A stretch of 64,000 nt of DNA, from IMG/VR virus record IMGVR_UViG_3300023238_000004; one strand, 5' to 3'. Under the pieces are notes generated by a model, which was not told where the DNA came from, did no database searches, and worked only from the letters and a program-made list of their open reading frames with translations. Both the position numbers and the translations under genes were made by a program. Within the stretch, counting starts at the first letter, position 1. Each line of letters starts with the position of its first letter. Positions 1 through 64,000 of this stretch are shown piece after piece. Source of the DNA: a virus.

Positions 1-2
1 TT

Positions 3-3000
3 GATCATAAAGAGTTTGAAGTCGGTAGGGCATTTAAGGAAAAAGCTAGCGATGATTTCTTTGTAGTAGACGAGATCTACTTAAAGATTAGAGCTAAGAA
101 AGAAGTTGGATCAAGAGACTATGCCCTTGACGTAGTCGGGTGGAGCGATGACAACCTATTGAACGTAACTTCTCAGGTTGGTGGATTCTTACAAAACACA
201 ACTGGAACCGGAGTTGTACCAGTTGAGTCGGGATGGAACAATTTAGACAACGAAGGAATCTCATCAGAATCACTCTCCGAGCAGGATGAATACTATGAAT
301 ATGAAACGGTTCAGGGTCATGGTTCGGATCACTATAAGATATCTCCAGCTATTGTTGACTCGACTAGCTATAGAGATTACGAAGTTCCACTGGTAATAGA
401 AGTAGACGAGTTCAAGCTTGGGCTTCAAGATAGATCGAGTGCTTCGTTCTTCGAGAAGCTTTTCCTCGATATTTATCCTCTACCTAGCGGTGCTAGTATT
501 TCTAGTGCCGAACTATGTGTAAAATATACTCCTTCTAACGCTCTTCAATTTACAACCCTTGCTGGTGGTATTTCAAGAATTGAGCTAGATAGAAAAGAAG
601 GAAAATTCTTCCCAACGACTAGAACTGTCAATGACTTGCCAGTGAACAGGGAGGCTACGTCCTTAATTGAAAGCGTTCCACACGGATATGAGAGTCCCGC
701 CACCCTAAAGAGCAACTACGCTAGAAGATGGCGTGGTGTTGAGGGGATTACAAGCGGCCCATTCGATACGAATGCTTTCGACTTTGGATTTGAGAGCCAT
801 CAATTAGACTCTCCGTTCTTACTGGGGCACTTTGACTTCACTAACATTAGTGGGGACTCTGTATTCTCAAGACCAATGAACGACCTAAGTACGACTGTTG
901 GTACTTCTGTTGGAATCTCAGCAGAGCAAAATGTAGGCTTTAGATTCAAGAGTCCTACTTTAGTAAATACAAGCAATACATATCAGTCTATTGATTGGAA
1001 CGGCAAGACCGTAGACGCTTACGATAGCGTTACTAGACTTGCTAATAACATCTCATTTCCTGCACAGGACTTCTCAGAGGGATTTGCCTTTTACTTGAGG
1101 TTCTCTCCAGATGAAAACGCAACCGGCACTCCTACCGTATTGCTCAAAGATGGAGTTTCTATTGCATTCAATCATGACACTAATCAGTTCTCTGCTACCG
1201 TTTCTGGTGGCGGATCTGTAAGCTCTAGTGCCCAGCCCGATGCGGTCTTCCCCGCTTCTGTCGTGTTCACATATAACGACGCAGGTTCAGGAAAAGCTAA
1301 GCTCTATGTTAAGTATGAAAACAAGGATATCGAGAAGTCTCAAATTCCTAGTTTCTCAAGGGTTGATACTCCTGGTCAAATTCTTGTAGCTCCAGCTAAT
1401 AATCTTTATCATGAAATTGGAATCTCTGCTGGTAATGGCTCTGGCGTAAACCTAGTCGATGGCGACGAAGTTTCGCCCAACCCTCTTTACAAGCAGCAAA
1501 CAGTACAGAGTTTCTTAAACGCACAATCAGTTCATTGGACTGACTCTAATGGCGTATGGAGTGACGACTCCTACGTCTTGCCGAGCTATATCGACGGAGA
1601 CACATTAGATTGGAACCTAGGGGCATTTAACTGGAAACAGTTCACCCCTCACGAATTCGACATGTTCACGCAGCGTATCGGAAAAGACGCAATCAACTTT
1701 AGACTAGTTGGGGACGGAGTGCCCTATGCTAACAAGACAGATTTGCCCTTCCCATCTGATATTGACTCTTCCGTCAGTTACCACACTCAGGCAGAGAATG
1801 ACTTCCTTAGGATTAACCTAACAGACTCTCTTCCTAATTTCTATTCAGCCTCTCCGAGAATTGCCAAAGCTCTTCCTCGTGGCTATCACTTCGACGAGAA
1901 GTCTATTGTAGTTGACAGTATTATCAGTTACGCACAGTCTGGAGAGATTGTGTGGCCAGATGGAAACGTTGGCCCTAAGCTTATCGTATCTGTTTACACT
2001 AGAAACCAAGAAGACGAAGAGATTGGTACTCACAATTGGGGTCTTGTTAATAGAAAATCCCACTACTTGAATCCTAACAATAGGTGGTCCAAGCTGGAGA
2101 GCACGTTTGACCTAGAGTCTCTGCTTGATGAAAGCGAGAAGTGGTCCGTATTCCCAGAAGAGAAGAGGCTAAGCGAATTCAATCACAGGTACTTTTCTAA
2201 AGACGCCGACGAGATGTTCTTACAGTATGACCTTGTGACTCCGTCTGGCGACGAGTTTGAAGTTAACTTGAATATCCACTCAGCTAATTTGAGAATGGAG
2301 AACGCTTTCATTAAGCCCACGTTAGTAGATCAGGCTTTGAATGTATTCACTAGTGGAGAGTCTTACTCGTACTCACCAATGCCTCTGTATGTTGACCCAA
2401 TTGGTCTCGAAATAGAAAGCATGAATCTATACATGTCTGGAGTTCCAACTCCAGTAGACCTTGGTGCTGTTAATCTTTCTACTTCTGGTGCTTACTTTGA
2501 GACTTCTCAAATGTCAATGCACTTAGTAAACAAAGAGACAGTAGAAAACAGTGGACTACCTATTGCGACAAGTGGGAACTATCGCGTTGAAGCGGAAATG
2601 AACTTGGTTTCGTTTAATGACGACCCAGTTCTCCCTTCCGAAATGTTCCTGCCTCTCCACATGTTTGGTAGTGCCACTAATGCAGATCTTTCAAGAAGTA
2701 TTTCTATGACTGCCTATAGCTCTTTATCTAGTAGCCAGGGCGCCCTAAGTGGCGTCTTGCCTATGAAGATGGTTGCTTCTCGTGGCTTCCAAGATGTATT
2801 TGCCGATAACGCTATGCCGCTATTCACAGACTCCCCTACGGAGTTTGGAGATAGTATGAACCTAGTGCTGTTTGGAAGAGAGAACGAAGGGTTGAAAACA
2901 GACTCATTCATGAACTTGTATAACAAGTGCTTCCCAGCGGTTTACTTAAACGGCAGCGGAGATTCTTACGTTTCTTGGAACAATAGAAACGTTGGACGAA

Positions 3001-6000
3001 ACACCGAAGAGATTGACGAGGGGCTATTGACTGTTCCTTCTATTGATCTTATTAGAGGTACGCAAACTATTTGTTGGGGCGATTGCTCTGCTGTAGATGA
3101 CAACCCATGCGTTGAGCAAGACATCATTACTCACGATACAAATTGGGCCAACAAAGAGTGCGTTGACGGCGGTATCCTTAGACCTAGTACGACATATCGA
3201 AACTCAGGCGAATTCGCCTTCGGCAATGAGGACGCTGGTACATACAACGGACACTTCTACGGCTCCAGAAAATATCAGGGACTATTCCCCAACACTCCTT
3301 ATACGATTACTGTTGTCGGCAAGACCGGAGACAAGAAATCTATCGCCCTTCCTCCTAAGTTTGAAGAGTGGGAATACGGTACGCTTGGAGATATTGACTT
3401 TGAAGGATTCAAGCATGTTGCAGAAGAAAGACACGAGGGCGATCTTTACGGGAAGTGCGTGAAGGTTAAGGGTGAGATCATGGGAGTTGGTGCTCCAGGT
3501 CACGACTTGGGTATCTACAAAGAGGCCGGTGCTATCTTCCTCTATAGAAGACAAGAAGAAGAAGGTGGAGAAAAGAAGCCTTGGGATCTTGAGACTAAGC
3601 TTACACTTCCTTCTGGGTTTATTGGTGACTGGTACTACGACAGGGGTGGAAAGATTTCGTTCCCAGGTATCGGTACGATCCCAGAGAAGCAGTGGAACAT
3701 TGGACAAGAGGGTCGAGAGCTTGGTCACTCGTTTGATATCGCTGTAACTAAAGATAGAGAAGTCATTGTAGCGGGTGGCCCTGGTGCTAAGTGGGACACT
3801 AGAGGCTTTGAAGAGATTGAAACATCTGGCGTTAATGTCGCTATCATGGTGTTCAATAATGAGTTCTCATACGATCAAGACCAAATTAAAGAGATAATGG
3901 ACAATATTGACATCCACAATTTCCTTTACAGATACTTTGCAGAGCCAGCGGTAAACATTAACTTAAAGATCATCAGTTGCATTCCAACAGGAATCTTTGA
4001 CCAAAGTGTATACACCGAGCCTGGAATTGAAAATCTGATTGTAGGAACTATCCCTAGGGCAATCCCTAGCAAGCCAGAAGACCCAGCGGTAACCGCTGAG
4101 ATGCTTAGTGGAATTAAGAGTAGCTTCTTTGAGGCTTTCCCTTATGATGAAACACAGGTCAACAATAATATTCCTCCTATTGTTGGCTTCTACGTTGACA
4201 ATAGTAGGTCTCTTGGTAGACCGGTAGTTGAGCCAGCTATCGATCAGTTCGTCAACTTCTACAAAAACTACTCATTCCAAAGTGGAGTGAGAGATTTCTA
4301 TGACAATCCTGCAAGCGGATACATTTATGAGTACACTCCAACAGACGAAGACCAGGGTGAAGACTGGTTCAAGATCTCCAACAATCTTGTCAATAACTTA
4401 CTCGACACTGGAAACCTATACGATGGTGGACATCACACCCTCATTACTTCTGGTATTGGCCTTGAGTTCGCTGATGAGCAAGCTATTGACTTTAACCTAA
4501 GCCCAGAAAGTGGCGGTAGAGTTTATGTTTTTGAAAAAGAGTTTGGCGATTGGAGCTTAATGCAAGAGATCAAATCTCCCGTTTCTGCACCTGACAAACT
4601 ACCAGCAAGATTTGGCCACGCCGTTTCTATCAGTGACGACGCCTCTGTTTTCTCTATAGGTTCTCCTTTTATTAGAGAGTCGTGCTCGATGTATCAATTT
4701 GCAGACGGAGAGAGAAACAGGCTATATGACAACATTGGAAGATGGTTAAAGTTCAGAAATGACGCAACTGTTACTCTTGGACAGTACTACAATAGACTTG
4801 CCGAGTATCAGGAGCTTGAGGTTGCATCTGGAGTCAGAGAAGCTGGAATGTCTATCTATGCAGATCTAAGCAGAACAGATAAGTTCAAAGCTAGATCAGA
4901 CTATGATTTCTGGAGAAATAACCACATTCAAGAATACAGAAAGGTTTTCAAGTATGGACTTGATGATATTGAGCGTGGACTAGAAGGCACATTCACAAAG
5001 ACAATGCGTCAGAATGCCCCCAACCCTAGACTTGGTTACAGCACTGCTGTTAGCGAGGATGGTCAGACTGTGGCTTTTGGTGCCCCTACCGACAGCATTG
5101 GTCAATACGAAGATGCCGCATTCTACTTCTTACATAAGGATGGAGAGTATCTATCTGAAAGTGGAGATCCAGAGTTCCCTAGAAGCCTGTGGGCCTCTAA
5201 TGTAAATGCTGGTGCCGTTAGAATGTTTGAGAAAGGTCAAGACTTTGAGCCCATCTCTGAGAGAAATGTGCTTGAGTACAACAAATTTGGAAACTTGAGT
5301 AATACCATAAACAACACAGGAGGATACGACGACGAAGGTAATGAGACAAATAGTACTGCCATTAGTCAAAACGAACACTACGACAAGACTGACTTTGGTG
5401 ATGTTTCAATTCCTAAGGATGTTGGATCTATTTTCATTATCACGCCTGAAATTGACGCTGCAAACGACGAAGTCATTGAAGAGATTAAGCGATGGATGAG
5501 CCTTGGCGATAGAAGGCTCGTTTTAGTAGGGGATGACCCTGTGTGGGAAAAGAACGGAGCATACGCAAAGTCTAACGAAATCATTAACAAGATTCTTGAG
5601 AAACTAGATTCTCGAATGAGACTACATCCAGCTAGAAACGAAAGAGAGGCCCTTATTGCTAATACCTCTTGTTCTGGTGAGATCGCCCCTAATGTTATCA
5701 AGTCTTACAAGCCTCAGGGTAGTAACAGTAGCAACGTAGAAATTGAAAATCACTTGTTTGGATACGGCGTTGCCGATATTCGGCTTCACGTTCCAAACGC
5801 AATCTTCAAAGAAGACAACTGGGGCAAAGATCATAGCATTGTAAATAATAAAAGGTATGGAAACTGTTCTTTTTACAATCCTAAGTGTGGACCTCCCATT
5901 GCCCATAACGGAGACTTGAGAGCTAGATGGATTGAGAGAGAGATTAAAGATCCACCCGACCCAGAAGCCAAAGATCCGTACACATACTGGGAGAGAAATC

Positions 6001-9000
6001 TACCCTTTGAATTTTATAGCAATGGACTTCCACCTGTAAAACCTGAGGATGCTGTTGACATCGCTAAAGATCTTAGTCTGGGTGGTCAGGGCGAGCAGCC
6101 TAGACCTCTTATGGTTGCTGCTGAGTTTACAGAAAACTACGGAATTATTCCAGCTAAGCCTGAAATTATTACAATAACACCTATAACTGAAACCACTTGT
6201 TTTCAGTCTAATACTTCTAATACTTACTACTTGTTTGACGACAACCACGTAGATGAGTTGGCTTTTTATTGGATGCAAGGTAGTGGTAATCAAAACTTCC
6301 TAGACACTAATATTGGAAGCAATCAAAGCGAAGGACGATTTTATAATCCCGAGTCGTTCAATGAAAGGGGCGCACTGCTACAAGCAGACGGAACGCTAGA
6401 CATTCAAGTTACAAGAGAAGAATTGACTGAAAGATTCCAAGTTGGAGATCCTGTCAACTATGTAGCTAAAGAATCAATTTCTGGTTCTGAGGTCTACTTA
6501 ATTGCTGGTACTGCCACTGAAAACCAAGTCGCCCTAACTACCGATAATGACGAAAACATTTCATTCTACGATAATCTTGTTAGAAATGCAAACTGCGATA
6601 ACGCATTTATCATTCAACTTGGAGGATGGACGGCTAGAAGCTCGTTTGCTAGTGCCGGAGAAGGTTCGTTATTAGGCAAGGTCTTTGATGCAATGGGTCA
6701 TAATTTAGTAGAGAACTGGGATGGCCCCATTATTCCTGCTTCTAAGGATGTCCTTTGGATCGCGAATGCAGACGGAGAGCCTGCCGCCCAAGACATTACT
6801 AAGATTAAAAATTGGTTAGCACTTGGAAAGAAGAAGCTTGTTATCACATACGAAGAACAAGAAGAACAATCTTCTAAGGCTTATAGGCTTTGCGAAAGCT
6901 TAGGACTTACTATGAAGCCTTGGTATCTTCCAGGTGCAAACAAGTTCCCAACAACAAGGGAAAGAATCTACGTCTCAAGAAAGAAGCTAGAAGTTCTACT
7001 GGACGACAAAGATCAGTCTATTGCTAGTTGTGACGGAAGCTTCTCTGTAGAGAACTTCACGCTTAACGCGACTTACTGCCCTGTCGATCTAAGATCTGGA
7101 GGAAAAGCTGTTGTATGGCAAGACGGAACTGTGAAAGATGAAAGACTTCAAGTCACAGAAGAGTACAAAGATATTTGGAGTATGAATACTGGTGTTGCTA
7201 AGGTTCAGTTTCCGGCTACTCCTGGCTCTGGATATAGGATCTTCTACAATTGGATTGCAGATAGACCAGAAGAGAAACAAGAAATCGATCTGTATGCAGG
7301 AGATATTCTCCACAAGATTAAGCCTGAAACAAGGGCCGGTAATCCGGCTACACTTATTGCTAGGACTGGCACTCCCATTAGAGACTATGACGAAAATAGA
7401 GATCTAAAAATTGTAGACTACGCATCTACTAGAGCTATTAAGCTAGAATCGCCCTCTTTTGGTACTGCTGTGTCAGAAGGCTATTTAGACGTTCAAGTTT
7501 CTAGCGACAAAGACTACCTTAGCTTGTTCTTCACTGGAAATAGAGACAAGATCAAGGTTAACGGAAATCAAGTGCCCACAACCTATAAACTCCTTTCTGT
7601 TTCTGGAGCCCCACTTCCTATCAACGAAGTGACAGAATACTTTACTTCGGAAAGATGTGAAACAAGAGAAATTGGATTTACGGAAGAAGTCACGCAAGAG
7701 TATGTTCCTCCTAAGGCCGTTCTGCTTCCTGCTACAATTAAGCCTATCATGAACGACAACACTAGATACTGCTTGACAGATATTTCTTGTGGTGGCAAGC
7801 TTGTGGCTGACGGTCCAGTTGTTATTGCAGAAGAGCCAGAGCACTTCTCAGACGGTGCTACTGGAAACTCAAGATCTAAAATTTTACTTATCTCTGATTC
7901 AACAATCGTTAATGGTTGCCTAGAAGAGACCGGAACTGGAGAGCCTTCGCTTGTAAGTGGAGTGCCAACCGTTCCTAATAATACAATGCTCGCCAGAGTT
8001 AACTCATTCCTGAATAGTTTGACGACAACTGAGACAACTCTGGTGGGCAACAAGACAGAACTTAATCTTGGGTATAAATATACCGAAAAGATTGTTTCTC
8101 CAGAGAAAGGTAGTCCAGCTATTTATTCTCTTAATCAGTCCAATATGGGGACTAAGTTTGGAGGTTTTGCTGGTGGTTCGCTAGAAGAGTTTGGCCACGA
8201 AAAAGATTACCAGCAGGGCAAAGTGGTTCAGAATGTTCATGAGAAAATTGATGAATTTGAAGAGGCTGAAAAGGCTGTTTTAGGAGAATTTGATTCTACT
8301 GTTCAAGGTTTTTCTAGTCCTAGATTTTCATACAACGGATATGTCGACGCTCCTATGAGCGGTAATCCATTTTCTGATTTACTAAGAGACACCGGAAAAG
8401 ACTTTTTAGATTATGATTTGCAATCTGGTTCATATCCAGGCGACCTATTTGGTCACAGTCTTGATATTCACAATAGCAAACTTGTTGTTGGTTCTCCATA
8501 CTCAGCCTACACTGGCGATTTACAGACAATTTCTGGCGTTTCTGAATTAGGTATAGAGGGAGGTGGTGGATCTGCTTACGTCTTTGAAAAGACTATACAG
8601 TTTGGCTGGGACGTCTCTAAGAAGTTAAAGCCAGAAGAGATAAGAAGCTTCGATAACTCAGATAGATTTGGATGGAGCGTTTCGATGGACGGCGACTTTG
8701 CGGCTATCTCAGCTCCAGGTCATGACTTTGGAAATTCAGTTGAATACACCAAGGGGGCTTTCGTAAGAAAAGAATTTAGTGCTGCGTTTGACATTGGTAC
8801 ACGTTCTGTTTCAAGCCTAGGCCCTGGTGAGACTCCAGCTTCTAACAACACTGGTGCTATCTTTACCTTTGAAAATAGACTATATGATTGGTCTAATAGG
8901 GCCAAAGACTGGACTTTCGCAGAAAAGCTTGTGCCTCACGGGTATGCTTCTGGTGAAGATACCTCTAGCTTTGGAAACTCTGTATCAATCTCAAGATTTG

Positions 9001-9659
9001 CTAGAAGAGACAGTGACTACTCAATGAGCGTAGGATCTCATAGACACACAAGTGGACTAGATGGATCTTACTCTCAAGAGAGTGGCGGTGGTGCTTCTTA
9101 CACATACGATGCTATGCTTAGAAATCAGCCTCCAGCTACTTTTAGTGAAGAATCATGGCTCAAGGCTAGTATTTTTGGACTAAACAGAGAGCTAGACGAA
9201 GTAAACCTTGAATTAGATCAATTAGGAGCATTTAACACCAACGAAGAAGTGATTGCCAAGGGTTTGATTTATTCAGACGCTAAGGGGCAAATCTTCTTAG
9301 AAGCTTCTGGTCAAGATCCTAGAGAATTAAGCTTTATAGTACAAAGACCATACATTGAAAGGATTGAAGGAGAAATTGTTCATGGTACTCCAGTCGAGGA
9401 GTTTATGCCTTTAACTTCTTACACCGACCCGTTTGACCTTAGCGGAAGCGTCAATTTGTTTATGCTTGGCCAAGAGTCTGACATAGTGTATAATAACCTA
9501 GACCTGTTCACTTATTCCGCCTACTCCGCCGAGTCTGGAGTCAGCCTGTTAGTCAAGGGTGATGCCCCAACTTTGACAGACAATTCATTGATTCTTTACG
9601 GAGGATCTGGATACGGAGTTCTTGATACTAATTTGGACCTTAGAGTTAGAGGAAAATAA
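3..9659 (+). CDS. Giant (>3200 aa, 5'-partial) putative virion/tail adhesin-like protein with FG-GAP/integrin-alpha-like repeats
   Basis: The frame is open from base 3 (DHKEFEVGRAF...), so the TTG at 159 is not the real start. Repeats such as LGHSFDI, RFGHAVSISDD, LGYSTAVSEDGQTVAFGAP, LFGHSLDI..KLVVGSP and RFGWSVSMDGDFAAISAPG are each followed by GxxYxF-like segments. Confidence 0.7.
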   Translation, partial: DHKEFEVGRAFKEKASDDFFVVDEIYLKIRAKKEVGSRDYALDVVGWSDDNLLNVTSQVGGFLQNTTGTGVVPVESGWNNLDNEGISSESLSEQDEYYEYETVQGHGSDHYKISPAIVDSTSYRDYEVPLVIEVDEFKLGLQDRSSASFFEKLFLDIYPLPSGASISSAELCVKYTPSNALQFTTLAGGISRIELDRKEGKFFPTTRTVNDLPVNREATSLIESVPHGYESPATLKSNYARRWRGVEGITSGPFDTNAFDFGFESHQLDSPFLLGHFDFTNISGDSVFSRPMNDLSTTVGTSVGISAEQNVGFRFKSPTLVNTSNTYQSIDWNGKTVDAYDSVTRLANNISFPAQDFSEGFAFYLRFSPDENATGTPTVLLKDGVSIAFNHDTNQFSATVSGGGSVSSSAQPDAVFPASVVFTYNDAGSGKAKLYVKYENKDIEKSQIPSFSRVDTPGQILVAPANNLYHEIGISAGNGSGVNLVDGDEVSPNPLYKQQTVQSFLNAQSVHWTDSNGVWSDDSYVLPSYIDGDTLDWNLGAFNWKQFTPHEFDMFTQRIGKDAINFRLVGDGVPYANKTDLPFPSDIDSSVSYHTQAENDFLRINLTDSLPNFYSASPRIAKALPRGYHFDEKSIVVDSIISYAQSGEIVWPDGNVGPKLIVSVYTRNQEDEEIGTHNWGLVNRKSHYLNPNNRWSKLESTFDLESLLDESEKWSVFPEEKRLSEFNHRYFSKDADEMFLQYDLVTPSGDEFEVNLNIHSANLRMENAFIKPTLVDQALNVFTSGESYSYSPMPLYVDPIGLEIESMNLYMSGVPTPVDLGAVNLSTSGAYFETSQMSMHLVNKETVENSGLPIATSGNYRVEAEMNLVSFNDDPVLPSEMFLPLHMFGSATNADLSRSISMTAYSSLSSSQGALSGVLPMKMVASRGFQDVFADNAMPLFTDSPTEFGDSMNLVLFGRENEGLKTDSFMNLYNKCFPAVYLNGSGDSYVSWNNRNVGRNTEEIDEGLLTVPSIDLIRGTQTICWGDCSAVDDNPCVEQDIITHDTNWANKECVDGGILRPSTTYRNSGEFAFGNEDAGTYNGHFYGSRKYQGLFPNTPYTITVVGKTGDKKSIALPPKFEEWEYGTLGDIDFEGFKHVAEERHEGDLYGKCVKVKGEIMGVGAPGHDLGIYKEAGAIFLYRRQEEEGGEKKPWDLETKLTLPSGFIGDWYYDRGGKISFPGIGTIPEKQWNIGQEGRELGHSFDIAVTKDREVIVAGGPGAKWDTRGFEEIETSGVNVAIMVFNNEFSYDQDQIKEIMDNIDIHNFLYRYFAEPAVNINLKIISCIPTGIFDQSVYTEPGIENLIVGTIPRAIPSKPEDPAVTAEMLSGIKSSFFEAFPYDETQVNNNIPPIVGFYVDNSRSLGRPVVEPAIDQFVNFYKNYSFQSGVRDFYDNPASGYIYEYTPTDEDQGEDWFKISNNLVNNLLDTGNLYDGGHHTLITSGIGLEFADEQAIDFNLSPESGGRVYVFEKEFGDWSLMQEIKSPVSAPDKLPARFGHAVSISDDASVFSIGSPFIRESCSMYQFADGERNRLYDNIGRWLKFRNDATVTLGQYYNRLAEYQELEVASGVREAGMSIYADLSRTDKFKARSDYDFWRNNHIQEYRKVFKYGLDDIERGLEGTFTKTMRQNAPNPRLGYSTAVSEDGQTVAFGAPTDSIGQYEDAAFYFLHKDGEYLSESGDPEFPRSLWASNVNAGAVRMFEKGQDFEPISERNVLEYNKFGNLSNTINNTGGYDDEGNETNSTAISQNEHYDKTDFGDVSIPKDVGSIFIITPEIDAANDEVIEEIKRWMSLGDRRLVLVGDDPVWEKNGAYAKSNEIINKILEKLDSRMRLHPARNEREALIANTSCSGEIAPNVIKSYKPQGSNSSNVEIENHLFGYGVADIRLHVPNAIFKEDNWGKDHSIVNNKRYGNCSFYNPKCGPPIAHNGDLRARWIEREIKDPPDPEAKDPYTYWERNLPFEFYSNGLPPVKPEDAVDIAKDLSLGGQGEQPRPLMVAAEFTENYGIIPAKPEIITITPITETTCFQSNTSNTYYLFDDNHVDELAFYWMQGSGNQNFLDTNIGSNQSEGRFYNPESFNERGALLQADGTLDIQVTREELTERFQVGDPVNYVAKESISGSEVYLIAGTATENQVALTTDNDENISFYDNLVRNANCDNAFIIQLGGWTARSSFASAGEGSLLGKVFDAMGHNLVENWDGPIIPASKDVLWIANADGEPAAQDITKIKNWLALGKKKLVITYEEQEEQSSKAYRLCESLGLTMKPWYLPGANKFPTTRERIYVSRKKLEVLLDDKDQSIASCDGSFSVENFTLNATYCPVDLRSGGKAVVWQDGTVKDERLQVTEEYKDIWSMNTGVAKVQFPATPGSGYRIFYNWIADRPEEKQEIDLYAGDILHKIKPETRAGNPATLIARTGTPIRDYDENRDLKIVDYASTRAIKLESPSFGTAVSEGYLDVQVSSDKDYLSLFFTGNRDKIKVNGNQVPTTYKLLSVSGAPLPINEVTEYFTSERCETREIGFTEEVTQEYVPPKAVLLPATIKPIMNDNTRYCLTDISCGGKLVADGPVVIAEEPEHFSDGATGNSRSKILLISDSTIVNGCLEETGTGEPSLVSGVPTVPNNTMLARVNSFLNSLTTTETTLVGNKTELNLGYKYTEKIVSPEKGSPAIYSLNQSNMGTKFGGFAGGSLEEFGHEKDYQQGKVVQNVHEKIDEFEEAEKAVLGEFDSTVQGFSSPRFSYNGYVDAPMSGNPFSDLLRDTGKDFLDYDLQSGSYPGDLFGHSLDIHNSKLVVGSPYSAYTGDLQTISGVSELGIEGGGGSAYVFEKTIQFGWDVSKKLKPEEIRSFDNSDRFGWSVSMDGDFAAISAPGHDFGNSVEYTKGAFVRKEFSAAFDIGTRSVSSLGPGETPASNNTGAIFTFENRLYDWSNRAKDWTFAEKLVPHGYASGEDTSSFGNSVSISRFARRDSDYSMSVGSHRHTSGLDGSYSQESGGGASYTYDAMLRNQPPATFSEESWLKASIFGLNRELDEVNLELDQLGAFNTNEEVIAKGLIYSDAKGQIFLEASGQDPRELSFIVQRPYIERIEGEIVHGTPVEEFMPLTSYTDPFDLSGSVNLFMLGQESDIVYNNLDLFTYSAYSAESGVSLLVKGDAPTLTDNSLILYGGSGYGVLDTNLDLRVRGK
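9486..9495 (+). promoter_or_regulatory. GTGTATAATA motif (putative late-type promoter) inside the 3' end of the giant gene
   Basis: Exact match to the motif at 21085, 45751 and 57682; lies ~165 nt upstream of the next ATG. It could be coincidental because it is within coding sequence. Confidence 0.4.
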
Positions 9660-11452
9660 TGCCGATTCTAGTAAGATATCTTAACGACCCCAATCAGAAC
9701 TGCGTACTTAGGCCTGCACCTATTGTTTCAGTGTCTCCTAGTCCAAATAGGACAAAAGACGGAACCAATAGTTCTACCTATCAGATCACTCTAAAGGGGC
9801 ACATTCTTGCTGACCTTGGTTTCCCTCTAGCTAGGGATACTAGAAACAATGGACTATTTGACTACCATGACTCTGTAGGTGCTGGACCTTATGTTCCTGC
9901 AACAGCCAATGCTGGCCCATATCTATCTTTTGACACGAGGCAGAGTCATTCGTATTCTGTAGACATCGTTACAGGTGCGGTTACAGACAATAGGCCAGAT
10001 AGACAGTACGTTCCATATGAATCTGCGGTTGATGCTATTCTGTTTAAGCAGAAAGTAATTAGGGCTCTCTTTTCTAAAGACGGCCAAAGGCTAGAGATCA
10101 GTGCTATTCACACTGATGAGCCTTCTATTATTTGTTACCCTAGATTTGTTAGCTGTGATTTTACAGACGGCATCTATGTTGATCGATGTGAATACACGAT
10201 CACGCTAGAGACAGACGTTCTATACGACAAAGACCTCAAAGTTGACCTTGATGGCAACCCTTTGTATCTTGAGGGCATGGTTGTAGCTTCTGGAGGCATG
10301 ACCGATTCAGAGATCATGGAAGCTTCTGGTCGCTTCATTGACACATATTCAGACAATTGGTCTTTAGAGGCCGAAGATGGCCTTGGTGAGTCTGCCAATT
10401 TGACAAAGAGCTATAGAATTAGTAGAAGTATTTCTGCTACTGGTAAAGACTATTGGGCTCCGACTTCTTTAGATAGAAATGGAACAGAGGGCGTAGAGAA
10501 AAGACACGCATGGGAACAAGCTAGAGACTATGTTCAGTTTAGACTTCAAGATGAGCCGTTAACCTCTGGCTATCCTAATGTTATGGGTAGATTTGGTAGT
10601 GGCCTTCTTGATCTAGTTGAAGCATATGAAGGATTTGACCATAAAAGAACAGAGAGTATCTCTATTACCGATGGAACATACTCAGTAACAGAAGACTGGG
10701 TTCTTGCTAGTGGTAAGGCCTATGAGAACTACAACATGTCGGTCTCCACGTCGATTGACGACCCATTTGTCAATGTCTCAATACAGGGCGAGATTAGGGG
10801 CCTAGGCTGCGTTACGCCTTCTGGGTCTCTCTATGGCGGAATGGACGACAGAGCCGCTCAGACGCCCTACCAGAGTGCCCTATCGAAGTATTACGACGTT
10901 AGTTCCAGCGGTAGGTTTGGAGTTGGCTCTGATATCTTCAAAAGGGCGAATAATTCAGTTGCCGTAGAGCTTAATGCACAGCCTCAAAGCATTGCTTTAG
11001 CAACTAATGAGTTCGATGGTAGTATCACGTACTCCTTAGACTTCAACAATAGGCCAACAAACATTATCTCTGGAGTACTCACTGAGACAATTAACATAAG
11101 TGATACATATCCTGGCGATATTTTTGCCGTAATCCCTGTAATTGGAAGGGCAACTGGTCCAGTACTGCAAGCAATTGGCGGTAGAAGTGAATACACTAGG
11201 GATCTTAGTATTGATTTAATTATGGACTACACAGATATTCCATACGGATCAGGACGTAATTCCTTATTGCTTAAAAAGCCCAGCGTACTTGAGCCAACAA
11301 AAAGTCAGCTTAATCAGCTCGTTAAAGAGCTTAGTCCAGAGTTTGAACCTGGAGTTAGAAAGTGGTTCGTTTCTCCAATGACTGAAAGTTGGACTCCAAA
11401 AGAAGGAAGATATTCTTTTAGTATTAGCTGGACGTATGAATTATCGAAGTAA
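9659..11452 (+). CDS. Putative structural (tail/baseplate-region) protein, 597 aa
   Basis: Long ORF coupled to the giant gene by a TAATG overlap; predicted beta-rich composition; no family recognised. Confidence 0.6.
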   Translation: MPILVRYLNDPNQNCVLRPAPIVSVSPSPNRTKDGTNSSTYQITLKGHILADLGFPLARDTRNNGLFDYHDSVGAGPYVPATANAGPYLSFDTRQSHSYSVDIVTGAVTDNRPDRQYVPYESAVDAILFKQKVIRALFSKDGQRLEISAIHTDEPSIICYPRFVSCDFTDGIYVDRCEYTITLETDVLYDKDLKVDLDGNPLYLEGMVVASGGMTDSEIMEASGRFIDTYSDNWSLEAEDGLGESANLTKSYRISRSISATGKDYWAPTSLDRNGTEGVEKRHAWEQARDYVQFRLQDEPLTSGYPNVMGRFGSGLLDLVEAYEGFDHKRTESISITDGTYSVTEDWVLASGKAYENYNMSVSTSIDDPFVNVSIQGEIRGLGCVTPSGSLYGGMDDRAAQTPYQSALSKYYDVSSSGRFGVGSDIFKRANNSVAVELNAQPQSIALATNEFDGSITYSLDFNNRPTNIISGVLTETINISDTYPGDIFAVIPVIGRATGPVLQAIGGRSEYTRDLSIDLIMDYTDIPYGSGRNSLLLKKPSVLEPTKSQLNQLVKELSPEFEPGVRKWFVSPMTESWTPKEGRYSFSISWTYELSK

Positions 11453-11454
11453 TC

Positions 11455-11991
11455 ATGATTTGTACTAAATGTAACACAGACAAACCAGCTACAGACGAAT
11501 TTTTTCAAGTTCGAGCTGATACAAAGAAGTTTCGCAAACAGTGTCGTGACTGTAGAAGTCTGCACACTAAAGAGTACCACGACCAAGATAGGAAACTTGT
11601 AAACAAGAGAAACAGAGATAGCTATGCAAAAAATGCTAAAGCCAGGATATCCAAGACGGTTGAGTATAAAAGAAAAAAAAGGAAAGAATGTCCTCAGTTT
11701 AGAATAGAGGATAGCCTAAGAACTAGGGTTTGTCGTGCTTTGAAAGGGCTACCCAAAGTAGACAATACAAAGGTCTTAATAGGATGTTCTATGAAAGAGC
11801 TAAGACAGCACTTAGAATTACGATTTACTGAGGATATGACTTGGGATAATTACGGAGATTGGCACATGGGCCATATTAAGCCCTGCTGTCAGTTTGACTT
11901 GACAAAACCAGAGCAGCAAAGGAAGTGTTTCAGCTATAAGAACTTACAGCCATTATGGGCCGCAGATAATTTAAGAAAAGGTGGAAAATAA
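11455..11991 (+). CDS. Free-standing HNH homing endonuclease with N-terminal CxxC zinc motif
   Basis: CTKC...CRDC at the N-terminus; C-terminal MTWDNYGDWHMGHIKP...NLQPLWAADNLRKG; paralogous to 36418-37161. Confidence 0.8.
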   Translation: MICTKCNTDKPATDEFFQVRADTKKFRKQCRDCRSLHTKEYHDQDRKLVNKRNRDSYAKNAKARISKTVEYKRKKRKECPQFRIEDSLRTRVCRALKGLPKVDNTKVLIGCSMKELRQHLELRFTEDMTWDNYGDWHMGHIKPCCQFDLTKPEQQRKCFSYKNLQPLWAADNLRKGGK

Positions 11992-12554
11992 TGACCATTC
12001 TTCAAGGCCCTATTGAAAGCGGATGGGTAGTCGCATCTGGTGAAGGTAATTTTTACGATCAAAACATACAAGGTAGCGGAGGTCAAGATATAGATCTTCA
12101 CGCCACTAGTGGTCAAGTGCCTAGGTTCTATTCTGGTATAAATAGACACTATCCTAGTCCAGAAACCCACGAGTCGGGTGTTCTTCACACTTATCCTGAA
12201 AATTCTGGGTCTTATGAACAGATACTAGGCAATTCTGGAGAAGTCCAGGGTATTAAAGACTCTTTTCTTTCTCCACCTAGAGACATTTCCTACAGCGAAG
12301 AGCCTTACTATGCAAATCTTGGTGTATTCTTTCCTTACATACACCACTATCCAAGGTGGGTTCCGCCTGCGACCAGTCTCTTCTCGACGATAGAAGTGCC
12401 TGTGCCGTTTAAGGTGGATTATTCTCTTACCTTTTCGCCCACAAATAGCTATAATAGATATAGCGAGAGAGACGTAGACTACGATGCCGTAGATAGTAGC
12501 GGAGACCCGATTTTTACAGACGAAGCAGGAAAACCACCAACAAGGTTTGGATAA
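11991..12554 (+). CDS. Hypothetical structural-module protein, 187 aa
   Basis: ORF overlaps the HNH stop (TAATG) in the + strand block. Confidence 0.6.
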   Translation: MTILQGPIESGWVVASGEGNFYDQNIQGSGGQDIDLHATSGQVPRFYSGINRHYPSPETHESGVLHTYPENSGSYEQILGNSGEVQGIKDSFLSPPRDISYSEEPYYANLGVFFPYIHHYPRWVPPATSLFSTIEVPVPFKVDYSLTFSPTNSYNRYSERDVDYDAVDSSGDPIFTDEAGKPPTRFG

Positions 12555-12568
12555 TACAGAGGTAAAAT

Positions 12569-15500
12569 ATGAGTTCAGATTTAGGATATAGCGTTAATCC
12601 AGCATCAGGTGCTTATGGAAGTAGCTGGCCTGGGAGCGGTGCGGTTCCAGAGTCATACTCTGCCGCTGGATGGACATTGAACAACGAGGGGTTTACACAA
12701 CAAACCTTCTTAGGTGGTTCTGTCAGGAATTTTTCTGCCCAGGGTGCTTTTGGGGACTCTAGTTCTATGTTAAGCGTCTCTCTTGTGGATGACGAGTTTA
12801 ATACTTCTGATGGCTTCGGCCTTGGTATTGGTGACGACGTTTATCACAATGGCGTTGAAGATGAATTCAATCCGCCTCCAGTTGGGTCTCCTGTGTTCTT
12901 TAAATTTGGAAAGGGTTTTGCAACCATAGAGCAGTCTTGGAGAAAGACCTTTGACGACATCTATGACTACCACACTTTCAATCCTATTCTTGAGCTACCA
13001 ATAAGAGAGGTCTCTGGCGTACTACAAGAGCTTAATCCTGGGGAATATGTAGATATAGAAAACTCGGATATCTCTGGATCTGGTGGTAATGGTCGAACTT
13101 ATACGGTTGTCGACAAGTCTAGCATAACCTATGACAACCACAATGCGGTTGGTAGCGGCCACTTCGTCTTTGGCGGAATCCTGCAAAGATATAAAGAGAG
13201 CAACAACACAGAAGGCAAGAATCTTTATGACACAACCGTCGTTGACCCAAGAGAAATCTTATCAAACACAACTTTGATTCTTAACAATTACTCTGATTCT
13301 ACTCTTAATTGCCCAAACCTAATTAACATTTTTGGCTTTCTTGAGTACAACCCTACGACACAGCTTCGTAACAGGATGAATACGTTCTATGAGAATAGCG
13401 GAATTCTAACAAAGGACGTTCAGTCTAATGGTACTGTTATCTATAGGGGTGGAGTTGATCCATTTACTATGGATTCTATTCCACAATACACAGATAGTTA
13501 TGCTAGATCTGATTGGCTAGGAACTATCTTTGGTAGAATTGGACCTGGAGCCGTTAGAGATTCTATAATTGACAGATTGTTTGATACAGACGGTGATGGA
13601 AATAGAAATCTTCCTAACGAATTTCCATTCACTGGAACGTCTTATTGTCGTAGATGTGAAAAGGGCGTGCCGTTCTACAGGATTGTTCAGGGTATCAACG
13701 CACTTATGGGATTTGCTGGACCTCTTCCAGAAGAGTATGAAGTTAAGAACTTCGGAGGTAGAATTAACTTCCGAGGATTTAACTACGTTGTCGACTTTAC
13801 TGGTCTGCCATCAGAGAAGATTCCTCCTATGTACTTCTTTGACTTTGACCAAATGACACTGATGGAGTTCTTGCAAGAGTTTTGTGAGACCATTAGTCAT
13901 GACCTGTATGTGTCACTGCTTCCTGTTATTGACCACCCAGGCTGTGACTACTACTACAAGCAAAACAAGAGAGCAATCGAAAACAATGAGCCAGAGAACC
14001 TAATCGCTGGAATTATTCGTATTGACACTATTGATAGAAGTGTTAAACCTGAGTATGGTGCTATTGATAAGTTCATTAAGAACTTAGAAAAAGACAATAT
14101 CAACGTAACGTCCAAAGAAGTTGGGTATGAATTATCCAACATCTCGACAGACAAGTTTATCGTAGGTGCTCAAGAAGTAGAAATGCACTACTTCACGACA
14201 AATGGAGATAGAGACCACCTAGAAGTCCGCAAGTCTCAAAATGGACTACCAAATAGACTACAGCAACAAATTAGTGAGCAGTGGCACCTGTCGAATTCTT
14301 TGAAACAGCAAGTGCTGCCATTCTATGGATTTTTGGGCAAGGATGCAATCACTATTCCTCGTGGCTATGGTTCGTTTCAACAGATTATGCTCGACACAAC
14401 TAGCTTGAATGCCAATGGCGTTGGGAATTACTATGTAGCTACAGAAATAGAACTACGTGCCGCGTCGGTCTCTTTTGAGGCTTGGAAAGAATTCTTGTTA
14501 CAGTACAATGACCTTTATATGGAGTCTACAGAAGAAGACGACATCATCCAAGGAAGTTTACTTAGAACGTCTGATCCTAGCAATCCAGCTTTTGATATTT
14601 CTGTTCCTACTAATCTTTCTAATAACTATGCCGTCACTGTGCCTAGGTGTATTTTTAGATCAGAAAGAAACTACATGGGAGAAGATGGTCTTCCTGCTTC
14701 TCCTTGTAATCCCCCTTTCGGATACCCTTTGTATTACAAGAGGGGTTTAAAGATTGGACTACCTGAGGCTGGACTTGCTGCATTCTATAATTCTGGTAAC
14801 AGGATTGTTACTAGCTTGCAGAAGTTTGAGTCCACAGGTAATAAAAACTGGAAGGAGCTTGTTAACAGCACTCTTAAAGAGTCGCTAAATGATAAGCGTC
14901 CAGGCATCTCTCCAGAAGAGAAGGCTTTTATAAAAGAAATTAAGTCTATCTTAAATAACGCAAACTCAAAAGCAGAAGACGTTATTGCCCTTATTCAAGA
15001 GAAGCTTACTAAGCACGAATCTGTGTTTAAATCTGTACCAAGGCTTTCAGAAAAACACACAGACAACGCCCTAAAGATCTATAACTTTGTCAAAGGGGTT
15101 GCAGATCAAAATTTAGGAAGAAAATTCTTGGTCAAGATTCCTAAGGAAACCAACTCTTTCTATTCAAATGTTATCGGCCTAAAGTCGACGAGCAAACTAG
15201 CCATCCCTACCGTAGCTTCTACGGCAGACGATGAGCGTGTAAACGAATTGCAATGGGGTCCGTTTGGATTTATGCCTAGGAAGATCTCTGACAACATTGG
15301 CGTACTTTACGACAGTCAGTATAATTTCCAGCTTTATCAAATGAGACTCTTCACAGAGACCCTTAATGAGAATGTCCACAAGGCCTACTTGGACCTGGGC
15401 ATTGAAAATGGCGTATCTTCTCTTGTTGGAAATTATTTAGATGGTGCTTCGTTTGTGTTTGATAGACGATATGGAGCCTTGCAGTCTGACTACAACGGAG

Positions 15501-17428
15501 TAAACGACAAACACGAGTTTAACTATAGACCTGAGCCACAAGGTGGTTTCTACGAATTCGGCTTGTTTAACAATCTACTAACGGATGAGCACCACAGGCT
15601 AATTCCAGACACGTCGAAGTTGCCCCTTGGCACTCAGCAGGCTCTTATGCCTAGAGACTTGACCAACTTCTTAACGGAGCAAAATAGAGTCACTTGTTAC
15701 GCAAGGTTTGACAATAGTCAGTTCTTGAACTTTAGCAAGATGCCAGAAGGTTCAATAGCTCAACAAGCAGTAACTAGAGAGGGGTATATTATCCCAGATG
15801 TTACCAATCAGCTTGAGAACATGGAAGAAGACCAAATGTCTGATTTCCCTAACCAGGAATACACAGAAGAGGGCTCCCCAGATAGAACCAAATTTGTTGC
15901 TTTTGTTAAGTGTGAGCTTGATGAAAGATTCTACATGCCCCCAAGAGTCAATTACAACGTTAGAACAGAAGTTTTTGCCAGAGAAGTAGATGACATTGGA
16001 AAGATTACTCCACCTAGTCAAATTTGGAGTGAATCAAAAGGCAAGTTCGTAGACTCATATCCAATCTACAAGTCGCACTTTATCCCTTCTAGCGGAGATG
16101 GCACACCCGATAGTCGAGGAGGGGTAGACGGAACAGACGTATTAGAAGAAGACTTCATGAGATACTGGGACATCTTGCAAAGCGGAGAGTTGGTAAACAC
16201 CGCCCCTGCTAACCAAGACTCTAACCACGTGTATGCCCTTATTACTTTACCTGCCCAAATCCAAAGTACAATTGATTCAAGAATGAAAGATGGCCCATTT
16301 CAAACTTATCAAGCTGGTGCCATTAAGCACTTCTTGGCTATGGATACAGTCAAGGGTGTAAATGGACTAGAGAAGCCAGCTATTAAAGGCAAGTCCCCAA
16401 ATTTCCTTCCTGGTGATACAGACATAATTAACGTAGAAGGTGATTTCACTTCTAATACTGATCCTATGGCAAACGCATTCAACGCACACAGAGCGGCCCT
16501 GAAAAGTCTATCTGCTAATTCGTTGTCTGTTCTTAACATGACTAATCCATCTCCTGTTTATCCAGACTTAGTCGTTATTCCTTTGATGTCTCAAGAGAGG
16601 TGTTACGGCCCTTGGTTGTCTTCTCAAGTAGAGTCTGATAGTAAAACATACGCTGAGATCCCAGGTAAGGTGGACTTTATTAAGGATGAAAACTTAGCAC
16701 CATGGAACTACGCTGGTTATCAACTGATGGACGAAGCTGGTAAGCTACAAGCACAGTTCTCAAATAGCCTACAGTTATTCACAGAGAATGGTAGTTTAAG
16801 TTATGAAGGATTACCATCTGGTAACACTCTTTGTAGTTCGCTTATTGAAGGTGGCCCATTGGTTACTAATATCGACGTGTCTATTGGTGCTTCTGATGGA
16901 GTCAATACTAACTACTCAATGAACATTTATACGCCAAGGTTTGGTAGACTTCAAAAACAAAGACAAGACTTGATTTCTCAGATTTCAAGACAAAGACAAC
17001 AGATCACAGACGAAAGAAATGCTCTTATCAGAAAGGGCATGGGCAAGGCTCAGAAGTCTGTTAACTATGCCGTTATGAAGCAAAGCCTAGATTCTATCAA
17101 TGGTGCTTCAAGGTTTGCAGACTCTTGGGCAGAGAGGGTGCAAAGGGGAGAAGACCTTGGAATTACAGAGGTTGCAGCACTAGAAGAGACAACTACTACA
17201 CATGTAGGCGAAGACGGAAAATCTGGACAAAAGAAAAGAACCGGATTTAGTGACACCAGTAGACCATCCGTAGCCACAAGGGCTGCTATAGACAAGGCTC
17301 CAACGGAAGCAGACAAGAGAAACGTGAAGGCAAACTCAGCAACTAGGGCTCCAAGTCCTCCTGCTAGTAGATCAGTTCACCCGTCTCTTCCTGCTGGAAA
17401 GCCAGTTAACACTCACTTTGAAGTTTAG
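12569..17428 (+). CDS. Large putative virion structural protein, 1619 aa
   Basis: Long ORF with AGAGG RBS; structural-block context; no family recognised. Confidence 0.6.
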   Translation: MSSDLGYSVNPASGAYGSSWPGSGAVPESYSAAGWTLNNEGFTQQTFLGGSVRNFSAQGAFGDSSSMLSVSLVDDEFNTSDGFGLGIGDDVYHNGVEDEFNPPPVGSPVFFKFGKGFATIEQSWRKTFDDIYDYHTFNPILELPIREVSGVLQELNPGEYVDIENSDISGSGGNGRTYTVVDKSSITYDNHNAVGSGHFVFGGILQRYKESNNTEGKNLYDTTVVDPREILSNTTLILNNYSDSTLNCPNLINIFGFLEYNPTTQLRNRMNTFYENSGILTKDVQSNGTVIYRGGVDPFTMDSIPQYTDSYARSDWLGTIFGRIGPGAVRDSIIDRLFDTDGDGNRNLPNEFPFTGTSYCRRCEKGVPFYRIVQGINALMGFAGPLPEEYEVKNFGGRINFRGFNYVVDFTGLPSEKIPPMYFFDFDQMTLMEFLQEFCETISHDLYVSLLPVIDHPGCDYYYKQNKRAIENNEPENLIAGIIRIDTIDRSVKPEYGAIDKFIKNLEKDNINVTSKEVGYELSNISTDKFIVGAQEVEMHYFTTNGDRDHLEVRKSQNGLPNRLQQQISEQWHLSNSLKQQVLPFYGFLGKDAITIPRGYGSFQQIMLDTTSLNANGVGNYYVATEIELRAASVSFEAWKEFLLQYNDLYMESTEEDDIIQGSLLRTSDPSNPAFDISVPTNLSNNYAVTVPRCIFRSERNYMGEDGLPASPCNPPFGYPLYYKRGLKIGLPEAGLAAFYNSGNRIVTSLQKFESTGNKNWKELVNSTLKESLNDKRPGISPEEKAFIKEIKSILNNANSKAEDVIALIQEKLTKHESVFKSVPRLSEKHTDNALKIYNFVKGVADQNLGRKFLVKIPKETNSFYSNVIGLKSTSKLAIPTVASTADDERVNELQWGPFGFMPRKISDNIGVLYDSQYNFQLYQMRLFTETLNENVHKAYLDLGIENGVSSLVGNYLDGASFVFDRRYGALQSDYNGVNDKHEFNYRPEPQGGFYEFGLFNNLLTDEHHRLIPDTSKLPLGTQQALMPRDLTNFLTEQNRVTCYARFDNSQFLNFSKMPEGSIAQQAVTREGYIIPDVTNQLENMEEDQMSDFPNQEYTEEGSPDRTKFVAFVKCELDERFYMPPRVNYNVRTEVFAREVDDIGKITPPSQIWSESKGKFVDSYPIYKSHFIPSSGDGTPDSRGGVDGTDVLEEDFMRYWDILQSGELVNTAPANQDSNHVYALITLPAQIQSTIDSRMKDGPFQTYQAGAIKHFLAMDTVKGVNGLEKPAIKGKSPNFLPGDTDIINVEGDFTSNTDPMANAFNAHRAALKSLSANSLSVLNMTNPSPVYPDLVVIPLMSQERCYGPWLSSQVESDSKTYAEIPGKVDFIKDENLAPWNYAGYQLMDEAGKLQAQFSNSLQLFTENGSLSYEGLPSGNTLCSSLIEGGPLVTNIDVSIGASDGVNTNYSMNIYTPRFGRLQKQRQDLISQISRQRQQITDERNALIRKGMGKAQKSVNYAVMKQSLDSINGASRFADSWAERVQRGEDLGITEVAALEETTTTHVGEDGKSGQKKRTGFSDTSRPSVATRAAIDKAPTEADKRNVKANSATRAPSPPASRSVHPSLPAGKPVNTHFEV

Positions 17429-17434
17429 GATATT

Positions 17435-20400
17435 ATGGACCATACAATTCAAACAAACGACCCAATTATGAAGTTGGTCGGTATGCAGATTTTTGATCTG
17501 GATACCCTGGAAGATTTTGCTAAGAGTCATCAAACTGGTGCTCAATTTGCCCCTTATATTACAATAGACCCATTAGGTGCCACTTGCACGCCTGGAGAGT
17601 TGTATGGTGGTGTCTTGACTGGCGTTGCGGAGATTATGAGATGGGATGATGACGATAGAGCATACGAAACAACTGCCCTAAATACCTACCCCGTCGTAGA
17701 CGAAGCTGTTAAGCCTGAGGCTGAATGGGCTTCTATTGCTAACGACTTAGTACTTAGAGAGAAGTATAGACACGAAAGCGATTCCGAAGATTACTTTAGT
17801 GATTACAGTTTTAACTTAGACCAAGCCGAAGACCTGGTGGGAGATATCAAGAATAGTTGCTCAGGCGATGCCGTTTGGCACCCAGAGTTATACTACGTTG
17901 TGGGCGGAAGGTTTGTGCAGAAGTTTGCCCCAAGGCTTTCAATTTCCCTGTTTGATTCTTCTAAGAGTCCTATGGCTCAAGAGATTGCGACTTACGCACC
18001 CTTCATCGCAGATATCCCTAGAACCAAAGGGGGCTTGAAGTATGGAGCTAGAGAAACAGAAAAAAGAGAAGACAAAGACGGCATCGCTAGTTACAGGCCT
18101 GTTATAGAGGGTGGGCGTGCAAATCCAGACAACCTTCGTGCTGGTGAACTAGACGTTACATACAACAGAACAATAGGAAAGTTCGAGGCTGGTACTAGAC
18201 AGGTTCTCGTAAGACTTACAACAGATATTCTGAGTGTTAATTCTCCTGGGTTCGATCCTGATACCGTACACTCCCTAGATCACGACCAAGTATACAAGAA
18301 AGACGCTCCGTTTAACCAAATTGGAGACTGGGATAAGGGGTCAAGTATTGGTAGTGGAATTCCCGTCAACATCCAAAAGGGAAACCCATACCTGTTCGGC
18401 CCTAACTACGTTAACAGATACGACAAGGATGACGAGTATCGAAAAGAAGAGATTAGGATCACTAACAGAACGCCGAGAAACTTTCAAGCAAATCAGCTTG
18501 TAATGTGTAGCTTCTTAGACGGCGAGTGGATTCCACAAGACCTGGGACAAGATGGTGGCATTGCCGCTAAGTTTAGCGTTCAGAGATGGCAGTTTCAAAA
18601 GCTTGTCGCTGGTGCTGACGATTTCTTTAGAGACGAGAGATACTTAAACGCCTCTGCCCCAGACTACACTAAGCAAAGAATTGATCCTCAAAGCTATGAG
18701 ATCATGATGCGTAATAGATTCTACCTAGGCCTAAAGAACTACTTGGGCGGGAGCACTTCTCCCGTTCCAGATGGTAGCTATCCAGTGGACTTTTTAACAG
18801 ACTTAGATCCGCAGGTATTTGGTGCCCTTGGGTATATGAACCTGGGCAATAATGACGATGCAGTACTAGATAGTGAAGACCCTAAGAATTGGGATTTTAT
18901 TCCTTCTAATCGCTATACTCAAATCACAGCGTTTGACCAAATGGGCAACTTCGCTGGCGGAAAGAACAAGGCAAACGTAATCGCTAGAACTAACGCTATC
19001 GCCCCCATAGACACCACCAAGGAAGACTCCGATCCATTCGCTCCTTATGAAATGATGGAGTACTGGGGGCCTACTTTCCCTCGTGGTTTTAACTCCGAAG
19101 ATGTGCAAGGGCTTTCTAGCGTAAGAAAAAACGTAACACTTAGACCAATGCCCGGCTATGGCTCCTACTCTACCAATGACTTCTTCTTTCAAGAGACAGA
19201 GTTTGAATATGTGGCTACAACTGGAGAGCCTGCCCTAGTAGACAATTTGCCCGATAGGAATGTTTCAATTTCCTACGCTGGTAAGGGTATGTTTTTCAAC
19301 AGTAGAGACAAGACGGCCCTCAACCTGCCAGCAGAAGTGGGTACAAACGGCCCACCTAATCAGGATAGATGTTCTCCAATCGAGAGTCTTTCTGCTTTAG
19401 ATGACACCGCTAATGAATCGAAAAATCTAGTAGACGCATTCGAGCTTGCTACTAGAAGAGATTATGCAACCGGAGAGCAAACTAGGTTTAATTGGTTGTA
19501 CAGACATGACGAAGACGATCCAGTTGGTGGCATAACGACACCCGTGTATGGTTTTAGACCTAATAGCCCCAGTTCAATTGATTTTTATCCTTTAGCTGCC
19601 GAAGTTGTTTCGTCAACTGACTACAATCGTGGTGGAACAAGTTCAGAGCCGGGTGTCTCTCTTGAGTATGGTATGCTGCCCTTGATGGCTAGAAATACAG
19701 AAATTAGGAATGCCGTCTGGCATAAGGACTTTATTACCAACGGAGTAGACCACCTTCTAGGTTCTGACCACCTGTTTATTAGAAATCGCCATGTAGGAAA
19801 ACGAGACTTCGTTCAGTACTCCTATAATGGGTTTGCTAGTGCTCCAGACCCTTCTAAGAAGAACTACACCCTTCCTTACTTTGGTTACGTTGAGAAGAGG
19901 TCTACTGGAGACAATAAGATCTCTCTACCGGCCATTTGGCCAGACGAGCAAGATGAAAACGCCAGTTGTGTTGGTGTTATCGCTTCTAGGTGCCGAATTT
20001 CCTTTAGGGGTGACGGTTTGAAGTTCAACTTAGATCAACAGTTTGGCTTACAGACTGACACTAGATCTACTTTAGGCACCGCTGGTAGTTTTAATGCCAT
20101 CGGCAACATATTCTCTGCTTCCACACAGGGTACGCAGTCTAGCTCTAATAGTTATCCAAGATGGGGAGGATTAAGCGATGAGCCCAATAGGTTCAAAACA
20201 ACAGCCCTTCACATGAAGATGTTTGACGCTTGGCCAGAAGACCAGACCATTTATGACGCTAGATACTTCTCTGTGTTTCATTTTAACCCAGGTTCTTTAT
20301 TAAGTAGGCCAGACCAAGCGGAAGAAGAGATTACGGTCCCTGGCGTTGCTCCATTCAAGCCTGACGTTTTAACGGAATCTGTTGACTTTAGGGTTCCTAC

Positions 20401-21085
20401 TTATCCAGACAACACTCCAGCTAAGCATGGGGATGTAATTGATGGGGATGTCATTTTGGCAGACGAAGAAAACTGGAGAGTTAACACAATGAGAAGGGGC
20501 ATGATGCTTTCAGACGGAGGCTTTAGGTACTACAAAACCTCTTGTGGCGTCAAAGAGTCTTCTATCATCGATGGAGGCACCGGCTATGAGGATCAAGAGA
20601 TATTAGAAGTCTCTGGTGGCTCTGGAAAAGACGCGACTGTCAAGATTTCAGTAGATGCTTCTGGTACTATTGTCAGCATGGTAGCTGAAAACAGAGGAGA
20701 AGGCTATATTCCAAGTGATTTTGGAGATCCCTCAGACCCTACAACCTCTAAACTTAGCTTAGTAGGCGGAAAGGGCACTGGATCTGACGTAAAGATTACA
20801 AAGGGCATAATGCACAGGGTAGAATACCTAGATGAAGGCCCAAAGAACAGATCTCAAGGCTATATTCGATTAACAGATGGGAATGGAGACGGCAGAGGAA
20901 ACGCCGGGGAAGGCTTCGTAGAAGGACCAAGAGAACAATTCTTAACCATTGAAGAGCAAAGCGATACAGGTGAGTACGATATGTTCTTCTATTTTCACAA
21001 CGACATTACTCATACAGTCCATGATGGTGGTGGTAGAATGCTCATTGAGCCCCAAAGGGTTTCAATGGAGATTACCGCCCTTTAG
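17435..21085 (+). CDS. Large putative tail/baseplate protein, 1216 aa
   Basis: The C-terminal IIDGGTGY...SGGSGKDATVKISVDASGTIVSMVAENRGEGY segment resembles the Gly-rich GxGY repeats of phage tail/baseplate proteins. Confidence 0.55.
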   Translation: MDHTIQTNDPIMKLVGMQIFDLDTLEDFAKSHQTGAQFAPYITIDPLGATCTPGELYGGVLTGVAEIMRWDDDDRAYETTALNTYPVVDEAVKPEAEWASIANDLVLREKYRHESDSEDYFSDYSFNLDQAEDLVGDIKNSCSGDAVWHPELYYVVGGRFVQKFAPRLSISLFDSSKSPMAQEIATYAPFIADIPRTKGGLKYGARETEKREDKDGIASYRPVIEGGRANPDNLRAGELDVTYNRTIGKFEAGTRQVLVRLTTDILSVNSPGFDPDTVHSLDHDQVYKKDAPFNQIGDWDKGSSIGSGIPVNIQKGNPYLFGPNYVNRYDKDDEYRKEEIRITNRTPRNFQANQLVMCSFLDGEWIPQDLGQDGGIAAKFSVQRWQFQKLVAGADDFFRDERYLNASAPDYTKQRIDPQSYEIMMRNRFYLGLKNYLGGSTSPVPDGSYPVDFLTDLDPQVFGALGYMNLGNNDDAVLDSEDPKNWDFIPSNRYTQITAFDQMGNFAGGKNKANVIARTNAIAPIDTTKEDSDPFAPYEMMEYWGPTFPRGFNSEDVQGLSSVRKNVTLRPMPGYGSYSTNDFFFQETEFEYVATTGEPALVDNLPDRNVSISYAGKGMFFNSRDKTALNLPAEVGTNGPPNQDRCSPIESLSALDDTANESKNLVDAFELATRRDYATGEQTRFNWLYRHDEDDPVGGITTPVYGFRPNSPSSIDFYPLAAEVVSSTDYNRGGTSSEPGVSLEYGMLPLMARNTEIRNAVWHKDFITNGVDHLLGSDHLFIRNRHVGKRDFVQYSYNGFASAPDPSKKNYTLPYFGYVEKRSTGDNKISLPAIWPDEQDENASCVGVIASRCRISFRGDGLKFNLDQQFGLQTDTRSTLGTAGSFNAIGNIFSASTQGTQSSSNSYPRWGGLSDEPNRFKTTALHMKMFDAWPEDQTIYDARYFSVFHFNPGSLLSRPDQAEEEITVPGVAPFKPDVLTESVDFRVPTYPDNTPAKHGDVIDGDVILADEENWRVNTMRRGMMLSDGGFRYYKTSCGVKESSIIDGGTGYEDQEILEVSGGSGKDATVKISVDASGTIVSMVAENRGEGYIPSDFGDPSDPTTSKLSLVGGKGTGSDVKITKGIMHRVEYLDEGPKNRSQGYIRLTDGNGDGRGNAGEGFVEGPREQFLTIEEQSDTGEYDMFFYFHNDITHTVHDGGGRMLIEPQRVSMEITAL

Positions 21086-21094
21086 TGTATAATA
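21085..21094 (+). promoter_or_regulatory. GTGTATAATA putative late-type promoter
   Basis: Intergenic, ~28 nt upstream of an ATG with an AGGAG RBS; no recognisable -35. Confidence 0.65.
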
Positions 21095-21122
21095 ACACAG
21101 AACAACATACAGGAGAAACAAA

Positions 21123-21848
21123 ATGGCAGATATCAAATTTTATGCAACAGAACAGAACGCAGCCAACGTAGGTGGCGTACTAATCACACACGAAGAAGGT
21201 TCTGGCCTTGGCTTCTATGGCAATGGGTACGGTGTTTCTGTCCCTATTGGTGGAACTCAAGACAGCACTTGGTTAACTAACTCAGATGGGACAGCTAGTG
21301 AGAGGGTTCGCCTTCAAAACACTAAGGCTGTAGACTTTGTAAATAAGGACAAAGTAGCCATCAACGGACAAGCTCCTGTGGGCCTCGATAAGCTCACCAA
21401 CGGCCAGTGCCCACTAAACATCAGGTTTGAGCACGACGAGGCTGTACGGGTGCAAAACTGCAAGCTGAGAGTGTTTGACAGGAACAACATCGCCAATCAG
21501 GCCAGTGGTGTCACTACTTATGTTTACGAAGCTCGACACCCAGCATCAGATGAGAACGCGGGAGTCCTAGATCAAGCAGGTAGAGACGCTTTGACTTGGT
21601 ATGAATTCGATCCAGTTGACGACATGTCAGACATGCCCTTGACTTCGTCTCCAGGCGTTAGCGGTGTTAATACCACATCAGACGACGACTATGACTTCAC
21701 TGGTCCCCAGGGACAACAAGTGCTTTCGTTCCAAGGACTTAGCCATACAAGCCTAAGACACGACTGGTATGTGGGACTTAGTTCTCAGCCTGACAGCATT
21801 GGAAGTAAAATAAATTATGCTCTTTATATTTCAGTAGAATACCTATAG
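21123..21848 (+). CDS. Putative structural protein, 241 aa
   Basis: Strong AGGAG RBS, own promoter, last gene of the + block. Confidence 0.65.
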   Translation: MADIKFYATEQNAANVGGVLITHEEGSGLGFYGNGYGVSVPIGGTQDSTWLTNSDGTASERVRLQNTKAVDFVNKDKVAINGQAPVGLDKLTNGQCPLNIRFEHDEAVRVQNCKLRVFDRNNIANQASGVTTYVYEARHPASDENAGVLDQAGRDALTWYEFDPVDDMSDMPLTSSPGVSGVNTTSDDDYDFTGPQGQQVLSFQGLSHTSLRHDWYVGLSSQPDSIGSKINYALYISVEYL

Positions 21849-21968
21849 GAACAAAAACATAAGATTGTTTAGATAGTTTTTTGAATTTTAGCTTAAAGAA
21901 TATCAGGATTCTCAATAATTCTTTTAGAGTGGACCCTCACTATGTTGGGGCTAGCGATTTAGACGCAT

Positions 21969-22005
21969 AAAAAAAGGGAGGCCCCTCACGGAGTCTCCCT
22001 TTTTT
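21969..22005. terminator. Bidirectional intrinsic terminator
   Basis: A7-GGGAGGC...GTCTCCC-T6 hairpin between the convergent gene blocks. Confidence 0.85.
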
Positions 22006-22019
22006 CGTAGACACTTGGC

Positions 22020-22352
22020 TTAGACGTAACCGCCTGATGCCTTGTCCCACTTGACCCACCCGCCGTCTGGCAGATACTTATCGCCATCCTTCTTCTTCGG
22101 GAATAGGCCCTTACCATCTTTGTTAGCACCGAATGCCAACTTAGCTCCACACTTGTTACATCGTAACTCGTAGTAGTCGTTTCCGTCTACGGTACGCTTT
22201 ACAAATCGCAAGTCGTCGCTACCGCACTTGCCGCAGGTTGAAACGTCAAAGATCTCTTGAAACTCTGCAATCTGACCAAATAGGTCTTTAGCGGAGTTAC
22301 CTTCAAAACCGACGTTAATTCTGCCGTTGGCAGTTGTGTAATTCAACTTCAT
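22020..22352 (-). CDS. Zinc-ribbon protein, 110 aa
   Basis: CGKC...CNKC pairs. Confidence 0.65.
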   Translation of the reverse strand: MKLNYTTANGRINVGFEGNSAKDLFGQIAEFQEIFDVSTCGKCGSDDLRFVKRTVDGNDYYELRCNKCGAKLAFGANKDGKGLFPKKKDGDKYLPDGGWVKWDKASGGYV

Positions 22353-22367
22353 TCTTTTTCACCTAAA

Positions 22368-23117
22368 CTATTTTTTGATATTTGTTGGAATGTCTTCTTT
22401 CTCGTCTCTGTACTTATGTAGTTGGTCAATACTAATACTAGCATCGGCCTTAGACAGAGCGTCGCCATCTTTTACCTTGATGACTTCCGATAAGAACTTC
22501 TCACGATCAATTTCAAGCTTATCAGCTAAAAAGCCAATAAGATTGTTTTGCTTATCAGTCGCAAGGTTGTCGCCCTTAAACTCACCATCCGTTTCTTTCT
22601 TCGCCTCTTCGGTTCGGACAGAATCACGGACAATTTGTTTGGCGTCTTTGTTTGTGATCTCGTCAGCCGAGACACGATTGATGCCTAGTGCCTTTCTCAA
22701 GGCCCTGGCTTCTGCTCTTGTACTGGCAATAGCGGATGGATAGATGGCAAACTTATCGTCAGTATTATCAACATAAGATTCGCCCACCTCTCTAAACACT
22801 GTGCCGTCCTCAAATTCAACTTGGAAGACAATAGTTGCACGGCCAGGATGATCCACATTCGTTGCGGGGAACACTGTAGTAGGCCCACTTGATACAATCC
22901 TGCCTAGAACTAGGTTTGCCACACGTCGAAGCCCTGCCACCTTGGGCATTGGGTCTCCCTGCTCTGGCTGCACCAGTTCAGTTTCGTCAAATAGGCTCAT
23001 CACCCAACCAGCCCACTCTACAGAGGTTGGGTCTGGGGCAGATTCGCCGTTAACTACTAGTTCCACTTTGTCATCGCTCACTACTGTGTCGCTGAAAATC
23101 TCTTCCTTCTCACTCAT
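22368..23117 (-). CDS. Putative single-strand annealing protein (Rad52/Sak-like fold)
   Basis: GLRRVA...beta-hairpin...AIASTRAEARALRKALG pattern plus a short C-terminal helical module (ATDKQ); resemblance judged by eye. Confidence 0.45.
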   Translation of the reverse strand: MSEKEEIFSDTVVSDDKVELVVNGESAPDPTSVEWAGWVMSLFDETELVQPEQGDPMPKVAGLRRVANLVLGRIVSSGPTTVFPATNVDHPGRATIVFQVEFEDGTVFREVGESYVDNTDDKFAIYPSAIASTRAEARALRKALGINRVSADEITNKDAKQIVRDSVRTEEAKKETDGEFKGDNLATDKQNNLIGFLADKLEIDREKFLSEVIKVKDGDALSKADASISIDQLHKYRDEKEDIPTNIKK

Positions 23118-23886
23118 AAGTTATCACCTTTAATTGGGAGTCAATTGTTCCTTCTGAAATCTGTGTAAGAACTTGAACCAAGTCCGTCTCTAGCTGAGCC
23201 AGTTTAGACAGGGCCATCGAACTACTTCGGTTTTCAATCCTGATAAGTTGATATCCTTTACTTAGGAGTACTCCATCTTTCTCAGTATCGAAGCCCACTT
23301 GCTTTCTTAGAGCCTTTTCTCCCCAAATCGGTGCGAAGTGAGAGAGTCCATCTATTTCTATTATAGTCCTTAACGCAGGAATGTACAAATCTATTTCGTA
23401 ATTTTTTTGCGGAATCAGATCTTTCTTGTGAGCCTGGAATCTGTAGCCAGCACCAGCTACGAATTTCTGCACCTCACGCTCAAGCTTAGACCCCTCGATA
23501 GCGGCCTTCCTAATTTGTGCGTGACCCTTCTTCCGCATGTCTTCTCTTTGTGCAGGGGTCATCTTCTTCCAATTGGCCTCAGCCTGCTTACGACGCTTCT
23601 CTTTCTCGGCTTCGTCCATATTGTTCCAATATCGAACAGCAGAATGGCTAATAGCAAGCCTCTCTTCTTTTGTTCTCTTTCTGCCCTTGGTTGGGTGCTC
23701 AACATTGCCCTTCTCTAGTGCGTTCTTCTGGGCTTCTGCTTTGCTTCGTAGTTTCACTCCTTCTTTCTTTAAGAGCCTACGAATCCTATTGGGGTTTGTG
23801 TTGTTCTTTCTGGCAATGTCGTATGTAGACTCTCCGTCTTTATACGCTTGAATTACCTCTGTTTTGTTTAGGTCTGTTTTAGTCAT
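23110..23886 (-). CDS. HTH/NUMOD-containing Vsr/DUF559-like PD-(D/E)XK endonuclease, probably a homing endonuclease
   Basis: N-terminal HTH (STYDIARKNNTNPNRIRRLL), basic helical repeats, C-terminal YEIDLYIP...IIEIDGLSH. Confidence 0.7.
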   Translation of the reverse strand: MTKTDLNKTEVIQAYKDGESTYDIARKNNTNPNRIRRLLKKEGVKLRSKAEAQKNALEKGNVEHPTKGRKRTKEERLAISHSAVRYWNNMDEAEKEKRRKQAEANWKKMTPAQREDMRKKGHAQIRKAAIEGSKLEREVQKFVAGAGYRFQAHKKDLIPQKNYEIDLYIPALRTIIEIDGLSHFAPIWGEKALRKQVGFDTEKDGVLLSKGYQLIRIENRSSSMALSKLAQLETDLVQVLTQISEGTIDSQLKVITYE

Positions 23887-24319
23887 TGATAATATCCACT
23901 ACGTCTTCTAAGTTTTCACATGTCACAACGTCGTGTCTACAAAGCTTACGCTTTACATAGTCAACGTCTGAGCCACCAGCGAGAATGGTGACGTTCTCAT
24001 CTCGTAGGTATTGCAAGTAACCAAATAAATCTCTGTTCTTCTCAAGACCGAAGTAATAATACAGGTCTCTATTGTTAATCTCGTTTGACACGCTCTTGAT
24101 ACCATCAAGGAATGTAACCACTAAAGAGCCCTTAAAATGACAAATATCAGTAGAATTGAAGATGCCAAAAGTTCTTTCTTCTGAACAGCGGCCCACATCT
24201 TGATAGAACAGGCTCGCATCCTTAAACTTTCGGGAAGACACCGCCTTGTTCGCGGCTTTATAAGCAGGAACAGAGACTCTACTGTCTCCTATGTTCTCAA
24301 TAAATACTCCAAAATTCAT
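23879..24319 (-). CDS. Hypothetical protein, 146 aa (possibly a glycosyltransferase-associated fragment)
   Basis: ORF coupled to its neighbours; no clear motif. Confidence 0.5.
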   Translation of the reverse strand: MNFGVFIENIGDSRVSVPAYKAANKAVSSRKFKDASLFYQDVGRCSEERTFGIFNSTDICHFKGSLVVTFLDGIKSVSNEINNRDLYYYFGLEKNRDLFGYLQYLRDENVTILAGGSDVDYVKRKLCRHDVVTCENLEDVVDIIND

Positions 24320-24438
24320 GAGGCCTCCACTGTTACTGTGACTTTGATATCGCCCTTTAATTTATCAAGCCAAGGATGCACATCCTTGTATTTACATGGA
24401 CAGAATTTAGGTCTGTGACCAGTTCCGCAAATTATCAT
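24316..24438 (-). pseudogene. 40-aa remnant of a YspA/SLOG-family gene
   Basis: Translates MIICGTGHRPKFCPCKYKDVHPWLDKLKGDIKVTVTVEAS*. The N-terminal (G/F)TGHRP motif is typical of YspA-like SLOG proteins. AAGGA RBS upstream and ATGA overlap with the next gene. Confidence 0.55.
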
Positions 24439-24460
24439 TTATTATCCTTATTGTTGTAAG

Positions 24461-24470
24461 TATTATACAT
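24461..24470 (-). promoter_or_regulatory. ATGTATAATA variant of the GTGTATAATA promoter motif
   Basis: Intergenic, ~23 nt upstream of the ATG at 24438. Confidence 0.5.
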
Positions 24471-24494
24471 CAAGTCTTTAAAACCCCCATCTTC

Positions 24495-24857
24495 TTAGTA
24501 TCTCATTCCTTTTGGATCAAAAGCTCGTGATCTCTTCATTGGTTTTGTTTGAAAGAAGTCCTTGTCTACTCCCAAGATCTCTCCTAAGATTAAACCCCTA
24601 CCCTCGTGTCCGATCTTGAAATAGCGACACCAACCTTCATCGCTATGTTCGTAGGTGACAAATCTTTCCTTTGGAAAAATCCATCGCCCCTTTTGCTCAT
24701 TGATGGTTGGCTTTAGCTTGTTGTCAAACTTGATATCAATTCCATTGAACCCAAACTCAAAGCCGCTTGTCATGACTTGTTGCTTCGCCTTGAACACGTC
24801 TGGATGCTCTTTCAAATATCGAAATGTAGTTTCGTGCATATACATTACTCTATTCAT
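24495..24857 (-). CDS. Hypothetical protein, 120 aa
   Basis: ORF track; TAATG overlap with the upstream gene. Confidence 0.55.
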   Translation of the reverse strand: MNRVMYMHETTFRYLKEHPDVFKAKQQVMTSGFEFGFNGIDIKFDNKLKPTINEQKGRWIFPKERFVTYEHSDEGWCRYFKIGHEGRGLILGEILGVDKDFFQTKPMKRSRAFDPKGMRY

Positions 24858-25195
24858 TAGTATGTCACCTTGTTGTTTTCTGATATTTTTTTACACATAC
24901 GGATAAACGCTCCTTGGTCTAGGGACATTTTCATGTTATTTACATACTTATGAACCCACTGAACGTTGCCCTCCTTTATGCCTGTTAGATAGCCACAAGA
25001 GATGTCTCCATAATCAACACTTTTTCTAGTACGACAGACGCATCTGCATTTAAGGTCTGATTTTTGGTATCTTCTTTCTGCCGTCTTACCACAAGCAGAA
25101 CAAAACACCTCGTATATCTGAAAACCATTGTGGGACTTTTTAACGAACTTTCCTACGGTCTTAGTCCCAAAGACTTCTCCTGTGTGACTCTTCAT
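24857..25195 (-). pseudogene. Internally deleted HNH homing endonuclease
   Basis: The N-terminal Cys-rich DNA-binding part (CSACG...CRC) joins directly to the C-terminal GNVQWVHKYVNNMK...FIRMCKKISEN. The SxDRIDS catalytic core seen in 45025-45711 is missing. Confidence 0.65.
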
Positions 25196-26961
25196 ACTGC
25201 TACCTTACCAAAGTCAATCTTGTCAAGGGGGTTGTATCCTACGAGTCCCACCTTGTCGTGGGTCCAGTTGAAGATATCAAACTCATTAGGGGCCATTAAG
25301 TTTTGAACATTAGGGTCCAATTCAATAGAGGGCAAGGGTTGCGGCTCTCTTTGGACTTGCTCAATAGCTCCATCTAGTTGATTTTCATAGATATGACAGT
25401 CAACAAATACGCCTGATAGATTGCCCACTTCCAACCCGGCATCTGCGGCCAATAGGCTTAAAAGTAAGCCATAAGAAGCGATGTTGAAGGGCACGCCTAA
25501 CATCAGATCTGCACTACGCTGAGCCCAGAAGAGATTGACCTTGTTATCGATGACTGTGACATTCCAAGCATAGTGACAGGGTGGTAGGGCCATCATGTGG
25601 ATCTGATTGGGGTTCCATGCGGAACAGACCATTCGTCTGTCCATAGGGTTGGTGCGAAGAGTCTCAACGATGTTGGCTAGTTGATTAGTGCCAGTCTTAA
25701 TCTTTGGCCTAGTATCTAAGTTTTCTTTTCTATGGAAACACCATCCACCATGGGTCTTTGTTTTGCTCTTTATAGAAGCTTCTACTGTTTTGACATTTAG
25801 ATTGTATTTTCTACAGAATCTAGCTAAGCCATACTCGTTAAAGAACGTATTGTTGTTTGGGTCTACAGCGTCAAAATAGTATTGTTGGCTAGTATGATTA
25901 GCGTTGTCTTCTCTAGTGGTCCATTGACACCCCCTAAGTCCATAAAAGCCTAGTCCATTAATGTCTTTGTCTAAGTGGTATCCAGACCAATTATCTAATT
26001 TAAACTTCCATCCGTTTACTCTTTGAATGTCTCTTAAAAAGTTCTCGAATATTAGCCAGTTATTGTGAACATAGATTCCGTAAGCACCATAATTTTTATA
26101 ATCTTTGTTGCTTTTATCATAGCATCTTTGGATCATTTGTCTCCATTGGTTTTTTATCGCCTCTACCGTGGATTCCTTATCTTCTTCATAGTGAAGATCT
26201 GGAATCTCAACATCTTTATACTCTCCCATGCAAGCGACACCGCATACCGATGGATAATATGGATCGTAGATTTTCCCTTCTTGTACTTGTGATTTACACA
26301 AATTATCTTTTACAAATCCACTAGTATGAAACTTTACTGAGAACCTACAATTGCAATGCCTGTCTTTGCCGTCGTATGATACTACTGTGTATATCCCATT
26401 TGTCCCATTGAATTCTTTGCCAACTAGATCGAATGGACAATTTTCACTCAGTGAGACCTTAATTGTCTTATTTAGTCCTGTTGTTATTTGTGGAACTGGA
26501 GCATAGTCTCCATCAAAATTAATCCAATTCGCACCATATATGGGACCAAGGCAATTAAGTTCTTTTTGGGCGGCTTTCTTTCGAGAGTTGTATTCTGCAT
26601 TAGATTCTTCATGACTCATTGTGTCGTCGTGAGAGTATTCCTGCATATACTGGTGCCCCTCTACCGCCTCGGGGTTACACCATTCTGACCAAATCTTACA
26701 GTTTCGGTCTTGAAACCACTGCTTGTCTGTGATCCCTTTGATAAATCCTTCAAGTTCGACTCTGATTGCTTTCCAAGCCATCTTTTTCGTCGTAAGTAAA
26801 GGAAACCCATCCCGCATTTCGTGAGAAAAGAAAACGTTAGGTACAGCTTTAGTCCTAATACCCCCATCTACTGGCTCCCATGTGTTACCGACTTTTCTGA
26901 CTGGAGACTTCCACTTGCCGTCTTCCAAAACCCTACTTACCATATCAATGTATTGTTTCAT
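25192..26961 (-). CDS. thyA: Thymidylate synthase with an in-frame HNH endonuclease insertion
   Basis: GFPLLTTKK, LGPIYG, RRMVCSAWNP, ALPPCH, QRSADLMLGVPFNIASY and DCHIY motifs; 589 aa. Confidence 0.95.
   Translation of the reverse strand: MKQYIDMVSRVLEDGKWKSPVRKVGNTWEPVDGGIRTKAVPNVFFSHEMRDGFPLLTTKKMAWKAIRVELEGFIKGITDKQWFQDRNCKIWSEWCNPEAVEGHQYMQEYSHDDTMSHEESNAEYNSRKKAAQKELNCLGPIYGANWINFDGDYAPVPQITTGLNKTIKVSLSENCPFDLVGKEFNGTNGIYTVVSYDGKDRHCNCRFSVKFHTSGFVKDNLCKSQVQEGKIYDPYYPSVCGVACMGEYKDVEIPDLHYEEDKESTVEAIKNQWRQMIQRCYDKSNKDYKNYGAYGIYVHNNWLIFENFLRDIQRVNGWKFKLDNWSGYHLDKDINGLGFYGLRGCQWTTREDNANHTSQQYYFDAVDPNNNTFFNEYGLARFCRKYNLNVKTVEASIKSKTKTHGGWCFHRKENLDTRPKIKTGTNQLANIVETLRTNPMDRRMVCSAWNPNQIHMMALPPCHYAWNVTVIDNKVNLFWAQRSADLMLGVPFNIASYGLLLSLLAADAGLEVGNLSGVFVDCHIYENQLDGAIEQVQREPQPLPSIELDPNVQNLMAPNEFDIFNWTHDKVGLVGYNPLDKIDFGKVAV
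25693..26508 (-). mobile_element. In-frame HNH homing endonuclease domain (~272 aa) inside thyA
   Basis: WRQMIQRCY...YKNYGAYGIYVHNNWLIFENF...LDKD...CQWTTREDN plus a C-terminal NUMOD1-like HTH. No C/S1 or HN/C intein termini; AT-richer than the flanks. Confidence 0.85.
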
Positions 26962-27142
26962 CTTATCCTCCTAATTCTTCCACGATGTCGTTCATACTGT
27001 CTGTAATGTCATTCACGTAGTTTGTGAAGTAGTCTTCAATCTCTATTTCCGTAAAGTAGCGAGGATGATTTTACTCCTTCGTGATCTACATTCAAAGACC
27101 CAGCCATGACTTCTAAAATTGTGTATGGAGCCATGTTAACTC

Positions 27143-27595
27143 CTAACCTGCTTGAATGATTTCTTCAATAACTTCACCTAGATCTTCTCTAAGCTCTACT
27201 CCATACTCTTGGCATGTTATTTCTAAATTCTTTCTTCGGAAATACCCCTGGGGGCACACAACAGCAAGAAAAACATCTCTCTCAAGAGCTTGACCTAGTT
27301 CCAACAGTGTTACTGGAGACTTGGTATTAGGATCAAAATAAAACAAGATGTACTCAACCCGTCTCAAGTAGTGCTGTTCCCATAGAATTTGTGCTTCTAG
27401 TTCAGGACTGTCTTCTGTCCAGCTACTATCCCAGTCGTCCCTTCTTGGGTCGTAGACGTTGTACAGGTGGCCAATTTGTGCCCCTACTCTCTTTTGCCAC
27501 TCTTCTGCGACCCCCATTTCAATGGAGCCAGCTAGAAATACAGAGGGCAAGCTTTCGTCTCTCTCTGTGTCTGTTCCTGGTTTAATTACGGGCAT
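27143..27595 (-). CDS. Nucleoside 2-deoxyribosyltransferase-like protein
   Basis: VFLAGSIEMG...WQ...PRRDDWD...QILWE...TLLELG pattern. Confidence 0.75.
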   Translation of the reverse strand: MPVIKPGTDTERDESLPSVFLAGSIEMGVAEEWQKRVGAQIGHLYNVYDPRRDDWDSSWTEDSPELEAQILWEQHYLRRVEYILFYFDPNTKSPVTLLELGQALERDVFLAVVCPQGYFRRKNLEITCQEYGVELREDLGEVIEEIIQAG

Positions 27596-27726
27596 CTTTC
27601 ACCTTTGGCCATTCGTTGTAAATGTCTGTCGCCCCGCATACTTTGTTCTTAATCTTTCTGGCGTGTCTTTTCTCCACGGCCACTATTACTTCATGAATCT
27701 CTTGCTTTTGTTTTTTTTTCTTCTTT

Positions 27727-28008
27727 CTAGGCAGAGTGCTTCTTCCTTGTGACCCATTGAATTATTCTCTCTATAGTGGAGGGTTCTTTGTGTTTGCCAA
27801 TGTCAAAGGCGTGATTAGCAATGTGAATCATATCTCCACCACCAATTAGTGCGATCTCCCTAAATCCAGCTTCCATGTCTTTTGTAAAAGGTATACCAGA
27901 CATGTAGAACTTAGTACCGTAGGCTGGACACATCTTGTGCGTCCCTTCTCTACAGCAGCCTCGACACTTGTCAAAGTCTTCATGCCAAATATCAAGTGGT
28001 TTTTGCAT
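27727..28008 (-). CDS. Hypothetical protein, 93 aa
   Basis: ORF track; Cys cluster CRGCC...C. Confidence 0.5.
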   Translation of the reverse strand: MQKPLDIWHEDFDKCRGCCREGTHKMCPAYGTKFYMSGIPFTKDMEAGFREIALIGGGDMIHIANHAFDIGKHKEPSTIERIIQWVTRKKHSA

Positions 28009-28801
28009 CTTGGTTTCTCGCTAATACAGGAACATACCCCTTCCTAAGAATCCAGTTAAAGTACTGAAACATCCCCTGACTAGCATCACCCAGCCGAGAA
28101 GTGGCGTTCATGTCTTCTCCATACTTACTTCCATTTAACGAGCCCCAAAGTTCTTTGTTGTCTTTTGGGTGCTTAGGAACGTAAGTGTTACAATTTGCCG
28201 TATTCCAAGCTGCGTAAGAGATATTGATATCCTCCCCATAGTTCAACGGTAGAACATCTGGAGCATCTATCCAGAAGGCTTTCAAGAGGGTCTTGTGGAA
28301 GAACCAACAGTGTCCACCAAAGTCTACCTGTTCTATCTTCTCGTTTTGACTTGGCCAACCAACTGCGTCATAGCTTTCGGGCATTGGATAGTTGTTGCTC
28401 TTTATCCTCACTCCACGAGTAGTCAAAACAGCTTGATTACCAATCTCTTCAATTGTGTCAATGCAGTTCTCAATCCAACACTTACCTGGGATCGTGTCGT
28501 CATCTGCGACACACACGTAGGAGGTGTCTGCATTAAGAGCGTAGGCAAACCTAGCCCACACACCCATGTTGCTATTGGCGATAGCCGACTTGGAGCCATC
28601 TACAACATAGCGATCAAAGGAGTCTTCAATTGTGTTCTTGCCGTCGTAGTTGCCCCAGAAGAGAAACTTGGGCGTTCCCGTCGACTGGTTTCTGTAGGCT
28701 TCGTATTGTTCTTTTGCAGCGTGGGGTCTCTTAAACCCGTTCATCACCACTGTTACCGATGTATCTGGCATCTTTTTCTCCATAAGGGCCGTTTTCGCCA
28801 A
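27992..28801 (-). CDS. GT-A fold (family 2-like) glycosyltransferase
   Basis: VTVVMNGFKR N-terminal strand, VCVADDDTIPG acidic motif, YGEDI. The true start may be ~30 nt downstream. Confidence 0.7.
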   Translation of the reverse strand: MAKTALMEKKMPDTSVTVVMNGFKRPHAAKEQYEAYRNQSTGTPKFLFWGNYDGKNTIEDSFDRYVVDGSKSAIANSNMGVWARFAYALNADTSYVCVADDDTIPGKCWIENCIDTIEEIGNQAVLTTRGVRIKSNNYPMPESYDAVGWPSQNEKIEQVDFGGHCWFFHKTLLKAFWIDAPDVLPLNYGEDINISYAAWNTANCNTYVPKHPKDNKELWGSLNGSKYGEDMNATSRLGDASQGMFQYFNWILRKGYVPVLARNQDAKTT

Positions 28802-29567
28802 TCTTTTCGAGTAAGGCTGTCACTCTATTATAGGGAGAATGGCCCGATTCGACAACCTCTTTTTGTAAAAATACCGGATTTCCCTCTCGCTGAATCAATC
28901 CACACTTTCCACCGTAGTAGGCCGCGTCGAAAAACACTTGATTAGACTTTGTTACAATGATCTCTTCGTAGTTTTGGTAAAGCTTTGACAATACCGCAAT
29001 GCTCACATACTCATCAACTTGATTAGAAGCTTTCATATCAATAGAGTTTGTTAAGACGTGATACGTCTCTCTATCTTCAAACAACGGACTAACCAAGTCA
29101 AGTTCTTGTTGAGAGTCTACAATAAATAGCGTCTCTATGGCATATCTTGGAACTTTAAGTCCAGGTGTATCCTTTAGGTAAAAATCAGCACAAGGGGCGA
29201 CAACGTCTATGTCTGGCAGCATTTTGTAGTTTTGAAAACAGTAATGGTTCTCCATCATGTCGTCAATAACCTGTAGGTGCTGTGGCGTGGCTCCGGTGAC
29301 GTTAATTACAGTCTTGATCCCCTCTCCTTTGGTTCTCTTTGCAATGTCTTTAGTCAGCATTAGATAATGAGTAAAAAAGATATCTGGCTTAAAGTCATCA
29401 AAGACATCAAAGGCACTTTCTTGGTTATTCCAAAACTTTACCTCGTTGCCCTCTTCTCTTAGGAACTTAGCAATATAGATCGCCTCAGTTGAAATTTCTG
29501 ACGAATAGTTGTGTACCAATGTTCTCATATCTATCTTTAACCCTGTGGTATGTTTTGATGTTGTCAA
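28731..29567 (-). CDS. Glycosyltransferase-like/associated protein, 278 aa
   Basis: AFDVFDDFKPDIFF segment resembles GT-B N-domains; cluster context. Confidence 0.5.
   Translation of the reverse strand: MTTSKHTTGLKIDMRTLVHNYSSEISTEAIYIAKFLREEGNEVKFWNNQESAFDVFDDFKPDIFFTHYLMLTKDIAKRTKGEGIKTVINVTGATPQHLQVIDDMMENHYCFQNYKMLPDIDVVAPCADFYLKDTPGLKVPRYAIETLFIVDSQQELDLVSPLFEDRETYHVLTNSIDMKASNQVDEYVSIAVLSKLYQNYEEIIVTKSNQVFFDAAYYGGKCGLIQREGNPVFLQKEVVESGHSPYNRVTALLEKIGENGPYGEKDARYIGNSGDERV
28827..28855 (-). promoter_or_regulatory. Sigma70-like promoter TTGTCG-N17-TATAAT
   Basis: Exact 17-nt spacer; preceded by GG, as in the copies at 37178 and 43925. Confidence 0.7.
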
Positions 29568-30276
29568 TTTTCACCGCCTTGTCTTTTGTCATTACTTGGT
29601 GAAGATTGTATTTAGTCTTATTGAACTCATTCAAGGCCTCAAAGATCAGTTTGTTCTTAAAGGCTTCTGTAGAGACAATCCTTCTTAGGGACTCTATTGT
29701 CTCTCTGCTGTGCAAGTAAAAGATCTCGGACCACAAGTCGGTTAACCCATAGGACATATTCGTAACAAGTCCATTTTCATCACATACGCTGCCAATCTCT
29801 AACGTAGACTTTTTCTTGCCACGCTTATGACTTAGGATGTATGGCACCTCTTCGTGTATCTTAACCAGTTCAGGATATAGAACCAACTCCCCGTTGCAAA
29901 CCAATAGCGAATCCGAAGACACGTTGTTTAAGCACAATCTGAGAGTCTCACAGCAATTGGTCTCGTCGAAGAGTTGGTTCTCTACTATCCTGATGTTTTG
30001 GTTCTTATACTTCGTCTTTATGTGTCTTGAGACACGGTCAGCTTCAAAGCCGCAACAGACTATGATCTCATAGTTCTTATGTACGGCTCTAATCGCTTCA
30101 ATTTGAATGTCAAGCAAGCAGTGCGACCCGACGCAAAGTAGTGATGGCGGACCATAGGACTTCATCCTATAGCCAGGCTTGGCAGACAAGATAGCAATTG
30201 TTACCTTGTCCCCTTTCTTTCTATTCTTTTTATCGCCTCTCGCTGACGTTATAGAGTTGACTCTGTTTCTTGGCAT
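29485..30276 (-). CDS. Sugar-phosphate nucleotidyltransferase-like protein (GlmU/MobA-type NTP transferase fold)
   Basis: IAILSAKPGYRMKSYGPPSLL resembles the LAAGxGxRM...PKxL motif; also IIVCCGFE and LLVCNGELV. Likely start is MPRN at 30276. Confidence 0.7.
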   Translation of the reverse strand: MPRNRVNSITSARGDKKNRKKGDKVTIAILSAKPGYRMKSYGPPSLLCVGSHCLLDIQIEAIRAVHKNYEIIVCCGFEADRVSRHIKTKYKNQNIRIVENQLFDETNCCETLRLCLNNVSSDSLLVCNGELVLYPELVKIHEEVPYILSHKRGKKKSTLEIGSVCDENGLVTNMSYGLTDLWSEIFYLHSRETIESLRRIVSTEAFKNKLIFEALNEFNKTKYNLHQVMTKDKAVKIDNIKTYHRVKDRYENIGTQLFVRNFN

Positions 30277-30277
30277 G

Positions 30278-31015
30278 TTAGAACTTCTTATAGAGATTGG
30301 CAGTCTTTGCTCCATCCAAAAGACTATCCTCGAAATCTTGGTACGTCTTTCCATCACTCATTTGATAGAATTTTAGAGCAGAGGACATAACCATTACACT
30401 GTCAGACTTGGAGGCGACAATGAAAACCCCATAGTTTACAGAGAAATCATATTCGATTGCTCTCATTAGATCTTCTGTCCACGGAGTCACTGGAGACATA
30501 GAGAAGAACTTCCCTTTGACATATCTCAATAGTTCCGCATCAATCTCTGGCTTGGTCAGATCGTCGTGGTACTGGATAACGCGGAACTTCTTCTTACCCA
30601 TCCATTCGTGGACCATCTGAGAGACAATATCCTTATTGTCATAAGTGCCCCTATGTGCCAAAATCACGTCAACACTTTCGTAGTAGAAAATGCTTCTGAG
30701 ACTAGTTTGTAGTTCAAGCAATTGAGGCCTAGTGTACTCATCAACGTCTAAGATTAGTGTGAAACTTGGACGTAGCTCTTCTCTAATCTTTTCTAGGTTT
30801 GCTTCGCCCCAGCTTGGAGGCCTATAAGAAGGACAAACCCCTTTGATGACATAGAATTCCTTTTCATTGTCAGTGGCTTCTGTGACCTTGTCTGCTGCAA
30901 AAGATTCCAGCCTCTTGGCCTTGCATCCAGACTGATTGTCTCCATCGTATACGGCGAACACGCAGTCTTTACAGATGGTCTCTAGTGATTGTTTACCTTG
31001 TGGCTGTAACGTCAT
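30278..31015 (-). CDS. Hypothetical protein with N-terminal Cys cluster and a possible degenerate GT-A domain
   Basis: CKDC...C...C followed by alpha/beta pattern; cluster context. Confidence 0.45.
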   Translation of the reverse strand: MTLQPQGKQSLETICKDCVFAVYDGDNQSGCKAKRLESFAADKVTEATDNEKEFYVIKGVCPSYRPPSWGEANLEKIREELRPSFTLILDVDEYTRPQLLELQTSLRSIFYYESVDVILAHRGTYDNKDIVSQMVHEWMGKKKFRVIQYHDDLTKPEIDAELLRYVKGKFFSMSPVTPWTEDLMRAIEYDFSVNYGVFIVASKSDSVMVMSSALKFYQMSDGKTYQDFEDSLLDGAKTANLYKKF

Positions 31016-31406
31016 AGTTGAATCCGTTGAGTGTTAGAGTTTCAATTTGTAGTCCAGATCTGCGAATGATCTCTTTTACTGTTGGGACTGACAAGAGAGA
31101 ACGGCAAGAATACACAATGGTGTTGAAGTCTTGGTCGTTCATCTTCCCCTTGATAAGTGCCCGACACAGCATCCTAGCATCTACTCCATTAAACCTTAAC
31201 AGCCCACCACGTCTAAGTTTGCACGATAGGGCGGTCAAGAATCCGATTGAAGCCTCAAGGGGCAGACTTGCAAAACAGTTCTGTACTGAGATCTCTTCAC
31301 ACTCGTTGTCTGAAATGTGGTCAAGATTAACATCTACGCCTGTCATATAGACAAACTCATACCCGGTTGGTCCCTTCTCGCCTGGGTTCAAAATCATTAG
31401 TTTCAT
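30993..31406 (-). CDS. Truncated methyltransferase-like protein, 137 aa
   Basis: DHISDNECEEI...KLRRGGLL pattern resembles the C-terminal half of class I methyltransferases; no SAM-binding GxGxG seen. Confidence 0.4.
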   Translation of the reverse strand: MKLMILNPGEKGPTGYEFVYMTGVDVNLDHISDNECEEISVQNCFASLPLEASIGFLTALSCKLRRGGLLRFNGVDARMLCRALIKGKMNDQDFNTIVYSCRSLLSVPTVKEIIRRSGLQIETLTLNGFNYDVTATR

Positions 31407-32398
31407 AAACTTGCCTCGTATGTTTTGGTGAAGATTTCATTCCACTCTTGAACAAATCTGTCCGAAGAGCATTTATCAAGAACTGTCTGCCTAGCGGCCT
31501 TTCCTAGTTTCTTGGCGTAGTCAGGGTCTCTAGCGAGCCTGTCAAGAGCCTTAGAAGCTTCCTCTGAGGTATTGGCGATTAAACCATTAACGCCGTCCTC
31601 GACGAACTCAGAGATCCCACAGGTGCCAGTAGTGACAACTGGACACTCACAAGCCATCGCCTCTAGGAGACTCATCGGCATTGGGCTGTCCAGGGTTGTG
31701 TTCAGATAAGCTTGGCACTCGCTGTAATAGAACGCCAGTCTTTCTGAATTGCCCTCACTAACAAACGTGTCATTGATTTGATCGCTGTTTTTTCCAATAA
31801 CAGTCATCATGTACTTTTCAGTATTGTAAAGCTCTTCCCACATCTTGTAGTTTAAGCAATAGTCTCTAGCCTTATAGTCGTTTGCTACTGTTAAGATGTA
31901 TTTGCCCGTCCTTTCTGTTTTTGGACTAAAGACATCTGAGTCAACACAGTGATGAATCACATTGTTGTTTTTCTGAATACCAACACTAGACCAAACATAG
32001 TTTGAATGATGCGTAATGAAGATATTAACATCACCAATCATGGCCCCCATTTGATTCAAAGCGGATTGGCTCAAGTCAATTGTGGGCGTTGTGTGCTCAA
32101 GGGCAATGATGGGGATCTGTAGCTTTTGATTGATCTGATTGGCTAGATCAAACTGCCCAAACCTGTTCTGTGACAAGATCAAGTCGTACCCATCGTAGGG
32201 ATAGAACTTGTCTAGTGGCATAAGGTGATAGTTGTCTAGTCCATAGTCTTCAACCGCCCCCATACCCTTAATGTTTGCAGCATAGAAGTTGTGACCAGTC
32301 TTGGCCAACTCTGTCTCGTATCTACGGTGAGTACAAAACGTTAATATATTTAATTTTTTCTTAGGTTCTCTTCTAACGTAATTAACTACATTTGTCAT
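31403..32398 (-). CDS. GT-B (family 4-like) glycosyltransferase
   Basis: YLNTT..SPMPMSLLEAMACECPVVTT...EFVEDGVNG motif. Confidence 0.85.
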   Translation of the reverse strand: MTNVVNYVRREPKKKLNILTFCTHRRYETELAKTGHNFYAANIKGMGAVEDYGLDNYHLMPLDKFYPYDGYDLILSQNRFGQFDLANQINQKLQIPIIALEHTTPTIDLSQSALNQMGAMIGDVNIFITHHSNYVWSSVGIQKNNNVIHHCVDSDVFSPKTERTGKYILTVANDYKARDYCLNYKMWEELYNTEKYMMTVIGKNSDQINDTFVSEGNSERLAFYYSECQAYLNTTLDSPMPMSLLEAMACECPVVTTGTCGISEFVEDGVNGLIANTSEEASKALDRLARDPDYAKKLGKAARQTVLDKCSSDRFVQEWNEIFTKTYEASL

Positions 32399-32474
32399 TG
32401 TTTTCTGTTATCCTTTTACATAGTTCCAAAAAGTAATCTTGATCGTGAGTCCATTTCATATAATTCACATGCTT
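32382..32474 (-). pseudogene. 3' stub of an HNH endonuclease gene
   Basis: Translates KHVNYMKWTHDQDYFLELCKRITENNDKCS*, matching the C-termini of 24857-25195 and 45025-45711. Contains the AAGGA RBS of the 32398 start. Confidence 0.65.
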
Positions 32475-32475
32475 G

Positions 32476-33582
32476 TTATGCTAGAAGTAGCTCCTTCATT
32501 GTGTTGCCGACCAATTGGTGCGAGAAGTCCTTCGCCCTCTTTAAGCCTCTGGATCTTCTGTCCACTCTGTTCTCGTAGTAGTGTCGCATTGTTCTCTTGG
32601 CTTCGCTTTCGTCTATCTGCCTCCAGGTATCCCTAGCGGTAAACAAGTCTGGGAATGCAGCATCAACAGAATCGCACACAGAAGACTGACAAGAAACACA
32701 GTAACCAACCTCGTCTTCATCCCACTGAATGTACTCGCTAGTTCCAGGTAGGTCTGTCACAATGGGAGTATTGCCAAACGCCATCGCATCAAAGGCTGGA
32801 ATCGACCAAGCTTCTCCGTGTGAGAAGTTAAGGAAGCAATCACCATACTGATGAAGAGACATTATTTGATCTTCTGTGCTATGGCCGGTGATAACAAATT
32901 CTTTGTGATAGTCTTCTTTGTTTGAATACAGCCTAGATCTAATCTTTATGTTATTACAAAGCCCTTCAATCTGATGTTTAACCTTTTCTGCTGGGATGTT
33001 GAACTTATTAAGCTTCAATATCAGAGAAACAGGCTCAGACCTATCGAACTCGGAGTGAAAGCACCTAACCACCGATTCGATGTTCTTTCGATCATTAAAA
33101 TCAGAGATACAGTAGAATTTAAACGTGTGGTCGGCACCTGGAATCTTAACTTCTGGATATGACTTAGCATACTTAGTAGGATCACAACAGTGATGCACAA
33201 CAGAAGCCTTAAAGCCTTCCATAGACAAGTCACTCCTAAGGCCGTCGTTAGGAACCCAAAGTTCATCTACTAGTTGTAGGTGACTGTTCCAGTCTAAGTG
33301 ATTGGTCTCATATGTTTCAGAAACAAAGTAGGCTATGTTCTTCTTATACTTAGTAGTGCCCACTAGATGGTGGGGCAATACATGTTGCACACAATGAGTA
33401 GCGTCGTGACAATCCTTACGCTCAAACTCTACCAACTCCGGTGGAGTATTAACTTGTCCGGTAAGGTCAATGTTGCGACACACAACATCAACACCAGCGG
33501 CGTCGAGAGCTAAAATGTTGTCAAGTGCTGCTCGCCCCCACCCTGTCGGCTCATTTTGGTGACCCAAGTATAGCACTTTCAT
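32476..33582 (-). CDS. GT-B (family 4-like) glycosyltransferase
   Basis: MKVLYLGH...GWGRAA; SHGEAWSIPAFDAMAFGNTPIVT. Likely start 33582. Confidence 0.8.
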   Translation of the reverse strand: MKVLYLGHQNEPTGWGRAALDNILALDAAGVDVVCRNIDLTGQVNTPPELVEFERKDCHDATHCVQHVLPHHLVGTTKYKKNIAYFVSETYETNHLDWNSHLQLVDELWVPNDGLRSDLSMEGFKASVVHHCCDPTKYAKSYPEVKIPGADHTFKFYCISDFNDRKNIESVVRCFHSEFDRSEPVSLILKLNKFNIPAEKVKHQIEGLCNNIKIRSRLYSNKEDYHKEFVITGHSTEDQIMSLHQYGDCFLNFSHGEAWSIPAFDAMAFGNTPIVTDLPGTSEYIQWDEDEVGYCVSCQSSVCDSVDAAFPDLFTARDTWRQIDESEAKRTMRHYYENRVDRRSRGLKRAKDFSHQLVGNTMKELLLA

Positions 33583-33701
33583 TTTTGAGCTTCCACTATT
33601 TTTTTGCAGACCCGAATGAAGTCTGACTGATTCATGTCCATTTTCATTCTGTTTACGTCTCTCGTTACCCATTGGCAATTTTCCTTTGTATGGAGATATG
33701 G
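33579..33701 (-). pseudogene. 3' stub of an HNH endonuclease gene
   Basis: Translates (PYLH)TKENCQWVTRDVNRMKMDMNQSDFIRVCKKIVEAQK*; its TGA overlaps the ATG of the downstream GT (ATGA). Confidence 0.7.
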
Positions 33702-33715
33702 TTACTTCTCGTATT

Positions 33716-36421
33716 TTAGATTCTCTTTTGTTCCCAATAGTTCCTCTTCTCTGCTATCTTGAGCATTTCCCGGTAAGCTAGATCAAAGTTAAAGGGTATT
33801 CTTACCACCTTACCATCAAAACCTGCCGAACTCTCATTCTCATAAACCTTAGAGGTAGAAGAAGTCCTACTCTCATACATAAGGTCTCTAGTAAGACGAG
33901 ACTCAAACTGAGTGTTAAGTCTGTCAGGCTCTCCTAGTGCATTTACAATCAACCACTGAGCCAATTGCTTGTGCGTAGTCTGCGGAGGAATCTCTGGTTT
34001 TGGTTTTGGTTGGTGAATTCTTGGTGCAGACTCCCAAGTTTTCTCTACTGGTTCAATCTCGAATGAATCGAATACCTTTGCAAGTATGTCTCCAGTCTGA
34101 TCCCACTGATAATGCTTCTTAAATCTGTCTAAAGTTATGTGCCCCAAAGCGATCCTGTCTTCTTTGTCGATATCGAAGAACCTACCGAAAACCATCGCGG
34201 TGTCTTCGTTATCTGGAACGGCCCTATAGCATCCTGTCTCTAGTTCTTTGTATAGAGCTTTGGGCTTCAAGGGCACTCCGGCTAGATTGCTAACAACACT
34301 GCTCATAGCACTGTAGTCAACAGAAACAACGGGGATACCACAAGCAGCCGCCTCTACTTGTGGAAGGCCAAATCCCTCGCTGTTAGCATATTGAACATAT
34401 AAGTCAAAGCAATTCATCACTTCTGACAACTGTTCATAGCTAGCACCCTGCTTAACATTGCACATGGTGGCGTTGTATTTACCAGTGAAAGGCGATTCAC
34501 AGATAGCCCCCGCAAACAATGAAGCAAATGTCTTGTTGGTCTCTGGGCAAATGTAAGTAAAATAAACACTTGAAGAGACACAGTTCTGCTGTAGTAACTC
34601 TGGGATATCCCAACCTAGGTCTGGATAACTTGTGTGACAGTACAGCTTGTACTCATTAGGATTCTCTTGTTGCCCTAAGAACAGAGCCCACGCCTCAAAG
34701 AGATCTGGGTAAAGCTTGCGTCTTTGATTACGCATAACCGTGCCCACAATCTTTATATCCTTATCTAGCCCCAGGTTTTCTCTACAAACAGCTTGGTCCA
34801 TTGGCTTATACGCAGGATTAGCAGATGGAGGGGCTGTCCCAACATAGTTGATCTTCCCTCCAGACTGTTCCTTCATAACGTTGCCAGACCACTCAGAGTA
34901 AGACAGAACTGCGTCAGCACTCGCATAAGTACTAATCCACTGTCTAGCTTGTGGTGCTGAGTCTGCCGTTGGCATAATTACCCACTTGAACATCTTCCTA
35001 AAGGGAGATCGCTCTACAAACTCGCAATTATGAATACAAAAAGAAGATACATAGGTATTGTCTTCTTCTACTTCAAAGTTATGAACTTGTTCTCCATAGG
35101 ATTGTTTAATAACCTCTTTAACAGTTAACCAAGCGTAGCCATTTTTAATTCTTGTCGCTTTAGCTATTTCTTTATTGAGGAGGTTGTCATAAATAGTCTT
35201 AAATCCCTCTAAGCTATTAGACCTAAAAGAGAATATGTATCTAAAATAATCTTTGTCGATTCCTTTGATATTATTTTTATTTAGATTGAAGGATGGCAAT
35301 ATTCCAATCCTTAGGCACATCCTAAATACTTGGTGTGCTAATTGCTCACTCTTTGTGCAGTAAGAAGCTCTTTCCTTGTAATAACCTCCGTCACCCCTAA
35401 ATAAGCCACACAAAAACGACCTTATACACTCGTTATTTGAGAAAAACACCTCATCAGAAAGCTTCTTGTCTCCAGCCAAAGAACCGCAAAACTTTAGACA
35501 ATCTTGTGATATTCTTTTGCCGTAACACCTTACTATTGCCGTATTCCCAAGTATCTTTATTTTAGCTTCTTTATCATAAAAAACCTTAACAAGAGAGATA
35601 AAGTCATCAATATGACTAGACTCATTAGCATTAAAGGTTAACTGAATACCTTTGTATTTGTTGTCCTCTTTTAAGCCCTCGTACATTATGCAGCCTTCGG
35701 CCATATAGTAGCCTAAGAATCTACAAAAGTCATTCTTGTGATTTTTATCTCCCTCTTTGTCAATTGGGTAAACCAATATGTCGTTTTTCTCAATGCCTTG
35801 GGAGTCTACCCATTCTAAATTTTTAGGTGAAAACTTATGCACTGGTAGGCTTTTCTCTCCATTTCTTTTTAAGCAATAGACCGGATGATCGTCTGTTAGT
35901 TCTACATTAAATGGGCAATTTTGCACATTAATAGTGTGGAGATCTCCGAAATAACTCTTTTTAAATGTGTTTATTACTCTTCTATATCTTCCTTCGTGTG
36001 TTAAGACCAAGTCATCGACTTTTATGTCTTTGATCTTCTTGATGGAGTTTTTACATACGATATTAGTATTAGGAGTTAAGCACATCCAGAAGTCTCTGAT
36101 ATCAAAGACAATGTCTGGCTTAAAGTCTAGGCAAACTTCTTCAAAGATGAACTCGCCAAATTGATTGAAGGGACTTGAGTCGTATGACTGCATCTCTTCT
36201 CTACTAGCTCTAGGTTGAAACTCCTTGTTTGGTTGTACTCCATAGTACCTCCAAGGCAAAGATAGCCCCCTAGGATCGTTTCTTTGACCATAGGCGGCTA
36301 ATTCGGCTAGTTCGTATTTTCCTGTGGAGTTTAGATACTCCATGATTTCTCTAGTGTAGGTAGCATAACCAGTGTTTAGAAAGGTCGCCTCACTACAGAA
36401 GAGGATTCTTTTTTTTCTCAT
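33716..36421 (-). CDS. GT-B (family 4-like) glycosyltransferase containing a LAGLIDADG intein
   Basis: ILFCSEATFLNTGYA N-terminus; NSEGFGLPQVEAAACGIPVVSVDY motif; intein between FWM and CEF. Confidence 0.88.
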   Translation of the reverse strand: MRKKRILFCSEATFLNTGYATYTREIMEYLNSTGKYELAELAAYGQRNDPRGLSLPWRYYGVQPNKEFQPRASREEMQSYDSSPFNQFGEFIFEEVCLDFKPDIVFDIRDFWMCLTPNTNIVCKNSIKKIKDIKVDDLVLTHEGRYRRVINTFKKSYFGDLHTINVQNCPFNVELTDDHPVYCLKRNGEKSLPVHKFSPKNLEWVDSQGIEKNDILVYPIDKEGDKNHKNDFCRFLGYYMAEGCIMYEGLKEDNKYKGIQLTFNANESSHIDDFISLVKVFYDKEAKIKILGNTAIVRCYGKRISQDCLKFCGSLAGDKKLSDEVFFSNNECIRSFLCGLFRGDGGYYKERASYCTKSEQLAHQVFRMCLRIGILPSFNLNKNNIKGIDKDYFRYIFSFRSNSLEGFKTIYDNLLNKEIAKATRIKNGYAWLTVKEVIKQSYGEQVHNFEVEEDNTYVSSFCIHNCEFVERSPFRKMFKWVIMPTADSAPQARQWISTYASADAVLSYSEWSGNVMKEQSGGKINYVGTAPPSANPAYKPMDQAVCRENLGLDKDIKIVGTVMRNQRRKLYPDLFEAWALFLGQQENPNEYKLYCHTSYPDLGWDIPELLQQNCVSSSVYFTYICPETNKTFASLFAGAICESPFTGKYNATMCNVKQGASYEQLSEVMNCFDLYVQYANSEGFGLPQVEAAACGIPVVSVDYSAMSSVVSNLAGVPLKPKALYKELETGCYRAVPDNEDTAMVFGRFFDIDKEDRIALGHITLDRFKKHYQWDQTGDILAKVFDSFEIEPVEKTWESAPRIHQPKPKPEIPPQTTHKQLAQWLIVNALGEPDRLNTQFESRLTRDLMYESRTSSTSKVYENESSAGFDGKVVRIPFNFDLAYREMLKIAEKRNYWEQKRI
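35027..36082 (-). mobile_element. Intein (352 aa) with LAGLIDADG endonuclease
   Basis: Starts CLTPNT; block B LTDDHP; FLGYYMAEG and FLCGLFRGDG; ends VHNFEVEEDNTYVSSFCIHN with +1 Cys. Confidence 0.92.
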
Positions 36422-37161
36422 TGTTCTATTTTATTTCCTTTTTTGAAGTTATCAATAGCCCATAGGGGTTGTAGGTTTGTGTAATGCCATGCTATTTTTA
36501 GTTGATCTTCCATGCCATTAGAAGCAAAATCAAAGCTGCTTAATGGCCTTATATGATCTACATGCCATTCTCCATAATTTTCCCTAGTCATACCATCTTG
36601 GAATTTAGATTCTAAATAGTCCCAAAACTCTTCCGTTTTAAGCCCTATGTAGTCAAACGTTTTTAACTTCTTCTTTTGGCCCCTTAGTCCTCTTGTTATA
36701 CTATTCCTCATATTCCTGTTCATTCTTTGTATTGGGTCGGCATTGCTTTTCCTACTCTGTGCTAAGCATTTTTCTGGATTGTTCTTTCTCCAGGTTCTAT
36801 TTCGCTCCCTCCTTGCTTCTGTGTTGTTTCTACAATACTCTTGTATCTTTTCTTGATTTTTGAGGTAGTATTCTCTTGCACTCCTTTTTCGCCTTTCTTC
36901 ATACTTAGGATAACTTTCTTTCACCATTGCTTTATTACACTCTTTACAATAGCTAGGTTGACGTTTTCTATTACCTTGAGGATCTTTTTTATTTGTCTTG
37001 CACTTAGCACACAAAGTACTCACAGGTTTTCTAGGTCTTGGAGTATAGTACAAATCCCTAAGGCACCTTTTACATGTATTATTTTTGCCGCTTTTGTGAC
37101 GTTTGCTATTTCCAAAACGACTTTCATCAAGATATTCTTTGCATCTTCTACAGGTTTTCAT
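36418..37161 (-). CDS. Free-standing HNH homing endonuclease with CxxC repeats
   Basis: MKTCRRC...; GMTRENYGEWHVDHIRP...HYTNLQPLWAIDNFKKG; AGGGAG RBS supports a start at 37161. Confidence 0.85.
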   Translation of the reverse strand: MKTCRRCKEYLDESRFGNSKRHKSGKNNTCKRCLRDLYYTPRPRKPVSTLCAKCKTNKKDPQGNRKRQPSYCKECNKAMVKESYPKYEERRKRSAREYYLKNQEKIQEYCRNNTEARRERNRTWRKNNPEKCLAQSRKSNADPIQRMNRNMRNSITRGLRGQKKKLKTFDYIGLKTEEFWDYLESKFQDGMTRENYGEWHVDHIRPLSSFDFASNGMEDQLKIAWHYTNLQPLWAIDNFKKGNKIEQ

Positions 37162-37177
37162 TTTTGCTCCCTTGTCT

Positions 37178-37206
37178 ATTATAGTCAGAAGGTTTGGAAA
37201 AGACAA
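37178..37206 (-). promoter_or_regulatory. Sigma70-like promoter TTGTCT-N17-TATAAT
   Basis: Intergenic, immediately after the DnaE C-terminal gene; 17-nt spacer. Confidence 0.75.
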
Positions 37207-37207
37207 C

Positions 37208-39190
37208 CTAAATATCTGAAATTTTTTCAACGATCAGACTTCCGTCGCCCTTCTCTGAACTTCCGTAGATCATCACGTTGTTTCCTTCAAATAAGCTGTA
37301 CTTATTGTCTTCTCTCGCCTCTGGAAAGACCACAACGCTGTCAATTGAGCAGGTTTCGTCCTCAATGGTCAGGAAGGACATCTCTTTTCCCTTACTTGCC
37401 CCTTCTTTCTTAACCTTCGTGTTAAACACTCGGGTAATGTTTGCGGCGATTGTTAGCTTCTTGCCCTTTTTCCCGTCTGCTAGTTCCTTACAGGTTGTAT
37501 TGCCGCACATGTCTGTGGTTTCAATCTTAGACATAGAGACAGGGCAACCTAAGAACTTCACTTCCTGGTCAATGATCCACTCTGGATCGTCTTCTAGGTC
37601 GTAGGGTGGGTTCTGTAGCATCTTAATCTCGTTCAAGATAATCTGCTTTCTGGACTCTTTACTGGTCCCGCCGCCCTCTTTTTTTGTAGGTGCTAGATCT
37701 CTAAAGCAAGACTGCAAATCCTTCCATCTTCTCTTAGGGTAGTTTTCTATTACCCAGTTGGTCTCAGCCTTCGTCAAGATACGAAAGATCTCATAGTCAT
37801 ATAAGACCTTGTTTCTCGTAACCTTGTCTTTGATTCCACGGAAGAACCCAATAGACCCAAGCGTCTTGAATACCGTAGAGTTCACCTTAGGAGAGAAGAA
37901 CAACAAGATCTCCATCCACGATGTGTTCTCAATCTTTTTATTTAGATGTACAAATAGATCTTCAACAGCAATGAAAGCCTTGTCCCCATTCTTTCCGGTC
38001 AAAGACTTAATGTCCTTAATGCCAAAGTAAATGGTGTCTCCAACGCAATTGAATTGACGTTTGAAGTTAGCAATACTAGGAGTTTTCAATTGAAGATCAA
38101 AAAGCTTAGCTTCTGACGCTAGTTCATAAACCTCTTGGTGAGCGTCCTGCTTGTCTTTTGCGTAACGAAAATAGGCTACAAAGAACTGTTTGATATAGTG
38201 TGCCTTGAAATAAGCACTCCAATATGAATCCAATCCATAGGCAACCGCGTGAGAATTACTGGTGGCTATTTTATTAGCATAAAAAAGATGGCTATCACTA
38301 TCAACCTCAATGTCCATAGTGGGCATTGTGCCCAAGCTTTTTATTCTAACTATTTTACTAGATTTCATGTCTACACAATCTTGAACAACTATCTCGTGAA
38401 AATATAACAGAATATCAGAAAGAGGTCTAATAACACCATCTTTGCACAAGAATTTATGCTCCATTGTGCATTTTATAGTTTTACCACACTCTAGCTCTAA
38501 CTCATAGACCTCTAGTGACCCGTGGTCATAAGTCTCTAAGACTTTTACGTATTGGTCAGACAATAAACAGGGAGATAGTACAAAATCTCCAGCTTTAATT
38601 TCTGATAGCTGCTTTTCACCGTCTGGTGTTTGTACTACTGAATCCTTCGTAATAGACTTGTTAAAACTGTATCGAGCAGACTTCTCAATCCACCCGAAGA
38701 TTTCTTCTGCGTCTTTGGCTTCAACCGTCCCTACTTTCTCGCAACCAATGATAAAGTCTTCCTTGACCTTTGCCATCACGTCTGCTTTCTTTTTACCAAT
38801 GGCCTTTCTAAGAACATCAGCCTCTGACTCAGAGAAACCCGCAAGCTCTTTGGCTATAATCATAGCTTGTTCTTGATAGATCAAAACCCCGTAGGTTGGA
38901 GCTAAGAATGGCTCAAGAGAAGGATGTAGATACTCAACGGGTTCTAGTCCGTGCTTTCTGTCTACATAGTGCTGGGACATAGACTTGCCCTGATACATAG
39001 CTTTCAAAGAGCCAGGACGAAGAATAGAGATCAGAGCCGCAAGCTCTTCCATATTTTCTGGCTTGACTTTCTTGGACCACGATCTTCCAAGATTGCTTTC
39101 AAGTTGAAAAATACCCTTGGTTCTACCTTCCGCGAAAAGCTTCCAGACTTCTGGATCATTCATCGGAATATTATCAATGTCAACTGTCAT
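37208..39190 (-). CDS. dnaE: DNA polymerase III alpha (DnaE), C-terminal piece (fingers/HhH/OB) with a mini-intein
   Basis: GIFQLES, ILRPG, TYGVLIYQEQ, LRKAIGKKK, YSFNK|intein|SHAVAY, IYFGIKDIK, OB-fold MSFLTIEDET..IDSVVVFPE. Confidence 0.92.
   Translation of the reverse strand: MTVDIDNIPMNDPEVWKLFAEGRTKGIFQLESNLGRSWSKKVKPENMEELAALISILRPGSLKAMYQGKSMSQHYVDRKHGLEPVEYLHPSLEPFLAPTYGVLIYQEQAMIIAKELAGFSESEADVLRKAIGKKKADVMAKVKEDFIIGCEKVGTVEAKDAEEIFGWIEKSARYSFNKSITKDSVVQTPDGEKQLSEIKAGDFVLSPCLLSDQYVKVLETYDHGSLEVYELELECGKTIKCTMEHKFLCKDGVIRPLSDILLYFHEIVVQDCVDMKSSKIVRIKSLGTMPTMDIEVDSDSHLFYANKIATSNSHAVAYGLDSYWSAYFKAHYIKQFFVAYFRYAKDKQDAHQEVYELASEAKLFDLQLKTPSIANFKRQFNCVGDTIYFGIKDIKSLTGKNGDKAFIAVEDLFVHLNKKIENTSWMEILLFFSPKVNSTVFKTLGSIGFFRGIKDKVTRNKVLYDYEIFRILTKAETNWVIENYPKRRWKDLQSCFRDLAPTKKEGGGTSKESRKQIILNEIKMLQNPPYDLEDDPEWIIDQEVKFLGCPVSMSKIETTDMCGNTTCKELADGKKGKKLTIAANITRVFNTKVKKEGASKGKEMSFLTIEDETCSIDSVVVFPEAREDNKYSLFEGNNVMIYGSSEKGDGSLIVEKISDI
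38255..38656 (-). mobile_element. Mini-intein (134 aa), Ser1 ... Ser-Asn, +1 Ser
   Basis: SITKDSVVQTPDG; CTMEHKF (block B); MDIEVDSDSHLFYANKIATSN. Removal restores FNKSH. Confidence 0.88.
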
Positions 39191-39341
39191 ATTTTTCCCA
39201 CACAATCAAGCAGTAATCAATGTCCGTATTTGGGACATAGCCGTCATCCCACCAGTAGTCTAAGTTACAATCTGGACACTGGCCACCATTCCATGTTTTG
39301 TCCTCAAATTCACATTCACATCTTGGGCAAGTTATGTCCAT
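39180..39341 (-). CDS. Small zinc-ribbon protein, 53 aa
   Basis: MDITCPRCECEFEDKTWNGGQCPDCNLDYWWDD...; AGGAG RBS; below the ORF-track cutoff. Confidence 0.6.
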   Translation of the reverse strand: MDITCPRCECEFEDKTWNGGQCPDCNLDYWWDDGYVPNTDIDYCLIVWEKYDS

Positions 39342-39350
39342 TCCAATCTC

Positions 39351-40046
39351 CTATTCTATGTATAGTCCACCATTAGCAAACGCCTTGTCAATCTTAGGGC
39401 TAAGTGTCTTATACATTGCCCTTCTAGTTTTAAGGAATTTAATAATGATGTTTGCCGTATCTTTTACGTCTTGAAGAGCGTCGTGAGCGTTCTCGCTTTC
39501 CATGCCCATTCGCTTTCTGACGTTGTCCATACTAATAGACTTGATGGTAGGGTCACTCTCGGTCCACAAGAACATGTCGTCCATCATGTCGTATTTCTTG
39601 ATAGGATTAAAGAACTTGTTCTGGCCCTTCTTGTCATCCCAGCCTCCATATAACTTTGCCATTCTGTTAATAATTGGCATATCATAGTTGATAATGTTGT
39701 AGCCAGCAGGAATAGGAGCAAACCAAGTCGTACCCTTCCAGTTGTGCTTGTTTACGAAGGCTAAGAACTTAGTCCACACAGCCTTTGGCTTAGGTGCCTT
39801 GGCGATCTGTTCTCTAGTCTTTCCCGTGACCTTCAAAGCCTCTTCCTCAAGAGGTGCCAGCCCCGCCGCAATAGCCTTGTCGTCATCTGTTTCTGCCCAG
39901 ATTTCACTGTTAAACTCGCCCCCCACTTTCTTCATTTCAAGAGTTCGTCCATGTAGGGCGATTGCAGCAAGCTGCGTTGGTTGACACGTATGTGGATCTC
40001 TGCCACCGGTTTCAAAGTCAAATACGATGAAGTCTCTATCTGCCAT
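39351..40046 (-). CDS. dnaQ: DnaQ/epsilon-like 3'-5' exonuclease (DEDDh)
   Basis: IVFDFETGG, AGYNIINYD and HDALQD motifs. Confidence 0.88.
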   Translation of the reverse strand: MADRDFIVFDFETGGRDPHTCQPTQLAAIALHGRTLEMKKVGGEFNSEIWAETDDDKAIAAGLAPLEEEALKVTGKTREQIAKAPKPKAVWTKFLAFVNKHNWKGTTWFAPIPAGYNIINYDMPIINRMAKLYGGWDDKKGQNKFFNPIKKYDMMDDMFLWTESDPTIKSISMDNVRKRMGMESENAHDALQDVKDTANIIIKFLKTRRAMYKTLSPKIDKAFANGGLYIE

Positions 40047-40194
40047 AATTGTTTATCTCCTTTTGTTTGTCCCATGTTTGGAGTATACTTAAAAATTTTC
40101 TACACTTTCTGTTCAATCTAAAGCCATTTGGGCTTTTATACATCAGATTGTACATCTTCCTCATTTCGTCCTGAGAATAAAACTCTATAATATC
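40036..40194 (-). pseudogene. Possible 3' stub of a LAGLIDADG-type endonuclease gene
   Basis: Translates DIIEFYSQDEMRKMYNLMYKSPNGFRLNRKCRKFLSIL...*; resembles the MY....LxRK..F tail of phage LAGLIDADG enzymes and contains the AAGGAG RBS of dnaQ. Confidence 0.4.
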
Positions 40195-40204
40195 TTAAAA
40201 CTGG

Positions 40205-40705
40205 TTAATAACAAGCTAATAAAGAATGGTTATCTGAAACAAATACGCAAAAATTATGCTTACCATCAACCATGCTAACTTTTTTAGACTCGTAATAGTC
40301 ATACAAATAACCCTCGATTAAGCTATTGTCTGTAATTATGAACTTGGGAATCTCACCATAGTTGTCTAGCATAACCTTGTTGCAAAGTACCTTTAGAGCT
40401 TCCGTAAACACGCCGGGATCTCCATCTTGATCGTAAACAGTCATGTTTGCATTTCCAGCGTAAAATAACAAATTCTCTATATCTTTGTTCACTTTCGGAG
40501 AATTTCTCTCCCAATCTAGTTTGCTGCTCATGTGTTCTTCTCCTAGGGGTGTCTCGAAGAGGTCTACGTTCTCTTCTCTGAATTGTTTTAGTTTCTCTTT
40601 CTGTGCCGCCGCTTCTGGGTGATTTGGATGATCCCTGACAGCCTGCACTTCTTGTCTGTAGATCTGTCTCACAAACTCGTCTTTGTTACTGCTATTGATT
40701 TCCAT
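40205..40705 (-). CDS. Hypothetical protein, 166 aa
   Basis: ORF track; an internal RBS+ATG (MSSKLDW) suggests a possible fusion of two ORFs. Confidence 0.5.
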   Translation of the reverse strand: MEINSSNKDEFVRQIYRQEVQAVRDHPNHPEAAAQKEKLKQFREENVDLFETPLGEEHMSSKLDWERNSPKVNKDIENLLFYAGNANMTVYDQDGDPGVFTEALKVLCNKVMLDNYGEIPKFIITDNSLIEGYLYDYYESKKVSMVDGKHNFCVFVSDNHSLLACY

Positions 40706-40904
40706 CTAGTTTCTCCAATTTTGCGTATCCAAATATCGCCCTATGTAATAGCTCAAGCGGCCATCCCCACCAGGGCACGTAAAACTCACAAGTAGAAATC
40801 TCTCTGCATGGGTTCTTACCAGCGATTGGCTGACCTTCTCTTGTCCTAAGCCACCATCTGCATAGCCACCTTGGTCTAGAGTTTCCTAGTCTGCATTCGT
40901 TCAT
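40692..40904 (-). CDS. Hypothetical protein, 70 aa
   Basis: GGAGG RBS; Trp/Cys-rich. Confidence 0.5.
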   Translation of the reverse strand: MNECRLGNSRPRWLCRWWLRTREGQPIAGKNPCREISTCEFYVPWWGWPLELLHRAIFGYAKLEKLDGNQ

Positions 40905-40992
40905 CTTTGTCCTCCGATTTTCTTTCCGTCTTTGTCAATGACCACAACTTTGTCGCCTTCTTTGACTATCTTGGTTTCGTCTTGGCTCATGT

Positions 40993-41247
40993 CTACCTCG
41001 TTTGTAAATATGGGTCGGTCTCTTTACACAGATCAAGAACACGTTCTTCCCAGCCCTTATAGTATCTACGGTTGGGTGTGCTATTCTCCATGATTTGTTT
41101 GATATCTTTCAAGGTAGAGTTTTGGAACTCGACCATAAGTCTGGCGATCTCTTCTGTGTCGTCTGACCACCCCTCCCCAAGCTCTTCGTCTTTCTTTCTT
41201 ATTAGCTCAAGAGCTTGTTTCTTTGCATTCATCTTTTTTTTCTCCAA
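40993..41247 (-). CDS. Hypothetical protein, 84 aa
   Basis: ORF track. Confidence 0.5.
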   Translation of the reverse strand: MEKKKMNAKKQALELIRKKDEELGEGWSDDTEEIARLMVEFQNSTLKDIKQIMENSTPNRRYYKGWEERVLDLCKETDPYLQTR

Positions 41248-42085
41248 TTAGTTCTTGGATTTCCATAAGCTTATCAAGCAACATGAGACCCAAGATATCA
41301 AATTTAACGTGACCCAGTGCTTCTAGGTCGTTCATTTCTAGTCCTGCAATCATTTCGCCATTCTTTTCTGGCAACATAGGACAAACCTTGTCAAGAGGCT
41401 CCCTAGAGATAACCACACCAGCGGCGTGTTTACCTTGACTCTTGAATGTGCCCTCAAGTCTAATAGCCTGATCGAAGTATGGAGCATAGTCACCTTTTAA
41501 GTTTCCCTCTTCATCTAAGTGGCACCACTGACGCAAGCTTTCTGGGTCATTGATGAGGGTCCATCTGATAATAGAACGATCCTCTTCATCCATCAATTCA
41601 AGTTGGTCAGAGATAGCCGCTTCATCAGGGATTGGCTTAGTCATAGCGTTCATTTCATTGAAACCACAAGCTTTGTTCATACGCAAGACTTCCTTGAGAG
41701 AACTTCTACCTTGAAGTCGCCCATAGGTAATCATCTGGCTAACGTTCTCTGCTCCATACCTATACTTGAGATAGGCAATCACTTCATCACGCTTATCTCC
41801 TGGAACGTCGATATCAATATCGGGCAGGGATACGTGTCCACGACCATAATCTAAAGACTTATTAAAGTCAGGTCTATCGGCCTTGTCGTAAATCCACAAT
41901 ACATAGCTATTATTTAGGTTTCCTTGACTATAAAATTCTCTATTTGAAATTAAAAATCTGTAGTATTCTACACATTGATCTATAGTAGAAATCAAATCAA
42001 GTTCATTTTGAAGATGAGGATTACGACGCACCTCCACAAGCTTGTCTTTGTTATGATTTATTCCAAAGTCTGTAATTTTTGCCAT
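41207..42085 (-). CDS. dnaE: DnaE catalytic (palm) piece
   Basis: SLPDIDID (two catalytic Asp), QMITYGRL, QGKHAAGVVIS, KFDILGL (third Asp). Confidence 0.92.
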   Translation of the reverse strand: MAKITDFGINHNKDKLVEVRRNPHLQNELDLISTIDQCVEYYRFLISNREFYSQGNLNNSYVLWIYDKADRPDFNKSLDYGRGHVSLPDIDIDVPGDKRDEVIAYLKYRYGAENVSQMITYGRLQGRSSLKEVLRMNKACGFNEMNAMTKPIPDEAAISDQLELMDEEDRSIIRWTLINDPESLRQWCHLDEEGNLKGDYAPYFDQAIRLEGTFKSQGKHAAGVVISREPLDKVCPMLPEKNGEMIAGLEMNDLEALGHVKFDILGLMLLDKLMEIQELIGEKKDECKETSS

Positions 42086-42292
42086 TTTGATTCCAATCTT
42101 ATTTTTCCTGATAAATAATCTCTAACTTCTAGTATTTGAGGTAGAGATCCATATCTTAGTTCGTAAAGCTCTTGATTTTTCTTTTTGTTAAGGTTTCCCT
42201 CGTAAGGAAGCTCAAACCTTATTATTTCAATATTCTTTCTTAAATAAGAACAAACTCCAAAACATTGTCTAGGGTAAAACTTCTTATATTTT

Positions 42293-42568
42293 TTATTCCA
42301 TTGTTTCCCTATGCATAAAATCTTCAAAAGTAAATTCCTGAAAAGATACATTATCAGGAGTGTTTCTCCCCGAATTATAGAATCTCTGAAACAGTAAGTC
42401 ATACTCAATAGGGTCAATCTTTGTGATTCTAATAAGGTAAGAAATCAAACAACCAGCAGCAGAGTTATGCACAGCTAACCCTTCTACGTTGTAAGTGTGG
42501 GAGTTCTCGACGGTTAGATCGTTAACAAGTCCAGAGTATTTAATTTTTCTTTTCTTTTTTATTTGCAT
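42293..42568 (-). CDS. dnaE: Split-intein C-half (35 aa) plus a short DnaE extein
   Basis: MQIKKKRKIKYSGLVNDLTVENSHTYNVEGLAVHN|SAAGCLISYLIRITKIDPIEYDLLFQRFYNSGRN; IntC spans 42464-42568. Confidence 0.9.
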   Translation of the reverse strand: MQIKKKRKIKYSGLVNDLTVENSHTYNVEGLAVHNSAAGCLISYLIRITKIDPIEYDLLFQRFYNSGRNTPDNVSFQEFTFEDFMHRETME

Positions 42569-42579
42569 GGTGCCACTTT

Positions 42580-42714
42580 CTAGCTTTGAGGTAATTTGTC
42601 TTTAACTTCTACGATTGTTTTCTCATTTATAATAAAGTCTGGAAAATACATCCTAAAGACACCATTTTCGTCTTCATATTCAATTGGGTTGTTATAATAG
42701 AACCCCGACCTAGA
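42580..42714 (-). pseudogene. Remnant of a PD-(D/E)XK endonuclease between the split-intein halves
   Basis: In frame after the IntN stop: SRSGFYYNNPIEYEDENGVFRMYFPDFIINEKTIVEVKDKLPQS*, with a YxPDF...IVEVK motif. Confidence 0.65.
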
Positions 42715-43896
42715 CTATATTTCTGTGATTTCGTCAAATTCTGTCAAGTCTTTTGCTGTAACCCAGCCTCTATTGCTCGTTAAGAACTTGTGATCTTCTG
42801 TACACCGAATAATTTTGCCGTTTTCCATGGTCATTTCAATTATTTCTTCATCCACTAGATAAGAAAGTGTATCTGCAACAATTTGCGAACCACCAAAAGC
42901 GTCTACAACGCTTTCTCCTTTCTTTATTATAGAGATTGGTTTCAATAAGCCGTTAGACATTCTCACCCTCGTGTCTGGCAAAAAGCACCCTCTTCCTGGT
43001 CCGCTGATCCAGCCCTTGCTTTTGATGAAGTTAATGATGTCCCATACAATCAAGAAATAACCAAACAGCTTCGCCCCCTTAATAACTCCAAACTCTTCGT
43101 TGAATTGGTCTAGGTATCTTTGCTTGGCTTCTTCTTTTTCTACTTTGCCCGTCTTCCCAAGTAATTCATTCCAGCCTTGTCGGCATAGCTGCTTTAGATA
43201 CTCTTCCTCGGACTCTCCATTTGGAGTGGGGAAGGTTGGCAACATTGGCTTCTCAAGAATATCATACTCTGTACAAGAGTCTACAATACTGCAAATATCC
43301 TCACAAACAACTGCGTGATCCTTGTTAGGTACGCCAAAGCTATCTTCTGTGAAGAACTTGATATAGGGTTTTAGTTCGTCTTGAACTTTACCCTTACCAA
43401 TATACTTCATCATGTCGGGAAGGGGCACCTTCAACCCAGAGCATAAAGAAATTCTATGAATATCTACCTCTGACTTGTCCGTGTAGAAGTAATTCTTAAT
43501 CTTCCCGCCCTTCAAGTAATTATCGCCACCTGGGCACAGTGGCGTCTGTTGCTTACGTCCAACATAGATCAAGTTACCACGTTTGCAGTACTCTTTGATG
43601 ACAGTCATTTCATCTTGGTGCTGAATAGCCGACACAATTGCGATAAGGTCAAACCAGCCATCTTTGTTTTTAGAAAACAGACTAAACCCATCAAAAGAAC
43701 ACCCAATGATTGGCTTTATACCAGCTTTCTTACACTCTTGAAAGAATCGGACAGTGCCCGAGATACTCTTGTAATCAGAAATACCACATGCGGTATATCC
43801 ATTGTCTTTGCATTTCTTAACTAAGGCCTTGGGTTTTGAGAATCCTAGTTGTAAGCTGTAGTGCGTGTAGTTACACAGTGGTGCGAAATTTTCCAA
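42715..43896 (-). CDS. dnaE: DnaE N-terminal piece (PHP domain to GPGRG) plus split-intein N-half (90 aa)
   Basis: THYSL, GIKPIIGC, YFLIVWD, GPGRG|CFLPDTRV...CTEDHKF...AKDLTEFDEITEI*; IntN spans 42718-42987; GGAGG RBS before a TTG start. Confidence 0.92.
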   Translation of the reverse strand: MENFAPLCNYTHYSLQLGFSKPKALVKKCKDNGYTACGISDYKSISGTVRFFQECKKAGIKPIIGCSFDGFSLFSKNKDGWFDLIAIVSAIQHQDEMTVIKEYCKRGNLIYVGRKQQTPLCPGGDNYLKGGKIKNYFYTDKSEVDIHRISLCSGLKVPLPDMMKYIGKGKVQDELKPYIKFFTEDSFGVPNKDHAVVCEDICSIVDSCTEYDILEKPMLPTFPTPNGESEEEYLKQLCRQGWNELLGKTGKVEKEEAKQRYLDQFNEEFGVIKGAKLFGYFLIVWDIINFIKSKGWISGPGRGCFLPDTRVRMSNGLLKPISIIKKGESVVDAFGGSQIVADTLSYLVDEEIIEMTMENGKIIRCTEDHKFLTSNRGWVTAKDLTEFDEITEI

Positions 43897-43924
43897 TTTT
43901 TCCTCCGGTTGGTTGTCCTATTCT

Positions 43925-43953
43925 ATAATAGTCGTCGGCGACGTAATCGACAA
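43925..43953 (-). promoter_or_regulatory. Sigma70-like promoter TTGTCG-N17-TATTAT
   Basis: Intergenic, upstream of the first dnaE piece. Confidence 0.7.
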
Positions 43954-43977
43954 CCGAAAACCATCAAAAATTTTTGA

Positions 43978-45021
43978 TTATCCTGGGCTTTCGTAGTAGT
44001 CCACTTTGAATCCAGGCTTTTTAAGCTTTTTAGTAGCAGCGTCTATGCCGTATGTCTTTATCGTGTCTTCTACGTGTTTACACTTCATCTTTCCCGTCTC
44101 TGGGTCTATTTTACTAAACTCGCAAACGTACTTACATTTCCAACTATTTCTAGCAGAAGATACTGGCCTAGGCTTTTTAGTATTGCTAATTTCTTCAAAC
44201 TTTTTTCTTAGATGTTCAAGAAACATTTCGTCATCTTCTTTTCCATACATCATAGAGAAAGGTCCGCCGTCTCTTAAAAAGAGTATAGTCATTACTCTAT
44301 TTTCTACTTCTGGATATAATCTGGATAACGCGTGGTTGTACAACAATAGCTGAGGGTCTTTTTGCAGCTTTGCGTAGTCTTTAACTTCTCCAGTAGCAAA
44401 GTCTTTTCTTTGGCCACTTTTGTAGTCTACAACCTCTATAGTGTTGGAGTCTGGCAGCATTACCGAATCTATCGTTCCCTTGATAGATAGTTGCATTTTT
44501 TTACCTTCATGCTCGAAGTGTGCCCAGTCCTTCTCTATGGGTAAATCAAAGTGCTTCTCAATCGCTAAAACATTACTAGTTCTTGGGTCATATTCTTTTT
44601 TCCAGTTTTTAAGTCCTACATACACAAGTTTCTCTACGAACTTGAAAGTATCTTTAATGGTCTCATCGTCAACCTTTTCAGAAAACTTTGGTTTATTGAA
44701 ATCTAGTTCTGGATGAGAGGCCCCATAGTAGTCATAGCTTCTCCTAATAAGGTCATCTACAAATTTGTCTGTATGCAGCCCCTTTTTAGTAAACTTTACC
44801 AATCCTATCGCGTCATCGATAAAAGATTGCTTATCTCCGTCTTGTAGTATTTTTTTACACTTACCTAATATCTCCATAACTCGATGCGTGCAGGTGCCAA
44901 GGACCGCCTTAAGACCACTTGCGTTTTGATACCCAAGTCCATATATTTGATAGTATTGCATCTCACAAAAACTATGACAACCTAAAGAACTGCTTCTAAA
45001 ATAAGGAATTAGTATCCCCAT
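43978..45021 (-). CDS. PD-(D/E)XK (RecB/Cas4-like) exonuclease with Cys cluster
   Basis: CHSFC near the N-terminus; IKGTIDSV...EVVDYKSG; QLLLY; C-terminal WKCKYVC. Confidence 0.8.
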   Translation of the reverse strand: MGILIPYFRSSSLGCHSFCEMQYYQIYGLGYQNASGLKAVLGTCTHRVMEILGKCKKILQDGDKQSFIDDAIGLVKFTKKGLHTDKFVDDLIRRSYDYYGASHPELDFNKPKFSEKVDDETIKDTFKFVEKLVYVGLKNWKKEYDPRTSNVLAIEKHFDLPIEKDWAHFEHEGKKMQLSIKGTIDSVMLPDSNTIEVVDYKSGQRKDFATGEVKDYAKLQKDPQLLLYNHALSRLYPEVENRVMTILFLRDGGPFSMMYGKEDDEMFLEHLRKKFEEISNTKKPRPVSSARNSWKCKYVCEFSKIDPETGKMKCKHVEDTIKTYGIDAATKKLKKPGFKVDYYESPG

Positions 45022-45024
45022 GTT

Positions 45025-45711
45025 TCACTCCTTGTGTTTAAGTATTAGCTCACACTGTTCATATAAGTATTCTAGTGTAAACTGGTTTTTCATTATGTTG
45101 ATATCTTTGTGAACTAACCAAATGTTGTCTTTGGTGTACCCTTCTTCGCTGTCTATCCTATCCACAGAGACGGTTTGACAATTTTGCTTCTCTTTTGTTT
45201 TCTTAAAAGCTATTGGCGTCTTGGTCATCGCACACAAGCCTCCTTGCTCTTCATACTTGTCCCAAATGTCTTCAATCGTTATGTTAAAGTCTATATTTCT
45301 TCTTTTTGCTTGACATTTTACAGAATGAAAAAACCTACCAGGAATTGTGTGGTGAGATCTTTGCCTATTGTGGAAATCCTCTTGTTTTTGACTATAGGTT
45401 TTTTCTCTAATGGTGATTCCGTGTTTTTCTAGTGCTTTTCTAACTATAGACTTTCTTTTGAATCCTCCTAGCTCAGCCACCTCTTTCAATGTCATGTTTT
45501 TGTCTACATAGTATTCTTCTAAAAATTCTTTTGTGAAAGTTTTAGAGCTATCATACACGTGACCTCTGCTAATGCCATGACGACTCAACGCCTGAGACAC
45601 AGAGTTTGAAGACTTGATGCCAGTCTCTTTGGTTATGACTTGGATGCTTTTAAGTTGATTTACATAGTGTTCTTCAAGAAAATCTTTGGTTAACATGTCT
45701 TTTGGTCCCAT
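45025..45711 (-). CDS. HNH homing endonuclease, apparently intact
   Basis: Two FTKEFLEExY HTH repeats; QGGLCAMTK...SVDRIDSEEGYTKDNIWLVHKDINIMK. Confidence 0.85.
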   Translation of the reverse strand: MGPKDMLTKDFLEEHYVNQLKSIQVITKETGIKSSNSVSQALSRHGISRGHVYDSSKTFTKEFLEEYYVDKNMTLKEVAELGGFKRKSIVRKALEKHGITIREKTYSQKQEDFHNRQRSHHTIPGRFFHSVKCQAKRRNIDFNITIEDIWDKYEEQGGLCAMTKTPIAFKKTKEKQNCQTVSVDRIDSEEGYTKDNIWLVHKDINIMKNQFTLEYLYEQCELILKHKE

Positions 45712-45751
45712 TTTAATTTCTCCTTATTTAGAATTGGGAACTTCTACACAT

Positions 45752-45781
45752 ATTATACACCCAAAGTTTTATTTATGTCAA
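45752..45781 (-). promoter_or_regulatory. Promoter TTGACA-N18-TATAAT, also carrying GTGTATAATA
   Basis: Consensus -35 and -10 upstream of the HNH gene with an AAGGAG RBS. Confidence 0.7.
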
Positions 45782-46623
45782 ATTAAATAATTTGACCTGG
45801 CAAACTTCTCAACTAACGCACAAGCGTCTGTAAGTGCTAGATCTTGGTTGTTGATTACTGCGTCAAAGTTGCCCCAATCATAGACATCGGCGTCTAACGC
45901 CACCTCGCTAGGGTGGTCATCTTGAAACATTTCTCTGTCAAGCCTGATGACATAACCACCAGCATCTTTAATTGCTTGTACTTCATCTGGGAATCTAACG
46001 TCTGTTACGATGGCTAACCCTGATTGCTCTGCCTTGATCTTGTTGATCGTGGCGTTTACCCAGATCGGGCCGTGCATCTTTCTTCCAATTTCTGTACCAA
46101 AGAACTGCAAGAACTCTCTACCTGTCATCATCCCTTCGGAATGCAAAATTAAGCCTAGTCCATTGGCGATATCTTGGTGTATCTCTTCGGCACCGTCGCA
46201 AAGCAAATTATCAGAGTTTGCATTTATTGTAGAGGGCGTTATTACTCCTGGCATATCTTCCCATCGTAGATGGGTAGTCTCCATCTTCTGTGCGTCTGTG
46301 CCATAAGCAGAACTTGGTTTAAGTTCAAACAGATTGATAGCAGCTTCTTTCAAAGAGTCTGCAAAGCTATAGTTCTTCACAAAGGGGAAGATTCGATTCT
46401 CTGCCGCCTCTAGGAAGGTATAGTCTTTACGATAAAGGTCCAAGACTCCCCAGTCTTCTTTTCCATTCTCAAATTTTGTCAAGACGTTTAGCTCTCCAGT
46501 CTCCAACATATTGAAGTCTGACACTACTCCTCTTTGTTGCAGGATAACACCATTCAGGTGATTAGCCGAAGAATTCTTTCCGCTCTGTTTTCTCCCGCTG
46601 ATTCCGATGATTTTACAACTCAT
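45778..46623 (-). CDS. Deoxynucleoside monophosphate kinase
   Basis: IIGISGRKQSGK, SFADSLK, GREFLQFFGTEIGR, VTDVRFPDE, HPSE. Confidence 0.88.
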   Translation of the reverse strand: MSCKIIGISGRKQSGKNSSANHLNGVILQQRGVVSDFNMLETGELNVLTKFENGKEDWGVLDLYRKDYTFLEAAENRIFPFVKNYSFADSLKEAAINLFELKPSSAYGTDAQKMETTHLRWEDMPGVITPSTINANSDNLLCDGAEEIHQDIANGLGLILHSEGMMTGREFLQFFGTEIGRKMHGPIWVNATINKIKAEQSGLAIVTDVRFPDEVQAIKDAGGYVIRLDREMFQDDHPSEVALDADVYDWGNFDAVINNQDLALTDACALVEKFARSNYLI

Positions 46624-46722
46624 TTTTACCTCCTTTTTTGTGTGAATAATTCTGTAAATTTGTGGCTCTTTCTCGGCAATCTAAAGTTATTACTTTTGTA
46701 AAATGTTTCATAAAATCATAGA

Positions 46723-47055
46723 TTATACCTCTACCCTTGTTTTGAAGCCATGCTTGGCTGACGTTTTGTTAAATTTCAAAGCAGCACAGGCCACTACATC
46801 TAATCCATAGTGATCTGCTAAGATCAAGGTAGAAACAATTACGTCTCCAATTTCATCTGCTAAATCAGAGAGTCCTTCTTTTCCACCTTTCATTCCAATT
46901 CTCGCCCTTTCGAGCTTCTTCACTTCGTTTAAGACTTCTCCAGCCTCACCTCCCATCTCACAAGCTTTGAATAAGGCACTTTTCTCTTCGCCTCCCCATT
47001 CATTTGTTCTTGTTTCAATAGCTTCTATCAGTAATTGTAATCTGTCTGAAATCAT
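46723..47055 (-). CDS. MazG-like nucleotide pyrophosphohydrolase
   Basis: GEAGEVLNEVKK...LADEIGDV...KFNKTS. Confidence 0.82.
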   Translation of the reverse strand: MISDRLQLLIEAIETRTNEWGGEEKSALFKACEMGGEAGEVLNEVKKLERARIGMKGGKEGLSDLADEIGDVIVSTLILADHYGLDVVACAALKFNKTSAKHGFKTRVEV

Positions 47056-47225
47056 ATTGCGAAAACTCCTACTATCACGCCAACGAAAAAACCTAAGGCT
47101 AGCACCATTAGGCTGTATAAAAGAAAATTGTGTGTGCTCATGTCCCTACAGTTGAGAGGACATTTATAATCCTTGGTTGAGGATTGATATGGATTTATAG
47201 GTTCGTTTTCATATCCGTGAGGCAT
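47052..47225 (-). CDS. Small single-pass membrane protein, 57 aa
   Basis: MPHGYENEPINPYQSS...LLYSLMVLALGFFVGVIVGVFAI*; overlaps both neighbours (TAATG, ATGA). Confidence 0.6.
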   Translation of the reverse strand: MPHGYENEPINPYQSSTKDYKCPLNCRDMSTHNFLLYSLMVLALGFFVGVIVGVFAI

Positions 47226-48256
47226 TAGTATAGCCCTCTTAGGTCTTTAAGGATTGTGCTTTTGATTTTATCTGGAGCCATTTGGGCTACGTCTCTTCTT
47301 GTGGGCACCTTAGGAAAGATAAGCCTAAACATTCTGTCGTACTTACGCTGAATCTTGATCTTGGCTTCTCTTCCAGGTTGGTCGTGGTCTGTCAACACCA
47401 CTAGCGTGGTGATACCCATTTCGTCTAGTAGGGTTTCATGCCTAGGTGATAGCTCTTTGCCTAGCATACTGATAGCATTGAACACACCACACTCGTGCAA
47501 CCTCCAAACGTTGCCCTGGCCCTCACTAAGAAAGGCACAGTTAGTCTCTCTTATCTTCTCAATGGCTCTGTGGTGATTGTAGAAGTAGTTTCTCTTGTTG
47601 AACCCAGGCTCAATTACAAACTTAGGATCAATATAGTCAAGGGTAGACCTACCAATAGCCCCAACTTGGACAGTACCATCTTTGTTATGGATAGGAATGA
47701 CGGCCCTATACTTCATAAGGCCGTTGACTTTGCAGTCTCCTACGCCAAAATGATCGATGGTGGCGGGCTCAAATCCACGATAAACGAAGTACTCCGAAGG
47801 AACCTGCGTTTCCCACTCCCTGCCGGGCTCGTCTGCGACTTCGTCGGTTGGTTTGTAGAACTTGTCGACCAAGCCAAAAAAGCTGTCAGGGGCCTCCTTG
47901 TGGATCTCTACGGTGTCGATGTCTCTGGTGTCTAAATTCAAGACTCTGAAACACCAACCTAGGGTCTCTCCAAAGCTAACCTCTTTTCCTTGCTTTTTAG
48001 AGAGCACTCCGCGAATAAGGCCAAAGATATCACAACTGTAGTCAGAGTGACATTCGTGAGTCCAGCACTTCCACATGTTCTTTTCAACACTATAAGTGAA
48101 AGCACTAGGATTATCACTATCATCATGGATAGGACAACAACCAATATAGCTACCGCCGTCCTGTTCAACTTCAAGCTCTAAGTTAGCAAAAACCATCTCT
48201 AGGTTTTTGTACATAACTGATTTAAGCTGATTCAGATCCGTTTGCTTCGATTTCAT
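47225..48256 (-). CDS. dnaG: DnaG-like DNA primase (CHC2 zinc finger + TOPRIM)
   Basis: CPIHDD...WKCWTHEC; FLSEGQGNV; LTDHDQPG. Confidence 0.88.
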   Translation of the reverse strand: MKSKQTDLNQLKSVMYKNLEMVFANLELEVEQDGGSYIGCCPIHDDSDNPSAFTYSVEKNMWKCWTHECHSDYSCDIFGLIRGVLSKKQGKEVSFGETLGWCFRVLNLDTRDIDTVEIHKEAPDSFFGLVDKFYKPTDEVADEPGREWETQVPSEYFVYRGFEPATIDHFGVGDCKVNGLMKYRAVIPIHNKDGTVQVGAIGRSTLDYIDPKFVIEPGFNKRNYFYNHHRAIEKIRETNCAFLSEGQGNVWRLHECGVFNAISMLGKELSPRHETLLDEMGITTLVVLTDHDQPGREAKIKIQRKYDRMFRLIFPKVPTRRDVAQMAPDKIKSTILKDLRGLY

Positions 48257-49679
48257 CTAGGTCGTCCTCATTTACAAGTCCTGTGTCGTTTTTGATTTCT
48301 ATGTGTGCGTCGTTCCTGGTTCCTATTTCCAAAAGCTTCGCTTGGTCACCAATCATGTTCATATTGATATAGTTACCATCGACTAGTCCTGGCCCATGCC
48401 TAGCGGCGAGAACGACAGCTTTACGGTTGCCATTCTTTGTCCCGTCTTGGGCTATCTCTTCCTCAGACTTGTTCTTGAAGATCGTACACGAAGTACAAAG
48501 CCAAACCAATCTGTCAGATCCACTAACCGCGTCGGTGCTTTCCTTACTGATACCATCCCTATTCAATTGAACGAAGGCTAGGCAGGGAATGTCAAGCTTG
48601 ACACATAGATCGTGTAGGGCCGTAATCTGGAAACCAAGCACTTGATACTCTTGAATGTTACCGCTGATACCCTCAGCCGACATCATCTTCAAGTAATCAA
48701 ACACCAATAGACAGTCATTTGTATTGCCCTCTTCATCTTGTCCAACTTCGTGCATCACCCATCGCTTAACGATGTTCAGGATACTACTAAAGGATTTACC
48801 AGCAACACTAACGTAGTGGTAGGGCAAAGCTTCTAGCTGTCGACCTGCGGCAATGACCTTTGACTTCATGTTTTGGTCTTCTGAGAACTTGCCCGTCTCA
48901 ATCATCTTAATAGGCACACCACTAAGGCTAGCCAAAATACGATTGATGTGATCCTCTTTGCTCATTTCCGTGTCGAGCATCAAGGTGGGTGTTCCATCTA
49001 GTGCTGCATTAACGGCGACGGCGTCACCAAACACAGACTTACCAGTCTTTGGTCTAGCGGCAATTAGGTTAACAGTCTTTCTTCTTAACCCGCCCCCGAT
49101 TGCTTCATCGTAGTGCTTGAAGTGTGTTGGGATACCAACTAGGTCGCAAGGGTTTTCTTCTAGGTAGGTTAGATGGTCCATGACCCCACTACCAAGTACG
49201 ATAGTCTTGTCAGTAGATTCACCTTGCCTCACAAACTCTTCAACGGGCCTCTCAAGGATATTGATAATCTCATCAATAGTCTCGCTACCGTTGATATTTG
49301 AGACTGTAGCCTTAATACTATCTGCCGTAACACAGATAGACCTCGCATACTCAAACTTCTTAACCTGAACGGCAAAGCTAAAAACATTGGCCTTGTTTAC
49401 GAAAAAGTTAGATAGCGACTTGATGTAGCTTAGTTCTTGTTCTGTCTGAATAACGTCAAGTAAGTTTAGACCTTCTGCGGCAGACAAGATTGCGGGCAAG
49501 TCTACTTGTTGTTCTGCTTCGATTACTCTCTTCAAACACTTATAGATCACTTGATTGCTAGTAGAAGCAAAGGAGTTTTCTGACAGAACGTCGTGTACCT
49601 CTACATAAGCCTCTGATCCGTACTGTAGAAGTCCAGCCAGTACGGCCCTCTCTGCACCATTGTCACATAAATTTTCCAT
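48222..49679 (-). CDS. dnaB: DnaB-like replicative helicase
   Basis: AERAVLAGLL, IAARPKTGKS, LDTEM, VFDYLK, VQLNR; likely start 49679. Confidence 0.9.
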   Translation of the reverse strand: MENLCDNGAERAVLAGLLQYGSEAYVEVHDVLSENSFASTSNQVIYKCLKRVIEAEQQVDLPAILSAAEGLNLLDVIQTEQELSYIKSLSNFFVNKANVFSFAVQVKKFEYARSICVTADSIKATVSNINGSETIDEIINILERPVEEFVRQGESTDKTIVLGSGVMDHLTYLEENPCDLVGIPTHFKHYDEAIGGGLRRKTVNLIAARPKTGKSVFGDAVAVNAALDGTPTLMLDTEMSKEDHINRILASLSGVPIKMIETGKFSEDQNMKSKVIAAGRQLEALPYHYVSVAGKSFSSILNIVKRWVMHEVGQDEEGNTNDCLLVFDYLKMMSAEGISGNIQEYQVLGFQITALHDLCVKLDIPCLAFVQLNRDGISKESTDAVSGSDRLVWLCTSCTIFKNKSEEEIAQDGTKNGNRKAVVLAARHGPGLVDGNYINMNMIGDQAKLLEIGTRNDAHIEIKNDTGLVNEDDLDEIEANGSESA

Positions 49680-49687
49680 ATTCTCTC

Positions 49688-50122
49688 CTATCTTCCACCG
49701 CCAACACAATTTTCACAACGGTAATAAGCCCTACTACTGGTCATCAAACCAGGAGAAATCTCTTTGGGCTGGTGACACACAGAGCAGTTTACCTTAATCA
49801 TCTCTACTTTCTTGCGAACACGAGGCATTGGGTCTTTCTTGATCTGTGTCTCTTCTTTTCTTTCTTCTCCAGCATCCACCCAAGTATTGCTACTGGCCTG
49901 GACTGGAACAGATTTTCTATCTTCCTTATCGTCTCTGTTGACGGTGAAGTCATCATTCACGATTCTTTTGGTCATCGCTGGCGGCTCTTCATACACTGGG
50001 CCAGTGTCTTCTGTTTTGTTAGACTTGGCGTCGACGGCTTGAAGTCTGGCAATCAGTTCCTTCATTTGGTCTTGCGTAAGAATATCAAGGACCACGTTTA
50101 TTAGTTCTTGTTTCGTTATCAT
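49688..50122 (-). CDS. Hypothetical protein with C-terminal CxxC...CxxC zinc ribbon
   Basis: CSVC...CENC. Confidence 0.6.
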   Translation of the reverse strand: MITKQELINVVLDILTQDQMKELIARLQAVDAKSNKTEDTGPVYEEPPAMTKRIVNDDFTVNRDDKEDRKSVPVQASSNTWVDAGEERKEETQIKKDPMPRVRKKVEMIKVNCSVCHQPKEISPGLMTSSRAYYRCENCVGGGR

Positions 50123-50595
50123 TTTCTTGACTTCTCCATTAGTACCTCTCCACGTTTCTTGATGTTGAGAGATTTAAGTTCTAAGATCTGATACTTAGAC
50201 TCAGCTATGAGTCGTAGCTCTTCGACCTTTTCGGCGTATATGTTTTCGCGAATCACAATTGGTTTCTTTGACTCGTGCTTAGTGTACTTGTCAAAGCCAG
50301 ACTCTTTCTCGTATTTGCTTACGATCTTTTCTAGCTGACTGTTGCACCAGTTGAGTATAACCCTTTGCTTGTTCGCACAATCCTGAATGTAAGAACAGTA
50401 TCCAAACAAAAAGTAGGCCCCATCGAGTAATTCTTTGGAGCCCATCCGTCTTAGGTCTTCTGCGGTTAGGTCCGCGTATGATTTATACTGTTCTTTGTAT
50501 GTCGAGTCTGTAAAGTGATTGCACTCAATAAACTCGTCAATTTGAACTAGATACTTGTCAAGTTCATCCTGGGCGTAATTGCTCTCTCCACTCAT
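50119..50595 (-). CDS. Helical/coiled-coil protein (possibly a UvsY-like recombination mediator)
   Basis: All-helical pattern close to recA; the UvsY resemblance is only suggestive. Confidence 0.4.
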   Translation of the reverse strand: MSGESNYAQDELDKYLVQIDEFIECNHFTDSTYKEQYKSYADLTAEDLRRMGSKELLDGAYFLFGYCSYIQDCANKQRVILNWCNSQLEKIVSKYEKESGFDKYTKHESKKPIVIRENIYAEKVEELRLIAESKYQILELKSLNIKKRGEVLMEKSRK

Positions 50596-50986
50596 CTTCT
50601 GCTCCTGAATACTTGAGTACGATTAGTTCGATGTCATTAAGTTCACACCAACGTGCCTTGTCTTCGTCTCTGTTTAAGCCTTGAAGAAAAGCAGCCTTGT
50701 TCTTATGAAAGAAGGGCGTGTACTCATAATGCTGCTGACCGTGAACCTCTATGGCTAGCCTTAAATTTGGTAGGAAGAAATCGAAGTACAACACTGATTT
50801 CTTTTCAGCTATGACGCTGCCTGGAAGCTTTACTTCTTCCAGAACAACGTAGCTGTGATAGATACTAGATATGATTTCTCTAGCTTTTAGATGGTACTTA
50901 GACCTGTTCTTAGTAACCGTGTTTGAAGTATTGTACTTAGCGAGGTTCCAACTGTATTCTCTACCGTTAAAACCTAGTACTCTCAT
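50564..50986 (-). CDS. Vsr/DUF559-like endonuclease
   Basis: LYFDFFLPNLRLAIEVHGQQH...RDEDKARWC. Confidence 0.75.
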   Translation of the reverse strand: MRVLGFNGREYSWNLAKYNTSNTVTKNRSKYHLKAREIISSIYHSYVVLEEVKLPGSVIAEKKSVLYFDFFLPNLRLAIEVHGQQHYEYTPFFHKNKAAFLQGLNRDEDKARWCELNDIELIVLKYSGAEDEWREQLRPG

Positions 50987-52086
50987 GCAAACAACTCATT
51001 CATTTTCTCGTTCATAACAGGAATGAACTCAGGATGATCTTGGAAGAATCCTTGCAGCTTAGCCATACCCTGGAATTTGAAGGCCTTGTCGATATTCTCT
51101 TGCTTAGAGGTATCAGTGCCCTTCTCTTCTAGGTACTTGGCAACCAACGGATGCTCTGGATCTTCTGATAGGGCACAAACTGTATACCAACCAGAGCCAG
51201 AGATTAACCTGTATTCACAAGCAGCTTCTAGCATTTCCTTTACATCGTCAATTCCAATGCCATATCTAAGCCATCCAACAACTTTAGTACCAGGGATAGC
51301 CCCAGTATTAGACGTTAGGACTTCCCAGTTTAGACACTGACCAATGTCAGACTCACCCTCTTTGCCCTTCCAAGGTGTCTTGAAATTGATAACAAGGTTT
51401 GTACCCACTTGGTATTGGAACATGTTGCCGCAGTCCGTCATCTTAGTCTTACGAGAAGGTCCGGTGTCTGCAATTTGGTGAGCAATACAAATCAGGATAA
51501 TTCCGTTCTTTGTAATGTAGTGACTAGAACGCTTAAAGAATTGAGCAAGCAGTCTTGGCAGGCTATTTCTAGTCTGTGCATTAAGCTTGTCTTCCATTTC
51601 GTTCTTTGGGACCAAACTAGATAGCGAGTCAATCAAGATTACGCAACCCGGCACAGTCTTACCATAACGCTCAGCAATGTCCAAGAACATTTCGCCAGTA
51701 ACGGCAACCTTGTCTGTAGATTCTACAATCTTCAAAGCTGCAACATCAAGACCCTTGACGCCATCGAAGTTCTGGCTGTTAAGTCTACCTTCACTGTTGA
51801 GGTAAACCACTAGCTTGCCCTTCGCTTGACACTTGGCCGCGAAGTTAAGGGCCGCTGTTGTCTTTCCAGTCTTAGGTGCCCCTGCGATACCTACTACTGT
51901 TCCTTCTCTGATGCCCCCGTTAAGTGCAGAGTCAAGGGCTGGAGAAACGCTAATGGTTTTTAGCTCTTGGATTTCTCCCAAGACTTCTGAACCACTCTTG
52001 ATAATGTCGCCGTACTCTTTCAATAGGGCGTTAGAAGTATCATCGTCAAACTTCTTCTTCTTTTCTACTGATGATTTTTTCGCCAT
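50983..52086 (-). CDS. recA: RecA/UvsX-like recombinase
   Basis: SPALDSALNGGI, GAPKTGKT Walker A, ILIDSLSSL. Confidence 0.88.
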   Translation of the reverse strand: MAKKSSVEKKKKFDDDTSNALLKEYGDIIKSGSEVLGEIQELKTISVSPALDSALNGGIREGTVVGIAGAPKTGKTTAALNFAAKCQAKGKLVVYLNSEGRLNSQNFDGVKGLDVAALKIVESTDKVAVTGEMFLDIAERYGKTVPGCVILIDSLSSLVPKNEMEDKLNAQTRNSLPRLLAQFFKRSSHYITKNGIILICIAHQIADTGPSRKTKMTDCGNMFQYQVGTNLVINFKTPWKGKEGESDIGQCLNWEVLTSNTGAIPGTKVVGWLRYGIGIDDVKEMLEAACEYRLISGSGWYTVCALSEDPEHPLVAKYLEEKGTDTSKQENIDKAFKFQGMAKLQGFFQDHPEFIPVMNEKMNELFA

Positions 52087-52588
52087 CTTTACCTCTTAGC
52101 TTGTTAAGTATAGAGCCCTTACCCGCAGGTCTAGCTTTTCTACGAACAGGATTGTCTTTTACTTCCAGTGTTTCTTCTTTTCTATTCTTCTCTTCTCTAA
52201 GAAGCCTTTCGTGATGCTTCTTAATGATGGGCTCAATAGGAGGGTTGATCTTCCAACCTCTGCCGTTTTGAAGACCAATGACTAAGTATCTATTGAAGTC
52301 GGGTGACTTGATGGCAGCTAGTACAGCTTCTTCGCTGTATCTTTTAGCAAGGGCTCTCGCCGCATTCATCTGCTTCATCCAAATCCAGTGATTAGGGTCG
52401 CCCTTGGTCCAGAATTTGTATCCTGGTTTCTCAAGGTTCATCCTCTCTGCCCTTCTAAGAACTAGATACTCTGCTACATAAGCCTCAAAAGTACAATGCT
52501 CACCCGTATGAATGTGCTTGTACTTGTACTTATCAGACTGCTCTTTCTGATACTCTTGATTGAACAGCTTCGGCTTTTCTTTAGCCAT
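52046..52588 (-). CDS. Hypothetical protein, 180 aa
   Basis: ORF track; basic. Confidence 0.6.
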   Translation of the reverse strand: MAKEKPKLFNQEYQKEQSDKYKYKHIHTGEHCTFEAYVAEYLVLRRAERMNLEKPGYKFWTKGDPNHWIWMKQMNAARALAKRYSEEAVLAAIKSPDFNRYLVIGLQNGRGWKINPPIEPIIKKHHERLLREEKNRKEETLEVKDNPVRRKARPAGKGSILNKLRGKDGEKIISRKEEEV

Positions 52589-52590
52589 TG

Positions 52591-52833
52591 TTAGTCCTTG
52601 TTTTTAGGTTCCCATTCCCATCCGTAAATCCAGTACATCTTCTTCTTACTCCACCACGAGGGCTCATAATAAAAAGCAACACGTAGGTTTTTTCTGTTGT
52701 ACCATCCGACCAGTTCTCTGTCTGCGTTGTTTGAACAAGCAAACCCCTTGTCGAAAAGGTGTACATCTTCAAAGGTCTTTTGATCTTCTACTGATAGGTA
52801 TTCTACCAAAATTTCTTCTACTTCCATATCCAC
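52591..52833 (-). CDS. Hypothetical protein, 80 aa
   Basis: ORF track; GAGG RBS. Confidence 0.5.
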   Translation of the reverse strand: MDMEVEEILVEYLSVEDQKTFEDVHLFDKGFACSNNADRELVGWYNRKNLRVAFYYEPSWWSKKKMYWIYGWEWEPKNKD

Positions 52834-53243
52834 ATAACCTCTCTAAAGCAGTTTTCAATACCGTCTTCAAATGAATCCATGACCTGAAAGGCGGGCAGTT
52901 GAATTGTTGTTTTTAATACCGAGTTGTTTAACACGGTTCCAATGGTCATCGTTTGTGTCGTTGCGACCCCAGGCGAACCCAGGGCTGACTTACTCAAATA
53001 CAAACCATCGCCCTCTACGGGCTGTCTGTATACACTAGACCTATACCTAAGGCCCACTTCTTTTACTTTCAATTGCCTTTCTTTGCCCCGCTCAATGATC
53101 TTGTACCAATCATCGAATTCGTTAAAGAAATAAAGAGAGTCATCAGACAGAGTAACGACGATCCAGACCTTAGTCTTATCTTTTCGATACTCTGCCTTCC
53201 ACTCTTCAAGGCTGCTTACAAGTCTGTGATCTTGACTGTGCAT
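52818..53243 (-). CDS. Hypothetical protein, 141 aa
   Basis: ORF track. Confidence 0.55.
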   Translation of the reverse strand: MHSQDHRLVSSLEEWKAEYRKDKTKVWIVVTLSDDSLYFFNEFDDWYKIIERGKERQLKVKEVGLRYRSSVYRQPVEGDGLYLSKSALGSPGVATTQTMTIGTVLNNSVLKTTIQLPAFQVMDSFEDGIENCFREVMWIWK

Positions 53244-53521
53244 CTTTTTTGCCTTCTTGTTGATCCAGAGCTTCTCTTAAAGTCGTCACCACGCATGGTA
53301 GCGGCCTCTGTTGCTACTACGGCTCCACCCTTCTCAGGGTCTCCGTACCTAGCGAACTGTCCACCAGCCTTTGTCTTCATGATCTTAACATGTTCCACGT
53401 AGGTGTTGACGGTTTCTTCTGATCTCTCCAAGAACGCAGAAATAGCTTTTACGCTCTTGTGCATCCAGTTCTCATCGATATAGAACTTGTCTGCCTTACT
53501 CAGTGGTCCTGGTTTAGCCAT
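53216..53521 (-). CDS. Small HTH-like protein, 101 aa
   Basis: SVKAISAFLERSEETVNTYV resembles an HTH. Confidence 0.5.
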   Translation of the reverse strand: MAKPGPLSKADKFYIDENWMHKSVKAISAFLERSEETVNTYVEHVKIMKTKAGGQFARYGDPEKGGAVVATEAATMRGDDFKRSSGSTRRQKRCTVKITDL

Positions 53522-54014
53522 TTAGGATACTCCTGTTTGCTCGCCAGTAGATAGGCTCTCTCTTGCTCTTTAGGAACTCAACATAGTCATTGAAGCAAGC
53601 TTCTGTGCATGTTTTGTAACTAAAGAAGTCCTTGAGGTTCTTATTTCTACGAGAAAAAGGACCAGCAGGGTTGTATAGGGAGCCATTATACAGGGCTAAC
53701 GAATACTTGATAGACTCTGACCCATCACTGTTAGTGGTTACGGTCTTCTTTGCGAAGTAGGGCTCGCTCTCTAGTACTTCTTTGGCATCAATTCCAAAGT
53801 AAAGAGTCCCCTGCTTTCTTTGCTCGCCCACTACAAAGTTCTTCTCTTCTTGTCGTAGGGTCACTTCGGCAGTTGAAGGTTGTTGTGGTGCTGGAGTCAA
53901 TTCTGGCTCCACAGTCTCCTTTGAATCTACAACAGGGCTTGGCCTTACAGGCTGTGCTGGTGTTGTAATTGCGTCAATAGAAGCTTCAACTGTCTTTTCT
54001 GTACTTTCTTGCAT
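53514..54014 (-). CDS. Hypothetical protein, 166 aa
   Basis: ORF track. Confidence 0.55.
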   Translation of the reverse strand: MQESTEKTVEASIDAITTPAQPVRPSPVVDSKETVEPELTPAPQQPSTAEVTLRQEEKNFVVGEQRKQGTLYFGIDAKEVLESEPYFAKKTVTTNSDGSESIKYSLALYNGSLYNPAGPFSRRNKNLKDFFSYKTCTEACFNDYVEFLKSKREPIYWRANRSILNG

Positions 54015-54739
54015 TAGTATTCTCCGTCGTCGTCGTAAAGGAAGGCGTCATCGTTATTATAGCCGGAATCGCCTTCGAGAGCCGATAAAACTCTGCCCAA
54101 AATGCCATTTCGTTGAATATCGCCGTAATTTAACTTGGACACGCCCACGCCCTTCACGCCCTCAAGACGCCCCATGCAAAAGGCTAGTCCACTCTGACCA
54201 TGTAAATCGGTCTGGTTCGTATCTCCATTGATAAGAACCTTTGTGTTTTCGCCCATACGGGTGATGAACATCTTGATCTGATCGGAAGTACAGTTCTGTG
54301 CTTCGTCAAGGATCATGTAGGCGTTGTTAAAGGTCGCCCCTCTCATCAATTCCAAAGGCTCATATCTAATAGAGCCCTCGTTCATGAATTTGCCGTAGTT
54401 AACTTTCTGTAGGAACCACTTTAGGTTCTCTTCCATGGGAGCAAGGTGAGGCATTACCTTTTCACTGACATTGCCAGGGAGGGCACCAAGTTCTCGACCA
54501 GTACAGACTAGGGGTCTGGTAACAATGATCTGATCTACCTCTCCAGTGTACAGCTTGTTAGCTGCCATACCAGAGGCGATATAGGATTTACCACTACCTG
54601 CGGGACCAGAACAAAAGATGATATCATTCTCGACAATTGTGCGAATGTAATCCTTTTGATTCTTAGACTTGGCAGATAAGCCACGAGGCTTTTGTGAAAC
54701 TTCCTTTTCTTGGTTTCTAGCTTTACGTCTTGTTGTCAT
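54014..54739 (-). CDS. phoH: PhoH-family ATPase
   Basis: GPAGSGKS, LGALPG, MRGATF, ILDEAQN, GDTNQTD. Confidence 0.93.
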   Translation of the reverse strand: MTTRRKARNQEKEVSQKPRGLSAKSKNQKDYIRTIVENDIIFCSGPAGSGKSYIASGMAANKLYTGEVDQIIVTRPLVCTGRELGALPGNVSEKVMPHLAPMEENLKWFLQKVNYGKFMNEGSIRYEPLELMRGATFNNAYMILDEAQNCTSDQIKMFITRMGENTKVLINGDTNQTDLHGQSGLAFCMGRLEGVKGVGVSKLNYGDIQRNGILGRVLSALEGDSGYNNDDAFLYDDDGEY

Positions 54740-54751
54740 GTTTACTCTCTG

Positions 54752-55321
54752 TTAGTGTCCACTTGAGCCGAACCCTTTTGCTCCACGATTGGAGTCAGAT
54801 AGGGCTTCCGCCTCGATCAATTTGAATCTTGGCACTCCCTGAATCAAGATCTGTGCGATCCTGTCTCCTTTCTCAACCTTGTATAGTGGCGTCCCTTCCT
54901 CTCTGTGTGCCATTTGAAGACACACTTTGATTTCTCCACGATAGCCGCTGTCAATGACGCCAGCAAGCACATCAATGCCGTGCTTAGCAGATAGGCCAGA
55001 ACGCGGCCAGATGAGCCCCACATAGCCCTCTGGGATCTCCATAGAGATATCGGTGCAAACTAGATTGGGGCCATCATACAGCACCACCTCTTTGCTTGCA
55101 TAGAGGTCAAAGCCTGCATCTGATTCATTTGCCTTAGTGGGCAAAGTTGCCGTATCTGACAGTTTAATGACTGCCAGTGGTGCGGGTTCAAACACTTTGT
55201 CTACAAACCCATCTATTTTCTTATTTGCCCCTTCAAGAAAGCTATCGATCATCCCGTTGGAGTCGATCTTTCCATTTTTAATGAATCCGTCAAACATTCC
55301 TGTGTGCATATTTCCTGACAT
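54752..55321 (-). CDS. dut: dUTPase (trimeric)
   Basis: AGFDL, PRSGLS, GVIDSGYRGEI, RIAQIL, RGAKGFGSSG. Confidence 0.95.
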   Translation of the reverse strand: MSGNMHTGMFDGFIKNGKIDSNGMIDSFLEGANKKIDGFVDKVFEPAPLAVIKLSDTATLPTKANESDAGFDLYASKEVVLYDGPNLVCTDISMEIPEGYVGLIWPRSGLSAKHGIDVLAGVIDSGYRGEIKVCLQMAHREEGTPLYKVEKGDRIAQILIQGVPRFKLIEAEALSDSNRGAKGFGSSGH

Positions 55322-55329
55322 ATTCTCTC

Positions 55330-55920
55330 CTACTTGTCGTCGTCTGTAAAGACTTCCAATGTGGCTTCGTAAATGTTAATAAGTTGTGGGCTCATGCCAA
55401 AACGTTTGGCGTTGTGTTTGATAGACTTTCTGATGTTACCATCGTTATGTCTTTCACTAGATGCCTTCCAGTCGCATAGCATTTCACTGTGGTCTAGCAA
55501 GCTCATGTTGTTGATGGAGCTTCTAAGGGAAGCAGCATAGTCTTTGAGTGTTGCTACCAACTCTGGCTGTGCTTCTTCATTTAATGTTTTAACATGCTCA
55601 TCCACTAGGTCTGCTTCTTTGCTGTCTACCGAGGGCCAGTGTTCTGGGTGGTGTCGGTTCTTAGCATAGTGGTGATCCAGTGCAGGACCAAGCTTAGCTT
55701 TGCTCTCGTCATATTCTGGACTCCCGAATGTAAGTTGACTAAGAAGGGGAGTCATTTCTGTGAACAACTCAACCTCTGGACTCTCTAGTTTACTCTGATC
55801 GTGCTTCTCACCTCTTCTTATTAAAGAGCACACGAACCTATTAAGGTAATTCCTTACAGTTTCGATGTGTCTAAAGGTATGAAAGCTTGCTGCTTCTTCC
55901 TCTTGTGTTAAATTAGACAT
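55330..55920 (-). CDS. HD-like His-rich protein (DUF5662-like)
   Basis: HIETV...HDQSKL...HHYAKNRHHPEH...EMLCDWKA; GGAG RBS supports a start at 55920. Confidence 0.6.
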   Translation of the reverse strand: MSNLTQEEEAASFHTFRHIETVRNYLNRFVCSLIRRGEKHDQSKLESPEVELFTEMTPLLSQLTFGSPEYDESKAKLGPALDHHYAKNRHHPEHWPSVDSKEADLVDEHVKTLNEEAQPELVATLKDYAASLRSSINNMSLLDHSEMLCDWKASSERHNDGNIRKSIKHNAKRFGMSPQLINIYEATLEVFTDDDK

Positions 55921-56076
55921 AACTTCTCCTAAGATAGTCTTCCGTCTTGACAGAACCCGGCTAGAGTCTCGCAAGTCAAACTCGACATTTGTTATATTGT
56001 AGCTAGTTGAGCGACTTTTGAACCGATAATTCTCGGTTTTTTTTCAAAATAATTTTATGGAAGCTTGTTAGTGGAC

Positions 56077-56119
56077 AAAAAAAGGGGCTCGGTGTCGCTT
56101 TAGACACCAAGACCCCTTT
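56077..56119 (-). terminator. Intrinsic terminator
   Basis: GGGG.TC.GGTGTC/GACACC.GA.CCCC stem with an A7 tract on the + strand (U-tract on -), just downstream of 56135-56659. Confidence 0.75.
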
Positions 56120-56134
56120 CTCAATTCAAATAGA

Positions 56135-56659
56135 TTAAACAGTGGTTTCTTCGTCGCCTTCTGGGGCTGTCACGTCTTCAACTACTGGTACAACATCGGT
56201 CTCTTCACCTAAGTTGTCAAGTTCACCTCCTTCGACAACCTCAACAGGCTCTTCATCTTTAACAGTTACAATCTCAAGAACTTCAATCCCAACAAACGAC
56301 GCAGGGGCCGGTGCTGTTAGATCTCCAACTTGATAAGAAGCAGATACAGGATCGCTATCGAACACACCATCATTAGCAATCACTGTTTCCGTAATGCTTG
56401 TATTCTCAGGAACCTCAACTACAACTTCTGTCTCAGCAAAAGAAACTGTCTGCTCTAAGACCGTCTCTTGAGTACTCTCGTTAATCACAATGACGCTGTA
56501 CTCAACAACATCGCTAGATGGGGACTTACCCCAATAAACTCTCAACTTTGCTTTCTTCATAGAACAACTCCATAAGTAAATGCCCACAACATGAGGGGGC
56601 TTGGGAGGGAACAACCCCTCGACTAAGTGCCGAGCTAGGTATCTTATTCGTCTAAACAT
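56135..56659 (-). CDS. Acidic protein with a fibronectin-III/Ig-like beta pattern
   Basis: LRVYWGKSPSSDVVEYSV...TVIANDGVFDSDP... Confidence 0.5.
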   Translation of the reverse strand: MFRRIRYLARHLVEGLFPPKPPHVVGIYLWSCSMKKAKLRVYWGKSPSSDVVEYSVIVINESTQETVLEQTVSFAETEVVVEVPENTSITETVIANDGVFDSDPVSASYQVGDLTAPAPASFVGIEVLEIVTVKDEEPVEVVEGGELDNLGEETDVVPVVEDVTAPEGDEETTV

Positions 56660-56661
56660 GC

Positions 56662-57096
56662 TTACCTCTTAAAGAGAGACAATAACATAACGTATACAAC
56701 GCCAACAATAGAACCAGAAATCCACAAGTTGGCATTTAGGTTTGAATCTTTTTTAAGTTCAGTGTAGGACTTTAAGTGACAATATGCGGCAAGAATACCA
56801 CAAACTTGTCTAAAGAATATGTTAAACACAACGCCCATGTGGGCGATAGTTGGGTCTAGTTCTTGTCCTGATAGATAGGTGTGAGACCACGCAAATCCCC
56901 AGTACAGGTTGTTTACAACGCTTCCTAGGAAGGCGATAACAACGCCGATAATCAACCACTCCATAGGGTTACTTGGGCCTGCCTTAAATACTCTTAGTGC
57001 CTCTTTGCCCCAAATACACAACACCGCAACGGCAAACACCACAGTTGGAACGGTTAGGGCAAGAGAGATTAGTGCTGATATGTCATTAAACATCAA
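56662..57096 (-). CDS. Multi-pass membrane protein, 144 aa
   Basis: About four hydrophobic segments. Confidence 0.65.
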   Translation of the reverse strand: MMFNDISALISLALTVPTVVFAVAVLCIWGKEALRVFKAGPSNPMEWLIIGVVIAFLGSVVNNLYWGFAWSHTYLSGQELDPTIAHMGVVFNIFFRQVCGILAAYCHLKSYTELKKDSNLNANLWISGSIVGVVYVMLLSLFKR

Positions 57097-57346
57097 GTTT
57101 TTCTCCAGATAGTATCTCTAGTGTTCGTTTGTGTAGGTCTCGAATGCTACCTAAATTTTCCGCAGAGACTTCCATAAATCTATCTGTCACCTCCCTAGTC
57201 GTTTGACACTGCTCTTTGCAACTTTCTTCGTATGAAGACATTAAGGTTTGTACCGCCTTGGTCTTTTTTTGCTCGCCTTTATGAAGGACGTATACGGAAA
57301 AGAGCACTATTCCAACCATAATCACCACAGAAATCAATAATTCCAT
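57086..57346 (-). CDS. Single-pass membrane protein with coiled-coil tail (holin-like?)
   Basis: N-terminal TM helix, charged C-terminus. Confidence 0.55.
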   Translation of the reverse strand: MELLISVVIMVGIVLFSVYVLHKGEQKKTKAVQTLMSSYEESCKEQCQTTREVTDRFMEVSAENLGSIRDLHKRTLEILSGEKLDV

Positions 57347-57666
57347 TAGTTCTCTCCCTTATCCAATTCAAGCCTATTACAAATCCTATTCATGAGACTC
57401 TTCAAGTCCTCTTTCCAAGACGCGTCGGCTATCATTTGTGTGGTCTTTGTCGTCTTTTCTTGGTCTTGTCTCTCTAGAATCTTTGTAATACACTCAATAG
57501 ATTGTCTGGAAATGTCCCTGTTTTCTTCTTCTAGTCTTTTATTAGAAGCGGAAAGAGATTTCACCCATAGCATCAACACAATCAGAGCACCACCGGAGCC
57601 AGTAATTAAACTGACCCAGTAAGGATCTGCCGATGATGTTTCGGCTTCTGCGATTATGTAAAACAT
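57346..57666 (-). CDS. Single-pass membrane protein with coiled-coil tail (holin-like?)
   Basis: YWVSLITGSGGALIVLMLWVK TM segment; GAGG RBS. Confidence 0.55.
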   Translation of the reverse strand: MFYIIAEAETSSADPYWVSLITGSGGALIVLMLWVKSLSASNKRLEEENRDISRQSIECITKILERQDQEKTTKTTQMIADASWKEDLKSLMNRICNRLELDKGEN

Positions 57667-57681
57667 GATTGTACCTCATCT

Positions 57682-57691
57682 TATTATACAC
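57682..57691 (-). promoter_or_regulatory. GTGTATAATA putative late-type promoter
   Basis: Intergenic, 16 nt upstream of the ATG at 57666; no -35 at canonical spacing. Confidence 0.6.
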
Positions 57692-57694
57692 CAA

Positions 57695-60600
57695 CTATGC
57701 GTACTGAGTTTGGCAAGCTCCCCCTGAACATGCCGTTGTTTCCTCTATTTTGGTATTATCCTCTTCTTCTACCATTCCTGAATAATCGATGTCCTTGTAC
57801 TCTCTTTGAAGGTCACACCAGTATTTCCAATTATTTACGTCCTTTAGACAGTATGTCATCTTTTTGACATCACCATCGAAGTATCTTTCCGCAAACTGTT
57901 TAGACCTTCTAACCCAATCATGTTGACTCCAAAGCTTTTTATAGCCTTCTTCTGCTGCAAAAACAATGAATGGGGGCACATCTGCACCTTCTTCGATGCC
58001 ATTTCTTAGCTCTTTAAGCTCTTTTTCTGCCTCTTCTAACTTACCATAGTCGACCTTCCTTACACCAAGGGCCGCTTCACAAGCACTCCAAAGGTTGCCC
58101 TCAAAGGCATGTAATCCATCGGTAATCATACCAGAAGCCATTACAGAAGCATCTCCGTACATAGTAACTAGCTCTCTGGGGGTATAGATCGCCGTAAAGG
58201 GGGCCTGTTGGTAGTCCTTGTCGCCACTAATGGACAACAGGCTGATACCAGCAAAGTACTCTCTATTGGCGTAAATATACTCAGTTACGTCTTCCCACTC
58301 ATCGTCTTTAACAGTAATGGTGTTAGAAACATTGTGGGATAACCAAGGCCTAGTACATCTTTCTTCTACTTTACCTGCCTCTACCCAGTGCTGTTGTGTC
58401 GATTTGACATAATCTAGCAACTGAATAGCACCAATGTCATTCTTTGTCTTTGCTCCCTTAGGAACTTCTACACAAAATGCGATCACATTGTCTGTTCCGT
58501 TGGCTGACCAAACGGACTTTTCCACGGCCAAGGGGTTCGTTTTGGTAAAGAAGGCCAGTGGAGCCTCCAGGTAGTTGCTCTGAGTGCGTCGGATGTATCT
58601 TTTGGCATGGTGGGGGTGAATGCCGCTAGAAGTCCCTAGGACGCAACTGGTGGTCCCTGCGGGCTTCACGCAAGTTGCCCTTGCGGTTGGGTTAATCCCA
58701 ATAGCTTTGGCAATACGCTTGTTTTCTTCTAGGATTACTCTTGCCCCTTCCTTTTGTACCTCTGGATCAAACAATACGTCTGGATTATCCATCATGCCAG
58801 TAACAGAAATACCAAGTAGGGCTTCTTTTTCTAGGATTCGCTTACTAACGTCTCCAAGGTAGCCCATGTCAGTATAGCCAGCCTGGGCAGTCCCAATGAT
58901 GGCCCCAGCTTTGCAAGCACTATAGAACCTTTCTGGGGTGTTGCAATGCTTGCCGTTAATCTCACAAAGGTTACACTGCTTAGTTAATACGTTGTTGAAT
59001 GTGCATTGGTTCTTTTCTTCTTCGTATACGCAATAGGTGGTGTGCAAGCCTTGTAGCTTTGTCACAGATTGAATAATTTGCCTTCTACCTTTACTTTTCG
59101 ACCTAAGTTTGACTGCATTTGGTATTTGAAGATACCAAACTGAACGTCTCCTTTCTCCAATATTTGTAATTGAACCAGCTTCGGACATTAGGTTTACACT
59201 AGAATTAACCCCAACCTTGGTCAAAAGAAGTTGACAATCTCTAATTTTACTCTCTTCGCCGTATAGTCTACATCCATCATTGGCTTTTGATCCATCTGCG
59301 TCAATCCACCCACTAACAAACTCCAATATGCAATGTTCATCCCAGGTAAATACATCTCTAGGTAGCCCTTGAGAGTATTTGAGGTCACAACTAAATTTGT
59401 TATCTAGATCTGTAAAGGTTATATGAGCGTGTTCTAAAGCGTATTTTTCATTCGGGGGCTTAGTTTCACTCTGTTTTCCTCGTAGGTTTAGCTTAAAGTC
59501 GTCTCCAAATAGGGTTGCAAAAGGAGAATGATTAGGTCTAGCCGTCCCATCTCCTAAGACAAAACCATACTCATAGGCATACTCTTCCCACCTACCTCCA
59601 GGGTTTACACAATTAACCCTGGGCGTCGATATTTTATACTTTTCACCCGTCAGCAGGTCTTTAGTCTTAACAACCCTATATTCTTGTTCAAACCTGTTTT
59701 TAACTAGCCATTCGTGATTATCGGTACAGTCTAGATAAGACCCATCAGAAAGTTCTACTCTGTATAGTTCTCTATTTTCACCTGTCACAAATGGGTTTAC
59801 GGTTTTCCAGGAGTCACCATTCCAAATTTTACAATCTTTACCTACGAGATTTTTGATGTTATCAATGCCGTCCTTGGTAATTAGTTTTGTATCTCCAGAA
59901 ACACAAGCCTGCCATCCGCTTTCTCCGGTCTCTACGCATACTGGGTAGAAGCCAATCTCTACACAGGGATTTACCATTAAGTCTCTATGGTCTACCCAAA
60001 CAAACCCAGGCTCTCCATACTGTTTAACGAATCCCATTAGAGTCTGGAATTCTTCAAATGTCGTTTCGCCTCTAACTAGCACAGCCGAATTGTTTGAACG
60101 TCCACGCTGTGGGTTGTCAATGAACCAGTTCCCAGTCTTGGCTTTCGCCATTTCTTCGTCATCTGGGCTGAATAAACAAATAGTAGCACTACGTCTGATA
60201 CCACCAGAGATAACAGCATCGCTAGCGTGCATGATGATATCATAACAGTTGATTGACTTAAATCGAGTCTGTCCTGCGGCAAGGGCATCGGCAAAAATTA
60301 GTTTGATCTTATTGAGGGCTTTTTGTAAAGGTTCGGGGCCTGGAGCCTTCCCCCTGCCGCTACCAACCTTAGCACCTTCTGGTCTAATTTCTGAGAGATC
60401 AAATTCAACATTGTATCCCTCATACTCTGGGAAGTCTCCTCCCCCATAGACACTACTAATGAAAACCCCTAGTGTATCTGCCCAGCCCTCTATGGAGTCT
60501 TCTGCCGTAAAGACTTTAGTGTGTCGACCATCGTTGTCGTTCCATTTCTTTGAGAAGCTAGGTAGTCTATCAATATGATGGTCTTGTACTGAGAACCCAG

Positions 60601-61822
60601 TGCCACAGCCACACAAAAGAAGCCATAGGCACTCTTGAAAGAACCGTGACCTATCACAAAAACTGGCGATACAATTACCTGTTGGAGTTCCATTTGGTAA
60701 TACGAAAGATTTTGTATTTTCTACTTCTAGACACCACGTCTCTTCTACTTTCCCGTTTTCAACCCCTATAAGCTTTGTATAGGCAGAAGTCTTGGTATTT
60801 GTTTGATCTTGGATTCTAAACCTAATAGTGAAAGGTCTAGTACCGAAGTTTGTTTCTTGTCCTGTTAAGTCGGTTTCTGATACGATAAAGACTCCAGCAA
60901 CAGGGAAACACTTTCTAATAAACGCTATATGGTCCGCCTCTGACGACTGAATATAGTCACAAAAGCTACCGTTTTTATTGGTGTTCTTCGTACCGTCTGC
61001 CTGTAGATAGCCAGACACAAACGCCCTAATTAGCTCTGGAGAGTCTTTCTTTGGATCTGGGCTGGTCTTTTGGTATCTTCCAGTATAGCAAATAACATCC
61101 CCTCCTAAGGAATCAGAAGAAGATGACTTAAAACCACATCTAGTGAACCTGTCTTCAAAGTCAGAGTCTTTTCCGCCAAGCCTAACCATTGAGTAGTCTC
61201 CATTTATGATTCCGTCTCCATAGGTAAAACCATAACACCAATAGAGCCTTTCCTCTGGAGTAGCCTTCTCGTAATCAAACTCTTGAAAAGTGGGAACCTG
61301 TTTTAACAACTGGTCTCCCACCTTTAATCCATCTGTTATGGAGCCGTCTTTAAGTAACCACCTATGGTTTTCGGTAGCTTTTACCGAGAAGTAATTTGAA
61401 GACTTTTTGAAGTGTAGGGTATCAACCTTTGCTTTACCGTAGTTTTTAACGGTAGCGTTCTGCCAACTACCATCGTGAGACAGAACCTTTAGAATTTGAC
61501 CATCAAAACATTCGCTAAAAGCTTTTACCCCTTCCGAGGTTACAAATTGTTGGGTCTTATCAAAACAATTATACATCTTAGCGTTATTCTTCTCGATGTC
61601 GATACCACCGAACTGTAGGGCACGCTGCGACCCTAATACAACCTTTTTCTTGGACTGCTCATAAGCCCACTTCAAGTCTTCTGAAATCTCTGGATACTTT
61701 CTTAGCTGCATATCCAGCACTCTATCTTGGGATTCTACCCAGGTCTCTCTTCTTTTTAGGTCCGGTCTGTAGTTAGCATACTTGGACGTAAATGTGTAAT
61801 CTTGTAGAGCCTTAATTGACAT
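57695..61822 (-). CDS. nrdJ: Ribonucleotide reductase, monomeric class II-like (NrdJ/RTPR), with two inteins
   Basis: SQRALQFGG, YN|C, LLLCGCGTGFSV, GGIRRSA, NPCVEI, QA|CNLCEIN, VKPAGT; GAGG RBS supports a start at 61822; no NrdB in the window. Confidence 0.85.
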   Translation of the reverse strand: MSIKALQDYTFTSKYANYRPDLKRRETWVESQDRVLDMQLRKYPEISEDLKWAYEQSKKKVVLGSQRALQFGGIDIEKNNAKMYNCFDKTQQFVTSEGVKAFSECFDGQILKVLSHDGSWQNATVKNYGKAKVDTLHFKKSSNYFSVKATENHRWLLKDGSITDGLKVGDQLLKQVPTFQEFDYEKATPEERLYWCYGFTYGDGIINGDYSMVRLGGKDSDFEDRFTRCGFKSSSSDSLGGDVICYTGRYQKTSPDPKKDSPELIRAFVSGYLQADGTKNTNKNGSFCDYIQSSEADHIAFIRKCFPVAGVFIVSETDLTGQETNFGTRPFTIRFRIQDQTNTKTSAYTKLIGVENGKVEETWCLEVENTKSFVLPNGTPTGNCIASFCDRSRFFQECLWLLLCGCGTGFSVQDHHIDRLPSFSKKWNDNDGRHTKVFTAEDSIEGWADTLGVFISSVYGGGDFPEYEGYNVEFDLSEIRPEGAKVGSGRGKAPGPEPLQKALNKIKLIFADALAAGQTRFKSINCYDIIMHASDAVISGGIRRSATICLFSPDDEEMAKAKTGNWFIDNPQRGRSNNSAVLVRGETTFEEFQTLMGFVKQYGEPGFVWVDHRDLMVNPCVEIGFYPVCVETGESGWQACVSGDTKLITKDGIDNIKNLVGKDCKIWNGDSWKTVNPFVTGENRELYRVELSDGSYLDCTDNHEWLVKNRFEQEYRVVKTKDLLTGEKYKISTPRVNCVNPGGRWEEYAYEYGFVLGDGTARPNHSPFATLFGDDFKLNLRGKQSETKPPNEKYALEHAHITFTDLDNKFSCDLKYSQGLPRDVFTWDEHCILEFVSGWIDADGSKANDGCRLYGEESKIRDCQLLLTKVGVNSSVNLMSEAGSITNIGERRRSVWYLQIPNAVKLRSKSKGRRQIIQSVTKLQGLHTTYCVYEEEKNQCTFNNVLTKQCNLCEINGKHCNTPERFYSACKAGAIIGTAQAGYTDMGYLGDVSKRILEKEALLGISVTGMMDNPDVLFDPEVQKEGARVILEENKRIAKAIGINPTARATCVKPAGTTSCVLGTSSGIHPHHAKRYIRRTQSNYLEAPLAFFTKTNPLAVEKSVWSANGTDNVIAFCVEVPKGAKTKNDIGAIQLLDYVKSTQQHWVEAGKVEERCTRPWLSHNVSNTITVKDDEWEDVTEYIYANREYFAGISLLSISGDKDYQQAPFTAIYTPRELVTMYGDASVMASGMITDGLHAFEGNLWSACEAALGVRKVDYGKLEEAEKELKELRNGIEEGADVPPFIVFAAEEGYKKLWSQHDWVRRSKQFAERYFDGDVKKMTYCLKDVNNWKYWCDLQREYKDIDYSGMVEEEDNTKIEETTACSGGACQTQYA
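58976..59905 (-). mobile_element. RNR intein 2 (310 aa), LAGLIDADG, ends in Gln
   Basis: CVSGDT; CTDNHEW; YGFVLGDG and FVSGWIDADG; ends FNNVLTKQ with +1 Cys. Confidence 0.9.
60674..61567 (-). mobile_element. RNR intein 1 (298 aa), LAGLIDADG, ends Gly-Asn
   Basis: CFDKTQ; ATENHRW; YGFTYGDG and FVSGYLQADG; ends TWCLEVENTKSFVLPNGTPTGN with +1 Cys. Confidence 0.9.
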
Positions 61823-61861
61823 ATTTTCCTCATTGAATTTTACTTTGTTTCGGTGTGTAGA

Positions 61862-61897
61862 CAAAATAAGGCACCGCTCCGTTCAAGGCGGCACCTT
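61862..61897 (-). terminator. Intrinsic terminator-like hairpin upstream of nrdJ
   Basis: On the - strand, AAGGUGCCGC/GCGGUGCCUU (two G-U pairs) followed by AUUUUG. Confidence 0.55.
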
Positions 61898-61921
61898 TTC
61901 TGTTATTTGAATTTAGGGGTT

Positions 61922-62248
61922 TTACTCATCAAAGAACTTGCTCATGACCCACTTCACGATCACTTGAACAAGAATTTGAAACGCCACTGCTGCAAGTAAG
62001 GCACCCAGGAAGCCATGTTCTTCTTCTCTAGCCTTGTATAAACCTGCCTCAATAAAGGCAGAACACTCTCTTCTTCTCTTCCACTTGCTAAAAATGTTAA
62101 GACCGCAGCCATCACAGCTTGCCATCTTACTCCAATCTTCTAGGAAGTCTACTGCTCTTCCCGCTACCGCACTTTCGTTTGGATCACTTCCGAACTCTTT
62201 TTCAGCCTTTGACCTAATGCCTTCAAACTTACTCATCACTCTCTCCAC
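61922..62248 (-). CDS. Hypothetical protein with C-terminal TM helix, 108 aa
   Basis: GFLGALLAAVAFQILVQVIVKW hydrophobic segment. Confidence 0.6.
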   Translation of the reverse strand: MERVMSKFEGIRSKAEKEFGSDPNESAVAGRAVDFLEDWSKMASCDGCGLNIFSKWKRRRECSAFIEAGLYKAREEEHGFLGALLAAVAFQILVQVIVKWVMSKFFDE

Positions 62249-62711
62249 CTAAGGACCACGCGATAGCACTAAACCTTTCTGTCAGTGCCAATTTCTTCTC
62301 GTCTGTCAAAGGTGTATCAAACTCGCCCAGCACAGACTCCATAGCTTCCACTACAAGGGAACCAACTTCGCCCCCATAGTTGTCTTTCAGTTTCTTTCCG
62401 AATACCTCTTTGCTAACAGATGAATAAATCTGTAGGACAGATTGTCCCTTAGCTTCGTACTGGGAAATCCTATCTGAAAACTCTTCGTTGAAAATGGCGA
62501 AAGACTCTTGGTCTTGCTTCTCTGTAATAGTTTCACGCCATGGTGTAACCAAGGTAATCATTTCGTCACTAGGTCTTTCAATCTCCATCACTTGTCTAAT
62601 AGACGGTTCTGGAGTAACGATGACCGAGACAAGGCCCTTTTCAATCAAAGGGATAGAGCAACCTAGGATTATTATAGCTGTTCCGAGGATAATTCTCAAT
62701 CGCTTTTTCAT
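62229..62711 (-). CDS. Exported/membrane-anchored hypothetical protein, 160 aa
   Basis: Basic N-terminus plus hydrophobic stretch containing a Cys (signal/lipoprotein-like). Confidence 0.55.
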   Translation of the reverse strand: MKKRLRIILGTAIIILGCSIPLIEKGLVSVIVTPEPSIRQVMEIERPSDEMITLVTPWRETITEKQDQESFAIFNEEFSDRISQYEAKGQSVLQIYSSVSKEVFGKKLKDNYGGEVGSLVVEAMESVLGEFDTPLTDEKKLALTERFSAIAWSLGGESDE

Positions 62712-62713
62712 AA

Positions 62714-63124
62714 TTACTCTCCTTTTTCTGCGGGAGCAATAATGCCGTCAATAGAGGCAACACTCTCATCTTTGTCGTCTTCATTTAGATCGTTGCAATA
62801 CTCATCAACCATCTTGTTAAGCAAAGACTTCATGTCCTCTGCGGACTCTTGCATTCCATTGTCAACAAGAACATTTACAAAGTCTTCCCATTCTGAAACG
62901 ATATGGGCAAGCTTAGATCTTGCTGGCTTAACTGGTGCAACAGGAACCACTTCTACTTCAACCTCAGGCGTTGGACCCGATGGCATAGGCATTACTGGTG
63001 GTAATTTGTCAACTGCTTCCTTGCCCTTAAACATCTCCGTAATAGAATCGTATCCGAAGATCACTGGAACAAGTAAAACTAGTCCAATAACAACGCACAC
63101 TCCTACTAAAATTGGTGTAATCAT
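62714..63124 (-). CDS. Membrane-anchored hypothetical protein, 136 aa
   Basis: N-terminal TM, Pro-rich linker, helical C-terminus. Confidence 0.55.
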   Translation of the reverse strand: MITPILVGVCVVIGLVLLVPVIFGYDSITEMFKGKEAVDKLPPVMPMPSGPTPEVEVEVVPVAPVKPARSKLAHIVSEWEDFVNVLVDNGMQESAEDMKSLLNKMVDEYCNDLNEDDKDESVASIDGIIAPAEKGE

Positions 63125-63999
63125 TATCTCTTTTCCTCAAAGTCGTATGTGTCGATTAAAAACTGTACGTCCATGTCTTTGATTCCAAATCTTCGACTAA
63201 CGACAACATTGTCTTTAATCTCAACGAAGACAGGGATACTTTTGTTGCCCTCTCTAAGTCCTACATAGAAATCAGTAACGAGTGGATCGTCAATGTCAAG
63301 CACTCTAAAATCAGCACTTGCGATTTTCGAGAACTCTAAGCCCTCTACTTTCTTTTCGTATTCTTTAAGAGTCGTAGATTTGAACCGCTTACAAGGTCCG
63401 CACCATTCAGCAGAGAACATAATAACTTGATAAACAGTGTTGTCTACAGTATTTTTCTCTCTTTCTTTTCTAACAAACTCTTTCAATGGCTCTGCATCGC
63501 TAATAGCCTCAGCTACCACTGGCTCTTTTGTGAGTGTCTTCTCGTGACACTTACAGTTTTCACCACATGGGCAAGTTCCAGCCGCAGCTTGTTCTGGAGT
63601 ACAGGTACAACCAACGGCCTTTTCTCTTTCTTTCATTAGCTCTTCCAAACCCTCTCTAAGAATAGGTGCGTCAATGACGACCTCCTTATCAAGTTCTAGT
63701 TGCATTTGAGCCATTCTTTCTTCAATTGCGGCAATTCTGTCATCAGAAGATCTATTGCCGTGATACTTACAGTAAAGCTTTACCGCTCCACCGTCAGTAG
63801 GCATTAACCCAGTTCCCTTGCAAGCACAAATCTTTGGATCTGGGTCCATTCTTTGAACTTCGTCGATCACTACCTTTTTAATGAACTCTTTTTCAGCCCT
63901 ATTAAAAGCAGTTACGACAAGAGGATAGTATTCAGTGTAAGTACTATTCACAAGTCCAGTATCTACCTCAACAACTGCCGCTGGAGTTTGATCCCCAGG
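63124..63999 (-). CDS. Multidomain thioredoxin-fold protein (5'-partial)
   Basis: Frame is open to the right edge; CACKGTG...CKYH, Cys-rich CTC...CPCGENCKC, C-terminal FSAEWCGPCK. Confidence 0.75.
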   Translation of the reverse strand, partial: PGDQTPAAVVEVDTGLVNSTYTEYYPLVVTAFNRAEKEFIKKVVIDEVQRMDPDPKICACKGTGLMPTDGGAVKLYCKYHGNRSSDDRIAAIEERMAQMQLELDKEVVIDAPILREGLEELMKEREKAVGCTCTPEQAAAGTCPCGENCKCHEKTLTKEPVVAEAISDAEPLKEFVRKEREKNTVDNTVYQVIMFSAEWCGPCKRFKSTTLKEYEKKVEGLEFSKIASADFRVLDIDDPLVTDFYVGLREGNKSIPVFVEIKDNVVVSRRFGIKDMDVQFLIDTYDFEEKR

Positions 64000-64000
64000 A

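Follow-up and report, generated by a model that had tools for sequence, protein, structure and literature searches.

The glycosyltransferase and nucleotide-metabolism gene string of a marine phage, part of which lies in the window (the whole 64,000-nucleotide stretch analysed here, IMG/VR record IMGVR_UViG_3300023238_000004), contains spacers between successive genes, and these raise the question of where they came from and why they have not been deleted. With respect to origin, sequence comparison makes it essentially proven that two short spacers and one small gene are leftovers of free-standing, selfish HNH endonuclease genes, preserved as fossil 3′ ends. With respect to persistence, we put a probability of about 60% on the reading that these genes decayed with their 3′ ends spared by the downstream gene's need for an initiation region.

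A family of free-standing HNH-like endonucleases

The reference copy is intact, and the following features of it were mapped in the window:
45025..45711, minus strand: intact free-standing HNH-like endonuclease gene, 228 aa (PHROG matches, homologues, AF2 fold)
45034-45132, minus strand: its C-terminal tail match (tail HMM, E 2.6e-16)
45028..45033, minus strand: AAGGAG formed by its last two codons, 6 nt before ATG 45021 (read from the sequence)
45752..45760, minus strand: GTGTATAAT, resembling an extended −10 promoter, 41 nt before its start

Two helix-turn-helix-like repeats at the N-terminus of the product are followed by the nuclease core and the tail, and the next gene, starting at ATG 45021, encodes a 347-aa PD-(D/E)XK protein. 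The protein has 86 homologues and matches phrog_3322 (E 7e-26), phrog_3118 (2e-15) and phrog_8446 (1.5e-13), and the HNH protein of the related locus L091 matches phrog_374 (2e-21); the last three PHROGs are all annotated as HNH endonuclease. None of the Pfam or NCBIfam HNH models matches the family, and a profile search of PDB sequences yielded only weak hits to the Cas9 HNH domain and PacI (E 0.17-0.22). The AF2 model (pLDDT 90) contains a predicted beta-beta-alpha unit at residues 181-208 (strands 181-185 and 197-201, helix 202-208), and its best PDB fold matches are HNH nucleases, namely Cas9 HNH, Gme HNH and PacI, with E values of only 0.04-0.2 (for PacI, probability 0.99 and TM 0.50). 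In the family alignment D184, R185 and N196 are invariant and N205 and K208 nearly so; the strand-1 position that is usually His is Arg, and the near-invariant His201 is replaced by Thr or Leu in the subfamily found at junction A (below), which is itself under purifying selection. The HNH assignment accordingly derives from the PHROGs and the predicted fold, and nuclease activity is putative. The promoter-like motif occurs four times in the window against 0.4 expected, and the same motif precedes the full-length HNH genes of L090, L092 and L203.

We derived a 33-column HMM of the C-terminal tail from 32 homologues and searched the whole 175.8-kb genome with it, as 9302 six-frame open segments. 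It gave six matches (E 3e-16 to 2e-4), and the next best hit had E 1.7. Besides the intact gene, the six matches are:
33579..33701, minus strand: stub A, the 3′-terminal ~40 codons of an HNH gene (tail match 33594-33686, E 5.4e-12; phrog_1035, E 1.8e-6)
32382..32474, minus strand: stub B, ~24-30 codons from the 3′ end of a second HNH gene (tail match 32403-32474, E 2.3e-10)
24857..25195, minus strand: a 112-aa HNH gene without the catalytic core (tail match 24878-24970, E 6e-14, and comparison with L094)
99441-99790 and 94128-94769 of the genome: two extra copies outside the window (tail HMM)

An earlier sequence-only reading had recognized four copies; all of its positions are right and all lie on the minus strand, but the genome holds six. 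Its claim that the decayed copies have kept the tail holds for all four such copies in the genome, and the homology of both stubs to the HNH family is significant.

Multiple observations indicate that the full-length members are, on sequence evidence, real and mobile genes. Their dN/dS ratios are 0.08-0.24, and their presence or absence is polymorphic among close relatives at each of the three junctions described below. Between L203 and L090 the HNH proteins share 86% amino-acid identity (dS 0.89) versus 68% (dS 2.5) for the flanking glycosyltransferase; this contrast and the six paralogous copies in one genome point to horizontal movement apart from the flanks. The proposal of repeated invasion is likewise borne out, with three junctions in the window and others elsewhere in the genome.

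Intact, decayed and empty alleles at three junctions

Junction A lies between an intein-bearing glycosyltransferase (33716-36421) and the next glycosyltransferase, whose start at 33582 overlaps the TGA of stub A as ATGA (33582-33579). At the same junction four close relatives (L203, L090, L091 and L092) carry full-length HNH genes of 178-251 aa, each of which runs onto the next start as ATGA or ATAA; stub A shares ~75-80% DNA identity with the tails of those in L090, L091 and L092, and the L091 tail peptide is almost identical to it. Of 80 related loci, 42 from more distant relatives lack the HNH gene, and there the neighbouring genes abut or overlap (−4 to +3 nt). Two further features belong to this junction:
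33716..33733, minus strand: shortened 3′ end of the upstream glycosyltransferase, ending in WEQKRI (comparison with relatives)
33590..33594, minus strand: weak Shine-Dalgarno-like GGAAG in stub A, GGA core 9 nt from ATG 33582

In relatives the upstream glycosyltransferase runs 6-7 codons further, and in empty alleles these codons hold the GGAGG of the next gene. Other kinds of remnant also occur at junction A in relatives: a methyltransferase gene left a 3′ stub there, and two cargo genes other than endonucleases left 5′ stubs, in L013 and L016.

At junction B, stub B is flanked by two glycosyltransferases (32476-33582 and 31403-32398), and its tail shares 54% identity over 26 aa with that of the 112-aa ORF. 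In the close relatives L090-L093 an 8-nt gene overlap takes the place of the stub, and in L203 the junction holds the 5′ end of an HNH gene together with a promoter of its own. The start signals here are:
32411..32415, minus strand: AAGGA in stub B, 12 nt before ATG 32398, the only Shine-Dalgarno-like motif in range
32491..32496, minus strand: native AAGGAG in the M-K-E codons of the upstream glycosyltransferase (comparison with the empty junctions of L090-L093)

Junction C follows thyA. What remains in the 112-aa ORF is a Cys-rich DNA-binding part at the N-terminus and the tail at the C-terminus. The ORF begins on the stop of thyA (ATGA), and its own stop overlaps the start of a gene of 120 aa (TAATG, 24859-24855). 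A sister strain, L094 (~99% identical), encodes at 3477-4001 the full 174-aa HNH protein (phrog_3322, E 4e-21). The corresponding features are:
24973..24974, minus strand: junction of a 186-bp (62-codon) deletion, in frame relative to L094 (blastn of L094 against the window, flanks inspected)
24865..24871, minus strand: Shine-Dalgarno-like AAGGTGA in the tail, 8 nt before ATG 24857 (read from the sequence)

L094 has 186 extra bases between 24974 and 24973, which proves the internal deletion suspected from the sequence; the SLDRIDS core is part of what was lost, and the flanking sequence in the window and L094 shows no clear microhomology at the deletion ends. The orthologous junctions provide the predicted allele series of full-length, deleted, stub and empty forms. 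The start and stop geometry described earlier is also present as TAATG, ATGA and AAGGA (32415-32411), except that the stub B frame passes the next ATG by 17 nt.

Direction of decay and the start of the next gene

The decay is directional: all six decayed copies (stub A, stub B, the 112-aa ORF, 99441-99790 and those of L193 and L194) keep the tail against the next start, and five of the six have lost the 5′ part, although the sample is small (five one-sided remnants, one-tailed p ~0.03). A 68-position core model found no core-only remnants in 46 related genomes or in the phage's own genome, within a detection range that excludes remnants shorter than ~20 codons and those of the variable N-terminal domain alone. 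Moreover, Shine-Dalgarno-like motifs stand 6-12 nt before the next ATG at all five HNH-tail junctions of the genome, compared with 12-19% of random coding 16-mers and 44-54% of regions upstream of genes. The start regions contained in HNH frames (TAATG, ATGA, AAGGAG-6 nt-ATG, and AGGGAGG and AAGGA at 12 nt) are enriched over background. The suggestion that the downstream genes owe their start signals to endonuclease tails is sustained to the extent that the tails overlap or carry these signals, but not as a property of endonucleases only, given the methyltransferase and cargo-gene stubs. One outcome that would have counted against the sequence-only reading, an identical ribosome-binding site in empty alleles, was not observed: there the Shine-Dalgarno motif is part of the final codons of the upstream glycosyltransferase. 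In the window this native signal is lost at junction A, and at junction B, where it serves the next gene in empty alleles, it is displaced to 93 nt from that ATG. In L203 even the start codon is affected: the canonical ATG of the downstream gene is ATA, and the sole ATG lies 8 codons upstream, within the HNH tail.

We infer that the cause of the directional bias is selection on translation initiation. Free-standing HNH genes, each with its own promoter, would have entered tight junctions of the gene string, and each insertion would have either taken the place of the downstream gene's native initiation region or moved that region away; in empty alleles it occupies the last codons of the upstream gene. 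Thereafter the Shine-Dalgarno motif would lie in the endonuclease's last codons, with its stop overlapping or abutting the next start. When the endonuclease was later lost, the downstream gene would remain translatable only after deletions that spared the endonuclease 3′ end, so that erosion would proceed from the 5′ side and leave the tail, in some cases at the cost of a few dispensable codons at the upstream gene's C-terminus. The leftover tails have probably not been deleted because each underlies the next gene's start signal. The constraint probably does not reach beyond the last ~20 nt, and the remainder of each 75-120-nt stub would be neutral DNA awaiting erosion; the 'ratchet' and 'domestication' of the sequence-only reading amount to a plausible gloss on the ordinary constraint that deletions must spare the next gene's initiation region, rather than to an established new mechanism. 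The motifs are weak at stub A (GGAAG) and stub B (12-nt spacing), and the intact HNH tail of L092 has no recognizable motif. Stop/start coupling could outweigh the motif; at the same time, stubs A and B have no 5′ start codon to drive such coupling.

Alternatively, the stubs could be neutral pseudogene debris caught midway in random deletion, the 3′ bias being a small-sample or detection effect and any upstream sequence serving equally well. The stubs are several-fold longer than an initiation region requires, and the three polymorphisms within them among ~99% identical strains, where diversity is low, all alter conserved HNH residues, so that the stubs are no longer under coding constraint, as decay under selection on initiation would also have it. 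The weak motifs at stubs A and B, the 5′ stubs of cargo genes and the point-disrupted, otherwise complete pseudogenes of L204 and L205 are also compatible with neutrality, as is the lack of stubs in 49 more diverse phages carrying the HNH family, which so far confines the pattern to the clade of the marine phage. Against this stand the tail that is missing from none of the six remnants, the lack of any orphan core despite a core model longer and easier to detect than the tail, the five of five motif-bearing tails and the in-frame deletion that preserves both overlaps of the 112-aa ORF. We consider neutrality rather unlikely.

The 112-aa ORF also bears on the proposal that the remnants are translated into something useful, be it a nuclease-dead DNA-binding protein, ribosome-relay ORFs or a 30-residue glycosyltransferase extension. 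Its frame and terminal overlaps would suit such a role, as would the L193 remnant, an ORF of 60 codons beginning on the stop of the upstream gene, and the conserved Met of the N-x-M-K motif, which forms an internal ATG in every stub. Furthermore, from an alternative ATG at 33672, with AAGGA (33686-33682) 9 nt upstream, the glycosyltransferase frame runs through stub A without a stop and would gain 30 residues, and public gene callers predict a longer, 398-aa form. However, stubs A and B lack a 5′ start, strains differ by mutations at conserved Cys and His residues, three strains lack the TTG start that the gene callers chose, an open frame of 30 codons could well arise by chance, and all 30 aligned glycosyltransferase homologues start at MK(V/I)L, which together leave useful translation highly improbable.

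Retention could instead reflect resistance: an imprecise deletion would shed the nuclease and leave a stub, so that the target stays broken, where a precise deletion would recreate it, and immunity to cutting or re-invasion by endonuclease-carrying relatives during co-infection would be kept. This scenario is a consequence of the known homing cycle, where the target site is restored once the element is lost precisely; metagenome assemblies contain ~99% identical strains with and without the endonuclease, and strain-to-strain divergence is higher around the HNH elements. It predicts no preference for the 3′ end, however, unless the target spans the 3′ junction, and free-standing phage endonucleases often have their target inside a neighbouring gene and not at the insertion point (reviewed in PMC2988022). 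We regard it as quite improbable.

Relation to known endonuclease cycles

The preferred reading, decay that spares the next gene's initiation region, makes the stub pattern a directional twist on the known cycle of endonuclease invasion, decay and loss. In the homing-endonuclease cycle of Goddard and Burt, invasion is followed by degeneration and loss (PMC2988022); there too, close relatives differ in having functional, defective or empty alleles at a given site, the element was shared more recently than the DNA on either side, and decay follows fixation. The marine phage elements differ in being free-standing between genes, not borne by introns or inteins, and in a loss that is imprecise and directional, with the 3′ tail joined to the next start, whereas the classical cycle assumes precise loss with regeneration of the target (PMC2988022).

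The seg and mob genes of T4-like phages (Edgell, Gibb and Belfort 2010, PMC2988022) are similarly small nuclease genes wedged between conserved genes, with their own promoters, several paralogues per genome and start/stop overlaps with neighbours suggestive of translational coupling, for example UAAUGA at nrdA/mobE. That review, in contrast, discusses overlaps at the endonuclease 5′ end, as a means of limiting the enzyme's own expression; neither 'remnant' nor 'pseudogene' occurs in its text, and it accordingly gives no account of 3′ remnants serving a downstream gene (PMC2988022). The marine phage family further differs in its divergent core, with DRID for the usual D-H, which Pfam HNH models miss.

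In Aeromonas phage Aeh1, mobE interrupts nrdA, yielding 'genes in pieces' (Crona et al. 2010, PMC3045599), and HNH-borne sequence became a working part of the expression and assembly of the host gene; an HNH gene of the family studied here likewise splits a ribonucleotide reductase gene in L204. The Aeh1 element is intact, lies inside a gene and has its protein tails co-opted (PMC3045599), unlike the marine phage elements, which are decayed, lie between genes and retain an initiation region. Buchnera spacers are intergenic, derived from pseudogenes and retain regulatory signals, that is, they are decaying genes constrained in part by their neighbours (PMC3164680); phage HEG islands contain gene fragments, and small ORFs beside endonuclease genes can be such fragments (PMC10055350). 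The remnants in those cases are cellular pseudogenes or fragments of essential cargo, proposed as recombination substrates, and not endonuclease tails tied to the next start codon (PMC3164680, PMC10055350).

A stronger form of the proposal, which we advance tentatively and consider doubtful, is that endonuclease insertion irreversibly rewires the downstream start: the native initiation region would be destroyed and its signals would pass into the endonuclease tail, in some cases along with the start codon, as in L203, such that any later loss of the nuclease must leave the tail. If such rewiring is irreversible, the direction of decay would be predictable, from 5′ to 3′, and repeated cycles would generally supply phage genomes with operon spacers, relay ORFs and N-terminal extensions.

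The HNH-like family and its copies

The spacers in question, which the sequence-only reading took for fossil 3' ends of HNH endonuclease genes, are securely identified as such. For this comparison, 86 proteins homologous to the intact 228-aa one were gathered and 32 were aligned. The alignment gave three models, for the N-terminal part, the nuclease core (69 columns) and the C-terminal tail (33 columns), which were run on all 9302 open segments in the six frames of the entire genome. With the tail model there are six matches, followed by noise (next best E 1.7).

Tail-model matches and the adjoining glycosyltransferase (GT) genes (window positions unless marked genome)
45025-45711, minus strand: intact HNH gene, 228 aa; E 2.6e-16
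24857-25195, minus strand: 112-aa ORF at junction C, between thyA and a 120-aa gene; E 6e-14
33579-33701, minus strand: stub A at junction A, between GT901 and GT368; E 5.4e-12
genome 99441-99790: further copy; E 7e-12
32382-32474, minus strand: stub B at junction B, between GT368 and GT331; E 2.3e-10
genome 94128-94769: divergent copy; E 2e-4
33716-36421, minus strand: GT901, glycosyltransferase with a LAGLIDADG intein
32476-33582, minus strand: GT368, glycosyltransferase in the conserved GT string
31403-32398, minus strand: GT331, glycosyltransferase in the conserved GT string

Both stubs thus align with the family, stub A also being matched by PHROG models independently of the tail model, and translation of the intact gene, the 112-aa ORF and the two stubs returns the tail peptides that had been read by eye. 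Matches to the core and N-terminal models are confined to three large copies, and the whole-genome six-frame scan with these two models detected no orphan 5' or core fragments.

Pfam and NCBIfam models do not recognize the core of this family; among PHROG families, several with an HNH endonuclease annotation do match it. The AlphaFold model (pLDDT 90) contains a beta-beta-alpha unit at residues 181-208, and the top PDB matches of this predicted fold are HNH nucleases, with modest scores; in the alignment of this putative nuclease family, an invariant Arg occupies the position of the usual strand-1 His. What the stubs retain of this fold is strand 2, the motif helix and the C-terminal helix. 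The HNH-like genes act as mobile elements: six paralogues reside in one genome, the N-terminal domains are modular (helix-turn-helix or Cys-rich), the promoter-like motif GTGTATAAT immediately precedes the intact copy and, in relatives, full-length copies, and dN/dS of 0.08-0.24 indicates strong purifying selection. Moreover, in two relatives the HNH proteins share 86% amino acid identity compared to 68% for the flanking glycosyltransferase (dS 0.89 vs 2.5). In locus L204 (365-2270), a gene of this family, frameshifted between the N-terminal domain and the core, splits the gene for the ribonucleotide reductase large subunit in two, an arrangement that resembles the mobE 'genes in pieces' of phage Aeh1.

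The window corresponds to the minus strand of positions 108354-172353 in a 175,823-bp IMG/VR virus record that CheckV rates complete, and all its genes from about 22 kb onward are on the minus strand. Searches of GenBank phages with megablast and tblastn found nothing similar or useful; the phage is known from metagenomes only, and its glycosyltransferase string is common to hundreds of metagenomic relatives. The HNH-bearing region also encodes thymidylate synthase and fragmented family-C DNA polymerase, primase and helicase, and selfish elements are unusually abundant in this gene string. The thymidylate synthase (25192-26961) has 589 aa and matches Pfam in two pieces, compared to 338 aa for ThyA of the closest relative (L095:3179-4195); the extra ~250 aa are placed in frame within a surface loop and have HNH_3/AP2-like motifs and no obvious intein ends. 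Endonuclease-like proteins of other families are encoded at 36418-37230 (270 aa; a match to phrog_1035, annotated as endonuclease VII, and an HNH-like C-terminus) and at 23110-23886 (258 aa; helix-turn-helix and DUF559/Vsr-like). Outside the window, a 548-nt spacer (genome 69334-69881) holds a stop-interrupted fragment resembling residues 77-112 of a 221-aa protein with a Cys-rich endonuclease-like motif (genome 74315-74980); this is probably a pseudogene belonging to another, second family of endonucleases.

Allele series at orthologous junctions

Comparison with 80 loci from IMG/VR and with five more closely related contigs from metagenomes, in which the order is GT901, GT368, GT331 and a 137-aa gene, documents full-length, core-deleted, stub and empty alleles. 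At junction A, the two glycosyltransferase genes overlap by ATGA in 36 loci and lie within 3 nt in 6 more, and such empty alleles have the GT368 Shine-Dalgarno motif, often GGAGG, within the final codons of GT901. In 4 of the 5 closest relatives (GT368 64-71% identical), the same junction holds a full-length HNH gene of 178-251 aa, each with its own promoter and a stop that overlaps the GT368 start; the tails of these genes share ~75-80% DNA identity with stub A, including the unusual wording KENCQW(V/L)xR. In the window, GT901 ends in ...WEQKRI*, 6-7 codons short of its relatives, and therefore the deletion that left stub A took away the very 3' end of GT901 together with the promoter and some three quarters of the HNH gene.

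Junction A is also a hypervariable cargo slot (L010-L089, at about locus position 3000-4500), empty in ~42 loci and holding one or two genes in each of ~35 occupied ones (FkbM-like and other methyltransferases, glycosyltransferases and unknowns), most of which, whatever their kind, terminate precisely at the start of GT368 (ATGA). The 620-800-bp inserts that many relatives carry there were considered as endonucleases and proved to be methyltransferase and glycosyltransferase genes, as is the 0.4-1.6 kb cargo of about 35 loci generally.

At junction B, four closer relatives (L090-L093) have an 8-nt overlap in which AAGGAG within the GT368 M-K-E codons serves GT331. In the window this native motif is intact, now 93 nt from the ATG, with stub B in between. 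The closest relative (L203) shows, at this junction, a promoter, a ribosome-binding site and a Cys-rich HNH N-terminus (phrog_374, E 1e-11) before its contig ends.

At junction C, the ~99%-identical sister strain (L094) has a complete HNH gene for a protein of 174 aa. The 112-aa ORF lacks 186 bp of it through a single in-frame deletion, which takes out precisely the core with SLDRIDS and keeps both gene overlaps. Accordingly, 'SVDYGDISCGY' in this ORF, once a candidate for a degenerate SLDRIDS core, is ruled out as such. No empty allele of junction C was found, the closest relative with thyA (L095) not being syntenic there, and an exact-protein search for the downstream 120-aa gene finds the sister strain only.

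Elsewhere the two strains differ by two indels (27641-27968 vs L094:754-1028; about 160 nt window-only and about 106 nt strain-only), the latter adding a 70-aa Cys-rich ORF (L094:879-1091). Their divergence in 500-nt bins rises to 2.8% (34500-35000), 5.6% (37500-38000) and 11% (41500-42000), adjoining the intein and polymerase fragments, a pattern that fits exchange boundaries associated with mobile elements; strains also vary in their gene calls across the polymerase region (L004 vs L005).

Start signals at the junctions

The start/stop geometry originally described matches the sequence. The 112-aa ORF overlaps its neighbors at both ends, its start with the thyA stop (ATGA) and its stop with the start of the next gene (TAATG), and the stop of stub A overlaps the start of GT368 (ATGA). 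In stub B, an AAGGA precedes the ATG of GT331 by 12 nt, and the stub frame continues 17 nt beyond that ATG. The intact gene closes with AAG GAG TGA, codons that place a textbook Shine-Dalgarno motif 6 nt ahead of the following ATG. At each of the five junctions of this genome, a Shine-Dalgarno-like motif precedes the ATG by 6-12 nt, compared to 12-19% of random coding 16-mers and 44-54% of regions upstream of genes; by sequence, then, the tails do supply start signals.

A simple Shine-Dalgarno account is nevertheless at odds with the tail in L092, which has no motif at all, with the weak motifs in stubs A and B, and with the length of the stubs, several times that of an initiation region. Over all allele types, no feature is better conserved than the stop/start overlap, and this hints at termination-reinitiation coupling, although stubs A and B have no start at their 5' ends. 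In L203, the canonical GT368 ATG reads ATA (2295-2325 region) and the sole in-frame ATG lies 8 codons upstream, within the HNH tail, a reading from a single metagenome contig in which sequencing error is possible; L090 and L092 have both ATGs. No promoter- or terminator-like sites were detected within the stubs.

A minor alternative is that the remnants persist for their translated products. From an ATG at 33672, which a good AAGGA precedes by 9 nt, stub A can also be read through without a stop in the frame of GT368, and public gene callers give a 398-aa form of GT368 from a nearby TTG (33678), which is missing in three strains; all 30 aligned GT368 homologues begin MK(V/I)L. Furthermore, the three stub polymorphisms among the ~99% strains, where diversity is low, all alter conserved HNH residues, and hence the stubs are not maintained as HNH coding sequence.

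Direction of decay and its meaning

In all six remnants the tail lies against the next start, and in five the 5' side has been lost. The copy at genome 99441-99790 retains core and tail and lacks the N-terminal domain and a start codon; its tail overlaps the ATG of the next gene, with AGGGAGG upstream. Among 46 related genomes, the tail model detected two further tail-only remnants, one between a polymerase fragment and an exonuclease gene with AGGA in its last codons, 8 nt before the ATG (L193), the other overlapping a primase start (L194); the core model found full-size genes only.

These observations are best accommodated by a mechanism in which, after insertion, the endonuclease 3' end would become the initiation region of the next gene, the native one being lost or displaced, such that deletions of the decaying endonuclease gene would be tolerated only when the 3' end is spared. 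The ratchet originally envisaged stands in this sober form, with 'ratchet' and 'domestication' as fair metaphors; dependence of the downstream gene on the tail is what we infer from sequence comparison. The main rival is that the remnants are plain neutral debris with a chance bias. The pattern is not universal. At junction A, one locus (L022) has a methyltransferase 3' stub, with the last ten residues identical to those of full-length genes and 19 of 25 nt matching, and two others (L013, L016) have 5' stubs of cargo genes, in spacers whose 3' similarity to methyltransferase tails is no higher than background. No stubs were found in 49 more diverse phages carrying the HNH-like family. Another, minor rival is a resistance scar that blocks re-invasion.

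A tail-pattern scan of IMG/VR, whose output covers the 80 best tails and is therefore no count of stubs, gave tails of intact genes in every case. Four short tail-bearing database proteins were checked in context as candidate deletion remnants, and none qualified: two are contig-end cuts (L206, L207), and two are full genes disrupted by frameshift or nonsense mutations (L204, L205).

The claim is modest, sparing a neighbor's ribosome-binding site during deletion being an ordinary constraint, and the framework is already known: the homing cycle, the overlaps and coupling of T4 seg/mob genes, mobE genes-in-pieces and gene fragments in HEG islands. In the open-access literature searched, we met no account of endonuclease remnants that show a 3' bias and are linked to the start of the gene that follows.

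Genes for homing endonucleases are commonly regarded as neutral parasites, gained and lost cleanly. The complete natural series held by single junctions, from intact through core-deleted and stub to empty, suggests that removal of the endonuclease is constrained by the neighboring host gene, and that the scar of the parasite is lasting, directional and takes over host translation initiation. If general, this would explain some anonymous spacers and small ORFs of phages, give annotation a rule, namely to seek endonuclease tails just upstream of starts, and provide a simple system for testing the entanglement of selfish elements with host gene expression.

What the first reader, a model, noticed from the sequence alone, without database searches (positions are those of the whole stretch)
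25192..26961. Thymidylate synthase with a homing endonuclease fused in frame without intein or intron
A ~272-aa HNH plus NUMOD1-like HTH sits between GPIYGANWINFD(G) and (G)TNQLANIVETL, a variable surface loop of ThyA, with no stop codon. It has no Cys/Ser1, no TxxH block, no HN/C terminus, and no non-coding core for a group I intron. All ThyA catalytic motifs are intact. This suggests a non-splicing route to neutrality: the endonuclease is tolerated as a loop domain of a bifunctional ThyA-nuclease, and homes into its own host gene.
Basis: partly seen in the sequence, partly recalled or inferred. Interest (0 to 1): 0.8.

Follow-up and report, generated by a model that had tools for sequence, protein, structure and literature searches.

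The report
Endonuclease module embedded in thymidylate synthase
This phage's only thymidylate synthase gene carries, in frame and with no intron or intein, a complete homing-endonuclease-like module in a surface loop, and related genomes show the module moving between thyA genes, so a selfish element seems to persist inside an enzyme by being tolerated rather than spliced out.

Summary
Window 25192-26961 (-) is one 589-aa ORF: ThyA residues 1-151 and 425-589 interrupted by a 273-codon insert (25690-26508).

The insert is a confidently folded three-part module: an SH3-like barrel, an atypical HNH-like beta-beta-alpha core, and an I-HmuI-type NUMOD-like DNA-binding domain.

No intron (Rfam), Hint domain, internal start or hidden alternate-frame ORF was found. 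The same tools detect inteins in this window's DnaE and in other ThyAs that carry this same insert.

Signs of mobility:
- Syntenic relatives lack the insert.
- At least 14 gains or losses are needed on the ThyA tree.
- Insert and ThyA trees conflict (AU p 0.00015).
- There are co-conversion tracts, including a clean before/after pair of cultured Bacillus phages (015DV002 vs 015DV004).
- The insert has low GC3.

ThyA catalytic residues and the module are both conserved (dN/dS about 0.1).

Caveats: the core lacks the canonical HNH histidine (invariant D-K-D instead), so nuclease activity is unproven. Absence of splicing is inferred, not measured.

The closest published precedent is the ShiLan domain, whose HNH is out of frame. 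This scan has already noted the same phenomenon on other genomes. I rate it a new variant of a known kind.

The parts
25192..26961 (-). Whole thyA-plus-module ORF, 589 aa plus stop (P0001). It is the only thyA in the 175.8-kb phage genome.
26509..26961 (-). ThyA N-terminal part, residues 1-151, ending ...LGPIYGANWINFDG.
   Evidence: Pfam stretch 1; alignments
26509..26688 (-). Probable upstream co-conversion tract, residues 92-151. Residues 132-151 are 85% identical to the insert-sister P0006 but only 45-60% to the syntenic insert-free relatives. DNA homology to those relatives breaks at 26689.
25690..26508 (-). In-frame insert, residues 152-424 (819 nt). GC 36.6% and GC3 34%, against 43-47% and 44-51% in the flanking ThyA parts.
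26272..26445 (-). SH3/Tudor-like beta-barrel of the module, residues about 173-230. It is absent from 12 of the 13 'short' insert variants.
   Evidence: AF2 model and VIA-align
25897..26190 (-). Helical plus beta-beta-alpha core, residues about 258-355, with near-invariant C280-Y281, G292 and D331-K332-D333, and N/Q at 353. It is an HNH-like fold without the canonical His.
25717..25896 (-). I-HmuI-type NUMOD-like DNA-binding domain, residues about 356-415.
   Evidence: PDB 1u3e: profile E 9.2e-06, Z 7.3 with rmsd 2.1 over 58 residues, Foldseek probability 0.99. PF22083 hits in relatives.
25192..25689 (-). ThyA C-terminal part, residues 425-589 plus stop, with R442/R443, C462, R482, D485, N493, H523 and Y525. 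It is 79-83% identical to insert-free relatives.

Best explanation
The gene is a thymidylate synthase into whose variable surface loop a complete homing-endonuclease-type gene has been inserted in frame. The whole 589-aa chain is translated. The ThyA fold closes around the insert, which projects as a separate three-part module: an SH3-like barrel, an atypical HNH-like beta-beta-alpha core with an invariant D-K-D, and an I-HmuI-type DNA-binding domain. Nothing is spliced at the RNA or protein level, and neutrality comes from the loop tolerating the insert. The module behaves as a selfish mobile element. During co-infection, an insert-free thyA allele is cut or nicked near the loop-coding site, and recombinational repair copies the module plus a stretch of flanking thyA sequence into it.

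Shown here: the anatomy; the absence of intron, intein and alternate-ORF signatures; purifying selection on both parts; and the comparative footprints of repeated horizontal transfer with co-conversion.

Inferred: that the full-length protein is the mature product, that ThyA stays active, and that the embedded module itself is the nuclease that drives homing.
For: Anatomy and folding:
- Single ORF.
- AF2 insert model: pLDDT 89.6, pTM 0.79. Full-length model: pLDDT 93.7, pTM 0.89.
- The ThyA core superposes on solved TS structures with TM by target up to 0.89.

No splicing apparatus:
- Rfam finds nothing at E<=10.
- No Hint domain in the insert, while Hint is detected in this window's DnaE and in P0172/P0181, ThyAs that carry this insert plus a LAGLIDADG intein at a second site.
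- Junction residues are variable.
- No in-frame ATG/GTG/TTG between residues 120 and 215, and 15-34 stops in each other frame.

Relatives:
- Free-standing 231-248-aa relatives sit next to nrdB or thyA in Bacillus phages.
- Fold relatives are phage 'homing endonucleases'.

Mobility:
- Syntenic relatives at about 70% nt identity lack the insert.
- P0001 is nested in a clade supported at 97/95 whose other five members are insert-free. At least 14 state changes are needed, at least 7 of them forced by well-supported branches.
- ThyA data reject insert-tree clades (p-AU 0.00015 and 0.0065).
- P0001 is a mosaic near the insert.
- Bacillus phages 015DV002 and 015DV004 are 98.6% and 97.0% identical on the two sides of an 818-bp insert, with 21, 22, 6 and 1 mismatches per 60 nt just downstream and then essentially none.
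- The insert is less diverged than its host gene in the P0029/P0032 pair.
- Low GC3.

Selection:
- ThyA catalytic residues are kept in 50-51 of 51 insert-bearing sequences.
- dN/dS is 0.08-0.15 for the insert and 0.08-0.12 for ThyA.
- D-K-D is near-invariant in 117 embedded, 57 free-standing and 20 other members.

Other:
- The embedded copy is the only copy of the module in this genome.
- At least 66 further ThyA-fusion clusters at 50% identity are among the top 150 library hits.
Against: The core lacks the general-base His that defines HNH/His-Me nucleases. K332 sits where I-HmuI has H75, given equal D-to-N spacing of 22 and the I-HmuI residue numbers in PMC12724721. N353 is Q in about half of the embedded copies, so the module could be nuclease-dead or use unknown chemistry. 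Sequence alignment to I-HmuI covers only the C-terminal DNA-binding domain. ThyA activity of the fusion is untested, and the host may supply dTMP, so a viable phage does not prove a functional enzyme. dS is near saturation, so the dN/dS values are rough. Candidate sequences were collected with the fusion as query, which biases sampling.
Confidence: 0.72

Rival explanations
1. The module is a nuclease-dead DNA-binding passenger. It is still an unspliced in-frame insert, but it is mobilised in trans by other nucleases (as T4 MobE mobilises the defunct I-TevIII) or by ordinary recombination between co-infecting phages.
For: There is no conserved His anywhere in the family, and N353 is often Q. 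Other homing endonuclease genes lie close to thyA: a Vsr/DUF559-type gene at 23110-23886 here and an Endonuclease_7 gene directly downstream of thyA in L009. Trans-homing has a precedent (PMC2790892, listed).
Against: D-K-D, C-Y and G292 are near-invariant in free-standing and embedded copies alike, and dN/dS is about 0.1. That is hard to explain for a dead catalytic core. The insert always lands at the same thyA site in very different genomes with different neighbours. Free-standing copies occupy classic homing-endonuclease positions.
Confidence: 0.15
2. The module is a domesticated functional domain kept because it benefits the phage (for example by excluding competitors' markers, tethering ThyA to DNA or the replisome, or regulation) rather than as a selfish homing element.
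For: Purifying selection is as strong as on ThyA. The full-length model is very confident, with pTM 0.89, which suggests a defined domain arrangement. There are many long-lived fusion lineages. An intron endonuclease is known to give a competitive advantage (PMC11620839, listed).
Against: The nearest relatives do without it. There are repeated gains and losses and tree conflict. Decaying variants exist that lack the DNA-binding domain or the D-K-D motif, which fits a homing cycle of invasion and decay.
Confidence: 0.1
3. The insert is removed by an unrecognised splicing process (a novel intein-like or RNA-level mechanism), so mature ThyA lacks it.
For: Only that no experiment excludes it. T425 could in principle serve as a +1 nucleophile in this one sequence.
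Against: There is no Hint fold or Hint motifs. The junction residues are not conserved and the +1 residue is usually not C, S or T. There are no RNA family hits (7). The frame is preserved through both junctions in more than 117 sequences, which an intron would not require. The linkers are conserved as protein.
Confidence: 0.04

Closest known systems
ShiLan domain of mycobacteriophage DNA methylases (Arsenault, Gosselin & Gogarten 2025, PMC11855218)
   Same: A frame-preserving insertion in a phage enzyme gene, with no intron or intein features, a disjunct distribution, conversion tracts and an HNH-type endonuclease. It is predicted to stay in the host protein as a tolerated loop.
   Different: In ShiLan the HNH is encoded in a different reading frame with its own GTG start, and the in-frame peptide is a functionless hairpin. 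Here the endonuclease-like module is itself the in-frame insert, with no internal start and no alternate ORF. The host gene is thyA, and the module is a His-less, I-HmuI-related type.
I-HmuI (PDB 1u3e), intron-encoded HNH nicking homing endonuclease of Bacillus phage SPO1
   Same: The C-terminal NUMOD-like DNA-binding domain is homologous (E 9.2e-06; Z 7.3). The overall order, a nuclease core followed by a DNA-binding domain, is the same. The spacing D331 to N353 equals D74 to N96.
   Different: I-HmuI sits in a group I intron and has the catalytic D74-H75...N96 (PMC12724721). Here H75 is replaced by Lys, there is an extra N-terminal barrel, and there is no intron.
Inteins with homing-endonuclease domains, including inteins in phage thymidylate synthases
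   Same: An in-frame selfish insert in a conserved enzyme, translated with the host protein and spread by homing.
   Different: Inteins excise themselves through a Hint domain. This insert has none, while true inteins in the same window and in the same ThyA family are readily detected.
Group I introns in phage thyA/td (T4 td with I-TevI; Bacillus phage beta22; phage Bobb split TS, PMC4528723)
   Same: The same host gene is targeted by homing endonucleases, so thyA is a hot spot for them.
   Different: Those are spliced as RNA or split the gene, and they insert at a different site. Here there is no ribozyme and the frame runs through.
Free-standing homing endonuclease genes and 'genes in pieces' (T4 seg/mob genes; Aeh1 nrdA split by mobE)
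   Same: Homing without an intron, with co-conversion of flanking markers. Free-standing relatives of this module lie beside nrdB and thyA.
   Different: Free-standing genes have their own start and stop and lie between genes or split them. This copy has neither and leaves a single polypeptide.
IPA-HNH homing endonucleases of ICP1-like phages (Barth, Dunham & Seed 2023, PMC10448857)
   Same: An atypical HNH-like core that Pfam HNH_3 does not detect, widespread in phages next to essential genes. Some fold relatives are AP2-domain proteins.
   Different: IPA-HNH is defined with a C-terminal AP2 domain and is free-standing. Here the DNA-binding domain is I-HmuI NUMOD-like. Direct homology to ICP1 gp59/gp209 was not tested.

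Membership tests
Thymidylate synthase ThyA (PF00303) | Profile match above the curated cut-off | tested here: met
   239.5 bits against a cut-off of 24.3, in two stretches
Thymidylate synthase ThyA (PF00303) | Catalytic Cys, dUMP-binding Arg pairs, Asn, His and Tyr residues present | tested here: met
   C462, R442/R443, R482, D485, N493, H523 and Y525 are present and conserved in 50-51 of 51 insert-bearing sequences
Thymidylate synthase ThyA (PF00303) | TS fold intact | tested here: met
   The AF2 model superposes on human, rat and WSSV TS with TM by target of 0.87-0.89. This is a prediction only.
Thymidylate synthase ThyA (PF00303) | Methylase rather than hydroxymethylase chemistry; enzymatic activity of the fusion | not testable with these tools
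   No DHFR in the genome and glycosyltransferase neighbours leave a dUMP-hydroxymethylase role open
Intein | Hint splicing domain (blocks A, B, F, G) | tested here: not met
   No Hint or Intein_splicing hit at E<=10, and no intein among the fold matches. Positive controls are found in DnaE and in P0172/P0181.
Intein | Conserved Cys/Ser/Ala at residue 1, terminal Asn, and Cys/Ser/Thr at +1 | tested here: not met
   D152 at the start...KTG at the end, and a +1 residue that varies across the family (T, A, I, Y, F, V, E)
Group I / group II intron | Ribozyme core detectable by covariance model | tested here: not met
   No Rfam match at E<=10 over 24000-28000
Group I / group II intron | No need for frame continuity through both junctions | tested here: not met
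   The frame is continuous in all 117 embedded copies and the linkers are conserved as protein
HNH / His-Me finger homing endonuclease (I-HmuI-like) | Beta-beta-alpha metal-finger topology | tested here: inconclusive
   AF2 gives strands at 328-331 and 346-349 and a helix at 350-355. The PacI match is weak, Z 4.3. AFDB relatives are named HNH.
HNH / His-Me finger homing endonuclease (I-HmuI-like) | Catalytic general-base His (H75 of I-HmuI) | tested here: not met
   The position is Lys in 186 of 194 family members, and the module has no conserved His
HNH / His-Me finger homing endonuclease (I-HmuI-like) | Metal-ligand Asp and Asn (D74, N96) | tested here: inconclusive
   D331 is near-invariant, position 353 is N or Q, and the spacing of 22 matches I-HmuI (residue numbers from PMC12724721)
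HNH / His-Me finger homing endonuclease (I-HmuI-like) | C-terminal I-HmuI NUMOD-like DNA-binding domain | tested here: met
   E 9.2e-06 to 1u3e residues 108-170; Z 7.3; PF22083 hits in relatives
HNH / His-Me finger homing endonuclease (I-HmuI-like) | Site-specific DNA cleavage or nicking | not testable with these tools
   Needs biochemistry
Homing element (behavioural definition) | Sporadic distribution among close relatives | tested here: met
Homing element (behavioural definition) | Element phylogeny conflicts with host-gene phylogeny | tested here: met
   p-AU 0.00015 and 0.0065
Homing element (behavioural definition) | Co-conversion tract next to the insertion | tested here: met
   About 150 nt downstream in 015DV002 compared with 015DV004; residues 92-151 upstream in P0001
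ShiLan-type insertion | Frame-preserving, non-splicing insert in a phage enzyme gene | tested here: met
ShiLan-type insertion | Endonuclease encoded out of frame with its own start | tested here: not met
   The other five frames have 15-34 stops, and the homology lies in the thyA frame
IPA-HNH (ICP1-like AP2-associated HNH) | C-terminal AP2 DNA-binding domain | tested here: not met
   No AP2 hit in Pfam; the C-terminal domain is NUMOD-like
IPA-HNH (ICP1-like AP2-associated HNH) | Homology to ICP1 gp59/gp115/gp209 | not tested
   ICP1 was not among the sampled tblastn rows, and no direct comparison was made

The most novel reading that the evidence does not exclude
The embedded module is an active nuclease with a new catalytic variant of the His-Me finger: D-K-D, with Lys in place of the universal His. 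It exploits its host enzyme. Because ThyA is an obligate homodimer, the fusion would bring together two nickase-type modules (I-HmuI-like enzymes nick one strand), turning them into a double-strand-cutting homing enzyme. The host protein would then serve as both expression vehicle and dimerisation scaffold for the selfish element.
Probability: 0.15. Interest if true: 0.85.

Novelty: new variant of a known kind. Interest (0 to 1): 0.72.

Why it matters
Homing endonuclease genes are thought to survive inside essential genes only by hiding in self-splicing introns or inteins, or by sitting between genes. This case, and the many related fusions in phages of Bacillus, Klebsiella, Escherichia and uncultured hosts, points to a third route. 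A whole endonuclease-type protein is read through in frame and left in the mature enzyme as a loop domain, while it still moves horizontally and co-converts flanking sequence.

It matters for several reasons:
- It bears on how mobile elements and enzymes co-evolve and on how new multidomain proteins arise.
- It affects annotation: these genes are simply labelled 'thymidylate synthase', and intron and intein screens miss them.
- It points to a permissive insertion site in ThyA, useful for protein engineering.
- It raises a question about nuclease chemistry, because the family conserves D-K-D instead of the His that defines His-Me finger nucleases.

Cultured phage pairs with and without the insert exist (015DV002 and 015DV004), so the idea can be tested directly.

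Tried and rejected
- Group I/II intron: Rfam at E<=10 found nothing.
- Intein: no Hint in Pfam at E<=10 and none in the fold searches.
- Hidden out-of-frame endonuclease of the ShiLan type: rejected, because all other frames are full of stops.
- Separate translation of the module from an internal start: no ATG/GTG/TTG between residues 120 and 215.
- Second thyA or thyX, or a free-standing copy of the module in the same genome: none.
- Near-identical cultured phage: none by megablast.
- NCBIfam: no model matches the module.
- Extending the I-HmuI alignment into its HNH motif, by profile and through the LBC2 free-standing copy: failed. The K332 = H75 equivalence therefore rests on spacing and predicted secondary structure only.
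- Other host enzymes carrying this module in frame: the 20 long non-ThyA hits among the top 150 showed no recognisable host domain. Only the top 150 of 82,398 hits were examined.
- Apparent duplication of the ThyA 'DQL...' helix at the start of the insert (PQITTGLNKTIK): judged to be chance. It is part of a linker motif conserved in close fusions and is absent from the Bacillus and Klebsiella fusions. It was not tested formally.
- ThyA-fusion dimer prediction: not run, because two copies (1178 residues) exceed the size limit.
Full report
OBSERVATION.
Window 25192-26961 (minus strand) is one uninterrupted ORF of 589 codons. Pfam recognises only thymidylate synthase, in two stretches separated by about 270 residues. 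PHROGs adds an 'HNH endonuclease' family over residues 205-422. Alignment with insert-free relatives puts the insert at residues 152-424 (window 25690-26508), between ...GANWINFDG and TNQLANIVETL.... There it replaces a loop that is 18-46 residues long in relatives. The window belongs to a 175.8-kb virus record that CheckV rates 100% complete. This is its only thyA, and it has no thyX.

WHAT THE INSERT IS.
On its own the insert folds confidently (AF2 pLDDT 89.6, pTM 0.79). It has three parts.
- An SH3/Tudor-like barrel (residues about 173-230).
- A helical region ending in a beta-beta-alpha unit (strands 328-331 and 346-349, helix 350-355).
- A C-terminal domain that matches the DNA-binding end of the HNH homing endonuclease I-HmuI. 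VIA-align gives Z 7.3, rmsd 2.1 over 58 residues; Foldseek gives probability 0.99; a family profile hits 1u3e at E 9.2e-06.

Relatives carry Pfam PF22083 (I-HmuI NUMOD-like). Predicted-structure libraries return phage proteins named homing endonuclease, HNH or AP2, and another 564-aa 'thymidylate synthase'. Free-standing proteins of 231-248 aa correspond to the module from end to end. They lie directly downstream of nrdB in Bacillus phages, and a shorter copy lies just upstream of an insert-free thyA in phage LBC2. The fusion adds a conserved N-terminal linker of about 35 residues and a short C-terminal linker.

NOT AN INTRON, NOT AN INTEIN, NOT A HIDDEN ORF.
- Rfam finds nothing at E<=10 over 4 kb.
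- Pfam finds no Hint or intein domain at E<=10, and no intein appears among the fold matches.
- The tools do see inteins when they are present. The DnaE polymerase pieces in this same window have Intein_splicing/Hint hits. Two ThyAs from the library (P0172, P0181) carry this same module at the loop site plus a canonical LAGLIDADG intein at a second site.
- Junction residues are not conserved, and the +1 residue is usually not Cys, Ser or Thr.
- There is no in-frame ATG, GTG or TTG between residues 120 and 215. The other five frames contain 15-34 stops each, so the module can only be made as part of the ThyA chain.
- The frame runs through both junctions in all 117 embedded copies examined.

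BOTH PARTS ARE MAINTAINED.
The full-length model is very confident (pLDDT 93.7, pTM 0.89). Its ThyA core superposes on solved thymidylate synthases with TM by target up to 0.89. ThyA catalytic residues are kept in 50-51 of 51 insert-bearing sequences, although those ThyAs have diverged to 40-60% identity. For three related fusions, dN/dS is 0.08-0.15 on the insert and 0.08-0.12 on ThyA. Synonymous sites are close to saturation, so these values are rough.

THE MODULE MOVES.
(a) Contigs L009-L011 are syntenic with window 24368-31495 at about 70% nt identity, and their ThyAs are 79-83% identical in the C-terminal part, but they lack the insert. The closest insert (56% identity, P0006) sits in a different genomic neighbourhood.
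(b) On a ThyA-only tree of 120 sequences, presence of the insert needs at least 14 changes, at least 7 of them forced by well-supported branches. P0001 is nested in a clade (support 97 and 95) whose other five members have no insert.
(c) The insert tree groups P0001 with P0006 and P0008 (support 97). The ThyA data reject that grouping (p-AU 0.00015) and reject a second insert clade (p-AU 0.0065).
(d) P0001 is a mosaic. Residues 1-91 and 425-540 are closest to the syntenic insert-free relatives (73-100%). Residues 132-151, next to the insert, are 85% identical to the insert-sister P0006 and only 45-60% to those relatives.
(e) Cultured Bacillus phages 015DV002 and 015DV004 have the same gene order. 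They are 98.6% identical upstream and 97.0% downstream of an 818-bp in-frame insert that replaces 8 bp. Mismatches per 60 nt downstream are 21, 22, 6 and 1, then essentially zero, which marks a sharp co-conversion tract of about 150 nt.
(f) The insert has GC3 of 34%, against 44-51% in the flanking ThyA parts.
(g) In the P0029/P0032 pair the insert is less diverged than the host gene (pN 0.089 against 0.174).
(h) Variants exist that lack the barrel, the DNA-binding domain or the D-K-D motif, as expected for elements decaying after fixation.

HOW COMMON.
The same module sits at the same ThyA site in GenBank phages of Bacillus (015DV002, Kioshi), Klebsiella (KP13-7, phiKp_21) and Escherichia (UE-S1, ph0011), each annotated only as thymidylate synthase or hypothetical protein. 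In the 1.84-billion-protein representative library the module profile hits 82,398 clusters at E<=0.001. Of the 143 new proteins among the best 150, 66 are ThyA fusions, 57 are free-standing and 20 are longer proteins with no recognisable host enzyme. The ESM Atlas holds fusion clusters of 54 and 124 members.

THE OPEN PROBLEM: THE ACTIVE SITE.
I-HmuI uses D74, H75 and N96 (PMC12724721). In this family the strand-end motif is D331-K332-D333 and the helix residue at 353 is N or Q. D331 to N353 spans 22 residues, the same as D74 to N96, which places Lys where the general-base His should be. D-K-D, C280-Y281 and G292 are near-invariant in 117 embedded, 57 free-standing and 20 other members, and no member has His at that position (the labels printed there are shifted by one residue). 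Strong conservation argues for a functional site. The missing His means the nuclease chemistry is unproven. Sequence alignment to I-HmuI could not be extended into its HNH motif.

MECHANISM (best reading, confidence 0.72).
A free-standing I-HmuI-related homing endonuclease gene became fixed in frame in a length-tolerant surface loop of ThyA. It is expressed with the enzyme and stays in the mature protein. During co-infection it directs a break or nick in insert-free thyA alleles, and repair copies the module plus flanking sequence.

Rivals:
- A nuclease-dead passenger mobilised in trans (0.15). Other homing endonuclease genes lie near thyA.
- A domesticated, beneficial domain (0.10).
- Cryptic splicing (0.04).

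COMPARISON AND NOVELTY.
Six literature searches found no description of this ThyA insert. The closest precedent is the ShiLan domain of mycobacteriophage methylases. It is also a frame-preserving, non-splicing, actively homing insert, but its HNH is out of frame with its own start, and the in-frame peptide is a mere hairpin (PMC11855218). The core may be related to the atypical IPA-HNH domains of ICP1-like phages (PMC10448857), but the AP2 domain is absent and direct homology was not tested.

Earlier agents of this scan reported the same kind of ThyA insert on other genomes. I reached the same reading from my own tests. I rate it a new variant of a known kind, with interest 0.72.

Noticed in passing
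window 37208-43896 (-): The DnaE-type DNA polymerase is in at least three ORFs. 42715-43896 has PHP, the N part of pol3_alpha, and an intein/Hint fragment at its end. 41207-42085 has the C part of pol3_alpha. 37208-39205 has the finger domain, an internal intein-like segment at about residues 190-380, and an OB fold. An RNase_T exonuclease and unknown ORFs lie between them. It looks like a gene in pieces with a split intein plus a mini-intein.
   Followed up: partly
window 23110-23886 (-): A free-standing homing-endonuclease-like gene of 258 aa, with an N-terminal HTH and a Vsr/DUF559-type PD-(D/E)xK nuclease, lies 1.3 kb downstream of thyA. A syntenic relative (L009 6007-6396) has an Endonuclease_7 gene directly downstream of thyA instead.
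   Followed up: partly
window 27143-36421 (-) and whole genome: thyA is flanked upstream by a nucleoside 2-deoxyribosyltransferase-like gene (27143-27595) and a block of glycosyltransferase-like genes, and the genome has no DHFR. The ThyA homologue might act in a modified-base pathway (for example as a dUMP hydroxymethylase) rather than as a plain thymidylate synthase.
   Followed up: no
P0172 (909 aa), P0181 (871 aa): Metagenomic ThyAs that carry this in-frame module at the loop site and also a canonical LAGLIDADG intein at a second site about 45 residues downstream: two kinds of selfish element in one gene. Several other fusions have a further 30-45-aa insertion at that second site.
   Followed up: partly
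L014 1441-2034 (Bacillus phage vB_BceH_LBC2): A free-standing, C-terminally short copy of the module (197 aa, with LDKD present) lies about 440 bp upstream of an insert-free thyA. This may be an intermediate between the free-standing and embedded states.
   Followed up: partly
window 159-21085 (+): There are four very large ORFs in a row (3166, 597, 1619 and 1216 aa). The 597-aa one has no PHROG match. They were not examined further.
   Followed up: no
H94, Staphylococcus phage vB_SauM_Remus 74284-74532: The core of this module family also occurs inside a region annotated 'similar to DNA polymerase' in Staphylococcus Kayvirus-type phages. It could be intron-encoded or another embedded copy.
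   Followed up: no

Follow-up and report, generated by a model that had tools for sequence, protein, structure and literature searches.

A phage DNA polymerase III alpha subunit divided over four genes by breaks of different origins

One DnaE over four genes

The window, a stretch of 64,000 nucleotides from the genome of an uncultured phage (175.8 kb, complete by CheckV), carries one DnaE (polymerase III alpha), which Pfam analysis showed to be spread over four minus-strand ORFs, here called pieces A to D (Table 1). Positions 1-65 of the DNA_pol3_alpha profile were found in A, 66-101 in B and 98-260 in C, and together the pieces hold the elements of a family C polymerase, namely PHP domain, fingers, OB fold and a palm that has both the GS motif and the three catalytic Asp. 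This agrees with the initial annotation, which had proposed one such polymerase in four ORFs with a proofreading gene nested among them. Its description of D as a fingers/HhH/OB piece was correct for the finger domain (DNA_pol3_finger, 5.5e-50) and the OB fold (20.8 bits, under its 27-bit cut-off); HHH_6 was matched in relatives only and not in the window's piece D, and a mini-intein within D had been overlooked. The motif GRGS extends across A and B, and PDIDID and KFD both lie in C. As also proposed, the stretch RF.N..R / S.PDID is split between genes, B ending in RFYNSGRN followed by 22 residues and C carrying ...GRGHVSLPDIDID.

Table 1. Positions in the window of the polymerase pieces, their parts and the neighbouring ORFs (a slash within a motif marks a splice junction).
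Feature	Position	Strand	Content and evidence
Piece A	42715..43896	-	PHP and N-terminal palm to GPGRG (residues 1-303), then IntN; Pfam PHP, DNA_pol3_alpha, Intein_splicing
IntN within A	42987-42718	-	90 residues, starts CFLPD
A-B gap	42569..42714	-	decayed PD-(D/E)xK (Vsr-like) endonuclease gene; DNA alignment to L005
Piece B	42293..42568	-	IntC, palm segment, acidic tail; Pfam DNA_pol3_alpha 66-101
IntC within B	42568-42464	-	35 residues, ends VHN/S
Palm segment of B	42463-42362	-	SAAG...RFYNSGRN, context of the GS nucleotide-binding motif
Acidic tail of B	42361-42296	-	22 residues; consensus in six relatives
B/C inserted cassette, relative to uninterrupted L005 allele	41828..42343	-	unique tail part, endonuclease remnant, head; DNA alignment
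Endonuclease remnant ORF	42058..42417	-	LAGLIDADG 3' remnant, homology from about 42318 to 42058; overlaps start of C
Piece C	41207..42085	-	head, followed by the palm/thumb core, in which the three catalytic Asp lie; Pfam 98-260
Head of C	42085-41846	-	80 residues, helical
Small ORF, no assigned function	40993..41247	-	79-84 residues; close relatives only; no PHROG match
166-residue ORF, no assigned function	40205..40705	-	indel, missing in L005 and L093; no Pfam/PHROG match
DEDDh 3'-5' exonuclease, DnaQ-like	39351..40046	-	Pfam RNase_T 1.1e-11; PHROG 192 4e-27
Cys-rich (zinc-ribbon-like) ORF	39180..39341	-	53 residues; overlaps start of D; close relatives only
Piece D	37208..39205	-	fingers 39205-38657, mini-intein, remaining fingers, HhH region and OB fold 38254-37211
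Mini-intein in D	38656-38255	-	134 residues; Ser1, TMEH block, ...SN/S

Piece A starts with a TTG preceded by a GGAGG ribosome-binding site. For D the longest ORF begins at the TTG at 39205, and the ATG at 39190 given in the initial annotation is the likelier start. Between C and D lie the exonuclease gene and three small ORFs. No second DnaE, PolA or PolB was found across the whole 175.8-kb genome, and the four-gene DnaE is its only replicative DNA polymerase; an intact polymerase elsewhere, which according to the initial annotation would have made the pieces pseudogenes, was thus looked for and not detected.

Three breaks and an insertion in piece D

The three breaks in this DnaE have different origins. 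From its sequence features, the A/B break at GPGRG/SAAG can be assigned as a classic 'fractured gene'. The split intein is complete and carries the marks of class 1 (Cys1 in CFLPD..., a TEDH block and VHN/S), and its position is precisely that at which intein-free relatives have an uninterrupted GPGRGSAAG. Pfam matches to Intein_splicing/Hint fall under the cut-off, and the IntN half resembles the NrdJ-1 intein (E = 1.6e-6) and DnaE inteins in the PDB. In the related contig L088 the intein halves flank an endonuclease of 251 residues that is intact; a 68-residue ORF of L005 corresponds to its C-terminus (E = 7e-9), and the gap in the window has a 95-nt extra deletion compared to L005. A split intein together with a now-decayed Vsr-like endonuclease would have cut the first gene at this site. 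Both the motifs and the precise insertion point fit the earlier claim that A and B carry matching intein halves for trans-splicing, which should lead to a chain of 359 residues; we infer the splicing activity of the inteins from these sequence features.

Piece D is interrupted at YSFNK/SHA by the 134-residue mini-intein, which starts with SITKD..., contains TMEH and ends with ...TSN/S, the penultimate residue being Ser and not His. The gp41-1 intein matches its residues 6-134 with E = 1.1e-13, and in L011-L087 the mini-intein is missing and the flanking sequence contiguous. Thus the fingers piece most likely harbours a cis-splicing element, and D would also need (cis-)splicing.

The C/D break with its nested exonuclease is not peculiar to this genome: the order palm gene, DEDDh exonuclease, finger gene was found in 59/59 distinct related viral loci, the gaps mostly falling between -28 and +35 nt, and is the arrangement that a large viral family has conserved. 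The exonuclease shows the motifs Exo I (FDFET), Exo II (NYD) and Exo III (HDALQD) and an RNase_T fold in Pfam, and it matches PHROG 192, 'DNA polymerase exonuclease subunit', with 4e-27; it is presumed to be the proofreader. No intein motifs were detected at the C/D junction. The split is probably ancestral, the DnaE of this family normally consisting of two genes, PHP plus palm and fingers to OB, with the proofreader gene between them and stop and start codons often overlapping; both halves and the exonuclease presumably associate non-covalently.

At the B/C break, the relatives L004-L006 have B and C as one ORF. Their flanks are 98-99% identical to the window, and this identity falls to 93.5-94.4% beside the B/C insert only, resembling a co-conversion tract. 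The inserted cassette is bordered by a GTATCY (Val-Ser) direct repeat. Five other relatives (L089-L092 and L094) show the arrangement of A and B with the acidic tail, an intact free-standing LAGLIDADG ORF, and C with the N-terminal extension termed head. An endonuclease was assigned when two LAGLIDADG motifs were present within an ORF of 220-310 residues, as found in all five; their endonucleases score 24-36 bits with Pfam LAGLIDADG_3 (PF14528; cut-off 22.5 bits). The remnant in the window aligns over 86 residues with the stretch 151-236 of the L089 endonuclease (62% identity, E = 2e-37) and comprises only the final 86 codons, past the second motif. As both motifs are deleted, the endonuclease remnant is dead. 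B and C are separated by 207 nt in the window and by 700-930 nt in the relatives. In a core tree, whose sampling is biased as many head-bearing rows were fetched using the head HMM, the head requires at least 8 gains or losses, with P0001 being sister to the head-less P0002. The B/C break can thus be read from these sequences as a separate, recent and patchily distributed insertion by a LAGLIDADG cassette, now decayed here. Mapping of the breakpoints in relatives, as suggested in the initial annotation, hence gave a family-wide C/D break, a patchy B/C break and an A/B break that is absent in intein-free relatives.

Such a free-standing cassette, itself lacking splicing machinery, would have entered just before the catalytic strand VSLPDIDID, so that the A~B chain keeps the GS motif and C the three catalytic aspartates, and would have brought the acidic tail upstream and the helical head of about 80 residues downstream. 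The endonuclease in the window appears to have later lost its first approximately 150 codons, a loss that spared the tail core, the head and C's native start region.

Two other kinds of element were considered at this junction. Against an intein, the residues at the junction are variable (GHV, GRV, GYV, SYI or GRY before the Ser; in the P0047 group position +1 is Ala), and the head is all-helical in the AlphaFold2 (AF2) model and has no Pfam intein match. Against a group I/II intron, no Rfam match was detected (thresholds of E <= 1 for the window and E <= 0.1 for five relatives), and the region evolves as a protein. The absence of intein motifs from the B/C and C/D junctions, as stated previously, was therefore confirmed and extends to Rfam introns. 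For the same reasons we give very little credence to a joining of B and C into a single palm polypeptide by RNA splicing or ribosomal bypassing. Phage genes are often broken by group I introns bearing endonucleases, and bypassing in T4 gene 60 is linked to a mobile endonuclease cassette (bioRxiv 10.1101/2022.08.31.505936). However, besides the lack of Rfam matches, the 240-nt head has its own ATG in frame with C, the gaps to be crossed here and in the relatives are well over any known bypass, and natural fused forms translate directly across tail and head.

It is also improbable that the polymerase of this genome is dead or dying, with the B/C fracture and the truncated endonuclease having inactivated it and the host replicase being used instead. 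For C the only Shine-Dalgarno match is a weak one, and with the truncation of the endonuclease, whose gene normally overlaps its start, C could be impaired in expression here. The region upstream of C nevertheless matches the one in L089, whose cassette is intact; all pieces are open and the examined motifs intact (GS in B, PDIDID/KFD in C, GIFQLES and FNK/SH in D); the same allele occurs in an independent assembly, and the split architecture is maintained across many lineages, with DnaB-, primase- and exonuclease-type partners kept in relatives. As the source record is a metagenome-assembled virus, an artefact of assembly or sequencing was considered as well. The A/B and C/D breaks are common to three other IMG/VR contigs with 98-99% identity, the independent ENA contig L093 (1929 bp) contains the same stretch of B, remnant, head-C and orf84 with 99.5% identity, and the architectures recur in dozens of contigs that are more distantly related. 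Misassembly is unlikely on these observations, and among all the explanations considered we rank an artefactual four-ORF arrangement lowest.

The tail of B and the head of C

The initial annotation had noted extra non-DnaE tails on B and C. Such extensions are present, and they are not random: both are conserved modules travelling with the cassette. The acidic tail shows a motif I/V-S-F-x-E-F conserved in 8 sequences. The 83 residues before the DNA_pol3_alpha region of C match no Pfam family, and the head is under purifying selection (pN 0.34-0.55, pS 0.64-0.90; differences by codon position in the order 2 < 1 < 3 in 14/15 pairs). An AF2 model of C had a mean pLDDT of 83, with the head being confidently helical (pLDDT 75-93) and the core aligning to Pol III alpha structures with Z 6-12.6 (residues 397-581 of the E. 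coli chains). When an AB-tail chain was modelled by itself, pLDDT values of 46-57 were obtained for the tail. Among 1.84 billion proteins an HMM of the head led to 37 clusters only (clusters at 50% identity), in which it is always either N-terminal on a palm piece or internal to a fused form. Three natural in-frame fusions (P0019, P0139 and P0156) read through the insert. No significant similarity of the head to known interaction domains was found. From their sequences, tail and head look functional.

How the fragments stay together may be explained in two ways. Tail and head may represent a portable, non-splicing 'staple', a heterodimerisation module mobilised with the LAGLIDADG endonuclease that lets the element cut the palm between the GS motif and the catalytic aspartates with the enzyme surviving, a functional analogue of a split intein that would act by binding and not by ligation; we put this forward tentatively, as a possibility somewhat short of even. 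The module may stem from a local duplication of flanking palm elements, with a pseudo catalytic strand in the tail, pseudo palm helices in the head and the two chains interlocking. Without the shared SLPDID anchor, comparison of the head with the preceding palm helices gave E = 0.1 and 0.057, so that a degenerate copy of these helices is not statistically supported. Alternatively, both extensions could be without a role and have passively remained from the insertion, for instance through duplication of the target site and read-through, and the fragments would join via the native palm interface alone. The tail indeed starts like a degenerate catalytic strand (GRNT.D.VS-F.EF compared to GRNT..HVS-LPDID), the head terminates in a GR.HVS duplicate, the single-chain model gives no confident fold for the tail, and fragments of the ribonucleotide reductase of phage Aeh1 pair without their tails (PMC3045599). 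Yet the selection on the head has kept it across lineages that are only about 50% identical, where the tail motif is likewise conserved, the endonuclease deletion in the window ended exactly past the conserved tail core and spared the entire head, and the in-frame fusions retain both, which makes passive leftovers unlikely in our view. We infer a non-covalent assembly of the fragments and a role of tail and head in it, and propose them, by analogy to the tails of Aeh1 NrdA-a/NrdA-b, as assembly modules that would make the fracture tolerable.

Therefore, from the complete split intein at A/B, the lack of inteins and introns at B/C and C/D and the lack of any other polymerase, a three-chain core from four genes is the most plausible product. 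The mature enzyme would consist of A~B, C, spliced D and the exonuclease. As a whole, a DnaE divided by three splits through three processes, with a fourth insertion within one piece, is the best explanation and one that we regard as probable.

Relation to known split genes and significance

The closest counterpart of the B/C break is the fragmented ribonucleotide reductase nrdA-a / mobE / nrdA-b of Aeh1, in which element-derived tails are essential for activity (Crona et al. 2011, PMC3045599). In both cases the split of an essential enzyme gene stems from a free-standing homing endonuclease and runs through the active-site fold, so that catalytic residues are partitioned over two polypeptides; splicing of RNA or protein is absent, the endonuclease gene runs into the beginning of the downstream fragment, and unique extensions arise on both fragments, a C-terminal tail upstream and an N-terminal extension downstream. 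The systems differ in host gene (DnaE here, NrdA there), endonuclease (LAGLIDADG versus HNH) and downstream extension, which is a predicted folded helical domain of 80 residues here and a short peptide in Aeh1. Furthermore, the cassette described here occurs in many divergent lineages (the 37 clusters), with in-frame fusions and a decayed endonuclease. As the Aeh1 tails are needed in a higher-order assembly step and not for fragment pairing (PMC3045599), the analogy is no proof of a stapling role for tail and head.

'Fractured genes', consisting of a split intein and a free-standing endonuclease, have been described for metagenomic DnaE, gp41, NrdA/J and IMPDH, including three DnaE loci (Dassa et al. 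2009, PMC2677866). The A/B break corresponds to these in that IntN (90 residues) and IntC (35 residues) are on neighbouring ORFs separated by the gene of a Vsr-like PD-(D/E)xK endonuclease, and in the host gene, DnaE of aquatic phage-like DNA; the endonuclease is a remnant here and intact in L088. The B/C break is similar in look but has no intein halves. A family C polymerase in separate genes with trans-splicing is also reminiscent of cyanobacterial dnaE-n/dnaE-c (Ssp/Npu DnaE split intein), where in contrast the two halves are at widely separated places in the genome and the gene is broken only once. The mini-intein in D is similar to the Npu/Ssp DnaE inteins (E about 1e-8) and lies in the same FNKSH motif region. 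The cyanobacterial DnaE intein is located just before FNKSH and is split, whereas the mini-intein follows FNK and is contiguous. Group 2.2 jumbo phages encode split 'minimal' Pol III alpha modules without PHP at distant loci, alongside a family B polymerase (Iyer et al. 2021, PMC7824862), in contrast to the full-length DnaE (PHP to OB) in adjacent pieces as sole polymerase described here.

A palm shared by two polypeptides in a three-chain core with a separate proofreader tests the limits of fragmentation of an essential enzyme, and if tail and head drive the assembly, they may be of use as a split-protein reassembly tag. The locus illustrates three routes of survival after invasion by selfish endonucleases, namely trans-splicing, cis-splicing and an intein-free route with element-borne extensions. 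The latter has so far been based on one studied case, Aeh1 NrdA, for which the authors predicted that the element-tail solution is general (PMC3045599). Here this solution would be represented by a conserved and widespread cassette, of which natural intact, decayed and fused forms can be compared.

The polymerase locus and its inteins

The window corresponds to G000:C1:108354-172353 on the minus strand; G000 denotes the whole genome, which is 175,823 bp long in its IMG/VR virus record and is rated complete by CheckV. Pfam placement on the window revealed one DnaE-type polymerase III alpha subunit spread over four minus-strand ORFs, A to D, with an exonuclease of PHROG 192 ('DNA polymerase exonuclease subunit') between C and D (see table), and thereby bore out the initial annotation of a four-ORF DnaE with the proofreading gene among its pieces. 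Neither a second DnaE nor a family A or family B polymerase was found in the G000 genome, and the four pieces are therefore the phage's only polymerase. The other ORFs between C and D (orf84, orf166 and the 53-residue ORF) had no family match in Pfam or PHROGs. Among GenBank phages the window had no nucleotide match and the best protein identity of the finger domain was 46%, so that no cultured close relative was found.

Features of the DnaE locus in the window
Feature	Position	Strand	Description
228-residue ORF	45025-45711	-	HNH-like-looking C-terminus; upstream of DnaE locus
Cas4-like gene	43978-45021	-	PD-(D/E)xK / Cas4-like exonuclease; directly upstream of DnaE
A	43896-42715	-	Pfam: PHP, then DNA_pol3_alpha profile positions 1-65, then Hint/intein match
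B	42568-42293	-	Pfam: DNA_pol3_alpha profile positions 66-101
Endonuclease remnant ORF	42417-42058	-	62% identity, E = 2e-37, to last 86 residues of L089 endonuclease
B/C insert	42343-41828		516 nt, bounded by GTATCY repeat
C	42085-41207	-	83 unmatched residues, then Pfam DNA_pol3_alpha profile positions 98-260
orf84			84-residue ORF between C and D
orf166	40205-40705	-	166-residue ORF between orf84 and exonuclease
Exonuclease			RNase_T/DEDDh exonuclease between C and D
53-residue ORF			Cys-rich ORF between C and D
D	39205-37208	-	Pfam: finger domain (5.5e-50), internal intein match, OB fold
270-residue ORF	36418-37230	-	EndoVII/HNH-type C-terminus (PHROG 1035); directly downstream of D

The Cas4-like gene also precedes DnaE in seven relatives' loci (L007, L088-L092, L094), sometimes with an endonuclease-type ORF intervening. 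It comes after DnaB, primase and a DNMK-like kinase, and this neighbourhood is a syntenic replication module. With the 228- and 270-residue ORFs, the DnaE locus of the window is bordered on both sides by endonuclease-like genes.

A ends in a 90-residue IntN (CFLPD..., TEDH block), which matches the NrdJ-1 and DnaE split inteins of solved structure, and B begins with a 35-residue IntC terminating in VHN|S; in intein-free relatives GPGRGSAAG is uninterrupted. As a complete split intein is present, A and B are predicted to be joinable by trans-splicing, as had been proposed. The A-B gap of 146 nt holds a fragment of a PD-(D/E)xK gene, of which the closest relatives, L004-L006, retain 95 nt more, and the 68-residue ORF of this longer form can be aligned with the C-terminal end of a 251-residue endonuclease ORF that is intact in the relative L088, where it lies between the intein halves. 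The A/B break thus has the fractured-gene arrangement of Dassa et al. 2009 (PMC2677866), who described three DnaE loci in which split inteins occur together with free-standing endonucleases, some of them Vsr-like, and its split intein is of a known kind. A further intein, a mini-intein resembling gp41-1 (E = 1.1e-13), occupies residues 184-317 of D (Ser1, TMEH block, ...SN|S). Its insertion site is YSFNK|SHA, and more distant relatives lack it and have contiguous flanks. Full LAGLIDADG-containing inteins were observed at or near the same position in the finger region of three proteins (P0134, P0137 and P0149), which are long DnaE pieces bearing the N-terminal extension of C (the head).

The C/D break in related viruses

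A finger-domain search of viral contigs led to 80 loci, 59 of them distinct in sequence, onto which the window segments were mapped by tblastn. Palm core, exonuclease and finger piece were found in the same order and in separate frames in 59/59 distinct loci, and a two-gene DnaE with the proofreader between its halves is therefore a conserved architecture. The gaps between C, exonuclease and D are typically -28 to +35 nt, occasionally larger where extra genes have been inserted, and such spacing is the pattern of translational coupling. A, B and C form a single ORF in these relatives' loci. Breakpoint mapping thus shows the C/D split to be family-wide and the A/B and B/C breaks to be separate events; of the four-gene interpretation, the split intein and the lack of an intein at B/C stand, but the C/D break is the layout of the family and not special. 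A literature search aimed at a two-gene DnaE with a nested proofreader found no paper describing such a layout.

The wider group does not share the C-exonuclease-D layout throughout, since in L094 (4977-9451) head, palm and fingers are encoded in one 816-residue ORF (head-C-D), and the RNase_T-like exonuclease gene lies about 2 kb downstream (11671-12321). In L090 (7533-9856) the finger piece has itself been broken into two ORFs, a finger ORF of 272 residues and another of 386, with an Endonuclease_7 gene just upstream, which marks the DnaE of the family as a recurrent target of fracturing.

A decayed LAGLIDADG cassette at the B/C break

In L004-L006, which are 99.4% identical to the window upstream of the B/C break and 98.1% downstream, B and C are fused in one ORF. 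Lower identity, 93.5-94.4%, is confined to the 230 nt preceding and the 850 nt following the insert, the pattern that a recombination or co-conversion tract of a homing event would leave. The B/C break is recent and distinct from the A/B break. Misassembly is unlikely, since the independent ENA assembly L093 has the same stretch of B, insert and C at 99.5% identity. L093 is without orf166, which is therefore a separate indel; this ORF is also missing from the near-identical L005, and a 64-nt stretch of it (40601-40538) is 89% identical to the L005 spacer.

The absence of intein motifs at B/C noted in the initial annotation was confirmed. S|LPDID is preceded by V, Y, I or A, and one group has Ala at +1; such junction residues, together with the helical fold of the head, rule out an intein. 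An intron is not indicated either, as no Rfam match was obtained for the window and five relatives at permissive thresholds.

Among the best 120 homologues of C, 20 (266-295 residues) span 91% or more of C and also have the 80-residue head; a 21st, P0019, carries the head internally in a 373-residue fused protein. In five contexts (L089-L092 and L094) an AB ORF with a short tail is followed by an ORF of 226-310 residues, which overlaps the start of the head-C gene and encodes a LAGLIDADG endonuclease (Pfam PF14528, 24-36 bits; cut-off 22.5). Only the part past the second LAGLIDADG motif remains in the window (see table), which means that its endonuclease is dead. The deletion has its junction at B residue 84/85 and spares the conserved tail core (TPDNVSFQEFTFEDF); B ends in seven residues that come from the remnant, out of frame. 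As in L089, C starts inside the endonuclease's conserved ...ESKW... codons, and thus the remnant still provides the native upstream region of C.

Tail, head and a model of the assembled core

Tail and head look functional and resemble neither splicing nor RNA elements. The tail has the consensus GR-x(3-5)-(I/V/L)-(S/N)-F-x-E-(F/Y/L) in eight sequences, is net acidic in the sequences counted (window, L089-L092) and opens with a degenerate version of the catalytic strand (VSLPDID) that lacks the aspartates; in an AlphaFold2 model of the L089 AB-tail chain alone its pLDDT, 46-57, is too low to be informative. The head is a confident helical domain (AlphaFold2, pLDDT 75-93) with E28, Y41, Y42, N56, N59 and S60 invariant over 46 sequences and W64 and K68 nearly so. 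Its pN (0.34-0.55) is below pS (0.64-0.90) in 15/15 pairwise comparisons, and in 14 of them codon position 2 differs least and position 3 most (2 < 1 < 3), indicating that it evolves as protein under weaker constraint than the core. It had no match in PDB sequences, Pfam or PHROGs, and in 1.84 billion proteins its HMM hit no more than 37 clusters (50% identity), where it is always N-terminal on the palm piece or internal (P0139, P0156). In P0139, P0156 and P0019, tail, linker and head lie in frame inside one palm; the folded enzyme therefore tolerates both tail and head, and the two are probably adjacent in it. A quick maximum-likelihood tree of 142 palm cores required at least eight gains or losses of the head, six of them forced by well-supported branches, in a sampling biased by the many head-bearing rows that the head HMM had supplied. 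On this tree the sister of the window's C is the head-less P0002.

An origin by duplication is possible: the head would be a degenerate copy of the palm helices before the break, the tail a copy of the strand after it, and the two chains would then interlock. The collinear register of head and palm helices recurs in a MAFFT alignment and three hhalign runs, and hhalign gave E = 3.7e-6, though only with the shared SLPDID strand included; without this anchor the same register gave 0.1 and 0.057, suggestive but not significant. Some structural alignments stretch the head of the C model onto E. coli residues 284-396 (rmsd 6-8 Å), and the head alone matches PF07733 clusters in a language-model atlas (0.90), which may be fragments of the same proteins. 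With these anchor-free values, an origin of the head as a palm-helix copy is not established.

The closest tested precedent for the cassette is nrdA of phage Aeh1, which the endonuclease gene mobE splits within the active-site barrel, and similar tails on other fractured genes were predicted by the authors (PMC3045599). We read the DnaE cassette as another instance of this type, one that is more elaborate and occurs far more widely. The endonuclease would target the conserved coding sequence of the catalytic strand, and the cassette would make the fracture tolerable by supplying tail and head. The mature core would then be made up of A~B (359 residues once trans-spliced; PHP, N-terminal palm, GS motif and tail), C (292 residues; head and the three catalytic Asp), D (531 residues without its mini-intein) and the exonuclease. 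Of this, splicing, binding and the part played by tail and head are what we infer. New here is an intein-free LAGLIDADG cassette with conserved tail and head, an Aeh1-type solution that has decayed in the window, whose polymerase gene bears four mobile-element scars.
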